From an uncultured virus (IMG/VR IMGVR_UViG_3300034520_000374) (Duplodnaviria > Heunggongvirae > Uroviricota > Caudoviricetes): a stretch of 64,000 nt of DNA. Where the stretch lies: IMG/VR virus record IMGVR_UViG_3300034520_000374; one strand, 5' to 3'. A program made the translations under genes and the position numbers. Below the pieces are notes generated by a model. The model made no database searches, was not told the DNA's origin, and saw nothing but the letters and a program-made list of their open reading frames with translations. Of this stretch, positions 1 to 64,000 are shown piece after piece (the first letter of the stretch is position 1; each line of letters opens with the position of its first letter).

Positions 1-1
1 A

Positions 2-697
2 ATGACTATAAGCCAAGCATTCAAAAAGCTTGAGCAACGGAGAAAGAAGGAGAGCAAGGAAGAAAAGGAACTCAAGAAGGCAAACAAGGTATATGTTGAG
101 GATAAGGAGAGCGCGGAGAAGCTTGAAGGAGCAGGCGAGACAGCTGTTGATGGCCAGGGTCTCAGCGATGAAGAAATAGCTTCTTTAGCATTTATGGCAA
201 ACAACATAGATGAAGATGAAAGAAGCCTTGAGCAAATGATTGAGGATGGCGAGAAAATGCCTGGGTTCGAACCGAAGGTTCAGAAGGTAGGGGAACGTGA
301 GATTGTAGACCCTGCTCTTCGTAAGGCGGTCATGGAAAGAGACCATAACACATGTAGGTGCTGTGAAGAAGGCGGTCCAGAATACGTTGACGTTAATGAT
401 TTCCATCATGTCGTGCCTGTGTTCCTTGGAGGCCCGGACACAGTGGATAATGCGATATGTGTATGTGTGAAGTGTCATAAATTAATACATCTATATGCAC
501 GCGGGCAACTACATCTAGTCAATATTGATAAAATGAGTGAGCAGGAGAAAAAGAAGTTTAAGCGTATTATAAAATATGGCGAGATTATTCGTGAGGGGAT
601 AGCCCGTAAGGGCATGAAGCTGGAGGAATACAGGAAGAAGGATAATATACGTGTTATAGGGCGTCAGATGCCCGGGCATAAAAACACTGTAACATAA
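2..697 (+). CDS. HNH endonuclease domain protein (probably truncated at its 5' end by the window edge)
   Basis: RKAVMERDHNTCRCC...FHHVVPVFLGGPDTVDNAICVCVKCHKLIH is a Zn-binding HNH motif. Confidence 0.8.
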   Translation: MTISQAFKKLEQRRKKESKEEKELKKANKVYVEDKESAEKLEGAGETAVDGQGLSDEEIASLAFMANNIDEDERSLEQMIEDGEKMPGFEPKVQKVGEREIVDPALRKAVMERDHNTCRCCEEGGPEYVDVNDFHHVVPVFLGGPDTVDNAICVCVKCHKLIHLYARGQLHLVNIDKMSEQEKKKFKRIIKYGEIIREGIARKGMKLEEYRKKDNIRVIGRQMPGHKNTVT

Positions 698-703
698 GTG
701 GTA

Positions 704-755
704 AAAAATAAAAAGCCTGGGGAGCTTAAATTAGTACCACAGGCTTTTTATTTTT
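704..755 (+). terminator. Intrinsic terminator, possibly bidirectional
   Basis: 16-bp perfect inverted repeat aaaaataaaaagcctg / caggctttttattttt just after the HNH stop. Confidence 0.75.
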
Positions 756-859
756 ATGTCATTGTGGGAAAGCATATATGTAATATAAATAAAGAAAAGA
801 AGGAGAGGAGGGAACAGCTTCTCGTTCAGCTTATTATAGCTTTGCGGAGAAGCGATAGC

Positions 860-2194
860 ATGGCGAAAAATATCTTTAGTTTACCGGAGAATTACGAGGT
901 TAAGGAAGTAGCAGGCTTAAGAGGATTAGTGAGGCACGGCAAGAACGGCGAGCAATGGATACTAGAGCCGGTCTATGCGGATATTCTTATAGCAAGGTGC
1001 ATGGGTAAGATAATCATAGCCTGTAGGTATCCTATGGATTATGACAGTGGGTACAGGTTGATTGACAGCAAAGGCAATACATTAATAAATATACCTATCG
1101 CAGATGTGCTTTTCGGGGATAGATTCTTATACATCAGGACTATCAGGCCTAGCTCAAAGACAATTGAATGGTGCAAGGTAAATGAGGACTTCAAGGGAGG
1201 TAAATTTCTAGGGGACTTCGAAATCCTTGGCAGAGACCCAAGGATGCCGCACCACATACAAAAAGATAGGGAAACCATAATGGTTCGTGATGCAAACGGG
1301 CTATTAAAGCGTATCTACCTCAAAACAGGGGAAATCGAAGACGAAGTGGCTTTTGCTACTGACCCGCAGCCAAAGAAGGAATACGTTGTCGAGAACTACC
1401 GCGTGGAAATCAACTCAAACACTAACAAAGTAGAAGTATACGATGCGAACGGTAGGGGTAACTCCATTATGACTTTTGGCATTGGGGAAATAGGGACTTA
1501 CAGCACAATTATAACAGAATGTCTTGGTGGAAATCTCAATATGGTTCCGAAGGCTCTTGGCGATAAGTTCCTAACAGGTGTGCTGGGCAGGTTCGAGTAT
1601 TGTGGTAACTACATCGGATTGCTTGCAGCATACCAAATAGCTAAGCGAAACAATACTAAAGATGCAAATGAGCTCGTAGATTTAATAATCAAGGAACTTG
1701 AGGCTGGCTGGGCAGACATAGGTGGAGGGTATTATATAAAAGGGTATGTGCTCAGCGGTATAGTCATAGCAATGGTTGCCTTGCCACAAGGCAAGATTAC
1801 AACAGCAGTCTACAAGATTCGTGGCGAAGATGGCATTGTGGATGTCGGCGGTGTGCAGGCAATAGTAAATGCCTATAAGAGCACTGGCGTCAAGATAGTT
1901 AGACTACTAGTTAATGAGGCAGTGGCGAATGATATGAACATTGATGAGATAAAACTTATGCCTCCATATTCTGTAGTTCAGCGTAAGTCACTTGCATCAG
2001 ATATAAAGAATTACACCTACGAGCAGGTAGTGTATTATCGTATGATAGCAAGTGTAGTTGGACTTGATAATGCAAGTTACGGCAACATGGAATTTGGTGT
2101 ACTGCTGTTCAAGAATTTCGGGTACACCTCGAAAAAGAAACGAGCAAGCGATTCTCTGGTTACAACCAATATATGTGCAGTCAGCATAGCTTAG
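860..2194 (+). CDS. Hypothetical protein (ORF track starts at 698; ATG 860 preferred)
   Basis: Long ORF; region 698-860 overlaps a terminator; MAKNIFSLPE start preceded by ggag. Confidence 0.7.
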   Translation: MAKNIFSLPENYEVKEVAGLRGLVRHGKNGEQWILEPVYADILIARCMGKIIIACRYPMDYDSGYRLIDSKGNTLINIPIADVLFGDRFLYIRTIRPSSKTIEWCKVNEDFKGGKFLGDFEILGRDPRMPHHIQKDRETIMVRDANGLLKRIYLKTGEIEDEVAFATDPQPKKEYVVENYRVEINSNTNKVEVYDANGRGNSIMTFGIGEIGTYSTIITECLGGNLNMVPKALGDKFLTGVLGRFEYCGNYIGLLAAYQIAKRNNTKDANELVDLIIKELEAGWADIGGGYYIKGYVLSGIVIAMVALPQGKITTAVYKIRGEDGIVDVGGVQAIVNAYKSTGVKIVRLLVNEAVANDMNIDEIKLMPPYSVVQRKSLASDIKNYTYEQVVYYRMIASVVGLDNASYGNMEFGVLLFKNFGYTSKKKRASDSLVTTNICAVSIA

Positions 2195-2218
2195 TAGTTA
2201 GGTAAGAGGTGAATATTA

Positions 2219-3862
2219 ATGCCTAAAAAGTATGGGGATGTGCTTAGGAGGCTTGACCTCATTGAGGAAGAGTCAACGGACGTATACAAGCCGCAGAAGA
2301 TTACGCGTATAGATTCTGAGGAGCTGCTTGTATCGCCTCATATAGAAAACAGCAGTGAGGCGGAGGATGAAGGTAGAAGCCTATCAGCATTGGAAATAAT
2401 ACTTATAGTTGGGTTAATATGCCTGCTTATTCTTGCTGGATATTACGGGTATAAATTTTACAAGACATCGGCAATATTCAATCAAGCAGAGAATAAGCAG
2501 TTGCAGAGTTTACTGAATAGCGGAGTACTGATGAGTAAATCAGTGATTCCAGTAGATAATATCCTTAGCAATGCTTTGGTGTCAGCCAAGGTGGATAGTG
2601 ATGGGGACGGAATTTCAAACGCCAGGGAGATAAAGTTTGGGACATTACCATATATGTGGGACTCAGACTTAGACGGTTTGGCTGACAATATAGAGCTCGC
2701 AAACAGTGGATTAAATCCTAACGGGAGGCAGGTAAAGGATAGGGTTAAAGACATTAAGTCTTCAGGTAGGTTACCTGAAGACTTAATGTTTACAGAGGAG
2801 CTAGATAGGAGCAACATAGCAAATATCTTAGGAGTGCCTGAGGATTATATAATCAAGGCAGTGAAGGTGTACAATAGCCTTGGTTATGCAACATTAAATG
2901 GTTTCAACGGAGCAAAAACTATAGTTAAGTACATTCCAGAAATAAACAGATTCATGGTTTTGAGGTATGAGACAATAGGGGAAAGCATTAGGGTGCCGAT
3001 GACGGGAGATTATGTAGTCATAGGTTTCAGCGTCAAAGAAGGTACAGTTAGGAGAATGATTAATTGTATCGAAGGAAATTACGAAGGTATAACGAGAGAA
3101 TTTTTGGACGATGCTTATGGGGTAATTGATGTTAACCGAGTATGGGGCATTGATGGTTTCAAGACCTTAGATTTTAAGAGGAGAGGTAAGTTGCCTCTTT
3201 TAGGTGTTGTAGATAGCCTTGGGTATTCTAGCTGCATCGGGACGGCTTGGCTAGAAGGCGTGATAACAAATGGAGGTGCACCCGATGTTAACTCTTTCAA
3301 GGCAAGGCAGAAAGGGTATACGTGGGTAAAGACGGACAATTACGATTTCGATATCTGGGGAGCACGGTTGAATGAATTTGAAGGCAGTACATTAAGGCTA
3401 GGCACGAACAGGAGAATTGATGTAACGAGTCTAAAATCACCAGACGGAGATTTTGTAAGGGCTTCATTGTATTTGACTTCGCTAGCATTGGATAAAGCTT
3501 CAGAGCAAGTAGCATTAAAGCGGTTCAGTACTAGCGAGAGCGTGCCAAAAGGTATAATAAAAAGTCTACAGGACGGTAGGGTAGTTTTAGCAATCATGGC
3601 AAATGATAAGTATGTGCATGGGGTTCTTATTTATGGTCTTGGAAGTACTACCGTTGATAACGACCTGTATAACTTCTTATGTTATGATATAAGTATAGGA
3701 AAAGAGCAGGTGTTACAGGTTAAGGTAGGCAACTTGCAAGGTAGGAAATATGCATTATACAGATATGGACTAATCAGTGATTTTGATTTCGATTCCACTA
3801 GGGGTGATGTATTTTTGTTTTACAACATAAGGACGGACTTTACACTGGAGCCAATAAATTGA
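2219..3862 (+). CDS. Membrane-anchored protein with DxDxDG Ca-binding repeats and a possible C-terminal papain-like peptidase fold
   Basis: TM helix IILIVGLICLLILAGYYGY; DSDGDGISNARE and DSDLDGLADNIE repeats; SCIGTA...HGVLIYG...LCYD resembles a Cys-His-Asp triad. Confidence 0.55.
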   Translation: MPKKYGDVLRRLDLIEEESTDVYKPQKITRIDSEELLVSPHIENSSEAEDEGRSLSALEIILIVGLICLLILAGYYGYKFYKTSAIFNQAENKQLQSLLNSGVLMSKSVIPVDNILSNALVSAKVDSDGDGISNAREIKFGTLPYMWDSDLDGLADNIELANSGLNPNGRQVKDRVKDIKSSGRLPEDLMFTEELDRSNIANILGVPEDYIIKAVKVYNSLGYATLNGFNGAKTIVKYIPEINRFMVLRYETIGESIRVPMTGDYVVIGFSVKEGTVRRMINCIEGNYEGITREFLDDAYGVIDVNRVWGIDGFKTLDFKRRGKLPLLGVVDSLGYSSCIGTAWLEGVITNGGAPDVNSFKARQKGYTWVKTDNYDFDIWGARLNEFEGSTLRLGTNRRIDVTSLKSPDGDFVRASLYLTSLALDKASEQVALKRFSTSESVPKGIIKSLQDGRVVLAIMANDKYVHGVLIYGLGSTTVDNDLYNFLCYDISIGKEQVLQVKVGNLQGRKYALYRYGLISDFDFDSTRGDVFLFYNIRTDFTLEPIN

Positions 3863-3878
3863 CGGGGGTGAACTGCGA

Positions 3879-6800
3879 ATGAGGGCAGCCGTGACTAAAC
3901 TTAAAAAGTTCATAGCATTTTTAGTTATAATTAACCTATTGATTACTATGGTTCCTTGGCAAAATACCGCATACGCTGCATCGCCTGTTTACCAGGGACT
4001 AACCGTTGGTAGCAATGCAACATTAAGTTCTGATGGTTACAAGTTGAGTTCAGCAGGTTTAATTGACATAAGTGAAACCATATTTGAAGTAGGTATTTCT
4101 CGTAGTCCGAAAACAAAAGTTACTGGAACAAAAGCTAAAACAAATATAGTAGAGAACTACCAGACAGTTATGCCTGTTAACGCTAACAATACGTTGTATT
4201 TCATGACAAGTACTTTGTATAATCAGATAAAATCCAGATGGGGTAAATTTGTAGTCAGTTGGTATTCTGCTGGTACAAAAACAATGGAGTGCCGTGGTGA
4301 TGTATCGGCGCTATACAGAGTAAAGGTGCTCAAAGATTATACTTCAACCTACAAGCCTGCAGTTGCACAAGATGGAAAATATTATTCTACGTTGAAGAGT
4401 AAGTATGACCCAAACAGTATTGCCAGCCTGGGTAACGGGCAGTGGAAAAACCTGTTAGATGGTGATGGTACCAAGGGACTTGAGCTGTGGAGCTATATAC
4501 TGCAGCAGACAAGTAAGGGCGACCCAGCAGATTGGGACATCGAGCGTAGAATGAATGAATATACCAGAACTCTCGGTTGGGACTTAGACAAATATACTGA
4601 GTGGCCCGATTCGTTAAAGTGGGAAGTCAAGTTAAGGTACCTTGACTTAATGATGATGACATATGAGATGATTCCTGCAGAGGCTACTATAGCAAAGAGT
4701 GATTGGGCTGCTGCAATAGACGATTACATTACAGGGGTTGGTCTTGATTCCAAACCAGTAACCATTGTTATTACTCCTGACGTGGCTATTAACCCTGGTG
4801 ACCCATTAAATGATTCGACTGGTGCCATTATAGTAAGGACTCCAGACTTTCTGAACTATGCTGCTGGCGTTGAGGCAATGTTTTTCTCAAATACAGAAAT
4901 CTTTGTGAACCTTTTGGGGTCAGGCGAAGACGCAGTAGCATTGACGGGTTCAGTTACACCTTCGGATACAACTAGGACTTACAATAACTACACGCTGGCT
5001 GTCAAGAAGTCAATAGCAATGAGCCCTAACTTTAAGAGGATAACAGACGCTTTAGACCCGAGTAATGCTTTCTCCTGGGGCTATAGTGCCATGGCCAAGT
5101 ACCGACTGAGCACATCAGGTGGTACAGTGCGGTGGCTAACTACAACCGTGGCAGCATCATATTTAGATATTTTGCAAATACAGTATCCTAATCAGACTAC
5201 AAACATAAAGAAGACTATATCCGGTTTCCTTCTTGTGCCTGCTCCTCCTCTTGGTGCATTGTCCCTCAAGATTACTCTTAACGCTACGCCTGACAACAAG
5301 GTAATAGATTCTACAACCTTGGGGACAGTCATAAAGCTTGATGTGAAGTGCAAGGCTGACCCTGTAGTACTTTCTGCATGGCAGCCTTATATTGACGCAG
5401 CCAGAGCACAGGGAAAGACATTCAATGTCAAGCTAAGCATAACAAGAAGCTATAATCAAGGCTCTGCTACCGCAAATTATAGTCCTACGGATATAATAAG
5501 CACTGGAAGGACGCTTTCAGTAGACCAATTTGTAGAGCTTTTGAACGGTAATACAGGAATAGAAGTTATGGATGACGTATCAACATATCCTTCTAATCCG
5601 CCGAGTAAACACATTTTTGATTATACTGTTACAATGACAGCTACATTGAATAATGGGCAGTCTCCTCCACCTTCGGGTAGTGGTACAGCTTCTGATTCTG
5701 CATCAATTATTGTTGAAGACCCGAAGCTGTACATGAAGTATACATCATCTCCTGATGCATATGCAGAGCTTAAGGAAGGCAAGCCTTACAACGAGAGCTT
5801 CGACGCTATGTCGGGTGTGCCAACTACTGAGACATTATATCTTGGTGCTGGCGGTAGTGAGTTTATAGTGCAGATAAAACTTAAGTATCATACTGACGGT
5901 CAGGCTACTCGTACGTATAAAGTGCATTATGATGGCGGCGTACCTTGCGAATTTATGGATGGAGACACAGCGAAATTCCCGAATGGGCAAACACATAGCT
6001 CTTATGAGGAGCGAGACTTTGTTTCTGGTAGTCGGTCTGGTTGCGGGAACTATGCTACTCCACCACCTCCAAAACCGAAGACATATTCATGGACGGCAGC
6101 AAGTGACGGTATAACTCGTACTGTAACTGAGCATTATCAACTTATTCCTAATACATGGACAGACCATTATTATGAGACACGTACGGATAGTGAGGGTAAT
6201 ACGTATCAAGTTCATGTTCCATCTAAATGCACTAGTCACTGGGAGTACTATTATAAATATTGGGTAAATGAGCATGAAATATGTGGACCATGCTGTCAGC
6301 ACGTCTTACCGGATGTATACGATACCTGGAAGCAGACGATAACGTTTGATTATCTCGAGATAGTAGATGTGCACGTTTGGAAGATAGACCAAGCTTCCAT
6401 TAACGGGATGGAGGAAATTGTAGGCAACAATACAAATAGCACTGACATTTTGGCACAAAATGGGGATGTAACTGTTAAAGCAAAGATTGTTAAAGGTGAC
6501 CCGAACATATTCTACAACATTGCAGCATTAACAAACCCGTCCAATCCGAATACAAGTTCAGGTGGACGGTTAAGATACTCCGTTGAGCCTCAGCAGCATG
6601 ACGATGTAGTTTATAAAATGGGCCCTCGTACGAATAAGTGTGATGGTGAAGGTGCAACTGCAGCTGGTAATGTAAGACCTAATGGTGGCCAGGGTCATGT
6701 GCATCCTTGGGCAACTGGAATTATCTATGATAACAGAGGATTCCCGAATGAGATGGACTATCATCGCCAGAAAACTTCCACTAAGACCGATTACAGTAAT

Positions 6801-9800
6801 ATAGCCGACGCTAAGGATACTCAGACTACCGAGTGGAAGCAGTTTGATACATTCAGGAAAACTTTGAACACAGCAACGGTAGTCAGCGACATGTTGATTC
6901 TACAGACATCCTCTGGAGACCAGAGCGTCATATATTTTGAGAAGAAGTCTAACACAGTAAGATGTGACCAGAACTTCGATAAGGTAACAGCTACGAAGGA
7001 AGACATGTGGGATAACAACCCACTTAGCGCAGCTAAGTGGACGGACAAACAAATCAATATAGGCTCTTATAATGGTAAGTGGGACCAGCCAACACAGAAG
7101 TATGAAGGAACCGGGAATAAAGCTCAAATACACACAGTGTTTGATTCAGCTCCTGGAGAAAAGGACCCAGCGAGTGTTTCTACAACTTATAAAGCAGCTT
7201 ATAAGTATCTGACAAGACCCGCAAGACCTGCACAGCTTTTCTTGTATAAAGACGGTGTAAAACAGAATATAGACAACGCTAACAAGTCCTATATTACAGG
7301 AGAGGCAGAGGTATTCTGGAAGAACATTCTGAACTACCCATCGGCAGACACAGCAATATACGATACTTCTTATAAGGCACTATATGGGGCTAACGGGTAC
7401 GTGCAAAAAGCTCCTTACTCACCTAATCACGGTAAGGTAAACGATATAGTTGTGCATGACCCTGTATCTACGGAAGATGCAGTAGTCGTAGGTTTGGAAG
7501 CTTCGAGAGACCAGCGAAGCACTTTACCAGCTGGTTCAGCAGATGATACTATAAATGAAGCCAATAGATTAAAGGTATGTCCGAGAGACCCAGCACTGTG
7601 CGAATTCAGGGTTCTCAACTGCACATACTTTAAGGATGTGCTTTTAGCTTACTTCGACTTTGAAAATGGTGCAGTGAACCAGGTAACAGGACAGACATAC
7701 ACTTTGCCTTCCGGGTTCACCATCGAGAATGTCAACAGGTTCGGAACAGGAAAGAGTTTATCAGCGAAAGGCGTAAGGTGGTCAATACCGTTTGCCGATT
7801 TGTACAATTCGGCGGCTGGTTTGACTAAAGGCTTGCAGTATAATCCTGGGCTTCCGATTTATGTAGAGGCAGATTACTATATACCTGTGCCAAGCGGCAC
7901 AGGTACGATGCTGGCGAGCTTCTACAGGTATGACATGTACCTGCCTGCTGGAAGTGTTAACCCAACGTGGAACACCGGTCACGGTTGGGAGCGCCGGGCA
8001 AACACAGATATAACCAATAAGAACTTAAAGATAGGCATGCAGTTCGACATGTCTAATCTTGATAGAAGTAAGCTATTCATCAACGGTACAGAGTTTACCA
8101 ATTATACGAGAATAAATAACTCCGATTTAATCACAGCTGACCTGGTAGGCGACAAGATAAATATTGGAAGTTGGAATGTCAGCGATAGGTACCCAGCAAA
8201 CTTCTATCTTGACAACCTAAAGATTATAAGGAAGGCAGGAACAACAAATCACAACGAGACTTGCTACAAGTCGTTTATGTTCCATCCAGATGGTCTGAAC
8301 GCACACGTTCACACGGCAAGCTGCGTGAACAGCAAGAGTGCGGATATTATAGCATCGTTATTGCAGGGTAAAGTTGTTGATGGCAGTACCGGCAAGCAGG
8401 ATTTTGGTTACACTGGAACAGTGCAATCCTTTACAGCTCCTGCAACAGGAACATATACACTTGAGGTTTGGGGCGCAGAAGGTGGTAAAGGTTATGCAGG
8501 GGCCCCAGGTGGTAAAGGTGGCTATGCAAAGGGAGCGGTCCAGTTACAAAAGGGACAGACAGTATACATTTATGTTGGAGGTAAGCCTACCGAAGTATAC
8601 GGCGATAGCGGTAACGCAGGTGGCTGGAACGGTGGAGGTAAAGGTTCATCATACTACGGCTCCGGCGCATTTGGAGGTGGTGGCGGTGGCGCTACTGACA
8701 TAAGAACACAGCGTGCTGCTTCCGATACTGACTGGTCGTCAACACTGAATAGCAGAATTATAGTTGCTGGTGGTGGCGGCGGAGGTGGCCACTATGGAAA
8801 ATCTAACTATATCGGAGGATACGGTGGTGGTACGTCTGGTGGTTCAGCTGGAGGTTCTGGAGCAACTCAAACAAGTGGTTATGCTCTTGGTCAAGGACAG
8901 TCATCAAATTACTCAGGGCATGATTTAGGTGCTGGTGGCGGTGGATATTATGGTGGTTATGCTTCAACGACTCGGGATGCAGGCGGTGGCGGTGGTTCCG
9001 GCTACATCGGTGGCGTTCAGAATGGTCAGCTTATAGCAGGTAACGCTTCAATGCCAGCTCCAGGTGGCGGCACCGAAACTGGGCATTCAGGGAATGGATA
9101 CGCACGCATAACATGGGATATACCTGGGGTACAGGCAGTAGACTGGGACGCCATAAAGACTTTACTTGGGCCAGCTTTCAATGCAGTATTTAATCCGCAA
9201 GTGCTTTACAACATGACATTTGGCGATGGTTCACTCAAAGGGTTCAGGGCACTGTATAACTGCACCCTATCTGTCAGCGGTGGACAGATGATTTTTAATA
9301 TAACTGGCTCAGACCCGCAGAGCGAGCTGCCTGTTAATAATATAGAGGCTCCGGCAGTCCAGCAGATTAGGATTACATTTGATAATAACACCGGTGGCAC
9401 TGTGGGTCAGTTGTTCTACAAGGGTGCTACTGGTAGTTATACTGAAGCAAACAGTGTCAAGTGGAGCATGACCGCTAACAAAGCCGGTCAAGTCGTAACA
9501 CTTGACATGACAAAAGCTACAGGCTGGACAGGAGACATCAAGAGCCTTAGGTTCGATTTCTCAGACGCATCATCAGGTCAAGTTAAGATAACAAAAATAG
9601 AGTTTATAGGGTTTGGTTCGGCTTCTGGCGGTACGGGTATGAGCGGTACTTGGACATTTGGTTACACCGGTGCACGCCAGACATGGTCTGCACCAGGTAC
9701 CGGTAGGTACCTCTTGGAAGTCTGGGGTGCAGAAGGTGGTGCCGATAACGCCGCAGGAGGTAAAGGTGGTTACGCTAAAGGTGAAATTAATTTAACTTCT

Positions 9801-12800
9801 GGGCAAACGCTTTATATCTTTGTAGGCGGCAAGGGTTCTGATAGTGGTGGTCATAACGGTGGATGGAACGGTGGCGGATACGCTTACGGTCGTGGTGGCG
9901 GTGGGGGTGGTATGACCTTCATCTCCACTTCGTCAGCTGCTACAGCTGCTCCGAGTAACCAGGCAGTAAATGGTGGTTCATGGAATGACAGTGGCGTAAT
10001 CATCGTGGCCGGCGGCGGTGGCGGTGCGGGTGGTAGCTCTGGTGGTTATGGTGGTTATGGTGGCGGAACTACTGGAGGAACCGGTGGTGATGGCTACGGT
10101 TCACCTGGGACTGGTGGTACACAGACATCTGGCGGTGCTGGTGGTTCTAACTACGGTACTAGCGGTGGCCATGGCTATGGTGGTAGCAATACAGCTGGCT
10201 CATCCTCTGGCGGAGGCGGAGGCGGTGGCGGCTGGTACGGCGGTGGTGGCGGTGGTAACGACTACACCAGATATAATGATAATGATGACTCCGGTGGTGG
10301 TGGCGGTTCCAGCTACATCGGTGGTGTACAGAATGGTCAAATAATAGCAGGTAACGCATCAATGCCAGCGCCTGGCGGAGGTACTGAAACAGGTCATAGC
10401 GGTAACGGATACGCTAAGATAACAGGTTTAGTCTCCGCACTAACAATAACCTATACACCTCCGTTTAACAGCGGTTCTAGCGGTAGTCAGATATTTAATT
10501 ACACCGGGTCATATCAGACTTTCACAGCACCTGTAAGTGGCACATACACCTTTGAGGTGTGGGGAGCCCAGGGTGGCGGAAATACAGACCCTTCACAAGG
10601 TTCTAGAGGTGGTAAAGGTGGTTACTCAAGAGGCGAATATTACTTAAATGCCGGACAGACAATATACATTTATGTAGGTGGTCAAGGTAGGGAAGGTTAC
10701 CTGTCACCAAGTGGTGGTTGGAATGGCGGTGGTAATGGTAGCGGTACAAGTTCGTGCTATGGTTACGGCGGTGGCGGTGCTACTGATATAAGGGTTGGCG
10801 GTCAGGCTTTAAGTAACCGTGTCATTGTAGCCGGTGGCGGTGGCGGTGCCGATGACACAGGAACAGCCGCTGGTACGCCAGGGGGTACCAATGACGGGTC
10901 CGGTGGATACGGTGGCGGTTTAACAGGAGGAAATGCTCTAAAAGATGGTGTCGAAGCAGCGGGTACTGGTGCTACTCAGACTAGTGGTTATGCATTAGGA
11001 CAGGGTCAGGCATCTGGAACGACATCAGACTCCGGTGGTGGCGGTGGTGGTTACTACGGAGGTTACGCTACCAGTTTCTATAACGGTGGTGGCGGTGGCG
11101 GTTCCGGTTATATAGGAGGAGTACAGAATGGTATTACGATTCCTGGTAACCAGACAATGCCGTCGCCATCTGGTGGAACCGAAGTAGGTCATTCCGGTAA
11201 CGGTTGTGCCAAGATTACATGGTGTCCTATAGATAAGACAGCAATACTAAATGCATTACAAGCTAACTATGCATTGTTGCCAGAGATGATAAATGGTGCT
11301 CTTGTAACAGAATGGGTGGATATCACGAATTGGAATGACCCAACGCCTGGTTCGACTCCTGGTTCTAAGTACGCAAACAGTGCATCGGAGTTCAGTCAGA
11401 TATTTAGTTACAGCAATGGAGCAGTTTATAGGGGAGTAAGTATAATAACAAGTGCGATTGCTTGGCACAGTGCGGGAAAATTCCCGTATGAGAAGCCGTA
11501 TTATCTGCCTGACAGCCATTATGGTTGGAGAGCATACGGAGAAATTTATATACCGTCAGATGGTATGTATACTTTCGGTATAGACTCCGATGATGCTGGT
11601 GACATACTCATAGATGGCAATGTAGTAGTATCGTGGTACGGTGCCCATGGTGTAGCTGGGTCGGGAGGTACTCCATCATTTACGCATTATGCATCGGTTA
11701 ACTTAACTGCTGGTTGGCATAAGTTCGAAGCACGGATGCAGGAGTGGGAAGGCGAGGATGGTATCGCAGTAGGTTGGAAGAAACCTGGAGATACAGCGTT
11801 CAGCATTATACCTGCATCGCAATTCAGGGTATACAACCCGGTGTTTACATGCGGTGGATTGCCGTTGAATACCCATATATGCAACGCTAACTGTCATGAA
11901 GAATCAGTGTTGATGTGTTCAGAGCCACACCACAACGGATTGCACTATGATGGTTCCAATGACATATGCTGGGACGCCTGCAACAACGATGCAAACCATG
12001 CGTTCTACAAGCCGAAAGTATTTACACCTGGTGGTCAGGAAATCCCGAACGGTAAGTTTATCAACATAGACTGGCCGTTCAGGGTTTACTTCCCGAATAT
12101 AGGCGACTTCTATCAGGGAGGTCGGCTCGGATGGTCTTCACTGACCACTACAAGAGGTAAAGGCTTTGTAGATAACATGGACACAACCAAGTGGACCAGA
12201 GCTAAGCGTATTAAGTTCGGGTTCAATGTCATTTTCACTAACCCGATTACCGGTGAGAAAACACTATATCGTGCAGGAGAATGGATAGATTTACCTGTAG
12301 CTACCCAAATAGATCGAATAGAATATGACGTGGACGGCAATCCAGTAACGATTTACAAGCAAGGTACCGGAATATCGTACTACGATTTCTACTGCGTGTT
12401 GGCAAATAGAGAAGCCAAGAGTGCATTGATTGAATACGAAGTAGAGGCTATAAATTGCCCGGGCGAGAACGATAATAAGATTAACGAGACTAACAGGAAG
12501 AGATATTCAGATTTCACGGCATTGCATGGAGGGTATAGAACATCCTATATTGACGTTGTAGGTAGAATAGGTAACTTCGTAATAGCGGACACAGACGATT
12601 ACAGGTTCAGTAACTTCTTCAAGACACCTGTATCATCCGACAAATGGATAGTAGAGGGTATAGTAAAAGAAGTTTATCCGGATGTTCCTAACCTGTATAT
12701 CGGTTGGAAGAAAGATATAAGGGGCGTTGACGTATCCTCTGCTACACATTGGTTTGACACCTATGGTACCCAAAAGTGGTTGGATAAGGCTCCTGTGCAA

Positions 12801-13673
12801 TTCCCGCTGTCACCTGATAAGAATAATATACCTATACTGCGGAATCAGACTATGAGGCCTGGGTACGATATACTTGCAAGCATAGCCACTATAGGTAACT
12901 ATCAGCGCGGTAAATTGCAAGTTGTGCCATACTATTACGCTTTGAACTTGACCAGCAATACGATAGTCCCTGTTGACGCTTACATGAACGCAAACGGCAA
13001 ATACGTGCCAATTAACATCTATGACTTAGTGAAGCCAGGTTGGGACAGCAGTCAGGTCTATCAGTATGTGCTGAACCTAGACTGGGTTGAGGAGGCACCT
13101 AGAAGAAACTACGATATGAACGAAAAAGCTCATACAGATGCGTTGGCTCAGATATATGAGGAACTTGTTATGACGCCTAACGCATCGGGTGAGCTTGAGG
13201 TAACAGGTAGGCGCGAGCTTGACAGACCTGTAGGTAAGTACTACAATCTCGGTACAGCTCAGTTATTAACACCAAATGGTAAAGCAAGAACATTCATAGG
13301 TTCCGAATACACTTATGGTCAGCTTATGAACCTTGAAGGCAAGATACCTGCAAGCGATTGGTGGTACGCTGGCCAGAGGTGGCATCTGAAATTCGGAGTG
13401 CCATCATCAACAGTATTCGTTGAGCATGGGAAACCTGTAACACCAGCTGAGATAGCAAAGATAGCCAATAGCGATACTGTGATACTGCTGAGCGTTGATA
13501 TACAGTCAATAGGTGACACTTACGTACTGAGATATACGCAGGAAGGCGATAATGGCTCAATAACTATAAACGGCAAGACTTATGTAATGCCAGGTACAAT
13601 ACCTCCAGTAGTTGCAGTCTATTCTGCAAACAGGACGTCGGCTCAGGACGTAGATATTAGAGGCACGCATTAA
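3879..13673 (+). CDS. Giant secreted modular adhesin-like protein (LamG-like, three glycine-rich ALK/LTK-like domains, PA14)
   Basis: Signal peptide ending AYA; three FxYTG...Y(T/L)xEVWGAxGG...GGKGGY domains; PA14-like YGEIYIPSDGMYTFGIDSDDAGDILIDG...WKKPGD; LamG-like AYFDFENG...FYLDNLKI. Confidence 0.8.
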   Translation: MRAAVTKLKKFIAFLVIINLLITMVPWQNTAYAASPVYQGLTVGSNATLSSDGYKLSSAGLIDISETIFEVGISRSPKTKVTGTKAKTNIVENYQTVMPVNANNTLYFMTSTLYNQIKSRWGKFVVSWYSAGTKTMECRGDVSALYRVKVLKDYTSTYKPAVAQDGKYYSTLKSKYDPNSIASLGNGQWKNLLDGDGTKGLELWSYILQQTSKGDPADWDIERRMNEYTRTLGWDLDKYTEWPDSLKWEVKLRYLDLMMMTYEMIPAEATIAKSDWAAAIDDYITGVGLDSKPVTIVITPDVAINPGDPLNDSTGAIIVRTPDFLNYAAGVEAMFFSNTEIFVNLLGSGEDAVALTGSVTPSDTTRTYNNYTLAVKKSIAMSPNFKRITDALDPSNAFSWGYSAMAKYRLSTSGGTVRWLTTTVAASYLDILQIQYPNQTTNIKKTISGFLLVPAPPLGALSLKITLNATPDNKVIDSTTLGTVIKLDVKCKADPVVLSAWQPYIDAARAQGKTFNVKLSITRSYNQGSATANYSPTDIISTGRTLSVDQFVELLNGNTGIEVMDDVSTYPSNPPSKHIFDYTVTMTATLNNGQSPPPSGSGTASDSASIIVEDPKLYMKYTSSPDAYAELKEGKPYNESFDAMSGVPTTETLYLGAGGSEFIVQIKLKYHTDGQATRTYKVHYDGGVPCEFMDGDTAKFPNGQTHSSYEERDFVSGSRSGCGNYATPPPPKPKTYSWTAASDGITRTVTEHYQLIPNTWTDHYYETRTDSEGNTYQVHVPSKCTSHWEYYYKYWVNEHEICGPCCQHVLPDVYDTWKQTITFDYLEIVDVHVWKIDQASINGMEEIVGNNTNSTDILAQNGDVTVKAKIVKGDPNIFYNIAALTNPSNPNTSSGGRLRYSVEPQQHDDVVYKMGPRTNKCDGEGATAAGNVRPNGGQGHVHPWATGIIYDNRGFPNEMDYHRQKTSTKTDYSNIADAKDTQTTEWKQFDTFRKTLNTATVVSDMLILQTSSGDQSVIYFEKKSNTVRCDQNFDKVTATKEDMWDNNPLSAAKWTDKQINIGSYNGKWDQPTQKYEGTGNKAQIHTVFDSAPGEKDPASVSTTYKAAYKYLTRPARPAQLFLYKDGVKQNIDNANKSYITGEAEVFWKNILNYPSADTAIYDTSYKALYGANGYVQKAPYSPNHGKVNDIVVHDPVSTEDAVVVGLEASRDQRSTLPAGSADDTINEANRLKVCPRDPALCEFRVLNCTYFKDVLLAYFDFENGAVNQVTGQTYTLPSGFTIENVNRFGTGKSLSAKGVRWSIPFADLYNSAAGLTKGLQYNPGLPIYVEADYYIPVPSGTGTMLASFYRYDMYLPAGSVNPTWNTGHGWERRANTDITNKNLKIGMQFDMSNLDRSKLFINGTEFTNYTRINNSDLITADLVGDKINIGSWNVSDRYPANFYLDNLKIIRKAGTTNHNETCYKSFMFHPDGLNAHVHTASCVNSKSADIIASLLQGKVVDGSTGKQDFGYTGTVQSFTAPATGTYTLEVWGAEGGKGYAGAPGGKGGYAKGAVQLQKGQTVYIYVGGKPTEVYGDSGNAGGWNGGGKGSSYYGSGAFGGGGGGATDIRTQRAASDTDWSSTLNSRIIVAGGGGGGGHYGKSNYIGGYGGGTSGGSAGGSGATQTSGYALGQGQSSNYSGHDLGAGGGGYYGGYASTTRDAGGGGGSGYIGGVQNGQLIAGNASMPAPGGGTETGHSGNGYARITWDIPGVQAVDWDAIKTLLGPAFNAVFNPQVLYNMTFGDGSLKGFRALYNCTLSVSGGQMIFNITGSDPQSELPVNNIEAPAVQQIRITFDNNTGGTVGQLFYKGATGSYTEANSVKWSMTANKAGQVVTLDMTKATGWTGDIKSLRFDFSDASSGQVKITKIEFIGFGSASGGTGMSGTWTFGYTGARQTWSAPGTGRYLLEVWGAEGGADNAAGGKGGYAKGEINLTSGQTLYIFVGGKGSDSGGHNGGWNGGGYAYGRGGGGGGMTFISTSSAATAAPSNQAVNGGSWNDSGVIIVAGGGGGAGGSSGGYGGYGGGTTGGTGGDGYGSPGTGGTQTSGGAGGSNYGTSGGHGYGGSNTAGSSSGGGGGGGGWYGGGGGGNDYTRYNDNDDSGGGGGSSYIGGVQNGQIIAGNASMPAPGGGTETGHSGNGYAKITGLVSALTITYTPPFNSGSSGSQIFNYTGSYQTFTAPVSGTYTFEVWGAQGGGNTDPSQGSRGGKGGYSRGEYYLNAGQTIYIYVGGQGREGYLSPSGGWNGGGNGSGTSSCYGYGGGGATDIRVGGQALSNRVIVAGGGGGADDTGTAAGTPGGTNDGSGGYGGGLTGGNALKDGVEAAGTGATQTSGYALGQGQASGTTSDSGGGGGGYYGGYATSFYNGGGGGGSGYIGGVQNGITIPGNQTMPSPSGGTEVGHSGNGCAKITWCPIDKTAILNALQANYALLPEMINGALVTEWVDITNWNDPTPGSTPGSKYANSASEFSQIFSYSNGAVYRGVSIITSAIAWHSAGKFPYEKPYYLPDSHYGWRAYGEIYIPSDGMYTFGIDSDDAGDILIDGNVVVSWYGAHGVAGSGGTPSFTHYASVNLTAGWHKFEARMQEWEGEDGIAVGWKKPGDTAFSIIPASQFRVYNPVFTCGGLPLNTHICNANCHEESVLMCSEPHHNGLHYDGSNDICWDACNNDANHAFYKPKVFTPGGQEIPNGKFINIDWPFRVYFPNIGDFYQGGRLGWSSLTTTRGKGFVDNMDTTKWTRAKRIKFGFNVIFTNPITGEKTLYRAGEWIDLPVATQIDRIEYDVDGNPVTIYKQGTGISYYDFYCVLANREAKSALIEYEVEAINCPGENDNKINETNRKRYSDFTALHGGYRTSYIDVVGRIGNFVIADTDDYRFSNFFKTPVSSDKWIVEGIVKEVYPDVPNLYIGWKKDIRGVDVSSATHWFDTYGTQKWLDKAPVQFPLSPDKNNIPILRNQTMRPGYDILASIATIGNYQRGKLQVVPYYYALNLTSNTIVPVDAYMNANGKYVPINIYDLVKPGWDSSQVYQYVLNLDWVEEAPRRNYDMNEKAHTDALAQIYEELVMTPNASGELEVTGRRELDRPVGKYYNLGTAQLLTPNGKARTFIGSEYTYGQLMNLEGKIPASDWWYAGQRWHLKFGVPSSTVFVEHGKPVTPAEIAKIANSDTVILLSVDIQSIGDTYVLRYTQEGDNGSITINGKTYVMPGTIPPVVAVYSANRTSAQDVDIRGTH
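8397..11222 (+). repeat. Three glycine-rich domain repeats inside the giant protein (about 8397-9115, 9648-10425, 10488-11222)
   Basis: Each ends in GGGGSxYIGGVQNG...GN(A/Q)(S/T)MPxPxGGTExGHSGNGxA(R/K)IT. Confidence 0.85.
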
Positions 13674-13682
13674 GGTGGTGAT

Positions 13683-14849
13683 GTGATGAGGAGCGTTATG
13701 GGTAGCAGGTTGCTAAGGGCAATGGCAGGGTTGCTCTTAGCAACCCTTTTTTCAACATTTATAGCTATTCCTGTGCATGCCGAGACAGTCAATGATGTTA
13801 GGGAGTTACTTGGCAGGCAGCGGATAGATGTTTCTGACCTTCAAAAAGAGTTAAATAAGCTAGCAAGAGAATATATAGTGTCCGATATGAATAATATAGC
13901 GTCACAGATGCACGAAATAGGTAAGCAGATACAGATTGACCCAGAATTTGAGGTAAAGAGGTTGGAGCTGGAAAGAAAGGTGCAGGCAAAATCGGAGCAG
14001 GTTTACGAGGCATTTATACAAAATAAACATATTGATGATGTGTTAGCATTAAAAACAGAGTTGGACAATTTAATGTTCCAGCTAAACAATATGAGAAAGG
14101 CTGGGTTCAGTGTAGAAATTGAGTATGTTCCTAATAAGTGGACCGAGAAGTATAAGGAGATACAGGAACTAGTAAGCAAGTATACAGATGATTTCGATAT
14201 TGGGCAAGTCGGGGCTCCTATGAAATTCCCTGTTGGTGGTGATTTTGAACTGACCTCGCCATATGGTCCTCGTGTTGACCCATTTGATGAAACAAAGATA
14301 CAGTTTCATCACGGCATAGATTTGGCTGCTGAGCAGGGGGTAAACGCTTTAGCTCAGTGGAACGGTATAGTGGTTAATGTGTATACTTCTCCGACATACG
14401 GTAATGTTGTTGAAATACAACACGGGAAAGCGATTAAAACACGGTATGCACATTTACTGAAGCCTCTAGTAAGTATGGGTGACAGAGTGTCACAGTATCA
14501 GCCTATAGGGTTAATAGGTTCAACTGGTAGGTCGACCGGACCACATCTTCATTTCGAGGTGTACGTTGACGGTCTTATAGCAAATCCATTGATGCTTTAC
14601 GGCAAGAAGGGTGTGAATCTACTACAAAGCTGGGCCGATAAGCATCCTAATAATTTAATTAATACTACAGAGATGACACGAGTTATGGACTATACATCAG
14701 ATAAGAATAGCAGTGGGTATAAGTATGGGTTTTACAATCCTCTGCCACCTAAGGAATTTCCATATACACCTAAGGATATTCCCAAGGGTGCCATAGTTCC
14801 AAAATTGCCAGCAGACTATAAGAGGCCAGAACCTGGAGTACTGCCCTAA
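13683..14849 (+). CDS. Secreted M23-family peptidoglycan endopeptidase with coiled coil
   Basis: Signal peptide (VHA); HHGIDLAA, YAHL and STGPHLHFEV motifs. Confidence 0.9.
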   Translation: MMRSVMGSRLLRAMAGLLLATLFSTFIAIPVHAETVNDVRELLGRQRIDVSDLQKELNKLAREYIVSDMNNIASQMHEIGKQIQIDPEFEVKRLELERKVQAKSEQVYEAFIQNKHIDDVLALKTELDNLMFQLNNMRKAGFSVEIEYVPNKWTEKYKEIQELVSKYTDDFDIGQVGAPMKFPVGGDFELTSPYGPRVDPFDETKIQFHHGIDLAAEQGVNALAQWNGIVVNVYTSPTYGNVVEIQHGKAIKTRYAHLLKPLVSMGDRVSQYQPIGLIGSTGRSTGPHLHFEVYVDGLIANPLMLYGKKGVNLLQSWADKHPNNLINTTEMTRVMDYTSDKNSSGYKYGFYNPLPPKEFPYTPKDIPKGAIVPKLPADYKRPEPGVLP

Positions 14850-14982
14850 TAACCTTAGGGCAATTTATTTTCGTCATAAAAATCGGCTTAAATTATATTA
14901 TAAGGTGTAAAAGGTAAAAGTTTCGAGCTTATAAACGACGAATATTATGTGCTTATACATCTTTTGGGAGGTTGGTGAATAC

Positions 14983-15510
14983 ATGGGGGTGAGCAGGAAG
15001 ATAGTCATAAGATATTCAATAATCATGATTTTGATTGCCTTTACAGGCATGGTTATATCTGGGTGTGGTAGGGGTGCCATTGAGAAATGCGTAGTGGTGA
15101 AAAGAGTGGTGGATGGAAATGACGTGTGGGAAGAGCGTGTAACATTCCCTGCAGGTACGAAAGCGTTGTATAAAAACGGCGAGAAAGAGCGGGATATATT
15201 TGGACTTCCAATAAAGGATGCAAAGGAAGTAATAAAGCTACCAGAAATAGCAACCAATGAGGCCGGTGTGGACATAGAAAAGGAAGAACCAGTACAAGCA
15301 ATAACTTGGAAGTCTGACCTCAAGAAAAGTGCATTGTACTTAAAATATTTACAGGACAATGGGTTCAAGCAGTTAAGGCGTATAGAAACGCCAGAATATA
15401 TAGAGGTTTACCTGGAGAAGGACGGAGTTACAAAGCGTGTAGTTGTATTCAATGATGTTATTATGATTGGTAATTTAGCCGTTAACAAGCTAGAAGAAAT
15501 CAAGTGGTAG
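14983..15510 (+). CDS. Putative lipoprotein (ORF track start 14947)
   Basis: Basic N-terminus, hydrophobic stretch and lipobox-like ISGC; ggagg RBS upstream of ATG 14983. Confidence 0.6.
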   Translation: MGVSRKIVIRYSIIMILIAFTGMVISGCGRGAIEKCVVVKRVVDGNDVWEERVTFPAGTKALYKNGEKERDIFGLPIKDAKEVIKLPEIATNEAGVDIEKEEPVQAITWKSDLKKSALYLKYLQDNGFKQLRRIETPEYIEVYLEKDGVTKRVVVFNDVIMIGNLAVNKLEEIKW

Positions 15511-15525
15511 GAGGGGTATCGAAGT

Positions 15526-16494
15526 ATGAAAAAGTTAATTAGGGCTCTAACAAAAAATAAGAAATTGCTTGTAGGAATTCTAATAGGTCTTATAGTTTTA
15601 GCTTTAGTAGCTGTAGGGACTCTTCAGGTGCTTGGTTTTAAGAAAGCATTAGCAGCTAAAGATGGCGAGATACAACAGTTAAAACAGACAATACAAAGCA
15701 TAGGGCAGCTAACGACGGTGTATGTCGTGAGGGCTGAGGTCCCGGCTGGCAAGGAAATAGTGGAGACTGACCTGCAGCCTGTAACAGTTCCTGTGTCTAT
15801 GGCTTCCAATGCAGTAACCGATTTGAATACGGTCAAAGGTAAGTACTACAAGACGAGTTTGACTCCTGGGTCTTTATTATTGGCTGATTTGGTCATGGAG
15901 GATAAGCTAGACCCATCAATGAGGTTGTATGACATAGTCACTGATGAAAATCCATTAGGGTTAAAACCTGGCACATATGTTGATGTTCGCATCTCAATGC
16001 CATTCGGCGAAGACTTCATAGCAATGTCTCACAAGAGGGTCTATGCGATAAATAACGGTATATTAAAGCTTGCAGTCAATGAGCAGGACATTCACACTTA
16101 CAATAGCATGCTCGTAGACAAAATTCTTTATCCAGGAACAAGAATTTACGCGGTTGAGTATCTTGAGCCTGGTTCTCAGCAACCAGCAAGTAAATATTAT
16201 CCTGTATCCAAGAATGTGTTAGCAATAGCGGAAAAAGACCCGAACTTACTGAGCGCTATCGAGCAAGACATGATAGCTCGCAGAACACAACTTGAAGCTA
16301 GTTTGAAGTCCATGATTAATCCTGAAATTGCCAATATAATCGAAAACGGCAAGCAGAAGATTACTCAAGCAATCAGCGAGTCCGATAAAGAGATACAGAG
16401 GAGATGGCAGCAGGAGGAAGCAGAGAGAAAAGCCCTTGAGGCTCAGCAGGCTGCTCAACAATCCGTTCAGCAACCTGCTCCACAAGGTAAATAA
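15526..16494 (+). CDS. cpaB: SAF-domain Flp/Tad pilus assembly protein, CpaB/RcpC-like
   Basis: N-terminal TM; VYVVRAEVPAGKEIVETDL...GKYYKTSLTPGSLL SAF pattern; LKPGTYVDVRI; next to CpaF. Confidence 0.7.
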   Translation: MKKLIRALTKNKKLLVGILIGLIVLALVAVGTLQVLGFKKALAAKDGEIQQLKQTIQSIGQLTTVYVVRAEVPAGKEIVETDLQPVTVPVSMASNAVTDLNTVKGKYYKTSLTPGSLLLADLVMEDKLDPSMRLYDIVTDENPLGLKPGTYVDVRISMPFGEDFIAMSHKRVYAINNGILKLAVNEQDIHTYNSMLVDKILYPGTRIYAVEYLEPGSQQPASKYYPVSKNVLAIAEKDPNLLSAIEQDMIARRTQLEASLKSMINPEIANIIENGKQKITQAISESDKEIQRRWQQEEAERKALEAQQAAQQSVQQPAPQGK

Positions 16495-16512
16495 TGAGGG
16501 GGTGGCTAATAA

Positions 16513-17103
16513 GTGCGTATAGTAGCTTTAACAGGAACAGTAGATAAGCGTATGCTAGTGTACCCAATTGCAAGGGCCCTTAGCATAGAAAGCAATGTGT
16601 GCATAGTATCAGATAATGGTGCATACAGAAGGTTGTTCAGTGAACGTGGGAACGAGGGCATGCTGGGCAGGGTAAAGATAGTGGTAGATATTTATGAAGA
16701 TAGCATGCTACCAAGGCTGGACGAGGTGGGGATTGGGTTTGATTACTTATTGGTTGACTCTAGTTTTGAGGTTCCTACAGATTCTGATTATATAATATAC
16801 TGCAGGGGTGTAAATAGGTCGTTATATCCTGATGATGAACTTAAGAAAATAGAGGATAAGCCTAATATTGAGGTCATCATTTCACCTGAGCCACCAGAAG
16901 AAAAAGGAGTGTTAGTTGTTAGGGTTGACGAGTCGGTATGCAGTTACGTTATGAAAATAGAGGAGAACAAGCAACTAATGGGTATTACCAATAAAAATTA
17001 TAACAAGCTACTGACAAAAATCTTCAGTCAAGCATTAGGAATACAAGAGTCAAGTTTATTCGAGTTATTATCCAGAAAAGATGGCATAGCATCACGAAAA
17101 TAA
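16513..17103 (+). CDS. Hypothetical protein in Tad-like operon, possibly a degenerate P-loop NTPase fold
   Basis: IVALTGTVDKR start, VCIVSD and FDYLLVD strands recall the ParA/MinD fold without a Walker A GKT. Confidence 0.45.
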   Translation: MRIVALTGTVDKRMLVYPIARALSIESNVCIVSDNGAYRRLFSERGNEGMLGRVKIVVDIYEDSMLPRLDEVGIGFDYLLVDSSFEVPTDSDYIIYCRGVNRSLYPDDELKKIEDKPNIEVIISPEPPEEKGVLVVRVDESVCSYVMKIEENKQLMGITNKNYNKLLTKIFSQALGIQESSLFELLSRKDGIASRK

Positions 17104-17115
17104 GGTGGTGAGATT

Positions 17116-17922
17116 GTGAATATTTCTGTTATATCACCCGGGTTTAGAAATGCTGGTAACACTACATTAGCTATATTGACTGGACTAGAGTTGGCACAGC
17201 GTGGGAAGCAGGTCTGCCTGACACATGTTAATTTCCTGTCATCTTCATTCTTCAATTACATGAACCTGTTGTTATATGAGGATAGGACGACTACTCCTTC
17301 GCAGATTGTCAAGCTAATAAGGGAAGGTGCATTGAATCCAGACGATATACACGATTATTGCAGGCAGGTAACAGATAACTTGGAGGTATTCAGCAATAAC
17401 TCTATGGCTCTAACCTCTGAAGATATGAAGTTAATGCTGGACTATATTTGCACGACATTCCCACACGAGTTTAAGGTGTTGGATGTAGACATAGATACGA
17501 CTAACTTAAGCGCGAATAAGCATGTACAGGAAGTATTAAAGTATTCTGACGCAGTGATTATTAATCTCAACCCATCAGTAGAGCAGCTCAACTACTTTAG
17601 GAGTAACGGTAAAGAGCTTTTAGATATCATAGGAGGACGCAAGGTTATTATTGTTATAAACAAGTATAACGATATTGCGTATTCGTTGAAGGAGATAATC
17701 GAGATAGCCGGTATAAAGAAGCTTGGTAAGAACCTCGTGGTCTTAAAATACAACCCGTGGATAGAGTGGGGAACAAACCACGGTAAAATAGCGGAAGTTT
17801 ACAAGAAGATAGCTGTAAAAGATAGGCGTGTAATTGATGTTTCCAAAGACCTGTCTTCTTTGGGAAGCAAGATTATGAAGATAAGGACGCTTTTGGATAA
17901 GAAGGCAGGTGGGAAGAAGTGA
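17116..17922 (+). CDS. ParA/MinD-like (CpaE/TadZ-like) protein with deviant Walker A
   Basis: ISVISPGFRNAGNTTLAILTGLELAQRGKQVCL; FKVLDVD; IIVINKY. Confidence 0.7.
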   Translation: MNISVISPGFRNAGNTTLAILTGLELAQRGKQVCLTHVNFLSSSFFNYMNLLLYEDRTTTPSQIVKLIREGALNPDDIHDYCRQVTDNLEVFSNNSMALTSEDMKLMLDYICTTFPHEFKVLDVDIDTTNLSANKHVQEVLKYSDAVIINLNPSVEQLNYFRSNGKELLDIIGGRKVIIVINKYNDIAYSLKEIIEIAGIKKLGKNLVVLKYNPWIEWGTNHGKIAEVYKKIAVKDRRVIDVSKDLSSLGSKIMKIRTLLDKKAGGKK

Positions 17923-19994
17923 TAAATACCATACTAATCTTTGCAAGCTTAGCAATACTAGCCGTTATAGTTGTAGCACTGTATTTTTCTTCCAAGAACC
18001 AAAAGGCGAGGAAAATAGAGGAAGATATCAATAGCTTTGAGAAAGTATTGGAAATTGTCAAAAATGAGATTGTCGACATTCTAAAGACTGACTATTCATT
18101 AAGCCTGTCTGATGAAGAATTCGAGAGGATGTATAAACGCAAGGCGAGGCTCAACGACGCATTAAAGAACTGTGTGTTTGGCATCGACTCAGCCAAGATT
18201 ATCGTTATAGACCTTATCAGGAGCATATTAGTTGAGAGGGTTCCACCAGAAAGGGTATCTTGGTTGCTCGGGCTACAGGAAGGCATGGAGCCTTCTAATC
18301 ACGTGAAGTTCGAGATTATAATGTATAAATACAAGAAGAGATACGGTAAGAGGGCGTTGGCGGAGTGGATTGAGAAGTATGACCTTGCAAGAGAAAAGCC
18401 TGCAACGAATCAGGACAGACAGCAGGACGTAGCTTACTATATAACCGAAGAAGAACTTACCGCAACATACAGGAAGGAGAACTTCGAGTTAAGTATAGAT
18501 GAGCAGTACGATGTGCTTGCAACGTTAGTTTATCAACAGTATAAAGGGTTTGGTATTTTAGATACTTTACGTGAAATGGATATCAACGGGTTTAACTGTG
18601 GTACCAGCGGTTCCATATTATCGGTGGCAAACAAGTTAGCGCAGGGGAAATTCAAGGCTAACAAATCGGTTTGGTTGTATTACCAAGGTAAATATATCCA
18701 TCTTAGGTTCATGGACTTTGGGACAGAAGAGGAGCTTAAAAGAATTATACAGTTACTCATCAGGTATGGCAATCCTGGTCCTCTAACAGCTAAAAGAGGC
18801 TACCTTGTAAATACAATGTATGACAAGTCTCGTATCCTTGCATTGAGGCCACCAGCATCGGAATACTGGGCGGTGTTTGTTCGTAAATTTACTCTATCGG
18901 ATGTGTCTCCTGAGGCATTAATAATCAAGCCATACACGAAACGTGGAGAATTACCAGTCCAGTTAATTGAGTTCTTAATGAGAGGTCAGATAACCTGCGC
19001 GGTAACAGGTAGGCAAGGTTCTGGTAAAACGACATTGATGAGTTCAATAATTCGTTATATAGACCCTCGTTACACAATCCGTGTTCTGGAAATGGCACCT
19101 GAGTTGTATTTAAGGGAACTTTATCCTACGCGTAACATCCTATCGGTGCAGGAAACAGCTACAGTAACGGCTGCTGAACTGCAGGACGCATTAAAGAAAT
19201 CAGACGCAGCGGTATCAATCGTCGGTGAGGTTGCTACTGACGCAGTAGCAGCTCGTATGATTCAGATGGGTCAAGTAGCTTCACTCTTTACGATATTCTC
19301 GCACCACGCAAATACTGCGAAGGACTTGGTGCTTGCATTGAGAAACTCGCTTGTAAACTCTGGCGCATTCAACAACATGCAAGTAGCCGAGAAGCAGGTT
19401 CTCGATGTCGTTAAAGTAGACATTCACTTGGATTATACACCTGATGGTAAGCGTTACATCGAAAGGATTACCGAAATAGTCCCACTGCCTGAAGGTGTCC
19501 CATATCCTGAATATGACCCGAATGACCCTGTGAACTCAATAAACCGCATAACAAAGGAGTACTATCAGAGGACAACCGATAGAATAGGGTTTTATACTCA
19601 TGATATATTAAGGTATGACCTTGAGACTCATACTTATTATACAGTAGACAGGTTTAGTCAAGAGCTAGAACAGCGAATCAAGCGTAATCTGGGTAAGGAA
19701 CTTAGGGTACTGTTCGAGTACTTTATGTTAAAAGAGTGGGACTTAAGTAATAGCAATATACCTGAAGGCGAAAGGGCACAAAAAGAGAAAGAGCTTAAGG
19801 AGCTTGAGGCTTATGTCGAGAAGTACCAGAGGAATGTAAGTTCAACTCCTGTTGATTTGATTTCTAATATTATAGAGTCTAAGGACGGAAGGACTATAGA
19901 GGAAGAGGCTCAGGAAAAAGCCCTATGGGCAGAGGGATATAAGGATGGCGTCGAACTACGGGACGAGTTTACACTGAGTCTGTTTGATGAGTAG
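17919..19994 (+). CDS. cpaF: CpaF/TadA-family (VirB11-like) pilus assembly ATPase with N-terminal TM
   Basis: Walker A GRQGSGKTT, VLEMAPEL, SIVGEV, FSHHANT His box, GKRYIERITEI. Confidence 0.85.
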   Translation: MINTILIFASLAILAVIVVALYFSSKNQKARKIEEDINSFEKVLEIVKNEIVDILKTDYSLSLSDEEFERMYKRKARLNDALKNCVFGIDSAKIIVIDLIRSILVERVPPERVSWLLGLQEGMEPSNHVKFEIIMYKYKKRYGKRALAEWIEKYDLAREKPATNQDRQQDVAYYITEEELTATYRKENFELSIDEQYDVLATLVYQQYKGFGILDTLREMDINGFNCGTSGSILSVANKLAQGKFKANKSVWLYYQGKYIHLRFMDFGTEEELKRIIQLLIRYGNPGPLTAKRGYLVNTMYDKSRILALRPPASEYWAVFVRKFTLSDVSPEALIIKPYTKRGELPVQLIEFLMRGQITCAVTGRQGSGKTTLMSSIIRYIDPRYTIRVLEMAPELYLRELYPTRNILSVQETATVTAAELQDALKKSDAAVSIVGEVATDAVAARMIQMGQVASLFTIFSHHANTAKDLVLALRNSLVNSGAFNNMQVAEKQVLDVVKVDIHLDYTPDGKRYIERITEIVPLPEGVPYPEYDPNDPVNSINRITKEYYQRTTDRIGFYTHDILRYDLETHTYYTVDRFSQELEQRIKRNLGKELRVLFEYFMLKEWDLSNSNIPEGERAQKEKELKELEAYVEKYQRNVSSTPVDLISNIIESKDGRTIEEEAQEKALWAEGYKDGVELRDEFTLSLFDE

Positions 19995-20003
19995 TAAGGT
20001 GAG

Positions 20004-21983
20004 GTGGTGATAGGCGTGCCAATAGGTTTAATTGTCGTTATGGGTGCTGTGGTTGCCGCTGGTGTGTTTATAATATTAACAGGCGGTAAACCCAAGCACA
20101 AGCAGGAGGCTAAGCAGGCAAAGACTTATATAAAGTTGTTTGAGTTTCTGTCTTCTTTCTTCCTGACGCAGAAGAAAATAGCAAAGATTTATAATCGGGT
20201 AGCCATGCTGTCTATTTATAGTAGGCGAGAAATAGCAGCTTTAGCCGCGAAATATTGGTTGCTGTCTACAGGTGTGCAGCTTGGGCTCATAGTAGGTGCA
20301 ATTACTCTGTTTCATGATGTTATATCGGTGCTGATTTGCATTATGTTTGCAGTATTAGTTGGGGATATACTTGTAGATAAGCAGCTTGACTCCTCGGTGA
20401 TAAAGGTAAACAAGGCATTAAAAAGTTTTATATCAGACTTGAGGCAGGAATACTTAAAGTATGGTTCAGTGCCTGAAGCAATGGCCGAGGCAATTGCAAG
20501 GTGCAATACAATTATTAGACGACCAATGGAGGAGATACATTCAATACTTACAACAGGCAATGGTGAGCTGAGGTTACAAGAATTTTATGAATCGACGCCA
20601 TTTAGAGCGATTCAGACATTGGCTGGTGTTTGCTATAACATTCATAACTATGGTGATAGTAAGGACGACAGCGGGCAGTCAAATTTTATTCAGGCATTGA
20701 CTATCATGGTGAACGATATTAACTTCGAGCTCGAGATGATGACTAAGCAGAAGGCTAAGTTCGGGTACATTGAGTACTTGCCGTTCGTACCGGTATTCGG
20801 TATGCCATTAATAGAGACCTATTTTAAGTCAATCATGCCTGGTACGGCTTTAATATACAACGGTATTTTTGGATACCTTGCAAGAATGGTGATACTGCTA
20901 AGCGCAATCATATCTTACAAGGTCATATCAGGGATGGCTAGTATAAATGCGTTCAAGGAAGACGACAGAGACCCTTGGGTAATAAAGCTACTTTCATACA
21001 AGAAATTTGCCAAGTTTATTGACGATATAACACCAAAGGGAAAGAAAAAGGAACGGTTAGAAAACAAGTTAAAGTCCGTATTGTCTCGCATGGATGTTAG
21101 GCAGTTTTACACAAAAAAAGTTGTATCTGCTGTTGGAGCATTTCTGGTGTTTTTGCTTGTTATAAGTTGTGCATTGTCTTTAGGTAGGGACTTTATTAAA
21201 ACCAGCACGCAGCAGTTATCTCTGATTGCTACAAATGAAATGGAAAAATACTCACCTGAGTTAATTCGAAAAATGGATGAGCAATACCTATATTCAAATA
21301 AGCAGTGGTCGGATGATGAGCTGAAATCATTGGTGAAGTCTTACATGTCAGGGCTGTCAGATTTGCAGGTATTGGACCAGGTGAAAAGGCTAAAGGACAA
21401 GAAGGAGAGCCTGGAGAAAGCATATTTCCACTGGTGGTTTATATGGGTATGTTTTTTAGTCGGAGTGGCTGGTTGGTTTGCACCTGACATTTCATTAATA
21501 CTTAGGAGATATATAGTTGACACAGAAGGGGATACGGACTTCTTGCAGTTGCAGACATTGATGAGTATTTTGATGTTCATGAATATAGATACCCTTGAGG
21601 CTTTAAGGCAGTTATATCAGCATTCAAGGATTCATAAGGACATGTTGCTGTACTGCTATCATAATTTCCCGTCCAATCCTGAAAAGGAATTAACAAGGCT
21701 GCAGTCAAAAACGCCTATCATTGAGTTCAAGAGGTTCATAGGGAAATTAATGCTGACTATTAATGACTTGTCATTGAGGGAAGCATTCAGTGACCTTGTA
21801 ATTGAAAGAGATTACATTCAGAAGATTCGTGAGATCACAGCTAACTCTGCACTAGACAAGAAGAGAGCTTTGTGCGGACCTTTATCAATGGTGCCTTTAG
21901 GTCTTACAATAATTGGTGAGCTTATCATACCATTAGGTATGTTAGGCATGAATGAATTTATGAAGGCATTACATTCCATGTAA
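20004..21983 (+). CDS. Polytopic membrane platform protein, TadB/TadC-like (possibly fused)
   Basis: Multiple TM segments alternating with two helical cytoplasmic regions; directly after cpaF. Confidence 0.6.
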   Translation: MVIGVPIGLIVVMGAVVAAGVFIILTGGKPKHKQEAKQAKTYIKLFEFLSSFFLTQKKIAKIYNRVAMLSIYSRREIAALAAKYWLLSTGVQLGLIVGAITLFHDVISVLICIMFAVLVGDILVDKQLDSSVIKVNKALKSFISDLRQEYLKYGSVPEAMAEAIARCNTIIRRPMEEIHSILTTGNGELRLQEFYESTPFRAIQTLAGVCYNIHNYGDSKDDSGQSNFIQALTIMVNDINFELEMMTKQKAKFGYIEYLPFVPVFGMPLIETYFKSIMPGTALIYNGIFGYLARMVILLSAIISYKVISGMASINAFKEDDRDPWVIKLLSYKKFAKFIDDITPKGKKKERLENKLKSVLSRMDVRQFYTKKVVSAVGAFLVFLLVISCALSLGRDFIKTSTQQLSLIATNEMEKYSPELIRKMDEQYLYSNKQWSDDELKSLVKSYMSGLSDLQVLDQVKRLKDKKESLEKAYFHWWFIWVCFLVGVAGWFAPDISLILRRYIVDTEGDTDFLQLQTLMSILMFMNIDTLEALRQLYQHSRIHKDMLLYCYHNFPSNPEKELTRLQSKTPIIEFKRFIGKLMLTINDLSLREAFSDLVIERDYIQKIREITANSALDKKRALCGPLSMVPLGLTIIGELIIPLGMLGMNEFMKALHSM

Positions 21984-22117
21984 ATGTCTTCATAGACAAG
22001 AATATACCGGGGGTGATGACCTGTGTGATGACGTGACTTTCAGATATAAGTGTTAAAAGGAGGAGTAGGGTTTAGGCTCCAAAATTAAGATTACTTTAGG
22101 TTTAGGAGGGTGATTTT

Positions 22118-22780
22118 ATGGAAAAGGAAATCAGCTCAGGTACTATGTTGGGTATAGTGCTTATTGCACTGGCAGCTATCATCGGAATCGGTTTCGGTAT
22201 CTTCTCAATTGCGAAAGGTACCGCAAACGAAGGTGTTGTTAACGTCCAAGACAACCTTGCTCAGGTAAACGCTTCGTCTTTCACAGATTATGACCAGAAA
22301 GTTGTCACCGGAACTCAGGTTGTTAGTGCTTACAACAACTTCGCGGGTAAGTCTTATGCAATCCTGATTGCAACGCAAGCCTACATTGATAACTCTTCTG
22401 AAGCTACAATTCCTGGATTGTCTGCAGCTCCGAAAGTTGATGCATACTCTGGTGATCCTGGAACAACCGCTACTGTAATGAACGCTACTACATCGAATGG
22501 TACCACAGTACCTCTTAAGTTCTTGAACTACAACGCTGTGTTGTCCAATGGTGGTAGTGGCAATGCCAAAATTTACTTCAAAGATGGTGTGTATAAGGCT
22601 ATCAGCGGATTTAACCTCGACACCAGTGGTAAGATTATCTTCAATACAGTTATCAGCAATCTGAGCAAGTCTGGCACTGTTGAGTATGTTCCTTCAAGTG
22701 GAAGGTTCCAAGCTAACCTGATTAAGGATATGTCCGGTACAATTATGGGCATTGCGTTCCAGCAACTCACAGTTAAGTAA
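22118..22780 (+). CDS. Putative major pilin-like protein
   Basis: N-terminal hydrophobic helix, DYDQKVVTGTQV motif, C-terminal FQANLIKD..G.I.GIAFQQ; strong RBS; high-expression-like codons; own terminator. Confidence 0.6.
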   Translation: MEKEISSGTMLGIVLIALAAIIGIGFGIFSIAKGTANEGVVNVQDNLAQVNASSFTDYDQKVVTGTQVVSAYNNFAGKSYAILIATQAYIDNSSEATIPGLSAAPKVDAYSGDPGTTATVMNATTSNGTTVPLKFLNYNAVLSNGGSGNAKIYFKDGVYKAISGFNLDTSGKIIFNTVISNLSKSGTVEYVPSSGRFQANLIKDMSGTIMGIAFQQLTVK

Positions 22781-22794
22781 CGGTAATTAATCCT

Positions 22795-22824
22795 AAAGCC
22801 CCTCGATGAGGGGCTTTTATTTTT
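22795..22824 (+). terminator. Intrinsic terminator after the major pilin-like gene
   Basis: aaagcccctc-gat-gaggggcttt followed by tattttt. Confidence 0.85.
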
Positions 22825-22916
22825 GCTTATTGCGGCATCGCATCTGGCTTTATGTTGTATAGCTATTATAGAAATGAGGCTAGTAGCAAAAAGACTTGAT
22901 AACAGGGGGAATATCT

Positions 22917-23576
22917 ATGGATAGAGAGATAAGCACAGGTACGATGCTTGGCATAACATTAATTGCCTTGGCGGCAATCATAGGAATAGGGTTCGGTATA
23001 TTTTCAATTGCCAGGAGCACAGCTAATGAAGGCGTTATGAATATTCAAGATGACTTAGCTCAAGTAAACGCGTCAGCTTTTCAGGACTATGACCAGAAAG
23101 TAGTCACAGGTACTCAGGTGAAAAGTGCCTATGACAGCTTTGCAGGAAAGCCATATGCAATATTAATAGCCACACAAGCGTACATTGATAAATCAACGCT
23201 AACAACAATACCAGGTTTATCGGCTGCACCTAAAATCTCAGCTTACAGCGGTAATGTAGGCTCTACAACAGCTATGACGGCACCAACATCAGCTGGAACA
23301 AGCGTGAACTTAAAGTTTTTGAACTACAATGCTATTTTAGGTGGTGGCACTGCAGGTACTTGTAAGATTTACTTCAAAGATGGTGTGTATACGTGCACAA
23401 GTGGTTTTGACCTAAATACAAATGGGATAGTCAATTATAATTTTATAATAGGCAATCTATCTTTATCAGGAGCAGTGGAGTATGTAGCACCTACAACTAG
23501 ATTTCAGGCTAATTTAATCAAAGACCCTGGCGGTGAGATAATCGGCATAGCATTCCAGCAGGTAAAGATTAATTAA
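22917..23576 (+). CDS. Pilin-like protein, close paralog of 22118..22780 (ORF track start 22896)
   Basis: MDREISTGTMLGITLIALAAIIGIGFGIFSIA is near-identical to the previous gene; similarity runs along the whole length. Confidence 0.65.
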   Translation: MDREISTGTMLGITLIALAAIIGIGFGIFSIARSTANEGVMNIQDDLAQVNASAFQDYDQKVVTGTQVKSAYDSFAGKPYAILIATQAYIDKSTLTTIPGLSAAPKISAYSGNVGSTTAMTAPTSAGTSVNLKFLNYNAILGGGTAGTCKIYFKDGVYTCTSGFDLNTNGIVNYNFIIGNLSLSGAVEYVAPTTRFQANLIKDPGGEIIGIAFQQVKIN

Positions 23577-23598
23577 TAAATGGTAGGTGGTATGAGAC

Positions 23599-24081
23599 AT
23601 GATGGAGGAAATAAGGCAGACAGTCTATATAGCTGTGTCTGCAATCTTGCTATCTATAGTACTAACATTTGCATCTGTGGTAATACGTATAGAAAGCGAT
23701 TTTGCTACAATACGGAATGATGAGCTAGCCGCCAATCAAGCACTCCAGCAAGCTCACAAGTTTAACAAGTACGATAACAAGATAATCTCTGGGGACGATG
23801 TAATTGAGCTCATAAGGATGTATTACGATGGCGGTATTGAGATTTATATTAATACACCTGACGGAACCAGTGGACCTATAAGAATAAATTCTCAGACAGT
23901 TAGAGCTAATCCATCGTTAGTTAGCCTTTCATACCTGCAGTCAAAGTTTACGCCTTCTAAGAAGTTTTTAGCTCAGATAGTGTATAACGCAGTAGACCCG
24001 GCCACTGTTACATCACCTATGATTAATAAACCTGTAGGGTCAGAAGTAACAGGCATTTCGCTGAGGTGGATTAGCAATTAG
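23599..24081 (+). CDS. Minor pilin-like protein
   Basis: N-terminal TM; FNKYDNKIISGDDV motif shared with the major pilin. Confidence 0.55.
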   Translation: MMEEIRQTVYIAVSAILLSIVLTFASVVIRIESDFATIRNDELAANQALQQAHKFNKYDNKIISGDDVIELIRMYYDGGIEIYINTPDGTSGPIRINSQTVRANPSLVSLSYLQSKFTPSKKFLAQIVYNAVDPATVTSPMINKPVGSEVTGISLRWISN

Positions 24082-24094
24082 TGGGGTGGTAAGC

Positions 24095-24526
24095 TTGGAT
24101 GATATAATAAAGGAATATATAAAGATAATCATGGATTTAGTGCTAGCCTCGTTGCTTCTGACTGTCATAGTCATTTTCAATACTTTGTCGCACAGCGTCG
24201 CAAATGACATGGAGCTACAGCGGGAGGCAGTACAGCAAATTGAGGAATACAATAAAGTATATCCCTACGACAATAAGGAGGTTGTGGGGAGCGACATAAT
24301 TGAAGCAGTGGTCAAATTTGCTAGGTATTATAACTTCGAAATAGTTATAGGCAGCACTATCTATAAAATAGACAGTAACACGGAAAAGGCTTTAGGCAGC
24401 AAGATTTGGACAGAGGAATATATAGTAAATAGCGTGCTGCAGAGCGATGTGGCATCTAAATTTCAAGCCACTCTTATAAAAGATAATTACGGGTACATCA
24501 GCGGTATAAAATTTGTCAAGAAGTGA
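24095..24526 (+). CDS. Minor pilin-like protein (TTG 24095; ORF track start 24086)
   Basis: N-terminal TM; YPYDNKEVVGSDI and FQATLIKDNYGYISGIKF motifs shared with the major pilin. Confidence 0.6.
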   Translation: MDDIIKEYIKIIMDLVLASLLLTVIVIFNTLSHSVANDMELQREAVQQIEEYNKVYPYDNKEVVGSDIIEAVVKFARYYNFEIVIGSTIYKIDSNTEKALGSKIWTEEYIVNSVLQSDVASKFQATLIKDNYGYISGIKFVKK

Positions 24527-24538
24527 GGTGGTGTATAC

Positions 24539-24967
24539 ATGGAAAGAGAGGTTTCTACAGCAGCTGGCCTGGCAGTAACAATGATTGCCATATCGGCATT
24601 ATTGTGGATAGTCATATTTACGGTTAAAGTTGGCAATGACGTAAAGGTAAATGCTGTAGAAAGTGGGGTAAACCTGCAGACAACTATTAAAACAGGGCAA
24701 GTTGAGAGTATGACGGTAGAAAACATAGTGATTCCAGCTGCAGCTGCGTATCATTTCTTCGAGACAAACTATCGGGTTATTGAGTCTTCTCAGTGTAAGA
24801 TTTGCGGCAAAACATACGGTGCTGGTCAGGCAGGGAAATGTTTACTGGAGCACTTAACAGGAAAAGTATCACTGCAGATTATAAAGGTAGGAGACGAGAG
24901 GTACAAAGTCATAATACACAAGCCTGATTGCACTTGGGAATCAGGTACTTGTACTTGTGGTAGGTAG
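24539..24967 (+). CDS. Minor pilin-like protein with Cys-rich C-terminus
   Basis: MEREVSTAAGLAVTMIAISALL resembles the major pilin N-terminus; CKIC, C and CTWESGTCTC. Confidence 0.5.
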   Translation: MEREVSTAAGLAVTMIAISALLWIVIFTVKVGNDVKVNAVESGVNLQTTIKTGQVESMTVENIVIPAAAAYHFFETNYRVIESSQCKICGKTYGAGQAGKCLLEHLTGKVSLQIIKVGDERYKVIIHKPDCTWESGTCTCGR

Positions 24968-24976
24968 GTGATAGGC

Positions 24977-25414
24977 ATGACAGAAGGAATACTTGACGTT
25001 TTAATAGGAGTAATAGTACTTGGAATAGTGGTTTCTATGGCTTTCGGCTCAGTAATACCTTTAGTGGAGACTAGTTACAGCGATAAGGTTTCTCAAATGT
25101 ACGATAAGACAGTATCAAAAACGTTCGGTGAAGATGTGTCACAGTTAAATAATTATGACGGGTACATGGATAAATTGGAGGCTGTTCTTGTAACACAGGT
25201 GCTCGATTATGGTATGCCTGAGCCTAAAGTGATTAAGGTGGGAAGCACAACGGTTAATATTACTTCGACATACCGCGAGGAGCTTATAGGATACGCTAAT
25301 ATAATTTGGAACAGCATAAAAGGAGATTCCAGCAGTACAAGGTACAAATACGTTTATAATTTTGGAAGCGACACAACAAAAGGTGATGAGGCTTACGAAA
25401 TAGTGCGTAAATGA
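24977..25414 (+). CDS. Minor pilin-like single-TM protein (ORF track start 24968)
   Basis: N-terminal TM; NNYDG motif; position in pilin cluster. Confidence 0.45.
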   Translation: MTEGILDVLIGVIVLGIVVSMAFGSVIPLVETSYSDKVSQMYDKTVSKTFGEDVSQLNNYDGYMDKLEAVLVTQVLDYGMPEPKVIKVGSTTVNITSTYREELIGYANIIWNSIKGDSSSTRYKYVYNFGSDTTKGDEAYEIVRK

Positions 25415-25431
25415 GAGGGTAGGTGAGATAG

Positions 25432-25881
25432 ATGAGCGACTTTCTTAATAAAGTTGTAACGTTAATATTAATTTTTATCATGCTTGTTTTGGCCCCAATG
25501 CTCATATCTTACATGATGACAGACATGAGGGCACAGAGGCTCGTTCTTAACGAGGTATCTATGTTTATAGACAAAGTAACAGATAAAGGTACTATTACGC
25601 AGTCCGATTTAGACCAACTGTATTTGTCTGTAAACTCTCACGGAAAAACATTGGACGTAACAGTAAAAAGGTTTGTTAGAGTAGCATCGTTGGACCAGAG
25701 TACAGGGCAGGTAAGGACTTTGTATTTTGCAGCTGACGATATAAGTGCATTGAATCCAGGTGATATAGTTCAGGTCACCGTCAGGGAAGTAGGCAGGTCT
25801 CCTTTAAGGTCATTGACATACAGCATATTAAAAATAGACATAGGTAAATTTGAGTTTTCATTGGCAGGGGCGGTGAGGTAA
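25432..25881 (+). CDS. Minor pilin or TadE-like single-TM protein
   Basis: N-terminal TM, then a helix and LNPGDIVQVTV beta strand; cluster context. Confidence 0.45.
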   Translation: MSDFLNKVVTLILIFIMLVLAPMLISYMMTDMRAQRLVLNEVSMFIDKVTDKGTITQSDLDQLYLSVNSHGKTLDVTVKRFVRVASLDQSTGQVRTLYFAADDISALNPGDIVQVTVREVGRSPLRSLTYSILKIDIGKFEFSLAGAVR

Positions 25882-26871
25882 TTGAAGGTATGGACATCAG
25901 TTTTTAATTTTATAGCCATAATGATTTTAATGATGCTCATTGTAGTATATTATAATACAGCAACTGTGATTGACCGTGAGTTTCAGGAAGAAAGACTTAG
26001 GTTAGCTGTGGACTACGCAGCAGAAGCCGCTTTTCAGACAAGTTTAACTGTAGAAGACCTAGGTATGGAGTATTTGGACATGAGCAATGTCACGGTTAAC
26101 CCTGGTAATTGTCTCGACATATTCAAGTCTGTGCTTTGCTTAAACTACAATATGTCCGCGAGCGAGGAGAATCTAGCACATTTAGATAACTATATACCAA
26201 CTGGAGTTCTGTGCGGGAACAATGGGTATTATATATTAACAATGTCAGAGGATGATACTACACCTACAAATGGCGTGAAGGGTGGAGAGTATTGCCTTAG
26301 GTGGAGCGTGAAAAAGCCGTACACAGTAAGAATAGGAAATACATACTATGCCGTAGATATACGTAGGGGTTCCTGGGTATCTGTACGAGATAATGGAGGA
26401 AACCTAGAGGTTAGCGAGGGTACTTCGTTACCGTATGGCATAGATAAAGATGGCGTGTTGCGACTGGTAAATACAAGGATTGCACAGGATATGTTGTATG
26501 AAATACAGCGTAGAAATTTTAACAAAGAGGCATGGGAATACAAATTCTACCTGCCACCAGTTCAGACAACATCAGGTGTAAACCCAATAACTGGGCCTTC
26601 GTTATTAATATTCGTTGAGGGAGTAGACTTTGCATCTCCGGTTAAGGTGGATGCAGTAAGCGTAGCAGGGTTCAAGACAATAAGGAAGAAGGTAGTTATC
26701 GGGTACAAAGACCCATCAACAGGTAGAAAGTACTACGCGTATGAAGGTCAACTACCAAGCTCATTATTACCGTATGCTGATAACTATTATAATGACGTTG
26801 AGGACGCAGCCAAAGCTGGATATGCTCCGAACTATGACTTTATACAGAAAAAAGTTAATTACGATGAATAA
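25882..26871 (+). CDS. TadG-like or tip pseudopilin-like single-TM protein
   Basis: N-terminal TM then RLRLAVDYAAEAA, resembling the Tad pseudopilin LQxAxDxAAxAA helix. Confidence 0.5.
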   Translation: MKVWTSVFNFIAIMILMMLIVVYYNTATVIDREFQEERLRLAVDYAAEAAFQTSLTVEDLGMEYLDMSNVTVNPGNCLDIFKSVLCLNYNMSASEENLAHLDNYIPTGVLCGNNGYYILTMSEDDTTPTNGVKGGEYCLRWSVKKPYTVRIGNTYYAVDIRRGSWVSVRDNGGNLEVSEGTSLPYGIDKDGVLRLVNTRIAQDMLYEIQRRNFNKEAWEYKFYLPPVQTTSGVNPITGPSLLIFVEGVDFASPVKVDAVSVAGFKTIRKKVVIGYKDPSTGRKYYAYEGQLPSSLLPYADNYYNDVEDAAKAGYAPNYDFIQKKVNYDE

Positions 26872-26919
26872 AGGCGTGATAGTATAATTAACAAATAGTA
26901 AATAGGGAGCGTGGAGTAA

Positions 26920-27804
26920 GTGGGAATCTCATACAGCGAGGTAGTTGATAACGGCTTAATATCTGACGAAGTGCTCGAATATATTCCAAGCACCTGCGAA
27001 ACTTGCGGGGCGGAGATTTACTTTACAGACAGCTTAAAGCAGATTTACTGCCCAAACAGGTTCTGTCCAGACAAGGTAGCTGCACGTTTAGAATACATGG
27101 CAAAACAGATGAAGGCAGACGGATGGGGCTACAGCACCTGCTGGGAAGTTTGCAGGATTTTCAAGCTCAAATCTCCATATCAGGTATTCCTTTTAGAAGG
27201 CAAGCAGTGCAGCGATGTACCTGCATTTGATAAAAAGATTGCCTCTATATGTGACAGGAATAAACGCAGGGTAAGATTGTGGGAAGTCGTGAAGCTTGCC
27301 GGAATACCAAGCATAGAAAATATAGCTTACAAGATTTTTGGCGGTTACAAGACATTGAAAGAAGCCTACGACGACATAGAGACATATCAAGTAATGTTTA
27401 TCGCGGATAAGTTAGGCTTGAGGAACGCCGAAACAAGTGTCATGGCAGTTAATATTTACAATACACTCATAGAATATAAAAACGAGTTACTTTTCGGCGA
27501 GACGCAATTCGATGTATATACACCTGAAGGCGACGAGCTACAAATTGCAATTACAGGTGGCGTGAACGGGTTCCCGAACAAGTCGGAGTTCGTCAATTAT
27601 ATAAACAGGCGTTATGCTGGCAAGGTCAATGCAATGTTAATGAACTCTGTTACTTCTAAAACTCATGTGCTCGTTGCGGATGGAGACTTGTACTCTAACA
27701 AGTATAAAACGGCATGTAAACTAATAGAAAAAGGACATGGCATAAAGATTATGACCAGTCAGGAATTAATAGCATGGCTCGACGAAAAATACGGAAAAGC
27801 ATAA
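26920..27804 (+). CDS. NAD-dependent DNA ligase C-terminal module only (C4 Zn finger, HhH, BRCT)
   Basis: PSTCETCG...YCPNRFCP; GIPSI; IAITGG...SVTSKTHVLVAD...KIMTSQEL (BRCT); no KxDG adenylation domain. Confidence 0.75.
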   Translation: MGISYSEVVDNGLISDEVLEYIPSTCETCGAEIYFTDSLKQIYCPNRFCPDKVAARLEYMAKQMKADGWGYSTCWEVCRIFKLKSPYQVFLLEGKQCSDVPAFDKKIASICDRNKRRVRLWEVVKLAGIPSIENIAYKIFGGYKTLKEAYDDIETYQVMFIADKLGLRNAETSVMAVNIYNTLIEYKNELLFGETQFDVYTPEGDELQIAITGGVNGFPNKSEFVNYINRRYAGKVNAMLMNSVTSKTHVLVADGDLYSNKYKTACKLIEKGHGIKIMTSQELIAWLDEKYGKA

Positions 27805-27846
27805 ACATAAATCCCTGGCGGTGTACGTCAGGGGATTTATGTTTAT
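27801..27846 (+). terminator. Hairpin or terminator overlapping the ligase-module stop codon
   Basis: ataaacataaatccc...gggatttatgtttat inverted repeat. Confidence 0.6.
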
Positions 27847-27871
27847 AAAAGACATTGAGGGGAGAGGACTT

Positions 27872-28957
27872 ATGATGGGTGGCAGCCCATTGCATGTTGG
27901 GGACAAACCTGTCAATATAGTTAAAAGGCTGCTGCACGAGCAGGTAGCATTCGCAGCAAAGAAGTACAGTTTGCCAGGCTCAGATTTATTCCTAAAATTA
28001 GATACATGCACTGAAATGAGGCATTACATTTACAATAATTTAGTCAGCAGGTATAGGAACAGTAGAGTTGCACTTGAGTTACCTGCAGCATTCGGTGCAA
28101 TGACCATGCTACATGCACTGGAACATGCTTTTGTGTTTATAGTTGACCTAGAGATGGTCAAGCAATCACTCAGCGACGAGTTAGTAGCCGGTGTAATGTC
28201 ATCTTTTAAGATGCCTTGCGACAGCGTTGTAATGCTCATTAAAGATGGTGATGGCTACGCAGATACAATATTGCTATGTTATTATTGCGGGTTCGACTAC
28301 AATAATGGTGCGAAAAGTGGCAAGACGTACGAAGTTCAGAGCATAAAGATTGTAAAGGATTACAGCGGATGGCAGTATGTTACTACTGCTTCAGGGTTAT
28401 TTATACCTGTGATAGCACCCAGGTTGGTCTTGATGTGCGGTTACGAGAGCGCAACGTGTAGCAGCAGGACGAAGACGGAAATAACAAAACATGTCATTGA
28501 TTGCAGCACATCTGAAGCTTACCCGAATACTGCACATATTGCGTGCTTAAAATCTTTGAGGACAATAGCAACTTGCAGTGGCGTGACCAAGAAGGAAAAT
28601 GCACGCTTGTATTTGCTGACTATAGCTTTATGTAAGGCATTAGAAGCGTTTTATAATCGTGTATCTGTCAGCAGGCAAGCTTCAGTCAGCAAGAATATTT
28701 ATTCAGGTGCAAGACCAGTGAATAATCAGCAGAGTGCGTACGGTTATTCTGCGGAGCGAACTATTGATTTAACAAAGCCTATAGTGGAGTATCGTGGGGC
28801 ACAGAGTACCGGCAGGCACCATAGTAAACATGCTTCTCCGAGACAACATATTAGGAAAAGCCACGTAAGAAGGCTTAAGGACGGCAGGGTAGTAGTTGTT
28901 CGCGAGACAATTATTAATCGTGGTAAAAGCGTTAAGAAAGTAGATTATGAGGTGTAA
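27872..28957 (+). CDS. Hypothetical protein with basic C-terminal HASPRQHIRKSHVRR motif (ORF track start 27821)
   Basis: Long ORF; RBS before ATG 27872; SPRxHxRxxHxR-type basic tail as I recall from phage hypothetical proteins. Confidence 0.6.
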   Translation: MMGGSPLHVGDKPVNIVKRLLHEQVAFAAKKYSLPGSDLFLKLDTCTEMRHYIYNNLVSRYRNSRVALELPAAFGAMTMLHALEHAFVFIVDLEMVKQSLSDELVAGVMSSFKMPCDSVVMLIKDGDGYADTILLCYYCGFDYNNGAKSGKTYEVQSIKIVKDYSGWQYVTTASGLFIPVIAPRLVLMCGYESATCSSRTKTEITKHVIDCSTSEAYPNTAHIACLKSLRTIATCSGVTKKENARLYLLTIALCKALEAFYNRVSVSRQASVSKNIYSGARPVNNQQSAYGYSAERTIDLTKPIVEYRGAQSTGRHHSKHASPRQHIRKSHVRRLKDGRVVVVRETIINRGKSVKKVDYEV

Positions 28958-28960
28958 ATT

Positions 28961-29317
28961 ATGCTTATTACATGTAGAGTTGGCAGTCAGGTAACCGCAG
29001 ACATAAAGTTGCAGGTAACACGTTCAAAGAAGGGTTTGCGAGAAGGTTGGCTGTGGGTGCCGGAACTATCGCCCTCACCGGCACTTTTTAGGGACTATTT
29101 AACATGGCGTGAAAAAGGATTATGGCCTGCAAAGTGGGACGAGTATAAAATAAGGTTCTTAGCAGAGATGAAGTCTCCTGAAGCCATTAAGTGCATAAAT
29201 TACATACGAGAGCTACTTAAAAGTGACAAGAGCGTTGCACTTGCATGTTTTTGTTATGACGAGCGTTTCTGTCACAGGAGTTTACTGAGGAATATAATTG
29301 AGGAAGCTTTGCAATAG
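28961..29317 (+). CDS. DUF488-family protein
   Basis: ELSPSPALF...WDEYKIRFLAEM...VALACFC...FCHRSLL. Confidence 0.7.
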   Translation: MLITCRVGSQVTADIKLQVTRSKKGLREGWLWVPELSPSPALFRDYLTWREKGLWPAKWDEYKIRFLAEMKSPEAIKCINYIRELLKSDKSVALACFCYDERFCHRSLLRNIIEEALQ

Positions 29318-29432
29318 TATAAGATAGCCTAGATATTCAAATTTTCAACACCACAGTCAAATGTTTCTTTTGTCCTAGTTTGACGGCGTTATAGTAGGTA
29401 TTATGAAATATAAATTTTAGGAGGTAGATAAA

Positions 29433-29924
29433 GTGAAGTTACCCGAAAAATTAAATAAGGTCATGGCCCAAGAGGAGAAGTTACTAGCCCAGAGCAACGA
29501 AGTGGACACCATCATTATTTATGCTGGGGATGTCATGCTGGAGGGTATGAGAGCACCAGCGAATGTTGTGCTTGTAAGTTGGAAGGATGAGGGTAAGGGT
29601 TTAGCTTTGACGGACGTAGTGAGCATAGGCATGATGGACTGGGCGGTAGAAAATCTACCTAAAGGGTGGAACACAGCTTTTTCTGTAGAAATCCAGAGGT
29701 GTAAGGCTGTGATGGACCAAAACCTTAAAACACTACTCAAAGTTGCTTTTAGAGAAGCTGAAGATAATGGGCTAATATTTGATGAGTATACCAAGTGGTT
29801 AAATGAAGGAACAGACAACGAACAGTATATACTTATATTGAGTGATTCTGACCTTGGGCAAATTGAGGAAGCATTAGGAAAAGAAAATATCATAGTTAAA
29901 AGAATAGGGTCATATACGGCATAA
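29433..29924 (+). CDS. Hypothetical protein
   Basis: ORF with aggagg RBS. Confidence 0.65.
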   Translation: MKLPEKLNKVMAQEEKLLAQSNEVDTIIIYAGDVMLEGMRAPANVVLVSWKDEGKGLALTDVVSIGMMDWAVENLPKGWNTAFSVEIQRCKAVMDQNLKTLLKVAFREAEDNGLIFDEYTKWLNEGTDNEQYILILSDSDLGQIEEALGKENIIVKRIGSYTA

Positions 29925-29936
29925 TACTATAACACT

Positions 29937-29981
29937 TAAATAACAATTAAGCGCCTAAAACGGGCGCTTAATTGTTATTTA
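29937..29981 (+). terminator. Intrinsic terminator
   Basis: 19-bp perfect inverted repeat taaataacaattaagcgcc / ggcgcttaattgttattta. Confidence 0.75.
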
Positions 29982-29998
29982 TAAATGAGGTGATTAGC

Positions 29999-30436
29999 GT
30001 GAGGTGTATTGGGAGGTACATGCTGGGAGGAGAGTTGGTTGGGCTACTGCTTGAGGATGGTTCAGAGTACCTGGCGGTCAGAGTCAAAGAGGCAGTAGAG
30101 CTAGCCAGAGAAGGAGGCATAGAAAACATAAAGGTTATTGAGTATGACGGAAAATACTATTTGAAAGGCATAGGGATAAAGATTTCAGAGCTTCCAAATA
30201 AGGGAGTATTCCCGGCAAATAAAGATGAGGTAAGCATTGATGGGAATTATCTGGAAATCAAGTCAGGCATAGAATTAAATGGCGAGACGGTAGGATTTAT
30301 TGTTAAGAGCAAGAGTAGGGAGTATAAGCTTTCAAAAGCCAAAGTGTGGCAGCTGGCCATAAGCGGGGCTGTAAGGGGAGTAGTGGCTAAGCGCGTGGGA
30401 GGAAAGAAATACATCTTTACAAGATGTAGCATTTAG
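29999..30436 (+). CDS. Hypothetical protein made of two small repeated domains (GTG 29999; ORF track start 29972)
   Basis: Internal repeat GELVGLLL...AVELAREG and GETVGFIV...VWQLAISG; gaggtg RBS. Confidence 0.6.
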   Translation: MRCIGRYMLGGELVGLLLEDGSEYLAVRVKEAVELAREGGIENIKVIEYDGKYYLKGIGIKISELPNKGVFPANKDEVSIDGNYLEIKSGIELNGETVGFIVKSKSREYKLSKAKVWQLAISGAVRGVVAKRVGGKKYIFTRCSI

Positions 30437-30492
30437 CAGTAAAATTTTTAGGCTGTAAGTATACATGAATGTGAATTTTACATATACTAGGT

Positions 30493-30521
30493 TTGACAAA
30501 AAGGTTTATGTGCGGTATAAT
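30493..30521 (+). promoter_or_regulatory. Consensus sigma-A promoter
   Basis: TTGACA (30493-30498), 17-nt spacer, TATAAT (30516-30521). Confidence 0.85.
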
Positions 30522-30526
30522 TAAAA

Positions 30527-30620
30527 TGAAATCGGGAGTTTCAAGGTGCATTACAAATTTAATACGCGTGCGTAAGCCTCTACCCATACAGACGCCCTGA
30601 ACGCCAGGGCGTTTTATTAT
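30527..30620 (+). ncRNA. Candidate small RNA or attenuator leader of about 90 nt
   Basis: Lies between a perfect sigma-A promoter and an intrinsic terminator; no RBS-led ORF. Confidence 0.45.
30591..30620 (+). terminator. Intrinsic terminator
   Basis: acgccctg-aacgc-cagggcgt followed by tttattat. Confidence 0.7.
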
Positions 30621-30680
30621 GCCCTTATTGATGTCGTAATTATATATTTAGGGAAGTAAAATTGAAAGGAGAAGATTTTG

Positions 30681-31019
30681 ATGTACGGAAACAGGGAAGC
30701 TTTAATTCAGTCTATTAAGGCATTGATGGGTGAGGAAGGGGCCAAGATGGCTAATATTGAGGCATTGTCTGAGGACGAACTCGAGGAACTGCTTCAGGAC
30801 TTAAGGTCTGGCGGGGTAGTTTCTGAGGACATCGAGGACGTGCTCACAGAAGATGAATTAGCCGAGCTTTATGACGATGAGGAGTATGATGAACCTGGAA
30901 CTATGTCTGAGGAAGAATGGGAGGCGCTCTTAAAGGATATAGACAATATGCCAGATGATGAGGAAGAAGAAATCATCATAGACGAGAAATATCCTTTTGA
31001 TGATGAAGAAGAACAGTAA
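30681..31019 (+). CDS. Small, extremely acidic protein (ORF track start 30678)
   Basis: About 43 D/E in 113 aa by manual count; aagga RBS. Confidence 0.7.
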   Translation: MYGNREALIQSIKALMGEEGAKMANIEALSEDELEELLQDLRSGGVVSEDIEDVLTEDELAELYDDEEYDEPGTMSEEEWEALLKDIDNMPDDEEEEIIIDEKYPFDDEEEQ

Positions 31020-31080
31020 TTAATATGTTGTAGCGTCAGGATTGTGGGCAGGTAAAATAAACTACATTAAGATGACCTAT

Positions 31081-31115
31081 AAATAAACAGCCAATACATC
31101 TGGCTGTTTATTTTT
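31081..31115 (+). terminator. Intrinsic terminator
   Basis: aaataaacagcca / tggctgtttattt. Confidence 0.75.
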
Positions 31116-31179
31116 ATGCCATCAACCAGTGCATGCTTGTAACAAGTGTAGGTGAAAAACAAAGAAATGGAGGGTTAAC

Positions 31180-32871
31180 ATGAAAGCATTATTTAAGTCC
31201 AAGCTGCTTAAGGAAGTTTTGGTTACAGCATGTATAATGTGTCTAATGCTTCCAACTGTAGCATTAGCCAGCTCTGAAATTACGTATCGCAGTAAAATCT
31301 ATCCTGAGGAGTCTTATACTTTAACCGACCAGTATCTATTTGAGCTCAAGTTAGCAAAGCTGCTTTACGAGAAGGCACCAAGTAGACCTGGCGATGTAAG
31401 AGACATCGAAATAGCAGTTAATTTACCGTTAAGTGCTATGGATGTGCCTCAGATATCTGTCGATATAAAAGGTAGTCAGACATGGACATCTAGCAAATTT
31501 ATAAATTATGATTATATAGATGCCATAGGAACTCCAAAAGGTACACTTTTAATATTCAGGAATGTTAGAGTGGACGACACAATGCACTTGGATGACCCTG
31601 AAAATGAAGAAGTTGTACGGAAATTAATAGACGGAGCAAAGAAGTACTCTTCCATTGAGGGAAAGTTGGGGTATATAAACGATGAAATAGCACTACATAC
31701 AAAATACAGCTACGACCACAATGTGCCTGACGGGGAGGACGTAGATTTTATTGGACTCGTGTTGAGGGAGCATAAAGGCGTATGCACGCACTTTGCAATG
31801 ACATTGAAATACATCCTAGACAGGCTTGGAGTACCCTCAGTGATAGGAGCTTCAACGAGAAGCAACCACATGATGAACTTTGTTTATGTTGACGGTAAGT
31901 GGAAAGCCTGGGACTTGACATGGAACATTTGCAACGGAACAGCAGATGATGTGATTATAGACTGGTACAAAGGTCCTGATGGCAAACCAGTAATCGTAAA
32001 AGGACCTGGGATTAGGTCATTCTTCTTAATGGACCCTGATGGGCATCTATTTAAGAATGAATATGTCCCTGAATTTGGTAAATGGTTTACAGATTTTCTG
32101 CTCACAGCAGAAGCTCAGACAGCAATAGAATACCCTGAACTGCCAACAGCAATTAAAATAGACCCCAGCGATATCCTAGCTAATATAAACGAAGTTAAAG
32201 ATTACATCGCCAAGTACGGTGGCAAGAAGCAGTTCGTCAATGAGCCCGACAGCAATACAGTAGCACCGGTTCTTCCTCCAAATGACCATACAAAAGTGCC
32301 TGACCCTGTAGGGGATACAAGTGCGGGTCAGATTGACCCAAGTATGGTTTCCGGTGGCAGTTTTTCTATATCTACGGACAGTTCCGGTAAGCTTGTAGTC
32401 ACGAATAATTCTAATACGACAACGCAGGTAAATCAGCAGAAAGCCAAAGCCCAGCCAACCAGTTCTTCAGTTATAATCAACGGTAAGAAAGTTGCTTTTG
32501 AGGCATACAACATAGGCGGTTACAATTACTTCAAGTTGAGAGACATTGCAATGGCATTAAATGGCACTGACAAGCAGTTTGAGGTCAAGTTTGATGGCAG
32601 TAAAAACGCCATCTTAATCACAACGGGTTCCAAGTATACAGCAGTAGGCGGAGAGCTCAAGGTCTCAGGGGCAAAATCTGAGAAGCCAGCAGTGCCAACG
32701 CCTTCTAAAGTGTATATAAACGGTAAAGAAGTCCAGTTTACTGCGTATAACATAGACGGTTACAATTACTTCAAGCTTCGCGACATTGGTAAAGCACTTA
32801 ACTTAGGTGTATTCTGGGACGGTACTAACAACACAATCAGAATCGACACAACTAAAGTTTATACGGAATAA
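31180..32871 (+). CDS. Secreted transglutaminase-like protein with two C-terminal copper-amine-oxidase-N-like cell-surface repeats
   Basis: Signal peptide (ALA); GVCTHFA...NHMMNFVYVDGKWKAWDLTW triad; two YNIxGYNYFKLRDI repeats. Confidence 0.8.
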   Translation: MKALFKSKLLKEVLVTACIMCLMLPTVALASSEITYRSKIYPEESYTLTDQYLFELKLAKLLYEKAPSRPGDVRDIEIAVNLPLSAMDVPQISVDIKGSQTWTSSKFINYDYIDAIGTPKGTLLIFRNVRVDDTMHLDDPENEEVVRKLIDGAKKYSSIEGKLGYINDEIALHTKYSYDHNVPDGEDVDFIGLVLREHKGVCTHFAMTLKYILDRLGVPSVIGASTRSNHMMNFVYVDGKWKAWDLTWNICNGTADDVIIDWYKGPDGKPVIVKGPGIRSFFLMDPDGHLFKNEYVPEFGKWFTDFLLTAEAQTAIEYPELPTAIKIDPSDILANINEVKDYIAKYGGKKQFVNEPDSNTVAPVLPPNDHTKVPDPVGDTSAGQIDPSMVSGGSFSISTDSSGKLVVTNNSNTTTQVNQQKAKAQPTSSSVIINGKKVAFEAYNIGGYNYFKLRDIAMALNGTDKQFEVKFDGSKNAILITTGSKYTAVGGELKVSGAKSEKPAVPTPSKVYINGKEVQFTAYNIDGYNYFKLRDIGKALNLGVFWDGTNNTIRIDTTKVYTE

Positions 32872-32883
32872 ACGCTAGTTTAT

Positions 32884-32921
32884 AAATAACCTACAGCTGT
32901 TAACGGCTGTAGGTTATTTTT
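32884..32921 (+). terminator. Intrinsic terminator
   Basis: aaataacctacagc / gctgtaggttattt. Confidence 0.75.
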
Positions 32922-32963
32922 ATTAGAAAGGACAAATAAAATGGGGAATGGAGGAGATAGCCT

Positions 32964-34091
32964 ATGGAGATTATGGTAATAGCATCAACAAAGCCATACG
33001 AGCAAGTGGGTGTAGGCGAGTTAACATTATTTGGAGGTAAGCTAGCCGGGATATGTTATATGAACAATGAATTCGAGGATATCGTAAACGAAGATGTCGA
33101 AAAGACATTAAAAAGAGCCAAAATGACATTGGATTTAGGTCATCATAGCATTTATGACCACCTGCAATTTACACTGTTACTTAAGGGTATACCAAAGATT
33201 ATAGCTATGATACTCAACAATGAGAAGTTTTACACTACATCTGAAAAATCTGCAAGATATACTAGAATGAGCGTTTCAGGAGTTGAGGAAGCACTATACA
33301 ATAAGTGGTTTAACATCGTAAAAGAGTTAATACACAAGGCATATCCTGATATGCATGACAAATTGGCTGAGAAGCTTGCAATGGAAAATGCAAGGTACAT
33401 GATAAGTGTATTTACACCAACAACTTTAGCCTATACTACAAGTTTGCGCCAGCTCAATTACATCATTAGAATGATGGAGAGCTTTGTGGATACCTGGGAA
33501 AATACTGATTTTTACATTAAAGTAAAAGACGAGCTTAAGAAATTTATAAAAGCAATAAAGGATATGGGGCTATACGTTGAGGGGCTTGACTATGACGGAA
33601 AAGGACGCAAGCTGTCATTATTTGGCAATAATGAAAACGAGAAGGAGTTGTTCGGAGATGTTTACTCAGCGTTTTACGATTGCAGTTTTGCCATGCTGGC
33701 GCAGGCTCAACGGCACAGGACACTATGGTACACCATGAAGTCTGATGGGAAAAATAATAAGTTTTTCGTTCCATTAATAGTTGAGGTCTTTGGAAAAGAT
33801 GCTGAATGGCTTAGGGATATAAGTTCTATAGCCGAGTTATACCCTCAAGGCACATTGGTGAGGGTCAATGAGAGGGGCACGAAGGAGGCATTCTTATTAA
33901 AGTGCACGGAGAGACTTTGCGGGAAGGCACAGTGGGAAATTATGAAGAATACAGCAGAGTTATACAACAAATACATGGACAGTATAGGTGAGCCTGCAAA
34001 GTATGCCGAAGCTCGTTGCAGATTATTCAAGATGCAGTGTAAAGACAGGTGCTTTTTCGGTAGCAGTTTGGCATTATATAGAATAATATAA
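32964..34091 (+). CDS. thyX: FAD-dependent thymidylate synthase, tandem-domain type
   Basis: GHHSIYDH, SEKSARY, ENARY, QAQRHRT and RLCGKAQWEI motifs. Confidence 0.8.
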   Translation: MEIMVIASTKPYEQVGVGELTLFGGKLAGICYMNNEFEDIVNEDVEKTLKRAKMTLDLGHHSIYDHLQFTLLLKGIPKIIAMILNNEKFYTTSEKSARYTRMSVSGVEEALYNKWFNIVKELIHKAYPDMHDKLAEKLAMENARYMISVFTPTTLAYTTSLRQLNYIIRMMESFVDTWENTDFYIKVKDELKKFIKAIKDMGLYVEGLDYDGKGRKLSLFGNNENEKELFGDVYSAFYDCSFAMLAQAQRHRTLWYTMKSDGKNNKFFVPLIVEVFGKDAEWLRDISSIAELYPQGTLVRVNERGTKEAFLLKCTERLCGKAQWEIMKNTAELYNKYMDSIGEPAKYAEARCRLFKMQCKDRCFFGSSLALYRII

Positions 34092-34110
34092 CAAGGGGGT
34101 TAAATAAACA

Positions 34111-35802
34111 ATGCGTGCAGAAACTGTAATTAGGCGAGATTACGGTATTCCTGGTGGCAAGAGGCAGGCAGAAATCTTATTAAATCAGCTAGTTAACAGG
34201 ATAAACAGGAAAATAGGCAATGAGCAGTTCTTCATGCTTGATGTCGACGGGAACAATATTGACATTAGACCTTTCTTAGCCAACGCAGTCAGTTTATTTG
34301 GAGGGTTAGACTACGATAAAATATTATGGTTTGTCCTAAAGAATATGAGCGATACCGATGTAGCAGGCATGAGGCTGCAGGAGATTATTACTCGTGAGGA
34401 GGTCAGGTTACTCAGCTTGGGGTTAGCGTGGCCAATGGATTTACATCGTAGATTGTTGCTGTTGTTTGCATTAAAGAAATGTAAAAAGGCAGCAGCTCAT
34501 ATTACGGCATACGCTTTAGGGTACCTAGGGTTTAACGAGGCAGATATTATAGGTAATACATCGCAGACAGGTGCGAAGGAATTTAGCACAATACTTGTTA
34601 CATGGTGGCTGAGCAAGAAGAACATCAAGGAAGGCAAGGAGAGGTTGTTACCTTACGTTGTAAAACTAGGTAAGACACTTGGAGAAACATTTGAGTTTTA
34701 TGATAAGGGTATGGCAGATATTTGGATGAAGTATCTATCAGGGGGAATAGATACAGATACATTTCTAACAGAGCTAGATAACTTGCACAGAAGTAGAAAA
34801 GGACTTAGCAAAGATAGGGACGACAGGTTCATAAAAAGCTTTGTCGCTGGAGAAATGTGGACAACATATGTGGATAACCGTGAGATACTTGCCAAAGCCA
34901 ATAAAATACAATGCGATAGCAGTAAGGAGCCTGATGTAGTATATGACTACTTGTTAGATATATTGGAATCATTAGTAGTGCTTGAAATAAGCAGGATGAA
35001 AGGCATATTCTCTGAGTGTTGTTTCAATGAGGAGAAAGTGAAGGATGCTGCTGAGGAATACCAGAAAGTTAAGCAGCGGGCATGCGAATTAGAGGAGGAG
35101 CTACGTAAGGTCAGAAAGGAGTTAAGCAAGGCAAAGAAAGAGGCTGAACAATCAAATTCACAGGCGAACAAGCTACAATATGAAAACAACAGATTGAGAG
35201 CGGAAAATAACGAGTTAAAGAGCAAGATAAACAGCATGGTGGAGCCGATAAAAGAGCAGTATGAAGCACAAGTTCAAGGATTAAGGGCGGAAGTAAACAA
35301 GTTGACGAGCGAGCTTGCAGTAGTTAGTCGGAAGAATGGTGAGTACATTAACAAGATTAACGAGCTAAAGGATGAACTGAGTTTATGCAGGTTGGAGTAC
35401 GATGAACTAAAGGATAGCTACGAGGATTTGAAAGAGATGAAGCTTTCAATGGATGCACATATAAACTGTAGCATTCCTATAGAGGTAGTTCTAAACAGCG
35501 TCAAGGATTTAAGGGTTGCAGTTATAGGCGGGAGTCAGACACTGGCATCGAACTTAAGGGCAATGGGGTTGAACAGGTGGAAGTTTTATGTAGCAGATGA
35601 GGTACCTTCTACAAGCGAAATAGGTGTATGCGATTGCATTGTAATAATCGTGTCATACGTCCCACACAGCGGTATAAAGAGTATAAGGAAATATGGAAAG
35701 AGGGTCGGAATACCCATAATAAACTTTAACGGGAGGAACATTGAGGAAATTTGTAGGGCAGTTTACGGGGAGGTTGTATTCGATGCACAGCAAGGAGCTT
35801 AA
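34111..35802 (+). CDS. Coiled-coil protein with C-terminal DUF2325-like domain
   Basis: Long heptad region; RVAVIGG...CDCIVIIVSYVPHS...GIPII. Confidence 0.6.
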   Translation: MRAETVIRRDYGIPGGKRQAEILLNQLVNRINRKIGNEQFFMLDVDGNNIDIRPFLANAVSLFGGLDYDKILWFVLKNMSDTDVAGMRLQEIITREEVRLLSLGLAWPMDLHRRLLLLFALKKCKKAAAHITAYALGYLGFNEADIIGNTSQTGAKEFSTILVTWWLSKKNIKEGKERLLPYVVKLGKTLGETFEFYDKGMADIWMKYLSGGIDTDTFLTELDNLHRSRKGLSKDRDDRFIKSFVAGEMWTTYVDNREILAKANKIQCDSSKEPDVVYDYLLDILESLVVLEISRMKGIFSECCFNEEKVKDAAEEYQKVKQRACELEEELRKVRKELSKAKKEAEQSNSQANKLQYENNRLRAENNELKSKINSMVEPIKEQYEAQVQGLRAEVNKLTSELAVVSRKNGEYINKINELKDELSLCRLEYDELKDSYEDLKEMKLSMDAHINCSIPIEVVLNSVKDLRVAVIGGSQTLASNLRAMGLNRWKFYVADEVPSTSEIGVCDCIVIIVSYVPHSGIKSIRKYGKRVGIPIINFNGRNIEEICRAVYGEVVFDAQQGA

Positions 35803-36073
35803 AAGGTTTCTGGAGATTGAGGACTCAGGCAGTCGGGAAGAAAAAGTAAGGCTTTTGGAAGGTATAAGGCAGGACGTAGAAATGATTATTAAAAAGATGA
35901 AGTCTGGTGTAGTCACAACTGTTATTGAGGACAACCTTGTGATGCTATGGTGCACAGCCTGGGGTGAGTTGTGTGAGCATAGCGAATCCGAGTGTACAGC
36001 ATTTGGTTGTCTTGAGTGTAAATATGGAATAAAAGGAGGTATGACTTATGAAGTCGAAGGACAAGGCGTATAA
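35783..36073 (+). CDS. Small Cys-rich hypothetical protein (ORF track start 35741)
   Basis: ggagg RBS before ATG 35783; C-terminal Cys cluster. Confidence 0.55.
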   Translation: MHSKELKRFLEIEDSGSREEKVRLLEGIRQDVEMIIKKMKSGVVTTVIEDNLVMLWCTAWGELCEHSESECTAFGCLECKYGIKGGMTYEVEGQGV

Positions 36074-36311
36074 GGTGGCTTCAGACGTAAGCGATTTTCT
36101 TAATAGCTTTCATCCTGACTATGCAGGGTTTGTAGAAGCCATGGCGATGGAGCACAGGACATTGCAACAGAGCTTTACACAACTTTGTTTGGAATGGTTC
36201 AAGTACCTGGCAAACACACCGTATTACGATGAGCGAAATGAGGCTTCAGTCATGGTTGCAAGAGCAGTAATCAATACACTGGGGAACGACATCAGGCTTC
36301 CTTTTATTTAA
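36048..36311 (+). CDS. Hypothetical phage-like protein
   Basis: aggagg RBS; EHRTLQQSF...YDERNEAS motif. Confidence 0.6.
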   Translation: MKSKDKAYKVASDVSDFLNSFHPDYAGFVEAMAMEHRTLQQSFTQLCLEWFKYLANTPYYDERNEASVMVARAVINTLGNDIRLPFI

Positions 36312-36406
36312 CCTATAAAGGCATGTAGGTTATCAGAATGAACATATAGCATCTTTGTAGCATACATGCCATATATCCTTAAAATGAGGTAAAGGTAAAG
36401 AGGGAG

Positions 36407-36829
36407 GTGTTAGGGATGACAAAGAAACAGGGCAAAGTTTACTTTGACTCCAAAAGTTGTATGGAGTGCGATGAGGCAGAGTACGGGGATTTCTGTCGTG
36501 ACTGCATACTGGAGGGTAGCCGCAGATTTTACAAGGATATGCTTTCTACCTATCCTAAGGCTAACAAGGTGCTGATTATAGCATACGGGTCAAACTGGAG
36601 AGGGCAGACAGGTTACAAAGTAGTAGACCTAACAGAGGACGTGTTATTTGAAATAGCAAGGTTAAGTGAATATATTAAAGTATACCGAGAGGGTAGGAAG
36701 TTTTACGCCTTCGCAGCTTCGCATGATGTGCCTATGGGAAGCACTTGGGAGCTTATTCCAAGGAGCTATAACGGTCATCTGAACAACCGTGAATTAGCCT
36801 ACGAGTACATGAAAAAGTATGAAGGGTAG
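36407..36829 (+). CDS. Hypothetical CxxC...CxxC protein, paralog of 37140..37508
   Basis: VYFDSKSCMEC...CRDC...WELIP. Confidence 0.6.
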   Translation: MLGMTKKQGKVYFDSKSCMECDEAEYGDFCRDCILEGSRRFYKDMLSTYPKANKVLIIAYGSNWRGQTGYKVVDLTEDVLFEIARLSEYIKVYREGRKFYAFAASHDVPMGSTWELIPRSYNGHLNNRELAYEYMKKYEG

Positions 36830-36848
36830 TACGATGGGGGTGTGAGCG

Positions 36849-37103
36849 GTGAGGCATAGTCAATTCCAAGAAGTGTATAAAATGGCCGAAGCATATGCGT
36901 ATCCAAAGGATGAGGCTTTTATTAATGAAGCCTTAAGGGCTCTTGAGGGGCTAGCAGTGGATAGGCACGTGAGGGCGGTTACAAAAGCTCAAGCAGCTTG
37001 TGTGCTGAACTACCAGTGCAGGATGATGAATGGTTTATATGATAGTGTAGCATTGAACGAAATGTATGAGCTTTATAAAAGGTATGTCAGACTTCTTGAT
37101 TAG
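36849..37103 (+). CDS. Hypothetical protein
   Basis: ORF with G-rich RBS, tightly packed. Confidence 0.5.
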   Translation: MRHSQFQEVYKMAEAYAYPKDEAFINEALRALEGLAVDRHVRAVTKAQAACVLNYQCRMMNGLYDSVALNEMYELYKRYVRLLD

Positions 37104-37139
37104 CTGGCATGATACATAATATTAAGTGGAGGTGCTATT

Positions 37140-37508
37140 ATGACTGGTTATTCAGACACGGAAGTTTACTTCGAGGTAAGCAGGTGCGATGGGTGCGGTC
37201 CATTGGTTCCTGGGTATCCGGATAGGTGGATGGACTGCAACGTATGTCTGGGCAATGCAGGGTATAATCTTAGAAAGGGCATAGAGGCTCTTTGGGGCAA
37301 CGTTGGAAGGCTGGCACTTATACGGGTTGGTGATGCATCTGGGAAATACATCAAGAGGTTCAATATCACAAAGCATCTACTTGAGAACGTACTCGATGCA
37401 GTTAATGGGGTCAGTATTTCAAGGATGGGAAACAGGATTGTAGTTATGGGGAAAAATAATGAGATGTACGAGCTGGTGCCTTGCACTGGGCAGAGGGGAA
37501 TAAGGTAA
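37140..37508 (+). CDS. Hypothetical CxxC...CxxC protein, paralog of 36407..36829
   Basis: VYFEVSRCDGC...CNVC...YELVP; ggagg RBS. Confidence 0.6.
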   Translation: MTGYSDTEVYFEVSRCDGCGPLVPGYPDRWMDCNVCLGNAGYNLRKGIEALWGNVGRLALIRVGDASGKYIKRFNITKHLLENVLDAVNGVSISRMGNRIVVMGKNNEMYELVPCTGQRGIR

Positions 37509-37529
37509 TTTACCTTATAAGCGATGCTG

Positions 37530-37573
37530 AGCAGTAAAAAAGATTTGGCATGTGCCAAATCTTTTTTACTGCT
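37530..37573 (+). terminator. Long hairpin or terminator
   Basis: 21-bp perfect inverted repeat agcagtaaaaaagatttggca / tgccaaatcttttttactgct. Confidence 0.7.
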
Positions 37574-37604
37574 ACAAGGTATACAGAAGTGAGGTGGTTT
37601 TGAG

Positions 37605-38420
37605 TTGAACGATGGGTTGTTCAGGCTACTGTGCATCATAGCCGGCATCCTTATTATGTATGCTATAGCAGCTTTAATATCCAGGAAGTTAAAGCTACTA
37701 CATCTAAAGTTCTTAGGCGGGCTCATAAAAGCGGCAATCATAATATACGGCATATATCTACTAACATACTCGATGGAGCCTCTACGTAAATTCACATCCA
37801 CCATAGCAATAGGCAGTAGCTTACTTGTGGTAGTTCTAGGCTTCGCTGCTCAGGAATCGTTGAGTAACGTGATAAACGGCATGATGATTTCAATGTTCAA
37901 ACCTTTTGAAGTCGGGGACAGGATAAAGTTACTTGATTCAGACATAGCGGGTTTTGTGGAGGACATAACGCTCAGGCATGTTGTTATAAAGACATTTAAC
38001 AATAGTCGCGTAATCGTTCCTAACAGCGTGATTAACAAGGAAAAGATAGAGAACTCGCATTACAAAGATGCCAGAGCAGGAATGTCTATTGATATACCAA
38101 TAACTTTCGACTCAGATGTCGAAAAAGCTATTGAGATTGTCAATAAAATAGTGGAGTCACATCCTCTATATTTAGATGTCCGCACGGATGAGGAAATAAA
38201 CAATGGGACGCCTTTGGTAACCACAGTGGTGCGCGATATAAATCCTGACGGTATTTGGATTAGGTCAAGTGTTTGGACGCGAAACATAAACGATAACTTC
38301 CAAGCTTGCAGCGACATCAGGAAGGAAATAGTCAAGCAGTTCAAGGAAAACGGCATTCAAATAAATGTCAGGAGCACGCGTGATATTAAGGAGGCAACTA
38401 GGTATGAGAAAATGGCTTAA
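37605..38420 (+). CDS. mscS: Small-conductance mechanosensitive channel
   Basis: LGFAAQESLSNVINGMMISMFKPFEVGDRI...GFVEDITLRHVVIKTFNNSRVIVPNS. Confidence 0.9.
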   Translation: MNDGLFRLLCIIAGILIMYAIAALISRKLKLLHLKFLGGLIKAAIIIYGIYLLTYSMEPLRKFTSTIAIGSSLLVVVLGFAAQESLSNVINGMMISMFKPFEVGDRIKLLDSDIAGFVEDITLRHVVIKTFNNSRVIVPNSVINKEKIENSHYKDARAGMSIDIPITFDSDVEKAIEIVNKIVESHPLYLDVRTDEEINNGTPLVTTVVRDINPDGIWIRSSVWTRNINDNFQACSDIRKEIVKQFKENGIQINVRSTRDIKEATRYEKMA

Positions 38421-39072
38421 GAACAAGAAGGTAATAGCTTTATGGACAGCAGTGGGTTTGCTGGTTGTGGTAATAGGCATTGCAGTCATGCACAAGTATA
38501 GGATGTTTAACGTTGCAAATAATGCATGTACACATAGAGACATGCACAGCGAGTTACAAAATGGTGCTGACAGCAGGGGAGAGACGGAATTGAGTAGCAG
38601 TGATAAAGAGATAATCAGCGAGGTAAGTAATGGGAACGTACCATACGATAATGTTGTTAAGGCATGCACAGTGGATAGCAATGACTCCAGGAGAATAGCG
38701 GTGCTTGTAGCGACAGTTGAGTACTTAAATAATAAAGAGGTAAACAATTATAAAGTGCCGCAGGTGGTGGTATACAAAGGAGGTAACCCTGTACCATATA
38801 TAAACAGTAACGGCGACAGGGTGAAGATGACACTGCTGAATTATGGTGTCAGGTTGACGGATAAAAGTAACGGAGGCATGCAGGTGGTAGAATTCAAGGA
38901 CAATAAATTCATATACAATAAGGATGTAGAGATACATTATGCGACATATATAACACCTATAGATATAGCCGGAGTAGTGAAGTCGGGGAGTTTTAAGTCA
39001 TATGAACTTGTAGATAAGCAAGGTAAAGTTATAGGAGTAGTGTTTATAGAGGATGGTATAAACATACAGTAA
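38404..39072 (+). CDS. Membrane-anchored divergent paralog of the major pilin-like protein (ORF track start 38365)
   Basis: IAVLVATVEYL ~ YAILIATQAYI; NGDRVKMTLLNYGVRL ~ NGTTVPLKFLNYNAVL; FKSYELVDKQGKVIGVVF ~ FQANLIKDMSGTIMGIAF. Confidence 0.6.
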   Translation: MRKWLKNKKVIALWTAVGLLVVVIGIAVMHKYRMFNVANNACTHRDMHSELQNGADSRGETELSSSDKEIISEVSNGNVPYDNVVKACTVDSNDSRRIAVLVATVEYLNNKEVNNYKVPQVVVYKGGNPVPYINSNGDRVKMTLLNYGVRLTDKSNGGMQVVEFKDNKFIYNKDVEIHYATYITPIDIAGVVKSGSFKSYELVDKQGKVIGVVFIEDGINIQ

Positions 39073-39098
39073 AAGATTTACGGGAGGGTAATTTTACT

Positions 39099-39683
39099 AT
39101 GCGTTTCGAAAAATTAAAAATGCATAGGAAATCAGGGATATCATTAGGGATTTTGGTGCTGACAGTCATCATCTATATGGCCGCAGTGCTGGCCGGTTGC
39201 GGTAATAATACTGAAATCGACCAGCAGGAGGCAATGAAGATAGCCCAGGAAGATGTTAAAGCCATAGTTAAAGGTGTAAATGGTGCAGCAATGTCCGCAT
39301 ATATCGACTATGATGATAAGAAGGTGGCTGGCGAGGCAGCCAAGAGTTTTTATAAGGCAGCCATGGATGGCAAGTATTTAGCAGTATTTTTGGCAGTTGA
39401 CGATGGTAATAAGGCTGATGCTATAGCAGCGAAGGATTGCGTTGAGACAGCCTATGCTAACTACGGTGTACAGCTAAGCCCTAATAAAGACGGTAAAGTA
39501 TATATGGAGTATGCCGATGGAAGGTATGTATATAACGTGGACATTAATCTTGAGAACGTGCAAAGAAAGGCAATAGACAATGCAGATAAGGTGTTCGACG
39601 GAAAGACATTCCAGTCTAACCTTGTAGTTAACAAAGACGGCATAGTAATAGGCGCAGTGCTGCAAGAAGTAAAGACAAATTAA
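39099..39683 (+). CDS. Lipoprotein carrying the pilin-like globular domain
   Basis: Lipobox LAGC; YIDYDDKKVAGEAAKSFY ~ FQDYDQKVVTGTQVKSAY; FQSNLVVNKDGIVIGAVLQE ~ FQANLIKDPGGEIIGIAFQQ. Confidence 0.65.
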   Translation: MRFEKLKMHRKSGISLGILVLTVIIYMAAVLAGCGNNTEIDQQEAMKIAQEDVKAIVKGVNGAAMSAYIDYDDKKVAGEAAKSFYKAAMDGKYLAVFLAVDDGNKADAIAAKDCVETAYANYGVQLSPNKDGKVYMEYADGRYVYNVDINLENVQRKAIDNADKVFDGKTFQSNLVVNKDGIVIGAVLQEVKTN

Positions 39684-39689
39684 ATCAGT

Positions 39690-39719
39690 AAAGGTAGCTT
39701 AAAGCTTCCTTTTTATTTT
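39690..39719 (+). terminator. Probable terminator
   Basis: aaaggtagct / agcttccttt (one mismatch) plus T tract. Confidence 0.5.
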
Positions 39720-39846
39720 ATTAATTCATAGTTGTAGGTTACGTATACGTTATAGCACGTGTATTGTGCATCATAAAGAAGTTATAATGACTTAGCAGCA
39801 GTACACAAGTTTATTAAAATCAATAAAGAAAGGAGGTAGGATAAAA

Positions 39847-40239
39847 ATGGGCATCAGGGAATTTCAGGCCGATGTCAGGAATGGTGAGGGCTTTATACTC
39901 AGCGATGGAACTTTAGATGTTGTTGCACTACTGTGCAAGGCACATAATTTAATGGCTTCTTACAATATTGACTACCGTAAGGGTAAAAGCAAAAGCTTAA
40001 GGAAAGATATTTTGAAGGCACTCGGATTGCCAGCATCGGGAAAGGAAAAGGTGAGTGCATTCGAGGCATATTATTATGGCAGAATACAGCCTAAGGCAAG
40101 TATGGAGGAGCTTGGATACCTTTGGAATGAAGATATATTCAACATGTTCAATATGATTAGTCCTAAAGGTTACTACTTTGGCTCACATCCTGGCGACGGA
40201 GCATGCATAGGCTGGTTCAAGGTTGAGGACGAGTGGTAA
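39847..40239 (+). CDS. Hypothetical phage-like protein
   Basis: aggagg RBS; C-terminal PKGYYFGSHPGDGACIGWF motif. Confidence 0.65.
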   Translation: MGIREFQADVRNGEGFILSDGTLDVVALLCKAHNLMASYNIDYRKGKSKSLRKDILKALGLPASGKEKVSAFEAYYYGRIQPKASMEELGYLWNEDIFNMFNMISPKGYYFGSHPGDGACIGWFKVEDEW

Positions 40240-40256
40240 TAAATAGGATAAAACAG

Positions 40257-40291
40257 AAACTGCCCATGCATGGTACATGCATGGGCAGTTT
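40257..40291 (+). terminator. Hairpin or terminator
   Basis: 16-bp perfect inverted repeat aaactgcccatgcatg / catgcatgggcagttt. Confidence 0.65.
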
Positions 40292-40313
40292 ATTCACATT
40301 AGGGGGTTATAAG

Positions 40314-40667
40314 GTGGTAAAAGGTGTAGTAAGCTACATAAAGGATTTTATTAACAACTTAAGGGAAGTATTAAAAATACCTGTGCACTATCATTATTTT
40401 GAGATGGATGACCTAAAGATAGTATGTAGGTCAAGCGACGAGACTATTAAATCATCAAACATACTTGAGATAGCATCTGAAATAAGTAAGCGCAGAAATT
40501 TAGAGTTAAGGGACGTATTAAGTAAAGTGCATAAAGCCTATAAACAAGGTGAGATAAAGCGCGTGGACGAGTTTTCAGGCAATATAGCATCCGTTGGGGT
40601 GATTATTAACGGCGAGTCCATGAGGTTTCCCAAGGACTCTGAATTTCTATTTATAGAGCTTAAGTGA
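40314..40667 (+). CDS. Hypothetical protein (GTG 40314; ORF track start 40233)
   Basis: aggggg RBS downstream of the hairpin. Confidence 0.55.
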   Translation: MVKGVVSYIKDFINNLREVLKIPVHYHYFEMDDLKIVCRSSDETIKSSNILEIASEISKRRNLELRDVLSKVHKAYKQGEIKRVDEFSGNIASVGVIINGESMRFPKDSEFLFIELK

Positions 40668-40678
40668 GGTGTTAAGAC

Positions 40679-43240
40679 ATGGCAGGAAGGATAGAGGACT
40701 TCGGAGAAAAAATCGGCGGCGCCAAGAAAGACCTCTGGAAAACGCGAGCACTAGGTTTAGCAGACCTAGACATCTTAAGTGTCCGTGAGTATGAGGAACA
40801 TGTCAGGAAGGACAACATTTGGCCTGTGCCGGATTATGCAAGCTACCTCGAAAAAGGCATGCATCCGGTGTGCATTTACTTCATGAAGCTCGTGCGAGAC
40901 AAGCTACCAGCCAAGTTGCCTGTCAAAGGCGACGGTAAAGACCGTGAGCGGGCCGAGTATTATATTCAGTTTTTGAATGATGTGAAGGACTGCTGCGAGA
41001 AGTTGCGAAATCCAGAGGACATCCTGAAATTCCGTGAGAACCTAATTTACAACTATGGGTACAAGGTCAATAACGGCTGGACGGACAAGGCTCACAAGAC
41101 ATATGGTTTCGATAACGGGTTTCTGAAATTCATATACATCGGCCAAAACGGTTTAGCAGAATTAATGTCCGAGTGCTCAATACAAAACTTTCCTTACGAG
41201 TACCGACAAGAATTAAAAGGCATGACCGTAATGAAAAGCATCATGCACGGCGGGAAATATATCGTAGTAAAAGGGAGTAAAATCATTGTTAATAGGTCTT
41301 TTGACTCACCGGAAAAGGCAGTGCAGTTTGTAAGGAATGAGATAATACCAAAACTGGAGAGCGAAAAGACAGGTGGAGTCAATAGGAAAACAGTAAGAAT
41401 TGAGAGACCACAGCTAGCTCATATAAAACGTATAGGGCCTGATTTGAGGAACAACATGGACATAGCCCCAGAGCACCTTTTGGAGATTTTCAAGTTCCGT
41501 GGCGGTGAATTCGGGAACTGGAACAATCAAGCGGACAGGCAGGCATATCTCAACTATGCTTTCGAAGCCTTTGTAGACTTAGCGTTCGTCCTGAGGGCTC
41601 CTTTAGACTTCCTATCACTTGGCGGCTACCAAGGCAAGAGGCTAGCAATAGCTTTTGGTGCTCGTGGTAGCGGCTACGCATCAGCACATTACGAGCCTGA
41701 TAAGGTTGTAATAAATCTTACGAAATTACGCGGTGCAGGTAGTCTTGCACACGAATGGGCACATGCTTTCGATGACTTCCTTGGTGTAAAATGCGGTGTA
41801 ACAGGAGTAAAGCCTTATCTATCCGGTAATTATTTGAAGGCTAAGCAGTATCCCGAGGTTGTAGAAGCTATGAAGAATGTAATGGACACAATAAAGAAGG
41901 CTCCACTGACCTTTGATGAGCAGGTAGAAAGGTATAAAGCAAGGATAGACGAACTAAAGAATAGATATCTTAAAAGTTGGGTTGACGCATTAGTAAGGGA
42001 ATTCAAGAGCGTATCAAGCTATCGGCCTAATCCGTCGGAAGAAAATATAGTAAACATGGAGAGGTTAAAGGAGCATGTAATAAGCTCAGCAGACAAAAAC
42101 AGTTTAGACGAGATGATTAAGCTGTACAAGAAGATTAGAGGGGTACTGCCGAGTAAAGATATTCGCGATAACGCTTACAGTTTGGTTGATTCCGTTAAAG
42201 CTGCACAGTTCAATCTTGAGGAACTATTGAGGGAAGGTAAGATAGACAGCAGGTGGATGAAGGATAGCAATTATTATGCAAGTGCGCGAAAGCTGGATAG
42301 CGGTAGAACAAGTCCATACTATACAGAACCATGGGAACTATTTGCAAGAGCGTTTGAGGCTTTCGTGGAGGACGAGTTAAGGAGCTACGGTATAACAAGT
42401 CAGTACTTAGTACATTCAACAAACAATGGTTTATACGGTGAGTATAAACCATATCCAGAAGGCGAGGAAAGGCATAGAATAAATGAGCAGATACGTAAGA
42501 TGGTGAAATTAGCTGTACAGTTGTTTAAGAGTGATGAACAGAAAGTTAATTTCAGCATATATGAAAATTTTAAGGCTAATGCTGGTAAATCAGTCATGGG
42601 AAATAGCGATGAATCAACAACTGAAAAAATTAAGGGGCATTCCGATGTACCGAAGGTGGAAAATCGTGATAACGTAGCTGTGGATAACGGCATTAAAAAA
42701 GTTGAAAAAGGGATTGAAAGGGGTAAAAAGGCAATATCTGGTAAAGAAGTGGTAAGGGATGGGATCTCGAATATAGCTAACGATATTTTACCTGGCATTT
42801 TAGTAACAAGTTTAGAAAACACATACTCTTTTATAAAGGATGCTGTTCAGACCAAATTGAAATATGGCGTAGTGATTGAGGGCAAGGTACCTATAGAAGT
42901 AGCTAGGGGCAAGACCAAGTGCTGGACCTCAAGCAATGGTGTAGTAACCATAGATTCTGGGAAAAATACAGTGAGGAAGCTAGAGGCTCTATTAGAAGTG
43001 ATTGCACTCGTGAAGGCTTTAGGTAAAACCACAAAGAAACCTGAAGTAGGCATGATAGCAAAAGGTATAGAATTTATAATGAGATACAAATTAGGTTTAC
43101 CTGTAGGAAACTATATAAAAGCCAAAGAATTCGAGGGCTTATCACGCAAGGAGAAAGATATGACAGCTTACCTTGGGTTGTGCAGAACGCTATGCAATGA
43201 GATTGTAACGCAGACTGGTCTCAAGGAACTTTTTAGGTAA
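40679..43240 (+). CDS. Large polyvalent protein with LPD1/zincin-like domain
   Basis: RIEDFGEKIGGAKKD N-terminus; FRGGEFGNW; LAIAFGARG...AHYEP...INLTKLRGAGSLAHEWAHAFD; ELFARAFEAFV; PYPEGEER. Confidence 0.75.
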   Translation: MAGRIEDFGEKIGGAKKDLWKTRALGLADLDILSVREYEEHVRKDNIWPVPDYASYLEKGMHPVCIYFMKLVRDKLPAKLPVKGDGKDRERAEYYIQFLNDVKDCCEKLRNPEDILKFRENLIYNYGYKVNNGWTDKAHKTYGFDNGFLKFIYIGQNGLAELMSECSIQNFPYEYRQELKGMTVMKSIMHGGKYIVVKGSKIIVNRSFDSPEKAVQFVRNEIIPKLESEKTGGVNRKTVRIERPQLAHIKRIGPDLRNNMDIAPEHLLEIFKFRGGEFGNWNNQADRQAYLNYAFEAFVDLAFVLRAPLDFLSLGGYQGKRLAIAFGARGSGYASAHYEPDKVVINLTKLRGAGSLAHEWAHAFDDFLGVKCGVTGVKPYLSGNYLKAKQYPEVVEAMKNVMDTIKKAPLTFDEQVERYKARIDELKNRYLKSWVDALVREFKSVSSYRPNPSEENIVNMERLKEHVISSADKNSLDEMIKLYKKIRGVLPSKDIRDNAYSLVDSVKAAQFNLEELLREGKIDSRWMKDSNYYASARKLDSGRTSPYYTEPWELFARAFEAFVEDELRSYGITSQYLVHSTNNGLYGEYKPYPEGEERHRINEQIRKMVKLAVQLFKSDEQKVNFSIYENFKANAGKSVMGNSDESTTEKIKGHSDVPKVENRDNVAVDNGIKKVEKGIERGKKAISGKEVVRDGISNIANDILPGILVTSLENTYSFIKDAVQTKLKYGVVIEGKVPIEVARGKTKCWTSSNGVVTIDSGKNTVRKLEALLEVIALVKALGKTTKKPEVGMIAKGIEFIMRYKLGLPVGNYIKAKEFEGLSRKEKDMTAYLGLCRTLCNEIVTQTGLKELFR

Positions 43241-43251
43241 ATCACATCAGT

Positions 43252-43284
43252 AACAAGGTGGAGACACTTTCTCCACCTTGTTTT
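43252..43284 (+). terminator. Intrinsic terminator
   Basis: aacaaggtggaga / tctccaccttgtt plus T tract. Confidence 0.75.
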
Positions 43285-43367
43285 ATACTATGGGCTGTTT
43301 ATCGACAGTATTCGTATGCGTGCAGGTAGTATTTATAGAAAATTTAATATGTAGAAGGGTGGTACTC

Positions 43368-43793
43368 GTGAAAAGACTTATACGACAATACCTAATCCAG
43401 GTGTTCAGCGATGGGGAATGTATAATGCGCAGGCTGCCATTACCGAAGGAACTGACCGAGTCAGAAGTGCATGAGATGTCCGAGACAGAGTTGAAGATGG
43501 GCAGCCTAATACTTGGGGCGAAGTCAGAGGCAGGCGGAGCTTTACCAATAGCTTCAGACATCACGGTAAACTTGAACGGCATAGCATACGATGTGCATAC
43601 TCATAGTCGAATTAGAGGACGTGTAGATAAACTGAGCAAAGCCTATAAAATACACAACATAAGGCCTGGGGATAAGCTGATAGCACATTATGATGCAGAA
43701 CGAAAGACTTTATATTTGAAAACGTATGGAATAGATGATGATACCAGAGACGAAAACTTCGACGACAGCGAATACAGCGATAAAACAGAATAA
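43368..43793 (+). CDS. Hypothetical protein (GTG 43368; ORF track start 43278)
   Basis: ORF after terminator with G-rich RBS. Confidence 0.55.
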   Translation: MKRLIRQYLIQVFSDGECIMRRLPLPKELTESEVHEMSETELKMGSLILGAKSEAGGALPIASDITVNLNGIAYDVHTHSRIRGRVDKLSKAYKIHNIRPGDKLIAHYDAERKTLYLKTYGIDDDTRDENFDDSEYSDKTE

Positions 43794-43826
43794 GGAGAGG
43801 CGCAATCTCTCCTTATTCTGTTTTAT
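43780..43826 (+). terminator. Terminator overlapping the stop codon
   Basis: 20-bp perfect inverted repeat ataaaacagaataaggagag / ctctccttattctgttttat. Confidence 0.7.
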
Positions 43827-44032
43827 GCTGTGCTTTCAATGGGCAAAGCAGTTGGTTTCATTTTCGGCTTCATAATTAAAAGCTGTGATATCGGGTGAAA
43901 TGATTTTAGATGCCTGGGAAAAAGATTATCTGTGTAAAAATATTGGGTGGTAGTGTTCCATAGTCATAAAAAGTAATGGAATGTGAAAGTTAAGGGAAAA
44001 TAGGGCGAAATAAAGGTTTGGAGGTAGGTAAT

Positions 44033-46315
44033 ATGTTTAGTAAGGTGCGAAAGAGGGATGGCAGGGTCGTGGATTTTGATAAAAATAGGATAGCCGGCGC
44101 TATTTTGAAAGCTGCCCGTGCCGTTGGGTGGTTTGACACAGAAGAGGCTCAGCGTTTGGCATCAAAGGTAATAAATCAGCTTGCAGAGACTTTCAAAGGT
44201 GATATTCCATCGGTAGAAGATATACAAGACGTTGTAGAAAAGGTTTTAATGTCGGAGGGGTATCAGGAGACCGCTAAAGCGTATATACTTTACCGCGCTG
44301 ACAGGGCACGGGTAAGGGAAATGAACTCATATTTAATGAAGATTTACGAGGAAATAACATTTAGTCATGCCAAGCAGTCGGACCTAAAGAGGGAAAATGC
44401 TAACATTGACGCAGATACGCCTATGGGCACTATGTTGAAGTATGGGGCCGAAGGAGCCAAGAGGTTCAATCATTTATTTTTGCTGCCTAAAGCGATTTCT
44501 GATGCCCACTTGAACGGGGATATACACATTCATGACCTTGATTTTTACGGGATAGGCACCACAACATGTACCCAAATAGACCTTGATAAGCTTTTCGAAA
44601 AATGGTTCAATACAGGGCATGGATTCATCAGGCAGCCTAATGATATTTTGAGCTACAGTGCATTAGCCTGCATAGCGCTGCAATCAAACCAGAATGACCA
44701 GCATGGTGGGCAAAGCATTCCAATGCTCGATTTTTACCTCGCCAAAGGTGTTGCAAAGACATTTATAAAAGAGGTTGTCAGGATTTTAGACGTTAGATTT
44801 GATTTCGAACACTTGGAGAAGATTTACAAAGAACTCAAGGAGTATGTGAAGGAACATAAGTTAATAATGAATAAAGCAGGAAAGGATTTTATCAGAAACG
44901 TTGTGAATAAATATATGCCTTTGGGGTATGAAGACTTTAACAAGTTAATGGAGAAGGCAACACAGTATACAAACAGGCAGACATATCAAGCTATGGAGGC
45001 ACTGATACACAACTTGAACACCATGCATAGTCGTGCCGGAGCTCAGGTACCTTTTAGCTCGGTTAACTATGGCACGGATACTTCTGAAGAGGGACGTATG
45101 GTAATTAAGAATATACTTTTAGCAACTGAAGCAGGGCTTGGAAATGGAGAGACACCTATATTCCCAATTCAAATCTTCAAGGTGAAAGAGGGAGTCAATT
45201 TTAATCCCGGTGACCCAAACTATGATTTATTTAAGATTGCATGCAGGGTTTCAGCAAAGAGGCTTTATCCTAACTTCAGCTTCATAGATGCACCTTTCAA
45301 TCTCAAATATTACAAGCCTGGATGTCCAGAAACGGAAGTAACATACATGGGATGCAGGACACGCGTTCTTGGTAATGTATATGACCCAACAAGAGAAATA
45401 GTTACAGGTAGGGGGAACCTATCGTTCACATCAATCAATTTGCCCAGACTAGCCATATTAGCTGGTCGCTGGAACATAGATAAATTTTTTGAACTTTTGG
45501 ATGACAGGCTAGCATTAGTAATTAGGCAGCTAGACGCAAGGTTCAGGATTCAAGCATCCAAGAAGGTAAGGAATTTTATTTTCTTAATGGGACAAGGAGT
45601 TTGGATGGACAGCGATAAACTTGGTCCAGACGACGAATTGGGAGATATACTAAAGCATGGCACTCTGACAATAGGTTTTATAGGATTAGCTGAGGCCCTT
45701 ATAGGTTTGATAGGCAAGCACCATGGAGAAAGTGCGGAAGCACAGGAGTTAGGCTTGAAAATCGTAAAATATATGAGGGACTACGTTGACAAGGTGAGCC
45801 AAGAGAGGAAAATGAATTACACACTATTAGCTACGCCAGCAGAGAGTTTAGCCGGTCGCTTTGTAAAACTTGACAGGGAACGCTTTGGAATTATTCCAGG
45901 CATAACAGATAAGGAGTACTACACTAACAGTTTCCATGTACCAGTGAACTTCAAGATTTCGGCATTCAAGAAGCTCGAGATAGAGGCTCCATATCACGCA
46001 TTGACCAATGCGGGCCATATATCTTACATTGAACTGGATGGAGACCCATCACAAAATCTTGAGGCTTTTGAAAAGATAGTAAGATACATGAAAGAAGTCG
46101 GCATTGGATATGGCGCAATCAATCATCCTGTAGACAGAGACCCAGTATGCGGGTATGTAGGTATTATTAATGATGTATGCCCGAAGTGCGGCAGGAAGGC
46201 TGACGACAAGATAGAGAGGATAAGGCGTATTACAGGTTACCTTGTAGGCACGCTTGAGCGCTTTAACAATGCCAAGCTTGCCGAAGTAAGAGATAGGGTA
46301 GCACATACAATATAA
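44033..46315 (+). CDS. nrdD: Anaerobic (class III) ribonucleoside-triphosphate reductase with ATP cone (ORF track start 44018)
   Basis: VRKRDGRVVDFDKNRI ATP cone; HIHDLD; YMGCRT; SINLPRLA; RITGYL glycyl-radical motif. Confidence 0.95.
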   Translation: MFSKVRKRDGRVVDFDKNRIAGAILKAARAVGWFDTEEAQRLASKVINQLAETFKGDIPSVEDIQDVVEKVLMSEGYQETAKAYILYRADRARVREMNSYLMKIYEEITFSHAKQSDLKRENANIDADTPMGTMLKYGAEGAKRFNHLFLLPKAISDAHLNGDIHIHDLDFYGIGTTTCTQIDLDKLFEKWFNTGHGFIRQPNDILSYSALACIALQSNQNDQHGGQSIPMLDFYLAKGVAKTFIKEVVRILDVRFDFEHLEKIYKELKEYVKEHKLIMNKAGKDFIRNVVNKYMPLGYEDFNKLMEKATQYTNRQTYQAMEALIHNLNTMHSRAGAQVPFSSVNYGTDTSEEGRMVIKNILLATEAGLGNGETPIFPIQIFKVKEGVNFNPGDPNYDLFKIACRVSAKRLYPNFSFIDAPFNLKYYKPGCPETEVTYMGCRTRVLGNVYDPTREIVTGRGNLSFTSINLPRLAILAGRWNIDKFFELLDDRLALVIRQLDARFRIQASKKVRNFIFLMGQGVWMDSDKLGPDDELGDILKHGTLTIGFIGLAEALIGLIGKHHGESAEAQELGLKIVKYMRDYVDKVSQERKMNYTLLATPAESLAGRFVKLDRERFGIIPGITDKEYYTNSFHVPVNFKISAFKKLEIEAPYHALTNAGHISYIELDGDPSQNLEAFEKIVRYMKEVGIGYGAINHPVDRDPVCGYVGIINDVCPKCGRKADDKIERIRRITGYLVGTLERFNNAKLAEVRDRVAHTI

Positions 46316-46334
46316 AGGAGGAGTTGGTGTAGAG

Positions 46335-46655
46335 ATGCTTAGAACAGTAAATGGTGGGACAGTTAGAGAATTAGTGTACAATGGAGAGGCATATTTGGTC
46401 GAGTTATTGGGACCAGGCTACAGCACGCATCCAACGAAGATAGTATCAGTTTACAAGAAAGCGGGCTCAGGGAAGGTAGAGTTGAGCTACTGGAAGCATT
46501 ACGGACAGCCATGCATCAGAGTGTACTTTTACAAGAGAACTTCTGATTTAAGCGCTTATACAAGCAGGGGGTACAACCTGAACAACATACCAAAGAGATA
46601 CGATGACCTGTTGAACATTGCAGCTAGTGTGTACGCAGACGTGTTCGGAGAGTAG
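46335..46655 (+). CDS. Hypothetical protein between nrdD and nrdG
   Basis: ggag RBS; tight packing. Confidence 0.6.
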   Translation: MLRTVNGGTVRELVYNGEAYLVELLGPGYSTHPTKIVSVYKKAGSGKVELSYWKHYGQPCIRVYFYKRTSDLSAYTSRGYNLNNIPKRYDDLLNIAASVYADVFGE

Positions 46656-46663
46656 GTGAAGCA

Positions 46664-47203
46664 GTGAATATTAGAATAGCTGGTATAGTGAGGGAGTCTA
46701 TAGTAGACGGTCCAGGCATAAGATACGTGATTTTTACTCAGGGATGTCCTCATAGATGTAAGGGGTGTCATAATCCACAGACGCATGATTTTAGTGGTGG
46801 AGTGGTAGTAGATGTTAATGACATTACAAAAGAAATATTGTACAACATAAAATATATAGATGGCATAACAATTTCTGGCGGTGAGCCTTTAGCACAGCCT
46901 GAAGCATGCATAGAAATTATAAAAGCCGCCAAAAAGCTCGGATTGCACGTAGTAATGTACACAGGATATACCTGGGAGCAACTTTTATATAGCGGTGATA
47001 GTAAGCGGTTGGAGGCAGTTAAATTGGTGGACGCATTAGTTGACGGACCTTTCATAGAGGAGCTTAAGAGCTACAACTTAAAATTTAGAGGCTCTTCTAA
47101 CCAAAGATTTATAGACGTTAAAGCTTCTTTGGCAGCAGGGAGAGTAATTGAGGTTGATTTTGAGCAAGCATTTGGTTTTGAGCTTAGAATAGCGGTAATT
47201 TAA
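46664..47203 (+). CDS. nrdG: Anaerobic RNR activating enzyme (radical SAM)
   Basis: ESIVDGPGIR...QGCPHRCKGCHNP...SGGEP...FRGSSNQR. Confidence 0.95.
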   Translation: MNIRIAGIVRESIVDGPGIRYVIFTQGCPHRCKGCHNPQTHDFSGGVVVDVNDITKEILYNIKYIDGITISGGEPLAQPEACIEIIKAAKKLGLHVVMYTGYTWEQLLYSGDSKRLEAVKLVDALVDGPFIEELKSYNLKFRGSSNQRFIDVKASLAAGRVIEVDFEQAFGFELRIAVI

Positions 47204-47227
47204 TTTGAACACGTATGAATATAGGAT

Positions 47228-47260
47228 AAAAGCCATGCGCCTGCATGGCTTTTTCTTTTT
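47228..47260 (+). terminator. Intrinsic terminator
   Basis: aaaagccatgc / gcatggctttt plus T tract. Confidence 0.8.
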
Positions 47261-47370
47261 ATAATGATGTAATTTGCTTTCAGAATTGCCGGAGAGGGAG
47301 AATAAAAACAGGTTAAGGGAAGGCAGGTGAATTAGTTACGCTTGCGTGTAGAGGAATTAATGCTAAGAGG

Positions 47371-48051
47371 GTGCTTGATGCACTTGGGGTGTGGATGGAC
47401 ATTGATAGGATTCTGCGTGGGTTGATTTACGATAAAGGGAATGACTTAAATGTGTGGTTGCATCATAGTTATAATATACAGTTTGTAATGTGCAATATGT
47501 TAGTGCTGTTGAGGGATAAAGGATACATGGAGCTTGACGATGACGACATTTTAGATGTGGTGGTTGCATCAGCATTGCACGATGTTGGTAAGTTAGCTAT
47601 ACCTGTATGGATTCTAAATAAACCTGGAATATTAAATGAGGTGGAAAAAGGGATTGTTAATCTACATGTGAAATTCGGAGTTGACATAATAGATGTATTA
47701 TTTGCCAGTTTTGATATGTATAATATATACAGGTTAAGCAAAGAGCTGGCTGAGTTCCATCATGAAAATTGGGACGGTAGTGGATATTTAAGAAGTTTAA
47801 GAGGTAATATGATTCCGTTGATGGCAAGAATATGTGCTGTGGCTGACACATACGTAGCTTTGGTAGAGAACAGACCATATAAAGACCCGATTGGACATGA
47901 TGAGGCCATAGAGATTATAAAGAGTAATTCCGGAAGAAAATTTGACCCTGATATAGTTGACTTGTTGGTGGCAAATAACGAATGCATAAATATAGAACCA
48001 TATATAGGATTAAGTTTTCTAGAGGTGCTGATGCGGTACATAGGGGGGTGA
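47371..48051 (+). CDS. Stand-alone HD-GYP domain phosphodiesterase (alternative start ATG 47395)
   Basis: LHDVGKL, ILNKPG, HHENWDGSGYL, ARICAVAD, RPYK, FDPDIV. Confidence 0.85.
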   Translation: MLDALGVWMDIDRILRGLIYDKGNDLNVWLHHSYNIQFVMCNMLVLLRDKGYMELDDDDILDVVVASALHDVGKLAIPVWILNKPGILNEVEKGIVNLHVKFGVDIIDVLFASFDMYNIYRLSKELAEFHHENWDGSGYLRSLRGNMIPLMARICAVADTYVALVENRPYKDPIGHDEAIEIIKSNSGRKFDPDIVDLLVANNECINIEPYIGLSFLEVLMRYIGG

Positions 48052-48056
48052 ACCTA

Positions 48057-48557
48057 ATGTTGGATAAGCAGCAGGTATATGAGAGGGCTAAATACCTGGC
48101 ATACGAATTTAATAGGACAGGGGATGATGGATACATCATTGACGCCATAGTTTATGCAGGGGTTTACTATGGCAAAGGCGGAAGGAAGTACATTGATATA
48201 CCTCCTTTAATGGCAATGCCCATGAGTATCGTAATTATACTTGTAAAGGCAAAGGGCAAGTTTGGGAATAACATAACGAAGAATTTGAATGTACTCGGAA
48301 ATATATTAGGCAGCCAAACGAATGGTGCTGTAAGACTTAAGGTAGATAATTTGAGCAGCAAAAGCGTGCGGCTGAGTATAGGAAGAGTAGATAATAACGA
48401 TGTTAGAACTTTGGTAGTATCCAGGAGATTAAGGGATGATGACTTGATTAATATAGGTTTAGCCATATTAGATATGTACGGTAACTGCGGTTTAGAGCTG
48501 CAACATAAGAGGGAGAGGTTTATAGACACTTTAAGAAGATTAATAGCCTATGTTTGA
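48057..48557 (+). CDS. Hypothetical protein (ORF track start 47982)
   Basis: G-rich RBS before ATG 48057. Confidence 0.55.
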   Translation: MLDKQQVYERAKYLAYEFNRTGDDGYIIDAIVYAGVYYGKGGRKYIDIPPLMAMPMSIVIILVKAKGKFGNNITKNLNVLGNILGSQTNGAVRLKVDNLSSKSVRLSIGRVDNNDVRTLVVSRRLRDDDLINIGLAILDMYGNCGLELQHKRERFIDTLRRLIAYV

Positions 48558-48618
48558 GCAGGTAGATATTTAGAATATAGAAATAAAAATTGAGTTTTTG
48601 GAGGCTTGGAGTTGGTGA

Positions 48619-49479
48619 GTGATGAAAAAGGTGATAGCAGTTGTTTCTGTACTGCTGGCTTTGCTGTGGGGTTCAGCTGTCATATTTATAGATAGTATAT
48701 ACGATAGATTCTCACTGAACAGCGGGAGATTGGTCAGTGCCTATGATGCAGCTAGCTTAGAGAGAGTTGAAGCACAACCGGCTACTGGTTGCACAGGTGG
48801 AGGGCCAAAGAGCGAGAAGGAAATAGAGATGGCAGCTCAAGGTGAGGCGTACAGCATTAAACCTGTAGAGCAACCGCAGGAAGTTCATGAAGACGTTAGA
48901 TATAAAAGTGCTGGCATTGACCCAACTAGCATAGGACTTCCAGCAAGCCAGGAGAGCGAAGGAGAAAAATATAAGAAAGGTTTGAAAGGTTTATTAAGCA
49001 TGGTGCCAAGAACCGGCAACAACACATTCACTTTAGCATCTCGTGGTGGAGGAAGCCTTGGGTATGAAGGTAGGGCACCGCTATTGCGTATCACCAATGA
49101 AGATGAGAGTTACGTTGGCGATAGGGTGGAGCTTTCAGATGAGGATAGGGACTTTGTAGAAAGAGTAGTTATGGGAGAAGCTGGCGGCGAGGATTATGTA
49201 GGGAAGGCATTAGTAGCACAGGCAATACGAGACGCAATGGTAACAGACGGTTTAACAGCTAGGGAGGTCTGGGCAAATTTTAAGTACACACCTAGAATAG
49301 GTAGGGAGCCTAATGATGATGTCAAGAAAGCAGTAAGTTATATATTTAACGGTGGGTATGTTGTAAAGCATAGGGTATTGTATTTTTATGCACCAGCATT
49401 GGTAAGCAGTCCATGGCATGAGACTCAGGAATTTGTCATAGAGCATGGTGGACATAGGTTCTTTGACAGGAGAGATTGA
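48619..49479 (+). CDS. SleB/Hydrolase_2-family cell wall hydrolase
   Basis: N-terminal hydrophobic anchor; RVVMGEAGGEDYVGKALVAQAIRD...LYFYAP...GGHRFF. Confidence 0.8.
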   Translation: MMKKVIAVVSVLLALLWGSAVIFIDSIYDRFSLNSGRLVSAYDAASLERVEAQPATGCTGGGPKSEKEIEMAAQGEAYSIKPVEQPQEVHEDVRYKSAGIDPTSIGLPASQESEGEKYKKGLKGLLSMVPRTGNNTFTLASRGGGSLGYEGRAPLLRITNEDESYVGDRVELSDEDRDFVERVVMGEAGGEDYVGKALVAQAIRDAMVTDGLTAREVWANFKYTPRIGREPNDDVKKAVSYIFNGGYVVKHRVLYFYAPALVSSPWHETQEFVIEHGGHRFFDRRD

Positions 49480-49480
49480 T

Positions 49481-50062
49481 ATGAACGACTCGAGATTGCA
49501 GGTAGTCAAAAGTAAAGTGTTGATACCTAGATACTTTAGCGAAATAATAATTCCGGAGCTCAAGGACTATTACAGCGATTACCCTGCGGATTTTGATGCA
49601 AGACCAATGGTAAAATGCCCATTACACGTGGAGGATACTCCATCTTTTAGGTGGTACGAAGAAACTAACACATTTTTCTGTTTTGGGTGCCGAGCAGGCG
49701 GCGATGTTATACATCTTCATAGGAAATTTATGTTCAATATTAGAGGCAGTGAGCCAAGCTTTCCAGAAGCATTGAACTTCCTGTATGATTACTTCATAGC
49801 GGGTAAGGAGCAGGTCAACATAAATTTACAAGCTAGCCTAGACCGTAGGGGTGGGGAAGTAGAGAGCTCAAGTGTGGAGCAAGTTATGCTCGTAAATTAT
49901 ATAAAGAAGCTTGAGGAGCGGCTAAGGCATACCAATGCTCCAATAGAAAGGAAAGCCGATATATATGACTTAATAGATAATGTACAGGTACTTGTGGCAA
50001 GTAGAGTAGTGCATCCATCAGAGGCTTTAGATTATATAAAAGAGAAAGTAAAATTAATATAA
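49481..50062 (+). CDS. Stand-alone CHC2 (primase-type) zinc finger protein (ORF track start 49445)
   Basis: CPLHVEDTPSF...FFCFGCRAGGDVI...SFPEAL; no TOPRIM domain. Confidence 0.8.
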   Translation: MNDSRLQVVKSKVLIPRYFSEIIIPELKDYYSDYPADFDARPMVKCPLHVEDTPSFRWYEETNTFFCFGCRAGGDVIHLHRKFMFNIRGSEPSFPEALNFLYDYFIAGKEQVNINLQASLDRRGGEVESSSVEQVMLVNYIKKLEERLRHTNAPIERKADIYDLIDNVQVLVASRVVHPSEALDYIKEKVKLI

Positions 50063-50086
50063 ATTAATAATGGGAGGTTAATTATT

Positions 50087-50506
50087 ATGCCAGGTGAAAT
50101 TTATGGTTGGTGGGATGCACCAATGTCTGTTAGAAGTGCATACTACTTAATGGGTTTTTATGACACAATCAAGGGACTAAGACTTGAATCATGTGTAATA
50201 ACATTGCTAAAATCCGATATAGCTAAGGCGATAGAGGAGTTTACCCATTCACAAATAGACGAGGACGTATTAGCAAGAAGAGGATGGTACGTAATACCTT
50301 TAGGTCCTACATGCGGTGTCGTGGCGTGCAAGGTAAAATTTGTATCAAATTGCGGTTGCGATAAAAAATTGGAGTGCGGCATAAGAGGCATAATACAAGC
50401 CATAAAATTAGGGAATTACTACATCTCTCCACAGAGATTTAACGTTGATTTGCTTATAAGGCATAATGCGATAATCAGGGGAGACAAATACATCAGAACC
50501 AGGTAG
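50087..50506 (+). CDS. Hypothetical protein
   Basis: ggagg RBS. Confidence 0.55.
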   Translation: MPGEIYGWWDAPMSVRSAYYLMGFYDTIKGLRLESCVITLLKSDIAKAIEEFTHSQIDEDVLARRGWYVIPLGPTCGVVACKVKFVSNCGCDKKLECGIRGIIQAIKLGNYYISPQRFNVDLLIRHNAIIRGDKYIRTR

Positions 50507-50522
50507 ACAGGAGTGAGAGTTT

Positions 50523-51452
50523 ATGGCAGTGAGACCACCTTTGAGATATCCAGGAGGAAAGTGGAAAGCATTAGATTTAATTTTACCACTCATACCAGAC
50601 AACATAGAGGATTGGAGAGAGCCTTTCTTTGGTGGAGGCAGTGTTACATTAGGTTACATCCAGAGCAATAAATTCACGGCTAAGAGACTTGTAGTGGGAG
50701 ACATTAGTCCAGAAGTTTGGGCATTTTGGCAAGGAACGAAACTTTATCCAGATGAAGTAGTGCGAGCAGTAAAAACTTGGTTTAATGAGAAAGCACCTCA
50801 TCAGCTCAAATTAAGCGAGATGTTGCCTTTTGACGACAATTATAAAGAAGTGGAGCAGCAAGCGATTGAGGAAGCAAAAGCGTTGTGGACCTGGCTAACT
50901 ACTGTGGACACCTCCAGCATGAATCTTGCCGAACGTGCCGCTAGACTGTTCCTTGTCAACAGGATATCATTTTCAGGAATGGGGGACAGTGGTTCACTAT
51001 CGAAGGACCAATTCATTGAATTCAAACTCACGGATGCGGATAGAATACTCGAAGTTGCCCCACTATTACAGAATGTCGAAATACTTCATGCATCATTTGA
51101 GGTTACAATGGCCGATGTAGACCCGGAAAAATCTTTCGTATTTCTTGACCCACCTTACATCACACAGGAAAAGAGCGGTTTATATGGCAGGAACGGCGAC
51201 ACACATATAGGTTTTCCACACGAAAAGTTAGCCAAGTTATGTAGGGAGTTACCGTGTAAGTGGTTAATGACACTTGACGACAGTCTAAAGGCTCGTAGGT
51301 TATATAAAGGCTTCTACATTAAGCCATTTAAGCTAACTTACACTTTAGCCGGCAAAACGGCTGAGGACGCATTAGCAGGTGAGGAAATCTTTATAGCTAA
51401 CTATGGGATTGTGGAAGAGGACGGTTACGATATCTTAAATAGCATTTTGTAA
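50523..51452 (+). CDS. Dam/D12-class N6-adenine DNA methyltransferase (orphan)
   Basis: PLRYPGGK, EPFFGGGSV, FVFLDPPY; no adjacent restriction enzyme recognised. Confidence 0.9.
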   Translation: MAVRPPLRYPGGKWKALDLILPLIPDNIEDWREPFFGGGSVTLGYIQSNKFTAKRLVVGDISPEVWAFWQGTKLYPDEVVRAVKTWFNEKAPHQLKLSEMLPFDDNYKEVEQQAIEEAKALWTWLTTVDTSSMNLAERAARLFLVNRISFSGMGDSGSLSKDQFIEFKLTDADRILEVAPLLQNVEILHASFEVTMADVDPEKSFVFLDPPYITQEKSGLYGRNGDTHIGFPHEKLAKLCRELPCKWLMTLDDSLKARRLYKGFYIKPFKLTYTLAGKTAEDALAGEEIFIANYGIVEEDGYDILNSIL

Positions 51453-51465
51453 AGGAGGTATTACG

Positions 51466-53235
51466 ATGAAGCTTATTGGGAGCATCGTGAATGAGCGGAT
51501 GGCTCTAGTGGGTTTCATGGTTGAGGCGAGTGAAGGTGCGTTGGGCGGTATCAGGACAGACAGGGCAGTAAAGATACCCATGTCTACGCAGCAGATTATC
51601 AAGATGAACCTAAACAATAGTCAGGTGTATGTAAAGGATGGCAAGATAATTGAGAAGGACGGATTTAAGATAAATGAATTGCCCATGTATATGCATACGA
51701 ATGACGGAAATATTATTGAGGTAAGCAACGAGATAGCGTTGTTATCTCGTGTGGTGCATGAGAACAAGCTAGTGGGGTTCAGGGTGGCACTAGCTGATCG
51801 TGAAGCATACTTCAGGTATGAGGACGTAATCAAGCTTTCCAGGTGGTTCAAGCCTTTTAATTTCATTGTCAGGTACACTGATAATGGAGCGTATATAGCT
51901 GGTAAGCCTGGCGTATTAAGGCTTGAGGACCTGCCTAAGGAAGAGTTGGTGAAGAACCAGAAAAAAGAAGGCAAGAAGGCCAAAGGTAGCGTAGTAACAA
52001 CTGTTAAAAAGCGTGAGGTCAGTGATATTCAACCTGTAGAGGACCTTGTTGGTCTTTATAAATTAATCAAGTCACATGAGGGAATAGTTGTCAGACTTCC
52101 GAATGAGGAATATAAAGCAATAAAGAAGGCGGACCGCAAGGTCGGGGAAGAGTTTATTGAGCTTAAAGTAGGCGAAATCGGCGAGCCAAAAATCGACTTT
52201 GGCGAAAAGAATCTTAATGCGAACACACTGTTCAAGAAGGTTGGCACGGTAGTTGTTCCTCTACCTAATGGTGGGACTTTCCCTGTATACAGCTATGTAT
52301 GGTCTCGCAAGAGCATCTTCGTAAACGGGGAAAACCACATGAAGCACTTTGCAGTAGGCGTCAATGCAAGTGGTGCTGAGCAAGTACGTAAAGAGCTAGG
52401 CAATAATTTAGTCGTCAAGGAAATCGCCGATGAGCATGTGCTTAAACCTATACGCCAGCTGGTAGGGGACCCAACATTGGTGCTATTCGAGGTGGACACT
52501 TCGAAGCTTTCGATTATAAACAAGGATAAGGCTGCCAAGTACTTGCTGAAGAATAGTGACATATACAACTTGACGCTGACGCTAAACCGTATGAAAGTTT
52601 ACAGGAAGTTCTTAAAAGGACTGCTTTCGGATATAGAAAAGCAGGCCAAGGAAAAAGGTATAGACCTTTTTGAAGGGCGGAAGCTTTTTGGGCTGTTCGA
52701 AGGTTTATCCGAGCAATATCTAAATGCTATTAAAGAGGCTGGCATCGACATCTACACTGGAGCTTACAAGAAAACTGTAAAGACTGAAGAAAAGGGCGAA
52801 TCTGACGAGGAGAACGAAGATGGCGTCAAGCTGATTGAGATTGAGTACGCAATCAGTGGGATGAGCTCACTGCAGAAAATTTCTTATAACAACCTTGTTA
52901 AGGCATTGGTCAGTGGTGAGGACATTAAGGAACTCGGAGATATCATGGATTTAATTAAGAAAACATACGCAGCTGTAAGAGGCAGCAACGACTTAAAAGG
53001 AACCTATCAACATCTTGAAGGCTACTTGGATAAAGTTGAGGACGGTATATTGAATACCAAGAAAAAGTTGTATGTGCATAAGCTAGCCATGTATTACAAT
53101 TACGGTACCATACATGCTCATGACAGGGAATACTGGGAAGAACAGAAGGTCACCAAGGCGGGTAATGTAGTATACGCTTGCAAAGAGCCCGGATGCGATA
53201 GCTTATACGTGAAGGTATCGGGAATCAAAATGTAA
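51466..53235 (+). CDS. Hypothetical protein with N-terminal repeated domain like 29999..30436
   Basis: ALVGFMV...GFKINELP and KLVGFRV...YIAGKPGVLRLEDLP repeats. Confidence 0.65.
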   Translation: MKLIGSIVNERMALVGFMVEASEGALGGIRTDRAVKIPMSTQQIIKMNLNNSQVYVKDGKIIEKDGFKINELPMYMHTNDGNIIEVSNEIALLSRVVHENKLVGFRVALADREAYFRYEDVIKLSRWFKPFNFIVRYTDNGAYIAGKPGVLRLEDLPKEELVKNQKKEGKKAKGSVVTTVKKREVSDIQPVEDLVGLYKLIKSHEGIVVRLPNEEYKAIKKADRKVGEEFIELKVGEIGEPKIDFGEKNLNANTLFKKVGTVVVPLPNGGTFPVYSYVWSRKSIFVNGENHMKHFAVGVNASGAEQVRKELGNNLVVKEIADEHVLKPIRQLVGDPTLVLFEVDTSKLSIINKDKAAKYLLKNSDIYNLTLTLNRMKVYRKFLKGLLSDIEKQAKEKGIDLFEGRKLFGLFEGLSEQYLNAIKEAGIDIYTGAYKKTVKTEEKGESDEENEDGVKLIEIEYAISGMSSLQKISYNNLVKALVSGEDIKELGDIMDLIKKTYAAVRGSNDLKGTYQHLEGYLDKVEDGILNTKKKLYVHKLAMYYNYGTIHAHDREYWEEQKVTKAGNVVYACKEPGCDSLYVKVSGIKM

Positions 53236-53248
53236 GGAGAACGAAGAC

Positions 53249-53911
53249 ATGGTGAGTTGGAGCGAGATACTAAAAGACGAAAGCGAACAAGCATATTATA
53301 AGAGTCTGTTAGCGTTTTTAGAGCGTGAGTACTCAGAGAAGCTTGTAGTCCCACGTAAAGAAGACATATTTAAGGCTTTACAGCTTACACCACTCGACAG
53401 CGTAAAATGCGTCATACTTGGTCAAGACCCATATCCAAATCCCGAACATGCTTGTGGTCTCGCTTTTTCTGTTCCTCCTGTAGCTTCTATTCCTCAGTCT
53501 TTGAGGAACATTTTCAAGGAGCTCCAGGACAATTTAGGTGTGTCAGAGCCGACCAGTGGCGACCTCACAAAATGGGCTTTACAAGGGGTATTGCTTCTCA
53601 ACACGGTATTAACCAATGTGGCAGGTATGACACAAGCCCATGCAGGCATCGGGTGGGAATTCCTAACCAACAGGCTCATTAAAGAGGTCGCCAACACTGG
53701 TAAGCCTGTAGCTTTTATATTATGGGGCAAGTACGCTCAAAGTAAGAAGGCATACATCAGAGGAAAGAACTGCTTCATAATCGAAAGTGCACATCCAAGT
53801 CCACTATCAGCCTACAGAGGCTTTTTCGGTAGTAAGCCATTTTCAAGAGTTAATGAGTTCCTTATCAAAAACGGCACAGAGCCGATAGACTGGAATCTAA
53901 AGGAGGTGTAG
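53249..53911 (+). CDS. ung: Uracil-DNA glycosylase, family 1
   Basis: VILGQDPY, GLAFSV, SLRNIFKEL, GVLLLNTVLT, HPSPLS. Confidence 0.95.
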   Translation: MVSWSEILKDESEQAYYKSLLAFLEREYSEKLVVPRKEDIFKALQLTPLDSVKCVILGQDPYPNPEHACGLAFSVPPVASIPQSLRNIFKELQDNLGVSEPTSGDLTKWALQGVLLLNTVLTNVAGMTQAHAGIGWEFLTNRLIKEVANTGKPVAFILWGKYAQSKKAYIRGKNCFIIESAHPSPLSAYRGFFGSKPFSRVNEFLIKNGTEPIDWNLKEV

Positions 53912-53913
53912 TC

Positions 53914-54135
53914 ATGAGTAGGGCACCTTTGGATTTGATGCCTGGGGACGTTATAGCTATAAAGGCTAAAGGCATTATGGTTAGGGGTACAGTACTTTCA
54001 GCTTATTACTATGGACCTGAGGACGGTTGGTATATCGAGCTTATAAATGCCAATGTGCCAGGCGGATATAGCTACTGGAAACAAGGTTTAGACGGCGGGA
54101 AAATCGTGGAGGTAAACGGCAGGCATATCGGATAA
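53914..54135 (+). CDS. Small hypothetical beta-rich protein
   Basis: aggagg RBS; SH3-like strand pattern. Confidence 0.55.
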   Translation: MSRAPLDLMPGDVIAIKAKGIMVRGTVLSAYYYGPEDGWYIELINANVPGGYSYWKQGLDGGKIVEVNGRHIG

Positions 54136-54149
54136 CACAATAAAGCATA

Positions 54150-54184
54150 AAAAGTAAACCCAGCCTAGAGCTGGGTTTACTTTT
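54150..54184 (+). terminator. Intrinsic terminator
   Basis: aaaagtaaacccagc / gctgggtttactttt. Confidence 0.8.
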
Positions 54185-54228
54185 CCTGAATGAAAAACAT
54201 GTGAGTATTAAGGTTTGGAGGTGGTAAT

Positions 54229-54579
54229 ATGCGTGAGGTAATCGAAGGCAATTTATACAGGCATTTTAAGGGTAACTGGTACAAGGTGCTGGCAGTGGCG
54301 GAACATACTGAGACCGGAGAGAAGCTTGTAATATACAGTCCTGTCAAAGATATGAAAAAGGTATATGCCAGACCTTACAGCATGTTCGTTGAGAGTATAT
54401 CAACATCAGCACCTAATAATACAGCAGGACAAAAATATAGGTTCGTAGCACTTTCCGAGATAAGCGACGATTTATACGGTGGAACGGAAAATTATATACA
54501 GTCGGATAAATGCAAGTCAGTGTTTTCTGAAGGTGTCGCCGCATTAGCATGTTTCAAGAGCTCATGGAATTGGAGGTAG
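54229..54579 (+). CDS. DUF1653-family protein
   Basis: GNLYRHFKGNWYKVLAVAEHTETGEKLVIY...YARPYSMF...YRF. Confidence 0.85.
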   Translation: MREVIEGNLYRHFKGNWYKVLAVAEHTETGEKLVIYSPVKDMKKVYARPYSMFVESISTSAPNNTAGQKYRFVALSEISDDLYGGTENYIQSDKCKSVFSEGVAALACFKSSWNWR

Positions 54580-54611
54580 CAGTTGTGGCTTAAGCACGAC
54601 TGCGAGCAGCT

Positions 54612-55805
54612 ATGAAGTACAGGTTCAGTGATACGTTTAACGAGGAAATGTATAACAAAACATGTGTATTGTTTGTCACCGGGCAGTATAAAGTATTCAA
54701 CAATTTTGTAATTGATAAGGTTAAGGACATATGTCGTGGCTCACTATCGGATATTTTAGCAGGCAGTGAAGCGGTAGAGGAGAGCTTTGGTGAGTTCAAA
54801 CACATGTCTCGCAGTGGCGACGATATAATAAGCAAGGTTGATTTCCTAACATTCATTGATGTCGTGAACACTCCTGCTGTGCTCGGTAAGTGGTTCTGCT
54901 ACGCAGACTACAGCTTAATGACGAAGAAAGAGAAGAATATACTAGAGAGGTATATAAAGAAGCCTAGTGAAAACGGAGTGTTGGTAATTGAGAGCACGGA
55001 ATACAAGGACTACAAGCCTTTACTTGGAAGTAAGGTCATTAAGGGTAGCGAAAAGGTGCATTTAATACAGCTGTCATTTCCACACAGGGGAACATTAGTA
55101 CATTTTGTTGAGAACATGTTCAAGTCAAAAGGCGTTGATGTAACAAGACAGGCCGTAGAGCTATTTATAATGAGGCTTGGCACAGCATACGACGAGTACA
55201 CGACGATTATTGATTTAATAGCATCCAATTATAAAAATGTGAGCATGACATACAGAGAAATGGTGGCAGCTCTTAAAGGCGTTGAGGAGTACAATATAGA
55301 CGATTTCATAGTTCAGCTCACATGTCCAATAAGGACACGAGCAATAAGAAAAAGAAAGATATACCGCATGCTTGGAGCACTACTAGAGGACATGACTCCC
55401 AGAGAGTTGGCATACAAGCTTAAGTCAAAGCTGGATGACCTAATAGAGATGAGGTTAGCCATAAATAATGGGTATGTGCCAATAAATGTTGTTTTCTCTG
55501 TGCCGGAGGCAAAGGACAGGCTGCCTGAGAATAGCAGGTTGAGAAACCTTAACGACTACACCTTCAGGAGATATGCTGAGGTCGCCAGTAGGACATCGCT
55601 AAAGGACTGGCTATTTATGAAAATGATGCTGGACGGTGCTGGGAGAACATGGGACAATATAAAGTATGAGCGTTTATTGTATTCTTTAATTCACCGTGGT
55701 CAGGTAACCACTGAAGCGTTGTTGAGCGATATGGGGTTTTTGGACCCCTTTGAGGCGGAGCTTGAGAGTATTAATAAAGTAAAAAGAATTTGGGAGGTGA
55801 ACTAG
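54612..55805 (+). CDS. DNA polymerase III delta (HolA)-like clamp-loader subunit, divergent
   Basis: VLFVTGQYKVF, LERYIKKPSENGVLVI, FKSKGVDVTRQAVELFIMRLG, EEYNIDDFI follow the HolA pattern. Confidence 0.6.
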   Translation: MKYRFSDTFNEEMYNKTCVLFVTGQYKVFNNFVIDKVKDICRGSLSDILAGSEAVEESFGEFKHMSRSGDDIISKVDFLTFIDVVNTPAVLGKWFCYADYSLMTKKEKNILERYIKKPSENGVLVIESTEYKDYKPLLGSKVIKGSEKVHLIQLSFPHRGTLVHFVENMFKSKGVDVTRQAVELFIMRLGTAYDEYTTIIDLIASNYKNVSMTYREMVAALKGVEEYNIDDFIVQLTCPIRTRAIRKRKIYRMLGALLEDMTPRELAYKLKSKLDDLIEMRLAINNGYVPINVVFSVPEAKDRLPENSRLRNLNDYTFRRYAEVASRTSLKDWLFMKMMLDGAGRTWDNIKYERLLYSLIHRGQVTTEALLSDMGFLDPFEAELESINKVKRIWEVN

Positions 55806-56072
55806 ATGGCAAGCAAGGAGTACATTACGGCTGTTTCTATATTCGATGGTCTCATACAGTTAATTGAACCTGATGGAACCATAGGGTATTATAGGCAACG
55901 TGGCATAGATAAGCTAACGCCTGAGCAATTTGAGAGATGCATTAGAGCTGGGGTTTTGCGTCCGGACATAATGCAGTTTCCAGAGCTTCCAAAGAATTAC
56001 GTTATAGAGTTCGAAGAACCACAAATCATGGGTAAAGCACGTGCGAATTTTAGGATGCCGAAAGGAATTTAG
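55806..56072 (+). CDS. Hypothetical protein
   Basis: ggaggtg RBS, coupled to previous gene. Confidence 0.6.
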   Translation: MASKEYITAVSIFDGLIQLIEPDGTIGYYRQRGIDKLTPEQFERCIRAGVLRPDIMQFPELPKNYVIEFEEPQIMGKARANFRMPKGI

Positions 56073-56085
56073 GAGGTAGCATGAT

Positions 56086-56880
56086 ATGATTACAAACTTA
56101 ATGCTTACAGGTAGGTATGCAATAGATATTGATAAGAATGGCAGTTTTAAGGTTGGAGAACACAAGCTGAATATTAAAAAGATACCATTTGTGCGTTACA
56201 GGCTGGACAGTTATGATGAGCGTGAAATTGAATATATAAAGCAGATGAAGAAGCAGTTCTGTTATTCCGTGCATCTCGTGGAATTTACTTTGGGCAACAA
56301 TACAGCTGATGAAGTAGTACATGTCAGAAAAGGCGTAGGAAAACTTCCAAGGTTCTTGTTAATTCCTGTAACAGACGACAAGCTTGGTGGGTTAACCGAA
56401 GAAGATTTGCAGAACCTACAGAAGTGTGCCGAAGCGGAGTTAGAGTTTAATAGGGTGCTACTGCTGGATAAAAGCACGTCTATGACGTTAGTGGAGGCTA
56501 ACAGGTTAATTGCACAGGTATCCAGTGTTTTATTTGTTGAAGGCGGTATAGGAATTTGTGGGTCACCATTGTCAATGTATCCTGAGAATAGTTGTTTATC
56601 TGCGGTAAAGGCTCGTGAGCTTGCAATGGATTATTACGACGGATTTGGTGAATGGCCTCTACCGACAGCAAACCATCAAGTCATGGATGGATGTGCCTGC
56701 ATCAGGCATTTAGTTATTGACCACCATATAAAAAGTATTGATAACGATAGCTTGTCCGTAAATAGTAAGAAAAGTAGTGAATCTACGTCTAAGCAACAGG
56801 GGTCCAAAGTAGTTTTGAGTTTTTCAACATTCTTAAAAAATAAAGGCTACAGTGATGATGGGCATGGAGCGAACAGCTAA
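56086..56880 (+). CDS. Hypothetical protein
   Basis: aggagg RBS; long ORF. Confidence 0.65.
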   Translation: MITNLMLTGRYAIDIDKNGSFKVGEHKLNIKKIPFVRYRLDSYDEREIEYIKQMKKQFCYSVHLVEFTLGNNTADEVVHVRKGVGKLPRFLLIPVTDDKLGGLTEEDLQNLQKCAEAELEFNRVLLLDKSTSMTLVEANRLIAQVSSVLFVEGGIGICGSPLSMYPENSCLSAVKARELAMDYYDGFGEWPLPTANHQVMDGCACIRHLVIDHHIKSIDNDSLSVNSKKSSESTSKQQGSKVVLSFSTFLKNKGYSDDGHGANS

Positions 56881-56907
56881 AATATGAAAAGAGCTGTTCG
56901 CTCTTTT
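56867..56907 (+). terminator. Terminator with two alternative stems
   Basis: gagcgaacagct / agctgttcgctc or aaaagagc / gctctttt. Confidence 0.6.
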
Positions 56908-57038
56908 GCATTTTTTACATAAGCGTTAAGCAAATCTTGAACGGCGTATAACTTTTCTGTAAAAGATTGGAATGTAAATTTTTGGCAGGTGGGGTGAAAT
57001 TTTTTTAGGTTTTGTAGAAGAAAAAATGAAAAAAAGTG

Positions 57039-57068
57039 TTGACAGGGTAGGAGGGGTTGTGGTAGTAT
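57039..57068 (+). promoter_or_regulatory. Sigma-A-type promoter upstream of the sigma-like genes
   Basis: TTGACA, 18-nt spacer, TGnTAGTAT extended -10; A-tract UP-like element upstream. Confidence 0.6.
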
Positions 57069-57112
57069 ATAGTTGTAAGGGGAAAATTTTAGAAATTAAG
57101 GGGGTTGTTCTG

Positions 57113-57742
57113 ATGTCGTTCAGTAAAAAAGTGAATATCTTTGAGGTTCATCGTGGTGATGTTGAGGTATCCCGTTATATCGAGGAGAATTACCTCGATA
57201 TAGTAAGGAGAGCCGAATCTATCGGGTATAATAGCGATATAGTGAATGATGTCTATATCGCTATTAAGGAGAGGGAAGCCAATGGTATCGGGTATGACCC
57301 GAACAAAGGACTCAGCATCGAAGAGTATTTCTGGGGAATGGTGAAAAAGTTCTCCAGAAATAAGAGGTATGCCCACGATGGAGCGATTCCTCTCGGTGAT
57401 TTCGAAGTGTCGGAAGATGATTCTGATACCGAGAAAGGTGAGAAAATCGCAGTTATAGTGGCGATGGCCTCCTACGATGACCTCGATGCCGTAATTATTA
57501 ATGAGGACTTAAGGAGAGATATTAAATATCTCGTCAGCATTGAGGTTGATGGCGGTATCTCAATGAGGAAACTCCTAAGAAATTTATTGGATATTGCTGA
57601 AATGGAGGATATACCTGAACTTCTGTTCAAGAAGTTCAGGAAGCTAGATGAGAAAGCCCGGGACGCTCTTAAGAGTGTCATCAGATGGGCCCTCGGTCAT
57701 CCCGATGAATATAAGGAATTGCTTGCAGCTATGGGGGTATAA
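57113..57742 (+). CDS. Divergent sigma-70 region-2-like protein (ORF track start 57026)
   Basis: DIVNDVYIAI...YDPNKGLSIEEYFWGMVKKF resembles sigma region 2.2-2.4. Confidence 0.45.
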   Translation: MSFSKKVNIFEVHRGDVEVSRYIEENYLDIVRRAESIGYNSDIVNDVYIAIKEREANGIGYDPNKGLSIEEYFWGMVKKFSRNKRYAHDGAIPLGDFEVSEDDSDTEKGEKIAVIVAMASYDDLDAVIINEDLRRDIKYLVSIEVDGGISMRKLLRNLLDIAEMEDIPELLFKKFRKLDEKARDALKSVIRWALGHPDEYKELLAAMGV

Positions 57743-57746
57743 ACCT

Positions 57747-58454
57747 ATGGCGATGAATGAGGTAAGTAGAATATTATATTCTCCTCCTATTGAGGAGGAG
57801 AGTTCCTCGCATAGCTGGAATAAGTTGACCGTGAGCTTCGCCCTTGATTCAAGGGCGAAGCTCATGGCAATTATAAACAAAAAGATAAAGGAGTATGGGC
57901 TGTTGGGTAGGGTAGACCCGGCAGAAGTATATCAGGAGTTTCTCATATATATGCTTGGGGCTGATGACTATGACTTCTCAAGAAGTAGAGGAACTATAGG
58001 TGATTATGTTATATTCTGCTTAAAGAGCATTATAAAGAGGTTCGTATCGGACTTTTATAAATACGATAGCATGTTGGTGTATAACACGATTTACGAAGAT
58101 GATGAGCTGTCAGTACTTGATTTGGTACCGGACTGCAGGGAAATGCCCGAGTGCATAAGCGTAGGTGATGCGCTGAAGTACGGAGAATGTTTGAGGTATA
58201 AATACGGGATAGATATACCTTTGCTGGTGTTATTGAGGTTTATATGTGATAACGATGAGAAATACAGGCGGTATGTGGAACTACTGCTTGGAATGAAAGA
58301 TTTAGCACAACTGGAGAGGAAGTTAAGGCACGACGAGCATTTCATAGCATTTATAAATATATTGAGCAATGCCGATAAGGTAGAAGTAATAGCAGCACTA
58401 AAGAAAATAGTTTACGGTGCGGAAAGTATAGAGAGGGCGTTAATGGATGAGTAA
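57747..58454 (+). CDS. Second divergent sigma-70-like protein (ORF track start 57648)
   Basis: EVYQEFLIYML...YDFSRSRGTIGDYVIFCLKSIIKRF; EDDELSVLDLVPD like sigma region 3.2. Confidence 0.5.
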   Translation: MAMNEVSRILYSPPIEEESSSHSWNKLTVSFALDSRAKLMAIINKKIKEYGLLGRVDPAEVYQEFLIYMLGADDYDFSRSRGTIGDYVIFCLKSIIKRFVSDFYKYDSMLVYNTIYEDDELSVLDLVPDCREMPECISVGDALKYGECLRYKYGIDIPLLVLLRFICDNDEKYRRYVELLLGMKDLAQLERKLRHDEHFIAFINILSNADKVEVIAALKKIVYGAESIERALMDE

Positions 58455-58470
58455 AACCGAAGAAATAATA

Positions 58471-58510
58471 TAACCCACCTCTGGTAGTCAGGGGTGGGTT
58501 AATTGTTTTT
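58471..58510 (+). terminator. Probable terminator
   Basis: taacccacc...ggtgggtta followed by attgttttt. Confidence 0.6.
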
Positions 58511-58568
58511 AGGCATGTGAAGCAGGCATGTATGTATTTGTAGTAGATTATAAAAGGAGGTAATCATC

Positions 58569-58970
58569 GTGGATAACAGCGGTAATGTGGCTTTCAAATA
58601 TGAAGATGTCTACCTAAAGCTGACCTATGAGACAGCTTTGTTAATTTTTATAAAGCGTAATGGTCATTTAAGGGTAATGCTTGGCACGCGTAACCTTAAA
58701 ACTGCTCAGTTAAAAACAGGGCAGTTCTTGGGAGGTTTGCTCAGCAGCTATGACGCAAGGCATAATAAGAACAACGGTAACATAGCAGTTATTGATTTGG
58801 AGCTTGGGGAGGCAAGAAGCTTTAATATAGACAGGTTGGTGCATGTGGAGTATTTTGGGGTAATCGAATCTGAAGAAAGAATGGCAGAGGTATATAACAT
58901 TTTCACAAACTTCAAAAGCAAGTATGAAGCTAAGGAAGCCAACAGTATAGGGCTTGATGACCTTAACTAA
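58569..58970 (+). CDS. SH3 beta-barrel (WYL_2/DUF2693-like) phage protein
   Basis: FIKRNGHLRVMLGTRN...VIDLELGEARSFNIDRL. Confidence 0.65.
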   Translation: MDNSGNVAFKYEDVYLKLTYETALLIFIKRNGHLRVMLGTRNLKTAQLKTGQFLGGLLSSYDARHNKNNGNIAVIDLELGEARSFNIDRLVHVEYFGVIESEERMAEVYNIFTNFKSKYEAKEANSIGLDDLN

Positions 58971-59005
58971 AATGGCATGTGTGTAAATATAGTGGAGGTG
59001 CTATT

Positions 59006-59863
59006 ATGATTGTAATTCAAAACTCTACAAAAATTGACGAGAATAAATTAACTACCCTGCTAGATGAGCATGGGCATATGGAATACAATTTTAATGCCGA
59101 TATTATAGTCGACGATATAGCCAAGGTAAATAGGCTATTAGACCAGCTGGGAACACAGTTTATTCATCGCAAGAATCTAAAGAGTATAGCATTGTATCTC
59201 GAGAAATTGCTCAAAGTGGCCAAGCTTGGTTATGTTAGGGCATCATGGGTCTATGAAGGAGGTAAAGTTAAATCTACGCCAATCGAGATAAGGAGGTTCA
59301 AGATATACAGGATAGATACACTGGATTATATGCTAAAAGACCTGCGAGACGTGCTGGTTACGATAGACCTAAATCAAGTAATCAATGCAATAGCCTTCGA
59401 AGCGATATACAGGGAGTTTATGGAGTTTGAGGATATCGAAAGCAAGCTTGGAGGTACTGGCATAACATCAATAGCTAGATTTGATAAGCTTGAGGGTATA
59501 ATGGTGGAGAACAGTTACGAGCTGGCTATGTCATTGAAAATTACTGATAGCCCATATCTTTCTGTGGATAAAGAGGTATATAACTATTTCGGTGACAGCT
59601 TCAGGACATGTGAGACATACAGGACTCCGGTGGAGAGTGCATGTAATAAAGCAGTAGCGTATATACTGCAGGAGGTGTTAGCAAGCGTTACCAGACTTAA
59701 GGACGGAAGGATGTTTGTAGCTGGCGTTTTTGAAGATGGAATAGCATTGCTATTTAAGCACGGGCTTAACGAAAACACTGTGGCATGGTTTAACGACATG
59801 TCAATAGTATTAAAGGTATTTGGGCGGAGGTTTGAAATAAAGCCTGCAATTCAACAGTATTAA
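59006..59863 (+). CDS. Hypothetical protein, possibly a degenerate family A polymerase palm (ORF track start 58979)
   Basis: LVTIDLNQVINAIAF ~ motif A; VYNYFG; PVESACNKAV; VAGVFEDGIALL ~ motif C. Confidence 0.45.
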   Translation: MIVIQNSTKIDENKLTTLLDEHGHMEYNFNADIIVDDIAKVNRLLDQLGTQFIHRKNLKSIALYLEKLLKVAKLGYVRASWVYEGGKVKSTPIEIRRFKIYRIDTLDYMLKDLRDVLVTIDLNQVINAIAFEAIYREFMEFEDIESKLGGTGITSIARFDKLEGIMVENSYELAMSLKITDSPYLSVDKEVYNYFGDSFRTCETYRTPVESACNKAVAYILQEVLASVTRLKDGRMFVAGVFEDGIALLFKHGLNENTVAWFNDMSIVLKVFGRRFEIKPAIQQY

Positions 59864-59888
59864 AAATCTCAAGAATGGAGGTAAAGAC

Positions 59889-60494
59889 ATGGGTAAAAAG
59901 GTATACTGTCATTTTTCGTTCAGGCGCCCTAAAGGAAAACCTTTTGGGATTTTTGCAGCAGCATTGTTTGCAGACCCTGAAGGTAAAGTGCTAATTGCGG
60001 CGAAAACTCGTGCTTATCTTCTTTGGTACAATCAACAGTATGTAACAGCCATACAAGCTTACGAGCACGCCTTGTATTGCATCTGGGAGTGGCAGCATAA
60101 ACTGAAACAACATGGAGTAACTGATGTACTGCTTGTAACAGACAACTCAGCACTGGCTGGTTGGATAGCTGAACCTAACAAAAATAAAAAATACGCTGGT
60201 TGGATGAATAAGGCGAACAGCCAATACAAGGTAGGTGGGCCAAAGGAGATTACACTGAACGTCGGTCTTTGTGAGCCGAAGGTTTACGAGAAGTCATACA
60301 AATACTGCACGCTTGACAAGGTATGCAATAAGATACCAGAGGTAAAGAGCGGTGTCAAGGGGTATAAGCTGGATGTTAAGGAGTACAAGTCTGTTCTCGA
60401 TATAATTAATGAAGATAAACCTGAAGGTGTGGATAGGCTCAAGGAAGTTGAGCCAGATAATATTTTTATTGAGAGTGAAAATCCAGAACTATAA
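59889..60494 (+). CDS. RNase H-like fold protein, probably catalytically altered
   Basis: VYCHFSFRRPKGKPFGIFAAAL...QAYEHAL...GVTDVLLVTDNSALAGWI follows the RNase HI layout. Confidence 0.5.
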   Translation: MGKKVYCHFSFRRPKGKPFGIFAAALFADPEGKVLIAAKTRAYLLWYNQQYVTAIQAYEHALYCIWEWQHKLKQHGVTDVLLVTDNSALAGWIAEPNKNKKYAGWMNKANSQYKVGGPKEITLNVGLCEPKVYEKSYKYCTLDKVCNKIPEVKSGVKGYKLDVKEYKSVLDIINEDKPEGVDRLKEVEPDNIFIESENPEL

Positions 60495-60511
60495 GTCTGG
60501 GGGAGCATAGC

Positions 60512-63500
60512 ATGATTTGTAGAGGAACATACAGGAGCGGAGAACAACAGTATGATTTAGTAATTAAACAGGGGAGAGACTTGGAGGTAGTCCTGCTCAG
60601 CGATGGTGAGATAGCATCAGCATACAAGAAAGACATTAATGGAATTTACTTTTATCGCAGCAAGAAGGCTAAGGAAGCATGGGACTTAATTAACAACGGA
60701 CTTAAATGGTGCACTGCGAAAAATGGATTCGCAGTGCCTTTTGAGCTCGGCACTATAAGTAGGCACAGGTTTAACAGGGTTAATATGGAATACACAATAG
60801 ACAAGTACGGCAGCTACGTTGCTAATGCTCATATACATGGGGATAATATCAGCGTAGACGTTGATTTTTACAATGGCAATATTGATTTCGGGAACATAGC
60901 ATATATAAAATCTAGCACAAGTTCAGAGTTTGACTTTGGCAGGCAGGTGGATATCCCTGTACGCTCGCTTGAGGAGATAGCACTCGAAAAAGATTTAAGC
61001 TGGCTTAAGAAGAAGAACTACTATATCGTGGATGATGACGAAATAGCCGAGAAGATATTTGCTTATCTGGAGAACTATAGCGGTCCGATAGCGTACGACA
61101 CAGAAACCACAGGACTAAAGATTAACATGTTCAGCAAGGTTAATAGCGTTTGGCAGAAGGTTTTGCAGGGATACAACGCGTCAGTTGACGAAAAAGACCG
61201 CATAGGAGCCGACAGGTTGGTTGGCTTTATCTTCAGCATTGAGCCTGATGTGGCATACTATTTTCCTGTAGGGAACCGTAAGTTCAAGAACCTTTACGAA
61301 GATGTGAATAGCCCAATACGGAATGAAGTAATCCGCAGGATTAAGGAGCGAAAACAGAAGGAAGACCCTGACTGCGTCACAGACATGGCACGTTTATTCA
61401 GGGACACGCCAGAAGACCAGCTTACACCAGACGTAATAGCGATGGAGCGTATACGTGATATATTAGAAAAGAAGCATATAGTGGCTCATAACGGAACGTT
61501 TGAATGGAAGGTCGGCTGGTGCTACGAGATAGACACCAATCTCTGCGACGATACAATGATTCTGCATCAATTGCTTTACAAGTTCCGCTCCACAACTTCT
61601 AACAGGGGCGAGCCATCTAACTTGAAGTATCTGGAAAAGCGTGAGTTTGGTATCGACAGCTTGGAATTAAGCGACTTCTTTGTAGGGTATAAAGAGGACG
61701 ATGAGGGTATAGTTAGAGGTAAAAAGGGCAAGAATAAGGTAAAGATAGATTTCTCTTACATGGACTACGACGGTGCCAGAGCATACGCACCTGCTGATGG
61801 TGATTGGACATTGCAGTTGCTCTTCAAGTACAAGAGAGACTTGCTTGAGAACCACAGGGAACTTGAGTATCTTTACAATGTCGAAGTTATCGTAGCCTGT
61901 GCCATAGGCTACATGGAGTTTTATGGGCATCGTATAGACGAAAATAAAATCCAAGAGACGCGGGACAACATCTTAGCCAAGATGAAGGACATTGAGAATC
62001 AAATAAAGGAACTTGCGGGAATCCAAAACGAGGAGCTCAATCTCGCTTCACCTGCACAAGTAGCCAGGCTTTTCTACGACATAATGAAAGTACCGTTTAG
62101 CGGAGATAAGCAATCAGTGGCGAAGAGGGCTATAAAGCCGTTAATGCAGATGAAAAACGAGGACGGTACGCCAAAGTACCCAGTCGTTCATTTATACTCG
62201 GATTGGAAAAAGCTAGATACTTTGTTAACCAAGTTTTTCGACAACCTGCAGTATTACATGTATCCTGGAGGATTTATCTTCAGCAGGTATGGACAGATTT
62301 CAACCGCTACAGGAAGAATGAGCTGCTCCAAGCCTAATGCCCAGCAGTATCCAAAGGATGTTACAGCTATAGTTATTCCAAGACCTGGATATGTAATGAT
62401 GGACTGCGACTATTCACAGATTGAATATCGTGTATTGGTTGCACTTGCGAAGGAAAAGAACCTTCTGGAGAAATTTGAAGACCCAGATATGGACTACCAT
62501 ACAATGATGGCATCATTAATGTATGGAGTGCCATACGCTTCAGTTACACCTAAAATGAGGAGTGATGCAAAATCGTTTAACTTCGGTATACCTTACGGGA
62601 TGGGATTTAAGTCATTGGCATTACTGCTCACAGGTATGACCGGACCTGCACAAATCGAGGAAGCCAAGCAAAAATACGAGCTTTACTTCAAAGACCAGCC
62701 AAATGTAAGGAAGTTCTTCGAGGAAGTTAAGGAAATAGCATTGATTAATAAATACACAAAGACATTCTGGAACAGACGCAGGTATTATTCCTTCACAGAC
62801 GAAAGCGGAAGAACATCAGAAGCGAGGAAGGCTGCTGCATTGAGGCAGGCGGGTAATGCAGTCATCCAGGGCACTGCAGCAGACATATTCAAAATTGCGA
62901 TGGCAAGAATATTCATGTTTATACGCAGGTATAAACTCTTCGGACATCTTCTCATAGTCAACATGATTCACGACGAGGTGCTCCTGGAGGTAAACTGTCA
63001 GACGCTTAATCCTCAGAGGGTACTGAAGGATATAGCGGACTGCATGCAGTTCAAAGTCGAAGGGTTCCCGCCACTTTATATCGGTGCAGGCTTCGGAATG
63101 AACTGGAAAGACGCCAAAGGAAAGCTTGCCGAAATCCATCCTCATCTTTGCGAAATACTGAGTTATGAGGTCGAAAACAAGTCAATATACGCTGAAGAAC
63201 CGCAGAAGCCTGAGGATGTAGTAGCATATTTTGATAAGAGGATACATGCATTCAATGAGAAGAAAATCATTGATTATCTGACCAACCCAGAGAACTTTGG
63301 TAAAGACCTGCATCCAGTTATCGGTAACATCCTAAACTTGAGGTTTAACTTTGGATTAGATAAGTCTGGGCTCGAAGGAGAGGAGCTGACCGCAGCCATA
63401 CTCCAGAAGTTTATTCAGGAGTATAACCTTGGAATTGACCCAAACAATTTCAAGGCCGGCAGTCACGATGAGCATAAGGACGAAGAAGATGAGAAGGAGT

Positions 63501-63865
63501 ACTCCGAGGAAGAAGATGAACAAGAAGAATATGGCGAAATAGCGGGAAACGACTTCGCATTAATTGATGAGGACAGCAGTTTGTACGGCGTATCACTGCA
63601 GGAGCTAATAAGCATCTTCGGTCTGGTTGTGTCCAAGGAACAGCGTATATGCGGTGTGGATGTTAGGGTTATACCTTCCAATAAATTCGATGAACTTGTG
63701 GATTATTTAGCAGACCATAAATGTGAGCCCAATGAGGAAGGGGCTATGGAGGTAGTATTTCTAAAGGAGCACAATGTAATACTTCGGACTGGCGTATGGG
63801 TAAAGGATATCGACGGCTCGGCTGTTGCTGGAAGACTTAGGCTAAATACATTAATGTATAAGTAA
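60512..63865 (+). CDS. polA: Family A DNA polymerase with 3'-5' exonuclease, no recognisable 5'-3' exonuclease
   Basis: YDTETTG, AHNGTFE, YAPAD (exo I-III); TATGRMSCSKPNAQQ; DCDYSQIEYR; RSDAKSFNFGIPYG; NAVIQGTAADI; MIHDEV. Confidence 0.93.
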   Translation: MICRGTYRSGEQQYDLVIKQGRDLEVVLLSDGEIASAYKKDINGIYFYRSKKAKEAWDLINNGLKWCTAKNGFAVPFELGTISRHRFNRVNMEYTIDKYGSYVANAHIHGDNISVDVDFYNGNIDFGNIAYIKSSTSSEFDFGRQVDIPVRSLEEIALEKDLSWLKKKNYYIVDDDEIAEKIFAYLENYSGPIAYDTETTGLKINMFSKVNSVWQKVLQGYNASVDEKDRIGADRLVGFIFSIEPDVAYYFPVGNRKFKNLYEDVNSPIRNEVIRRIKERKQKEDPDCVTDMARLFRDTPEDQLTPDVIAMERIRDILEKKHIVAHNGTFEWKVGWCYEIDTNLCDDTMILHQLLYKFRSTTSNRGEPSNLKYLEKREFGIDSLELSDFFVGYKEDDEGIVRGKKGKNKVKIDFSYMDYDGARAYAPADGDWTLQLLFKYKRDLLENHRELEYLYNVEVIVACAIGYMEFYGHRIDENKIQETRDNILAKMKDIENQIKELAGIQNEELNLASPAQVARLFYDIMKVPFSGDKQSVAKRAIKPLMQMKNEDGTPKYPVVHLYSDWKKLDTLLTKFFDNLQYYMYPGGFIFSRYGQISTATGRMSCSKPNAQQYPKDVTAIVIPRPGYVMMDCDYSQIEYRVLVALAKEKNLLEKFEDPDMDYHTMMASLMYGVPYASVTPKMRSDAKSFNFGIPYGMGFKSLALLLTGMTGPAQIEEAKQKYELYFKDQPNVRKFFEEVKEIALINKYTKTFWNRRRYYSFTDESGRTSEARKAAALRQAGNAVIQGTAADIFKIAMARIFMFIRRYKLFGHLLIVNMIHDEVLLEVNCQTLNPQRVLKDIADCMQFKVEGFPPLYIGAGFGMNWKDAKGKLAEIHPHLCEILSYEVENKSIYAEEPQKPEDVVAYFDKRIHAFNEKKIIDYLTNPENFGKDLHPVIGNILNLRFNFGLDKSGLEGEELTAAILQKFIQEYNLGIDPNNFKAGSHDEHKDEEDEKEYSEEEDEQEEYGEIAGNDFALIDEDSSLYGVSLQELISIFGLVVSKEQRICGVDVRVIPSNKFDELVDYLADHKCEPNEEGAMEVVFLKEHNVILRTGVWVKDIDGSAVAGRLRLNTLMYK

Positions 63866-63882
63866 GCAGGGTGGTGAGTAGT

Positions 63883-64000
63883 ATGGAGATAAGGCTTCCC
63901 GGGCAACCGAGCGGAGGTTTTGAGAGTCTTAAAGGCTCCGACATAAAAGAGGCGTTGAGTGGTGAAGTTATAAAACCTGTGCTTGTACGTGAGGAGTCCG
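63883..64000 (+). CDS. Start of next gene, truncated by the window end
   Basis: ATG after ggtgag; open frame MEIRLPGQPSGGFESLKG... to the end. Confidence 0.5.
   Translation, partial: MEIRLPGQPSGGFESLKGSDIKEALSGEVIKPVLVREES

Follow-up and report, generated by a model that had tools for sequence, protein, structure and literature searches.

A divergent Tad-type gene block with candidate leaderless pilins on a pXO16-like mobile element

The 64,000-nucleotide stretch of DNA analysed here (the window; IMG/VR record IMGVR_UViG_3300034520_000374) carries a block of genes that encodes a divergent machine of the Tad (type IVc) kind and not a VirB11 system; new here is that its pilin subunits seem to be made without a cleavable leader. 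Taken as a whole, the block is best explained as a leaderless, Tad-derived type IV filament by which cells would attach, probably when they mate, a reading to which we assign a probability of about 0.5. All 17 open reading frames of the single co-oriented block proposed in a preliminary description were recovered on the + strand between 2219 and 26871, mostly spaced by 0–22 nt (Table 1). The gene order in the block is not chance. Among 80 metagenome loci, 43 had room after the ATPase gene, and in these the platform followed in 43/43, a P1/P3 pilin in 42/43, P7 in 41/43 and P8 in 37/43; in the 61 loci with room upstream, SAF and ParA-like genes were each present in 59/61. Repeats in the window were confined to the glycine-rich domains and the P1/P2 duplication, and no tRNA was found in it.

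Table 1. Features of the window, with the basis for each assignment
Feature	Coordinates	Strand	Basis
Membrane-anchored protein, TSP3-like Ca-binding repeats, lineage-restricted accessory	2219..3862	+	TM 55-73; PF18884 below cut-off
Secreted adhesin-like giant protein, 3264 aa	3879..13673	+	Signal peptide, glycine-rich x3, PA14; Pfam
Secreted M23 peptidoglycan endopeptidase	13683..14849	+	PF01551 4e-27; HxxxD and HxH motifs in translation
Lipoprotein, likely start 14983	14983..15510	+	SD; lipobox before Cys
CpaB/RcpC-like SAF protein, counterpart of TANB77 927	15526..16494	+	PF08666, TIGR03177
Cytoplasmic 196-aa protein, probable degenerate TadZ/ParA, counterpart of 928	16513..17103	+	Conserved position
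MinD/ParA-like CpaE/TadZ, 268 aa, counterpart of 929	17116..17922	+	Profile to PDB MinD 1e-7
TadA/CpaF traffic ATPase, N-terminal TM anchor, counterpart of 930	17919..19994	+	TIGR03819; motifs; tree
Fused TadB-TadC platform, 659 aa, counterpart of 931	20004..21983	+	TadB alignment
P1, candidate major pilin, Met1 start, acidic N-terminus	22118..22780	+	SD, terminator, homologues, AF2
Terminator-like hairpin after P1	22795..22817	+	Consensus match only
P2, tandem P1 paralogue, 71% identical	22917..23576	+	Sequence comparison
P3, pilin-like, P1 superfamily	23599..24081	+	P1 profile E 6e-9
P4, pilin-like	24086..24526	+	P1 profile E 3e-6
P5, pilin-like, Cys-rich head	24539..24967	+	Sequence, conserved position
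P6, pilin-like	24977..25414	+	TM prediction, conserved position
P7, conserved minor pilin, counterpart of 937, Pro at 22 from Met1	25432..25881	+	
P8, largest pilin-like protein, candidate tip cap, basic N-terminus, counterpart of TANB77 'pilin 938'	25882..26871	+	
Two detached genes with P1-like head domain, second a lipoprotein	38365..39683	+	P1 profile E 5e-5, 4e-5; lipobox
Family A DNA polymerase, pXO16-like backbone marker, outside the machine	60512..63865	+	pXO16 matches

The ATPase, platform and CpaB identities were established by computation. When compared with the PDB as a profile, the ATPase was nearest to CpaF (3e-16), as had been proposed, with the next family at 1e-5 and VirB11 at 4e-5; its domain match was to T2SSE/TadA (TIGR03819, 2e-8). 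Walker A, Asp box, Walker B and His box are all intact and conserved in relatives, and the N-terminal TM anchor is a point absent from the preliminary description. A quick tree of 42 rows, which left out loci with Walker A off pattern or a duplicate segment (including most small-genome loci), placed the family apart from canonical monoderm CpaF (SH-aLRT 99) on a long branch. In the profile comparison the ATPase did not side with VirB11, and no vir genes, as would belong to a virB operon, were detected in the window. The SAF protein matched PF08666 (1e-4) and TIGR03177 (5e-7, below cut-off), in keeping with the CpaB assignment. The polytopic platform recognised earlier is a TadB-TadC fusion: its N-half aligned with TadB (probability 95%, E 2e-8), its C-half reached E 1e-3 only, outscoring 15/15 shuffles (E 0.09–0.87), and its profile also matched unfused TadB/TadC, with no T2SSF Pfam match in 47 family members. 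Of the two proteins described as ParA-like, the 268-aa protein kept that assignment, with the Walker A Lys changed to Asn; the 196-aa protein is at most a probable degenerate TadZ/ParA (hhalign to the 268-aa family 38%, 31 columns only), and a TadZ fold is reported for TANB77 protein 928 in the available text of PMC11680825. Sequence profiles found no PDB relatives of the platform, P7 or the 196-aa protein. The block thus holds a CpaF-clade ATPase with intact motifs, a TadB plus TadC platform, and CpaB/RcpC plus TadZ/CpaE, the parts by which a Tad system is recognised. Profile and ORF searches agreed with the earlier remark that Flp and a prepilin peptidase are missing: no ORF of >=35 aa in 1-32000 encodes a Flp with G|xxxxEY, and there is no TadV in the 64-kb window.

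The absence of Flp is explained because the block has eight putative pilins, each predicted, as proposed, with one N-terminal TM helix. P1 has 453 homologues with a near-invariant N-terminus. The two proteins modelled took the shape of pilins, with a long helix and beta-rich head (AF2 model of P1, pLDDT 87, helix 2-56; P7 head, pLDDT 92.7), and the fold matches were middling. In VIA, 12 of 50 rows for the P7 head were type IV pilins (Z 4.5-5.9; best 2ret_B, Z 5.9, rmsd 3.0, 94 aligned), ranking below unrelated folds, with pita-bread folds at Z 6.3-7.5 against <=5.9 for pilins; full-length P1 drew generic helices only, and Foldseek with the P1 and P7 models gave nothing at E<=0.001. No pilin Pfam family, including Flp/TadE, matched any of 76 family members. 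In Atlas, P4 met unnamed Bacillota clusters only and P8 had DUF5411 as sole, low lead (0.77); the P8 profile also matched the last gene of a cluster with lengths like the TANB77 table (2e-15). The pilin heads likely face outward, because a P1 head is present on one lipoprotein and a glycine-rich adhesin domain is joined to one P7 homologue; judged by charge balance, N-in insertion is not favoured for P1-P6. Two RNA runs covered small shares of the stretch (0.10 and 0.05), and in both a contig of a 95%-identical relative lay over the P1 gene at a depth of 139 and 55, against 2-6 for other listed contigs; the runs were chosen by content, contig depth cannot rank genes, and depth over the P1 gene is not counted as evidence.

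We examined the N-termini of 270 assigned family pilins, which are related to each other so that the counts are not independent. The bacterial class III motif was found in 0/270, whereas the same motif flagged 3 canonical prepilins in control loci, and an archaeal-type K/R-G/A site occurred in 29/270 (26/215 among P1-P7). The chosen start was the first possible start codon in 212/270 and therefore no longer leader is encoded in these. Acidic N-termini (D/E at 2-6) were present in 188/215 P1-P7 and 9/55 P8; P8 had K/R at position 2-3 in 55/55, and the control SAF, lipoprotein and M23 proteins were basic. Counted from Met1, Pro22, a position known from type IVa pilins, was present in 43/54 P7; Gly/Ala followed the last charged residue in 32/42 P1 and 37/54 P3. 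PF01478 was matched in 0/5 element records (control 12/14) and no A24 prepilin peptidase was found on 4 complete relative plasmids. The N-terminal pattern and this absence are computational observations, and they lead us to consider it rather probable that the pilins are not cleaved; an A24 peptidase is, however, encoded by 29/31 Clostridia genomes carrying this ATPase, so that cleavage in trans is possible. The available text of PMC10191384 states that prepilins 'invariably' bear a class III signal peptide and describes the tip subunit of type IV filaments as without Glu5, and the Met-basic start of the putative tip pilin P8 may echo this rule by analogy. No report of leaderless type IV pilins was found in the freely available literature searched.

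The genes upstream of the core were assessed in the same way. The 2219..3862 protein, described earlier as membrane Ca-binding/peptidase-like, is a membrane protein with a weak, below cut-off TSP3 repeat, and the peptidase reading is unsupported, its candidate catalytic Cys being unconserved (Gly in one of 2 full-length homologues); a class III-like stretch in it is likewise unconserved, and no homologue was present in fetched loci. The giant protein proved adhesin-like and secreted as proposed, its glycine-rich domains being of the ALK/LTK type, with a conserved N-terminal region and a conserved C-terminal domain at about residues 2650-3264. Homologues occurred in 18/80 metagenome loci, and the C-terminal profile matched proteins annotated DUF5704 that come after the Tad genes of pTHECO01, pBsph and pPPM1a (1e-15 to 1e-18); judged by these matches, the giant protein travels with the Tad machine. 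A complex prediction for this domain with P8 scored 0.00, which gives no verdict either way. The M23 peptidase and lipoprotein were likewise confirmed; the M23 gene adjoins the Tad locus in 22/80 metagenome loci, at variable position, and the lipoprotein gene is kept beside SAF in 26/80.

The window-type ATPase was found on 34 Bacillota plasmids, on 80 metagenome contigs and in 31/399 Clostridia genomes (401 in the set, 2 unscored), and the 60 VirB4 matches listed include at least 21 of these plasmids. The block order SAF-X-ParA-CpaF-platform-pilins was present on 4/4 plasmids opened (pBsph, which is conjugative (PMC13239906), pTHECO01, pPPM1a and pCY360), with ATPases 30-39% identical to that of the window; a giant protein with the window's C-terminal domain follows in 3/4, there are 4 pilin-like genes versus 8 in the window, and the blocks are annotated as hypothetical. 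Although pBsph transfers, 27 plasmids matched by the platform are typed 'non-mobilizable'. In many Clostridia the machine is chromosomal, among housekeeping genes, and the core cluster is already described on chromosomes: the TANB77 pilus cluster (genes 927-938) is reported, in the available text of Kim et al. 2024 (PMC11680825), as chromosomal, single-copy in 122/129 TANB77 species and exclusive to the TANB77 order. From that text it shares order and sizes, CpaB, TadZ-like, CpaE-like, TM-anchored TadA and fused TadB/TadC, and ends likewise with 7-8 single-TM pilin-like proteins, the last two a conserved pair; the window differs in its plasmid-like element and ATPase subclade and adds the giant protein, M23 and lipoprotein. 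Window profiles matched a cluster (L148) with gene lengths as in TANB77 Table 1, so that the window is TANB77-type by architecture and gene lengths and not by direct alignment with proteins 927-938. Leaders are not discussed there, 'prepilin' and 'cleav' being absent from the main text. The addition here is the occurrence on plasmids, of which no report was found in the freely available literature searched. Canonical Tad/Flp pili (Caulobacter Cpa, Aggregatibacter Tad) share the CpaF-type ATPase, TadB/TadC, CpaB/RcpC, TadZ/CpaE and a large tip-type minor pilin; in contrast, the window is without Flp, TadV and class III motif, its ATPase is membrane-anchored, its platform genes are fused, and its shaft pilin head has 160 residues. 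The operon of genes 34-41 on pLS20, a Gram-positive conjugative plasmid, also joins an adhesin (Tie), a traffic ATPase (gene 37) and TM genes 38-41, with a shorter ATPase, separate platform-like genes and a thioester adhesin; it is likened by description and not by sequence homology.

The element itself has the PolA-bearing, co-oriented backbone of the pXO16 type. Best plasmid matches of the window PolA were pXO16 records (33%, 1e-103), and pXO16, a 350-kb conjugative plasmid of Bacillus thuringiensis with co-oriented genes, shares PolA, a ligase-BRCT fragment, a primase Zn finger and an HNH protein; only 4 window proteins match it. It lacks a Tad block and uses an aggregation system, and conjugates nonetheless. 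Searches of the window detected neither a T4SS nor a coupling protein or relaxase; a relative (G005) carries a VirB4-like, tail-lysozyme, M23 and FtsK set. The backbone resembles pXO16-type megaplasmids, and we regard the element as large, mobile and pXO16-like, its host being a Gram-positive anaerobe of the Clostridia type. The full contig to which the window belongs has a length of 191 kb. Hodor megaplasmids were dismissed as a match, 'tad', 'pili' and 'pilin' being absent from that text.

Filament formation is probable, and we would picture it as follows. With the CpaE/TadZ pair and CpaB setting its position, the membrane-anchored CpaF hexamer would use the fused TadB-TadC platform to lift pilins from the membrane, tip to base; P8 would cap a tip complex with P7 and other minor pilins, and P1 (and P2) would form the shaft. 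Pilins would be translated directly as 'mature' subunits, Met1 standing for Phe1 and Asp/Glu at 2-6 for Glu5, so that no prepilin peptidase would be needed. The M23 enzyme may open the wall and the giant protein may give a binding surface, conceivably as the tip adhesin proposed earlier. The likeliest use would be holding on to recipient cells during conjugation, while the DNA crosses by a distinct VirB4-type system encoded at another site of the element; on balance we lean slightly toward this mating role, against which it counts that a chromosomal machine in many Clostridia need not serve mating.

Other readings were weighed against this one. The same filament could be built from pilins whose 7-8 residue class III leader is cut by a host chromosomal prepilin peptidase, leaving Glu5-less archaeal-style pilins. 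Gly8 near-invariant in P1, K-A or R-G ahead of the hydrophobic run in many P3/P1, and the A24 enzymes of the hosts would suit this; yet a candidate Gly/Ala site is present in only 1/54 P7 and 3/21 P6, the P8 hydrophobic run begins near residue 4, the supposed leader keeps one length and a conserved sequence over 120 P1 homologues, and P7 Pro22 falls in register with Pro22 of type IVa pilins only with Met1 as +1; we consider cleavage of this kind unlikely. Much the same weight falls to a machine for adhesion or display apart from mating, a short endopilus or pilus on which the giant protein, with its glycine-rich and PA14 domains, would be displayed to bind polysaccharide, surfaces or partner cells, with host benefit maintaining the element. 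The single-copy TANB77 cluster and its setting among housekeeping genes in other Clostridia speak for it, as do the giant C-terminal domain that follows the block on distant plasmids and the distance of the pBsph Tad block from the VirB4 block; but none of the chromosomal loci fetched showed the giant gene, VirD4, PrgI and VirB4 directly follow the pilins on pCY360, and pLS20 conjugation uses an adhesin adjoining a similar ATPase (PMC8557374).

It is improbable that the ATPase is instead a VirB11-like third ATPase of a Gram-positive T4SS, with the small TM proteins as channel or wall-spanning accessories. VirB11 matches do exist, weakly, pLS20 gene 37 has been read as VirB11 (PMC8557374) and acidic N-termini could yield an N-out topology; CpaF, however, outscores VirB11 by 11 orders of magnitude, CpaB and TadB/TadC are Tad parts, the block stands among chromosomal housekeeping genes, and the models are pilin-shaped. 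Of the description 'phage-like or megaplasmid', the first half is disfavoured against a megaplasmid of the pXO16 type. A large phage or phage-plasmid bearing the machine as lysogenic-conversion cargo would account for 57/58 long ORFs on one strand, for PolA, NrdD/G, ThyX, UDG and Dam, and for one relative filed in IMG/VR; but that relative carries transfer genes, no terminase, portal, capsid or credible tail match (no virion genes) was found among 57 proteins, a search of 50,697 phage records gave no close relative of the ATPase, and pXO16, which has the co-orientation and PolA too, is a conjugative plasmid; we consider this origin very improbable. Scanning IMG/VR with the pilin alignment or with PolA gave nothing.

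Leader-based pilin finders and Pfam would overlook the subunits of window-type machines, and related machines occur on many conjugative plasmids of bacteria believed to mate without pili. The relatives make two textbook statements testable, that prepilins 'invariably' carry a class III signal peptide and that Gram-positive conjugative elements do not form conjugative pili (PMC8557374), with pBsph/p1593, pPPM1a, pTHECO01 and pCY360 as culturable models for both; carriers that can be grown include Paenibacillus polymyxa M1, Thermobacillus composti, Butyrivibrio proteoclasticus and L. sphaericus 1593. The 'exclusive' TANB77 cluster, whose last pilin activates dendritic cells via TLR4 in the available text of PMC11680825, has relatives on mobile elements from gut and bioreactor metagenomes, a point that matters if it is to serve as a biomarker. 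As a tentative proposal, a prepilin-peptidase-independent class of type IV filament might be the mating pilus of a widespread Gram-positive megaplasmid family, and some of its relatives would have become fixed on chromosomes of Clostridia, among them the TANB77 cluster and its immunostimulatory pilin 938.

Between 2219 and 26871, the window carries 17 tightly spaced ORFs, all on the + strand, so that the single co-oriented block of the preliminary description was confirmed. SAF/CpaB, a T2SSE/TadA-type ATPase and an M23 peptidase were recognised there by Pfam and NCBIfam, and the eight genes 3' of the platform gene (P1–P8) each encode a protein with one N-terminal TM helix, as had been described. 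Of two proteins called ParA-like, the 268-aa protein proved to resemble MinD/ParA, though its Walker A is degenerate, and the 196-aa protein is at most a probable TadZ/ParA relative; the peptidase-like reading of the 2219 protein found no support, as it had only 2 full-length homologues and the candidate Cys was unconserved.

A profile of seven ATPase sequences scored 3e-16 against Caulobacter CpaF structures, compared with 1e-5 for archaeal GspE/FlaI and 4e-5 for VirB11; in the block ATPase, conservation extends to the Walker A, Asp box, Walker B and His box. Judged by sequence, the motor is of the Tad type and not VirB11, and the VirB11 grouping named earlier as a refutation was disfavoured by the profile. 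The similar pLS20 ATPase was read as VirB11 by Val-Calvo (2021, PMC8557374), where Gram-positive elements are also said not to form conjugative pili. None of 47 platform family members gave a T2SSF Pfam match; against a TadB alignment of four sequences, of which two carry T2SSF, the platform N-half matched at 95%, E 2e-8, and the C-half at E 1e-3 (column-shuffled controls, E 0.09–0.87). The block works like Tad, but it failed when tested for Flp, for TadV and for class III signals, and it is therefore not a canonical Tad member. In excerpts of Kim et al. (2024, PMC11680825), the TANB77 pilus cluster is described as exclusive to that order; its annotation there runs CpaB, TadZ, CpaE, TM-anchored TadA and fused TadC/TadB, with seven pilin-like proteins. 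Because a Clostridia locus (L148) agrees with that annotation in lengths, a likeness by lengths, the core of the machine is of an already known kind, and by architecture the block belongs to the TANB77-type cluster as excerpted. No published account of a mobile distribution of this core was found in the literature searched.

The ATPase search returned 34 Bacillota plasmids at E<=3e-59, well clear of every other record. The order SAF-X-ParA-CpaF-platform-four small TM genes recurred on all four plasmids examined for synteny (pTHECO01, pBsph, pCY360 and pPPM1a). A metagenome scan retained 80 of 98 confirmed loci: where there was downstream room (n=43), platform was present in 43, P7 in 41 and P8 in 37; with upstream room, SAF was present in 59/61. 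The closest loci keep giant-M23-lipoprotein upstream and the ligase fragment downstream. The 3264-aa giant protein contains three glycine-rich ALK/LTK domains and PA14 (Pfam, NCBIfam); its glycine-rich modules vary, and its C-terminal domain is kept in close loci, matching DUF5704-annotated proteins 3' of the block on pTHECO01, pBsph and pPPM1a (1e-15 to 1e-18). On elements, the giant protein is co-inherited with the machine. A second traffic ATPase lies upstream in pCY360 and in another locus (L074); G005, a 185-kb relative filed in IMG/VR, has one away from its Tad block.

Features of the window and of related loci
Location	Feature	Remark
2-697	HNH protein, probably truncated at window start	homologue, 622-aa pXO16 protein (1e-24); weak IscB-model match confined to HNH
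26920-27804	stand-alone NAD-dependent DNA ligase half (Zn-finger/HhH/BRCT)	directly 3' of P8 in close relatives; also on pXO16, G005
31180-32871	secreted transglutaminase-like protein with stalk (Cu amine oxidase N1) domain	cargo
37605-38420	MscS channel	cargo
38365-39683	two detached genes with P1-like head	one basic N-terminus; other lipoprotein (at 39099)
40679-43240	large polyvalent protein, LPD1/LPD5 domains	of a kind characteristic of conjugative elements and phages
57026-58454	adjacent protein pair, sigma-factor-like by eye	second has homologue (1e-22) near orphan pilin in L006
L104:8274-9644 (G005)	second T2SSE-family ATPase	away from Tad block
L188:8030-17629	sister chromosomal Tad-like system, TadB/TadC unfused	P3, P7 and P8 profiles match its four single-TM proteins, which are leaderless
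L006:10001-10717	P1-family pilin without adjacent machine
L007:711-1379	P1-family pilin without adjacent machine	SLH-like surface protein next
L008:10001-10678	P1-family pilin without adjacent machine	SLH-like surface protein next
L009:10001-10678	P1-family pilin without adjacent machine	SLH-like surface protein next

We examined the N-termini of pilins from 61 loci (383 genes, platform to P8; 39 removed for having no N-terminal TM, or no start codon ahead of it), leaving 310 distinct proteins, 270 with a family assignment and 40 unassigned. The bacterial class III motif occurred in 0/270 assigned and 2/40 unassigned pilins; with this motif, 3 canonical prepilins were flagged in control loci of G001. 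The chosen start was the earliest possible in-frame start in 212/270. Asp or Glu was found at positions 2–6 in 188/215 P1–P7 versus 9/55 P8, and Lys or Arg at positions 2–3 in 55/55 P8, these homologues being mutually related and the counts non-independent; the control proteins SAF, lipoprotein and M23 have basic N-termini. Counted from Met1, Pro is at position 22 in 43/54 P7; Pro22 is a mark of mature type IVa pilins. PF01478 was found in none of five element records (4 complete plasmids and G005; control 12/14). In the window, no Flp-type pilin was found among ORFs of 35 aa or more in 1–32000, nor a TadV peptidase, in line with the preliminary description. In the portion of Pelicic (2023, PMC10191384) consulted, the class III signal is invariably present on prepilins, Glu5 pairs with the N-terminal amine of the next subunit, and a Glu5-less subunit caps the filament tip. 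The N-terminal pattern fits pilins translated as mature subunits. Against leaderless pilins weigh the A24 peptidase encoded by 29/31 host genomes, the Gly/Ala after the last charge in 32/42 P1 and 37/54 P3 (1/54 P7), and a charge balance that does not favour N-in. Escape from cleavage is nonetheless somewhat favoured, and cleavage by host PilD seems unlikely.

The P1 model has an unbroken helix 2–56 and then a beta-rich head (AlphaFold, pLDDT 87); the P7 head is modelled as a helix packed on a sheet (92.7). Foldseek gave no significant match with either model. By VIA, 12/50 rows for the P7 head were type IV pilins or pseudopilins (Z 4.5–5.9; EpsI/J complex 2ret_B, Z 5.9, rmsd 3.0, 94 aligned), and pita-bread folds outscored them (Z up to 7.5), so that the comparison of models is supportive of a pilin nature, not decisive. 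Because the detached lipoprotein has a P1-like head and one P7 homologue is fused to a glycine-rich domain, an outward-facing pilin head is suggested; the detached genes may possibly encode entry-exclusion or pilus-capping factors. Three P8 homologues (L155, L160, L151) weakly match Ada Zn-binding at their C-terminus (best 0.0014), which hints that the tip might bind DNA; the window's P8 is without their Cys residues. L033 and L044 each carry three P1 paralogues in tandem, whose N-termini are almost the same while their heads differ, a pattern suggestive of pilin variation. The block-type ATPase was not found in G002 and G003, incomplete genomes carrying orphan pilins.

Long ORFs share one orientation in 57 of 58 cases, and the window encodes PolA, NrdD/G, ThyX, UDG, Dam, a primase Zn finger and LPD1. 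Among plasmids, PolA is closest to that of 350-kb pXO16 (33%, 1e-103), which has 4 proteins in common with the window but lacks the Tad block; the accessible text of PMC6199540 describes pXO16 as co-oriented, conjugative and formerly thought phage-like. Of the phage-like or megaplasmid replicon first proposed, the megaplasmid half is favoured and the phage-like half disfavoured; no virion genes were found among 57 window proteins. Common to G005 and the window are the block, the giant protein, M23, the ligase fragment, the primase and PolA; G005 further encodes tail-lysozyme, M23 and FtsK, and its VirB4-like gene is akin to a pXO16 gene. No close match came from the ATPase search of phage records, and that the machine is phage cargo is very improbable. 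At least 21 of the 34 Tad plasmids were also among the best 60 of 431 VirB4 matches. pBsph, called conjugative with a T4SS in the part of PMC13239906 available, has its VirB4 block distant from its Tad block, and a T4SS missing from 64 kb is therefore no objection; the block as a T4SS accessory is improbable.

The ATPase clade occurred in 31 of 399 Clostridia genomes sampled, amid housekeeping genes in many of the regions inspected from 16 of them, among those listed. In G004 the locus adjoins, by eye, an integrase-like gene and chromosomal genes. In a quick tree (42 rows, several loci left out), the family stood apart from canonical monoderm CpaF (support 99), and chromosomal loci grouped with the named plasmids (support 100), the window's ATPase lying outside that subclade. 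A general adhesion role seems unlikely, and a mating role is slightly preferred.

Computation gave the protein identities, the synteny and the pattern at the N-termini; that the machine forms a filament is inferred, and we put it at about 0.8. Most likely, anchored CpaF and the fused platform would extract leaderless pilins and assemble a filament that begins with a P8/P7 tip and continues as a P1 shaft. M23 would open the wall, the giant protein would bind the target cell before DNA transfer, and the DNA would then pass via a separate VirB4 system.
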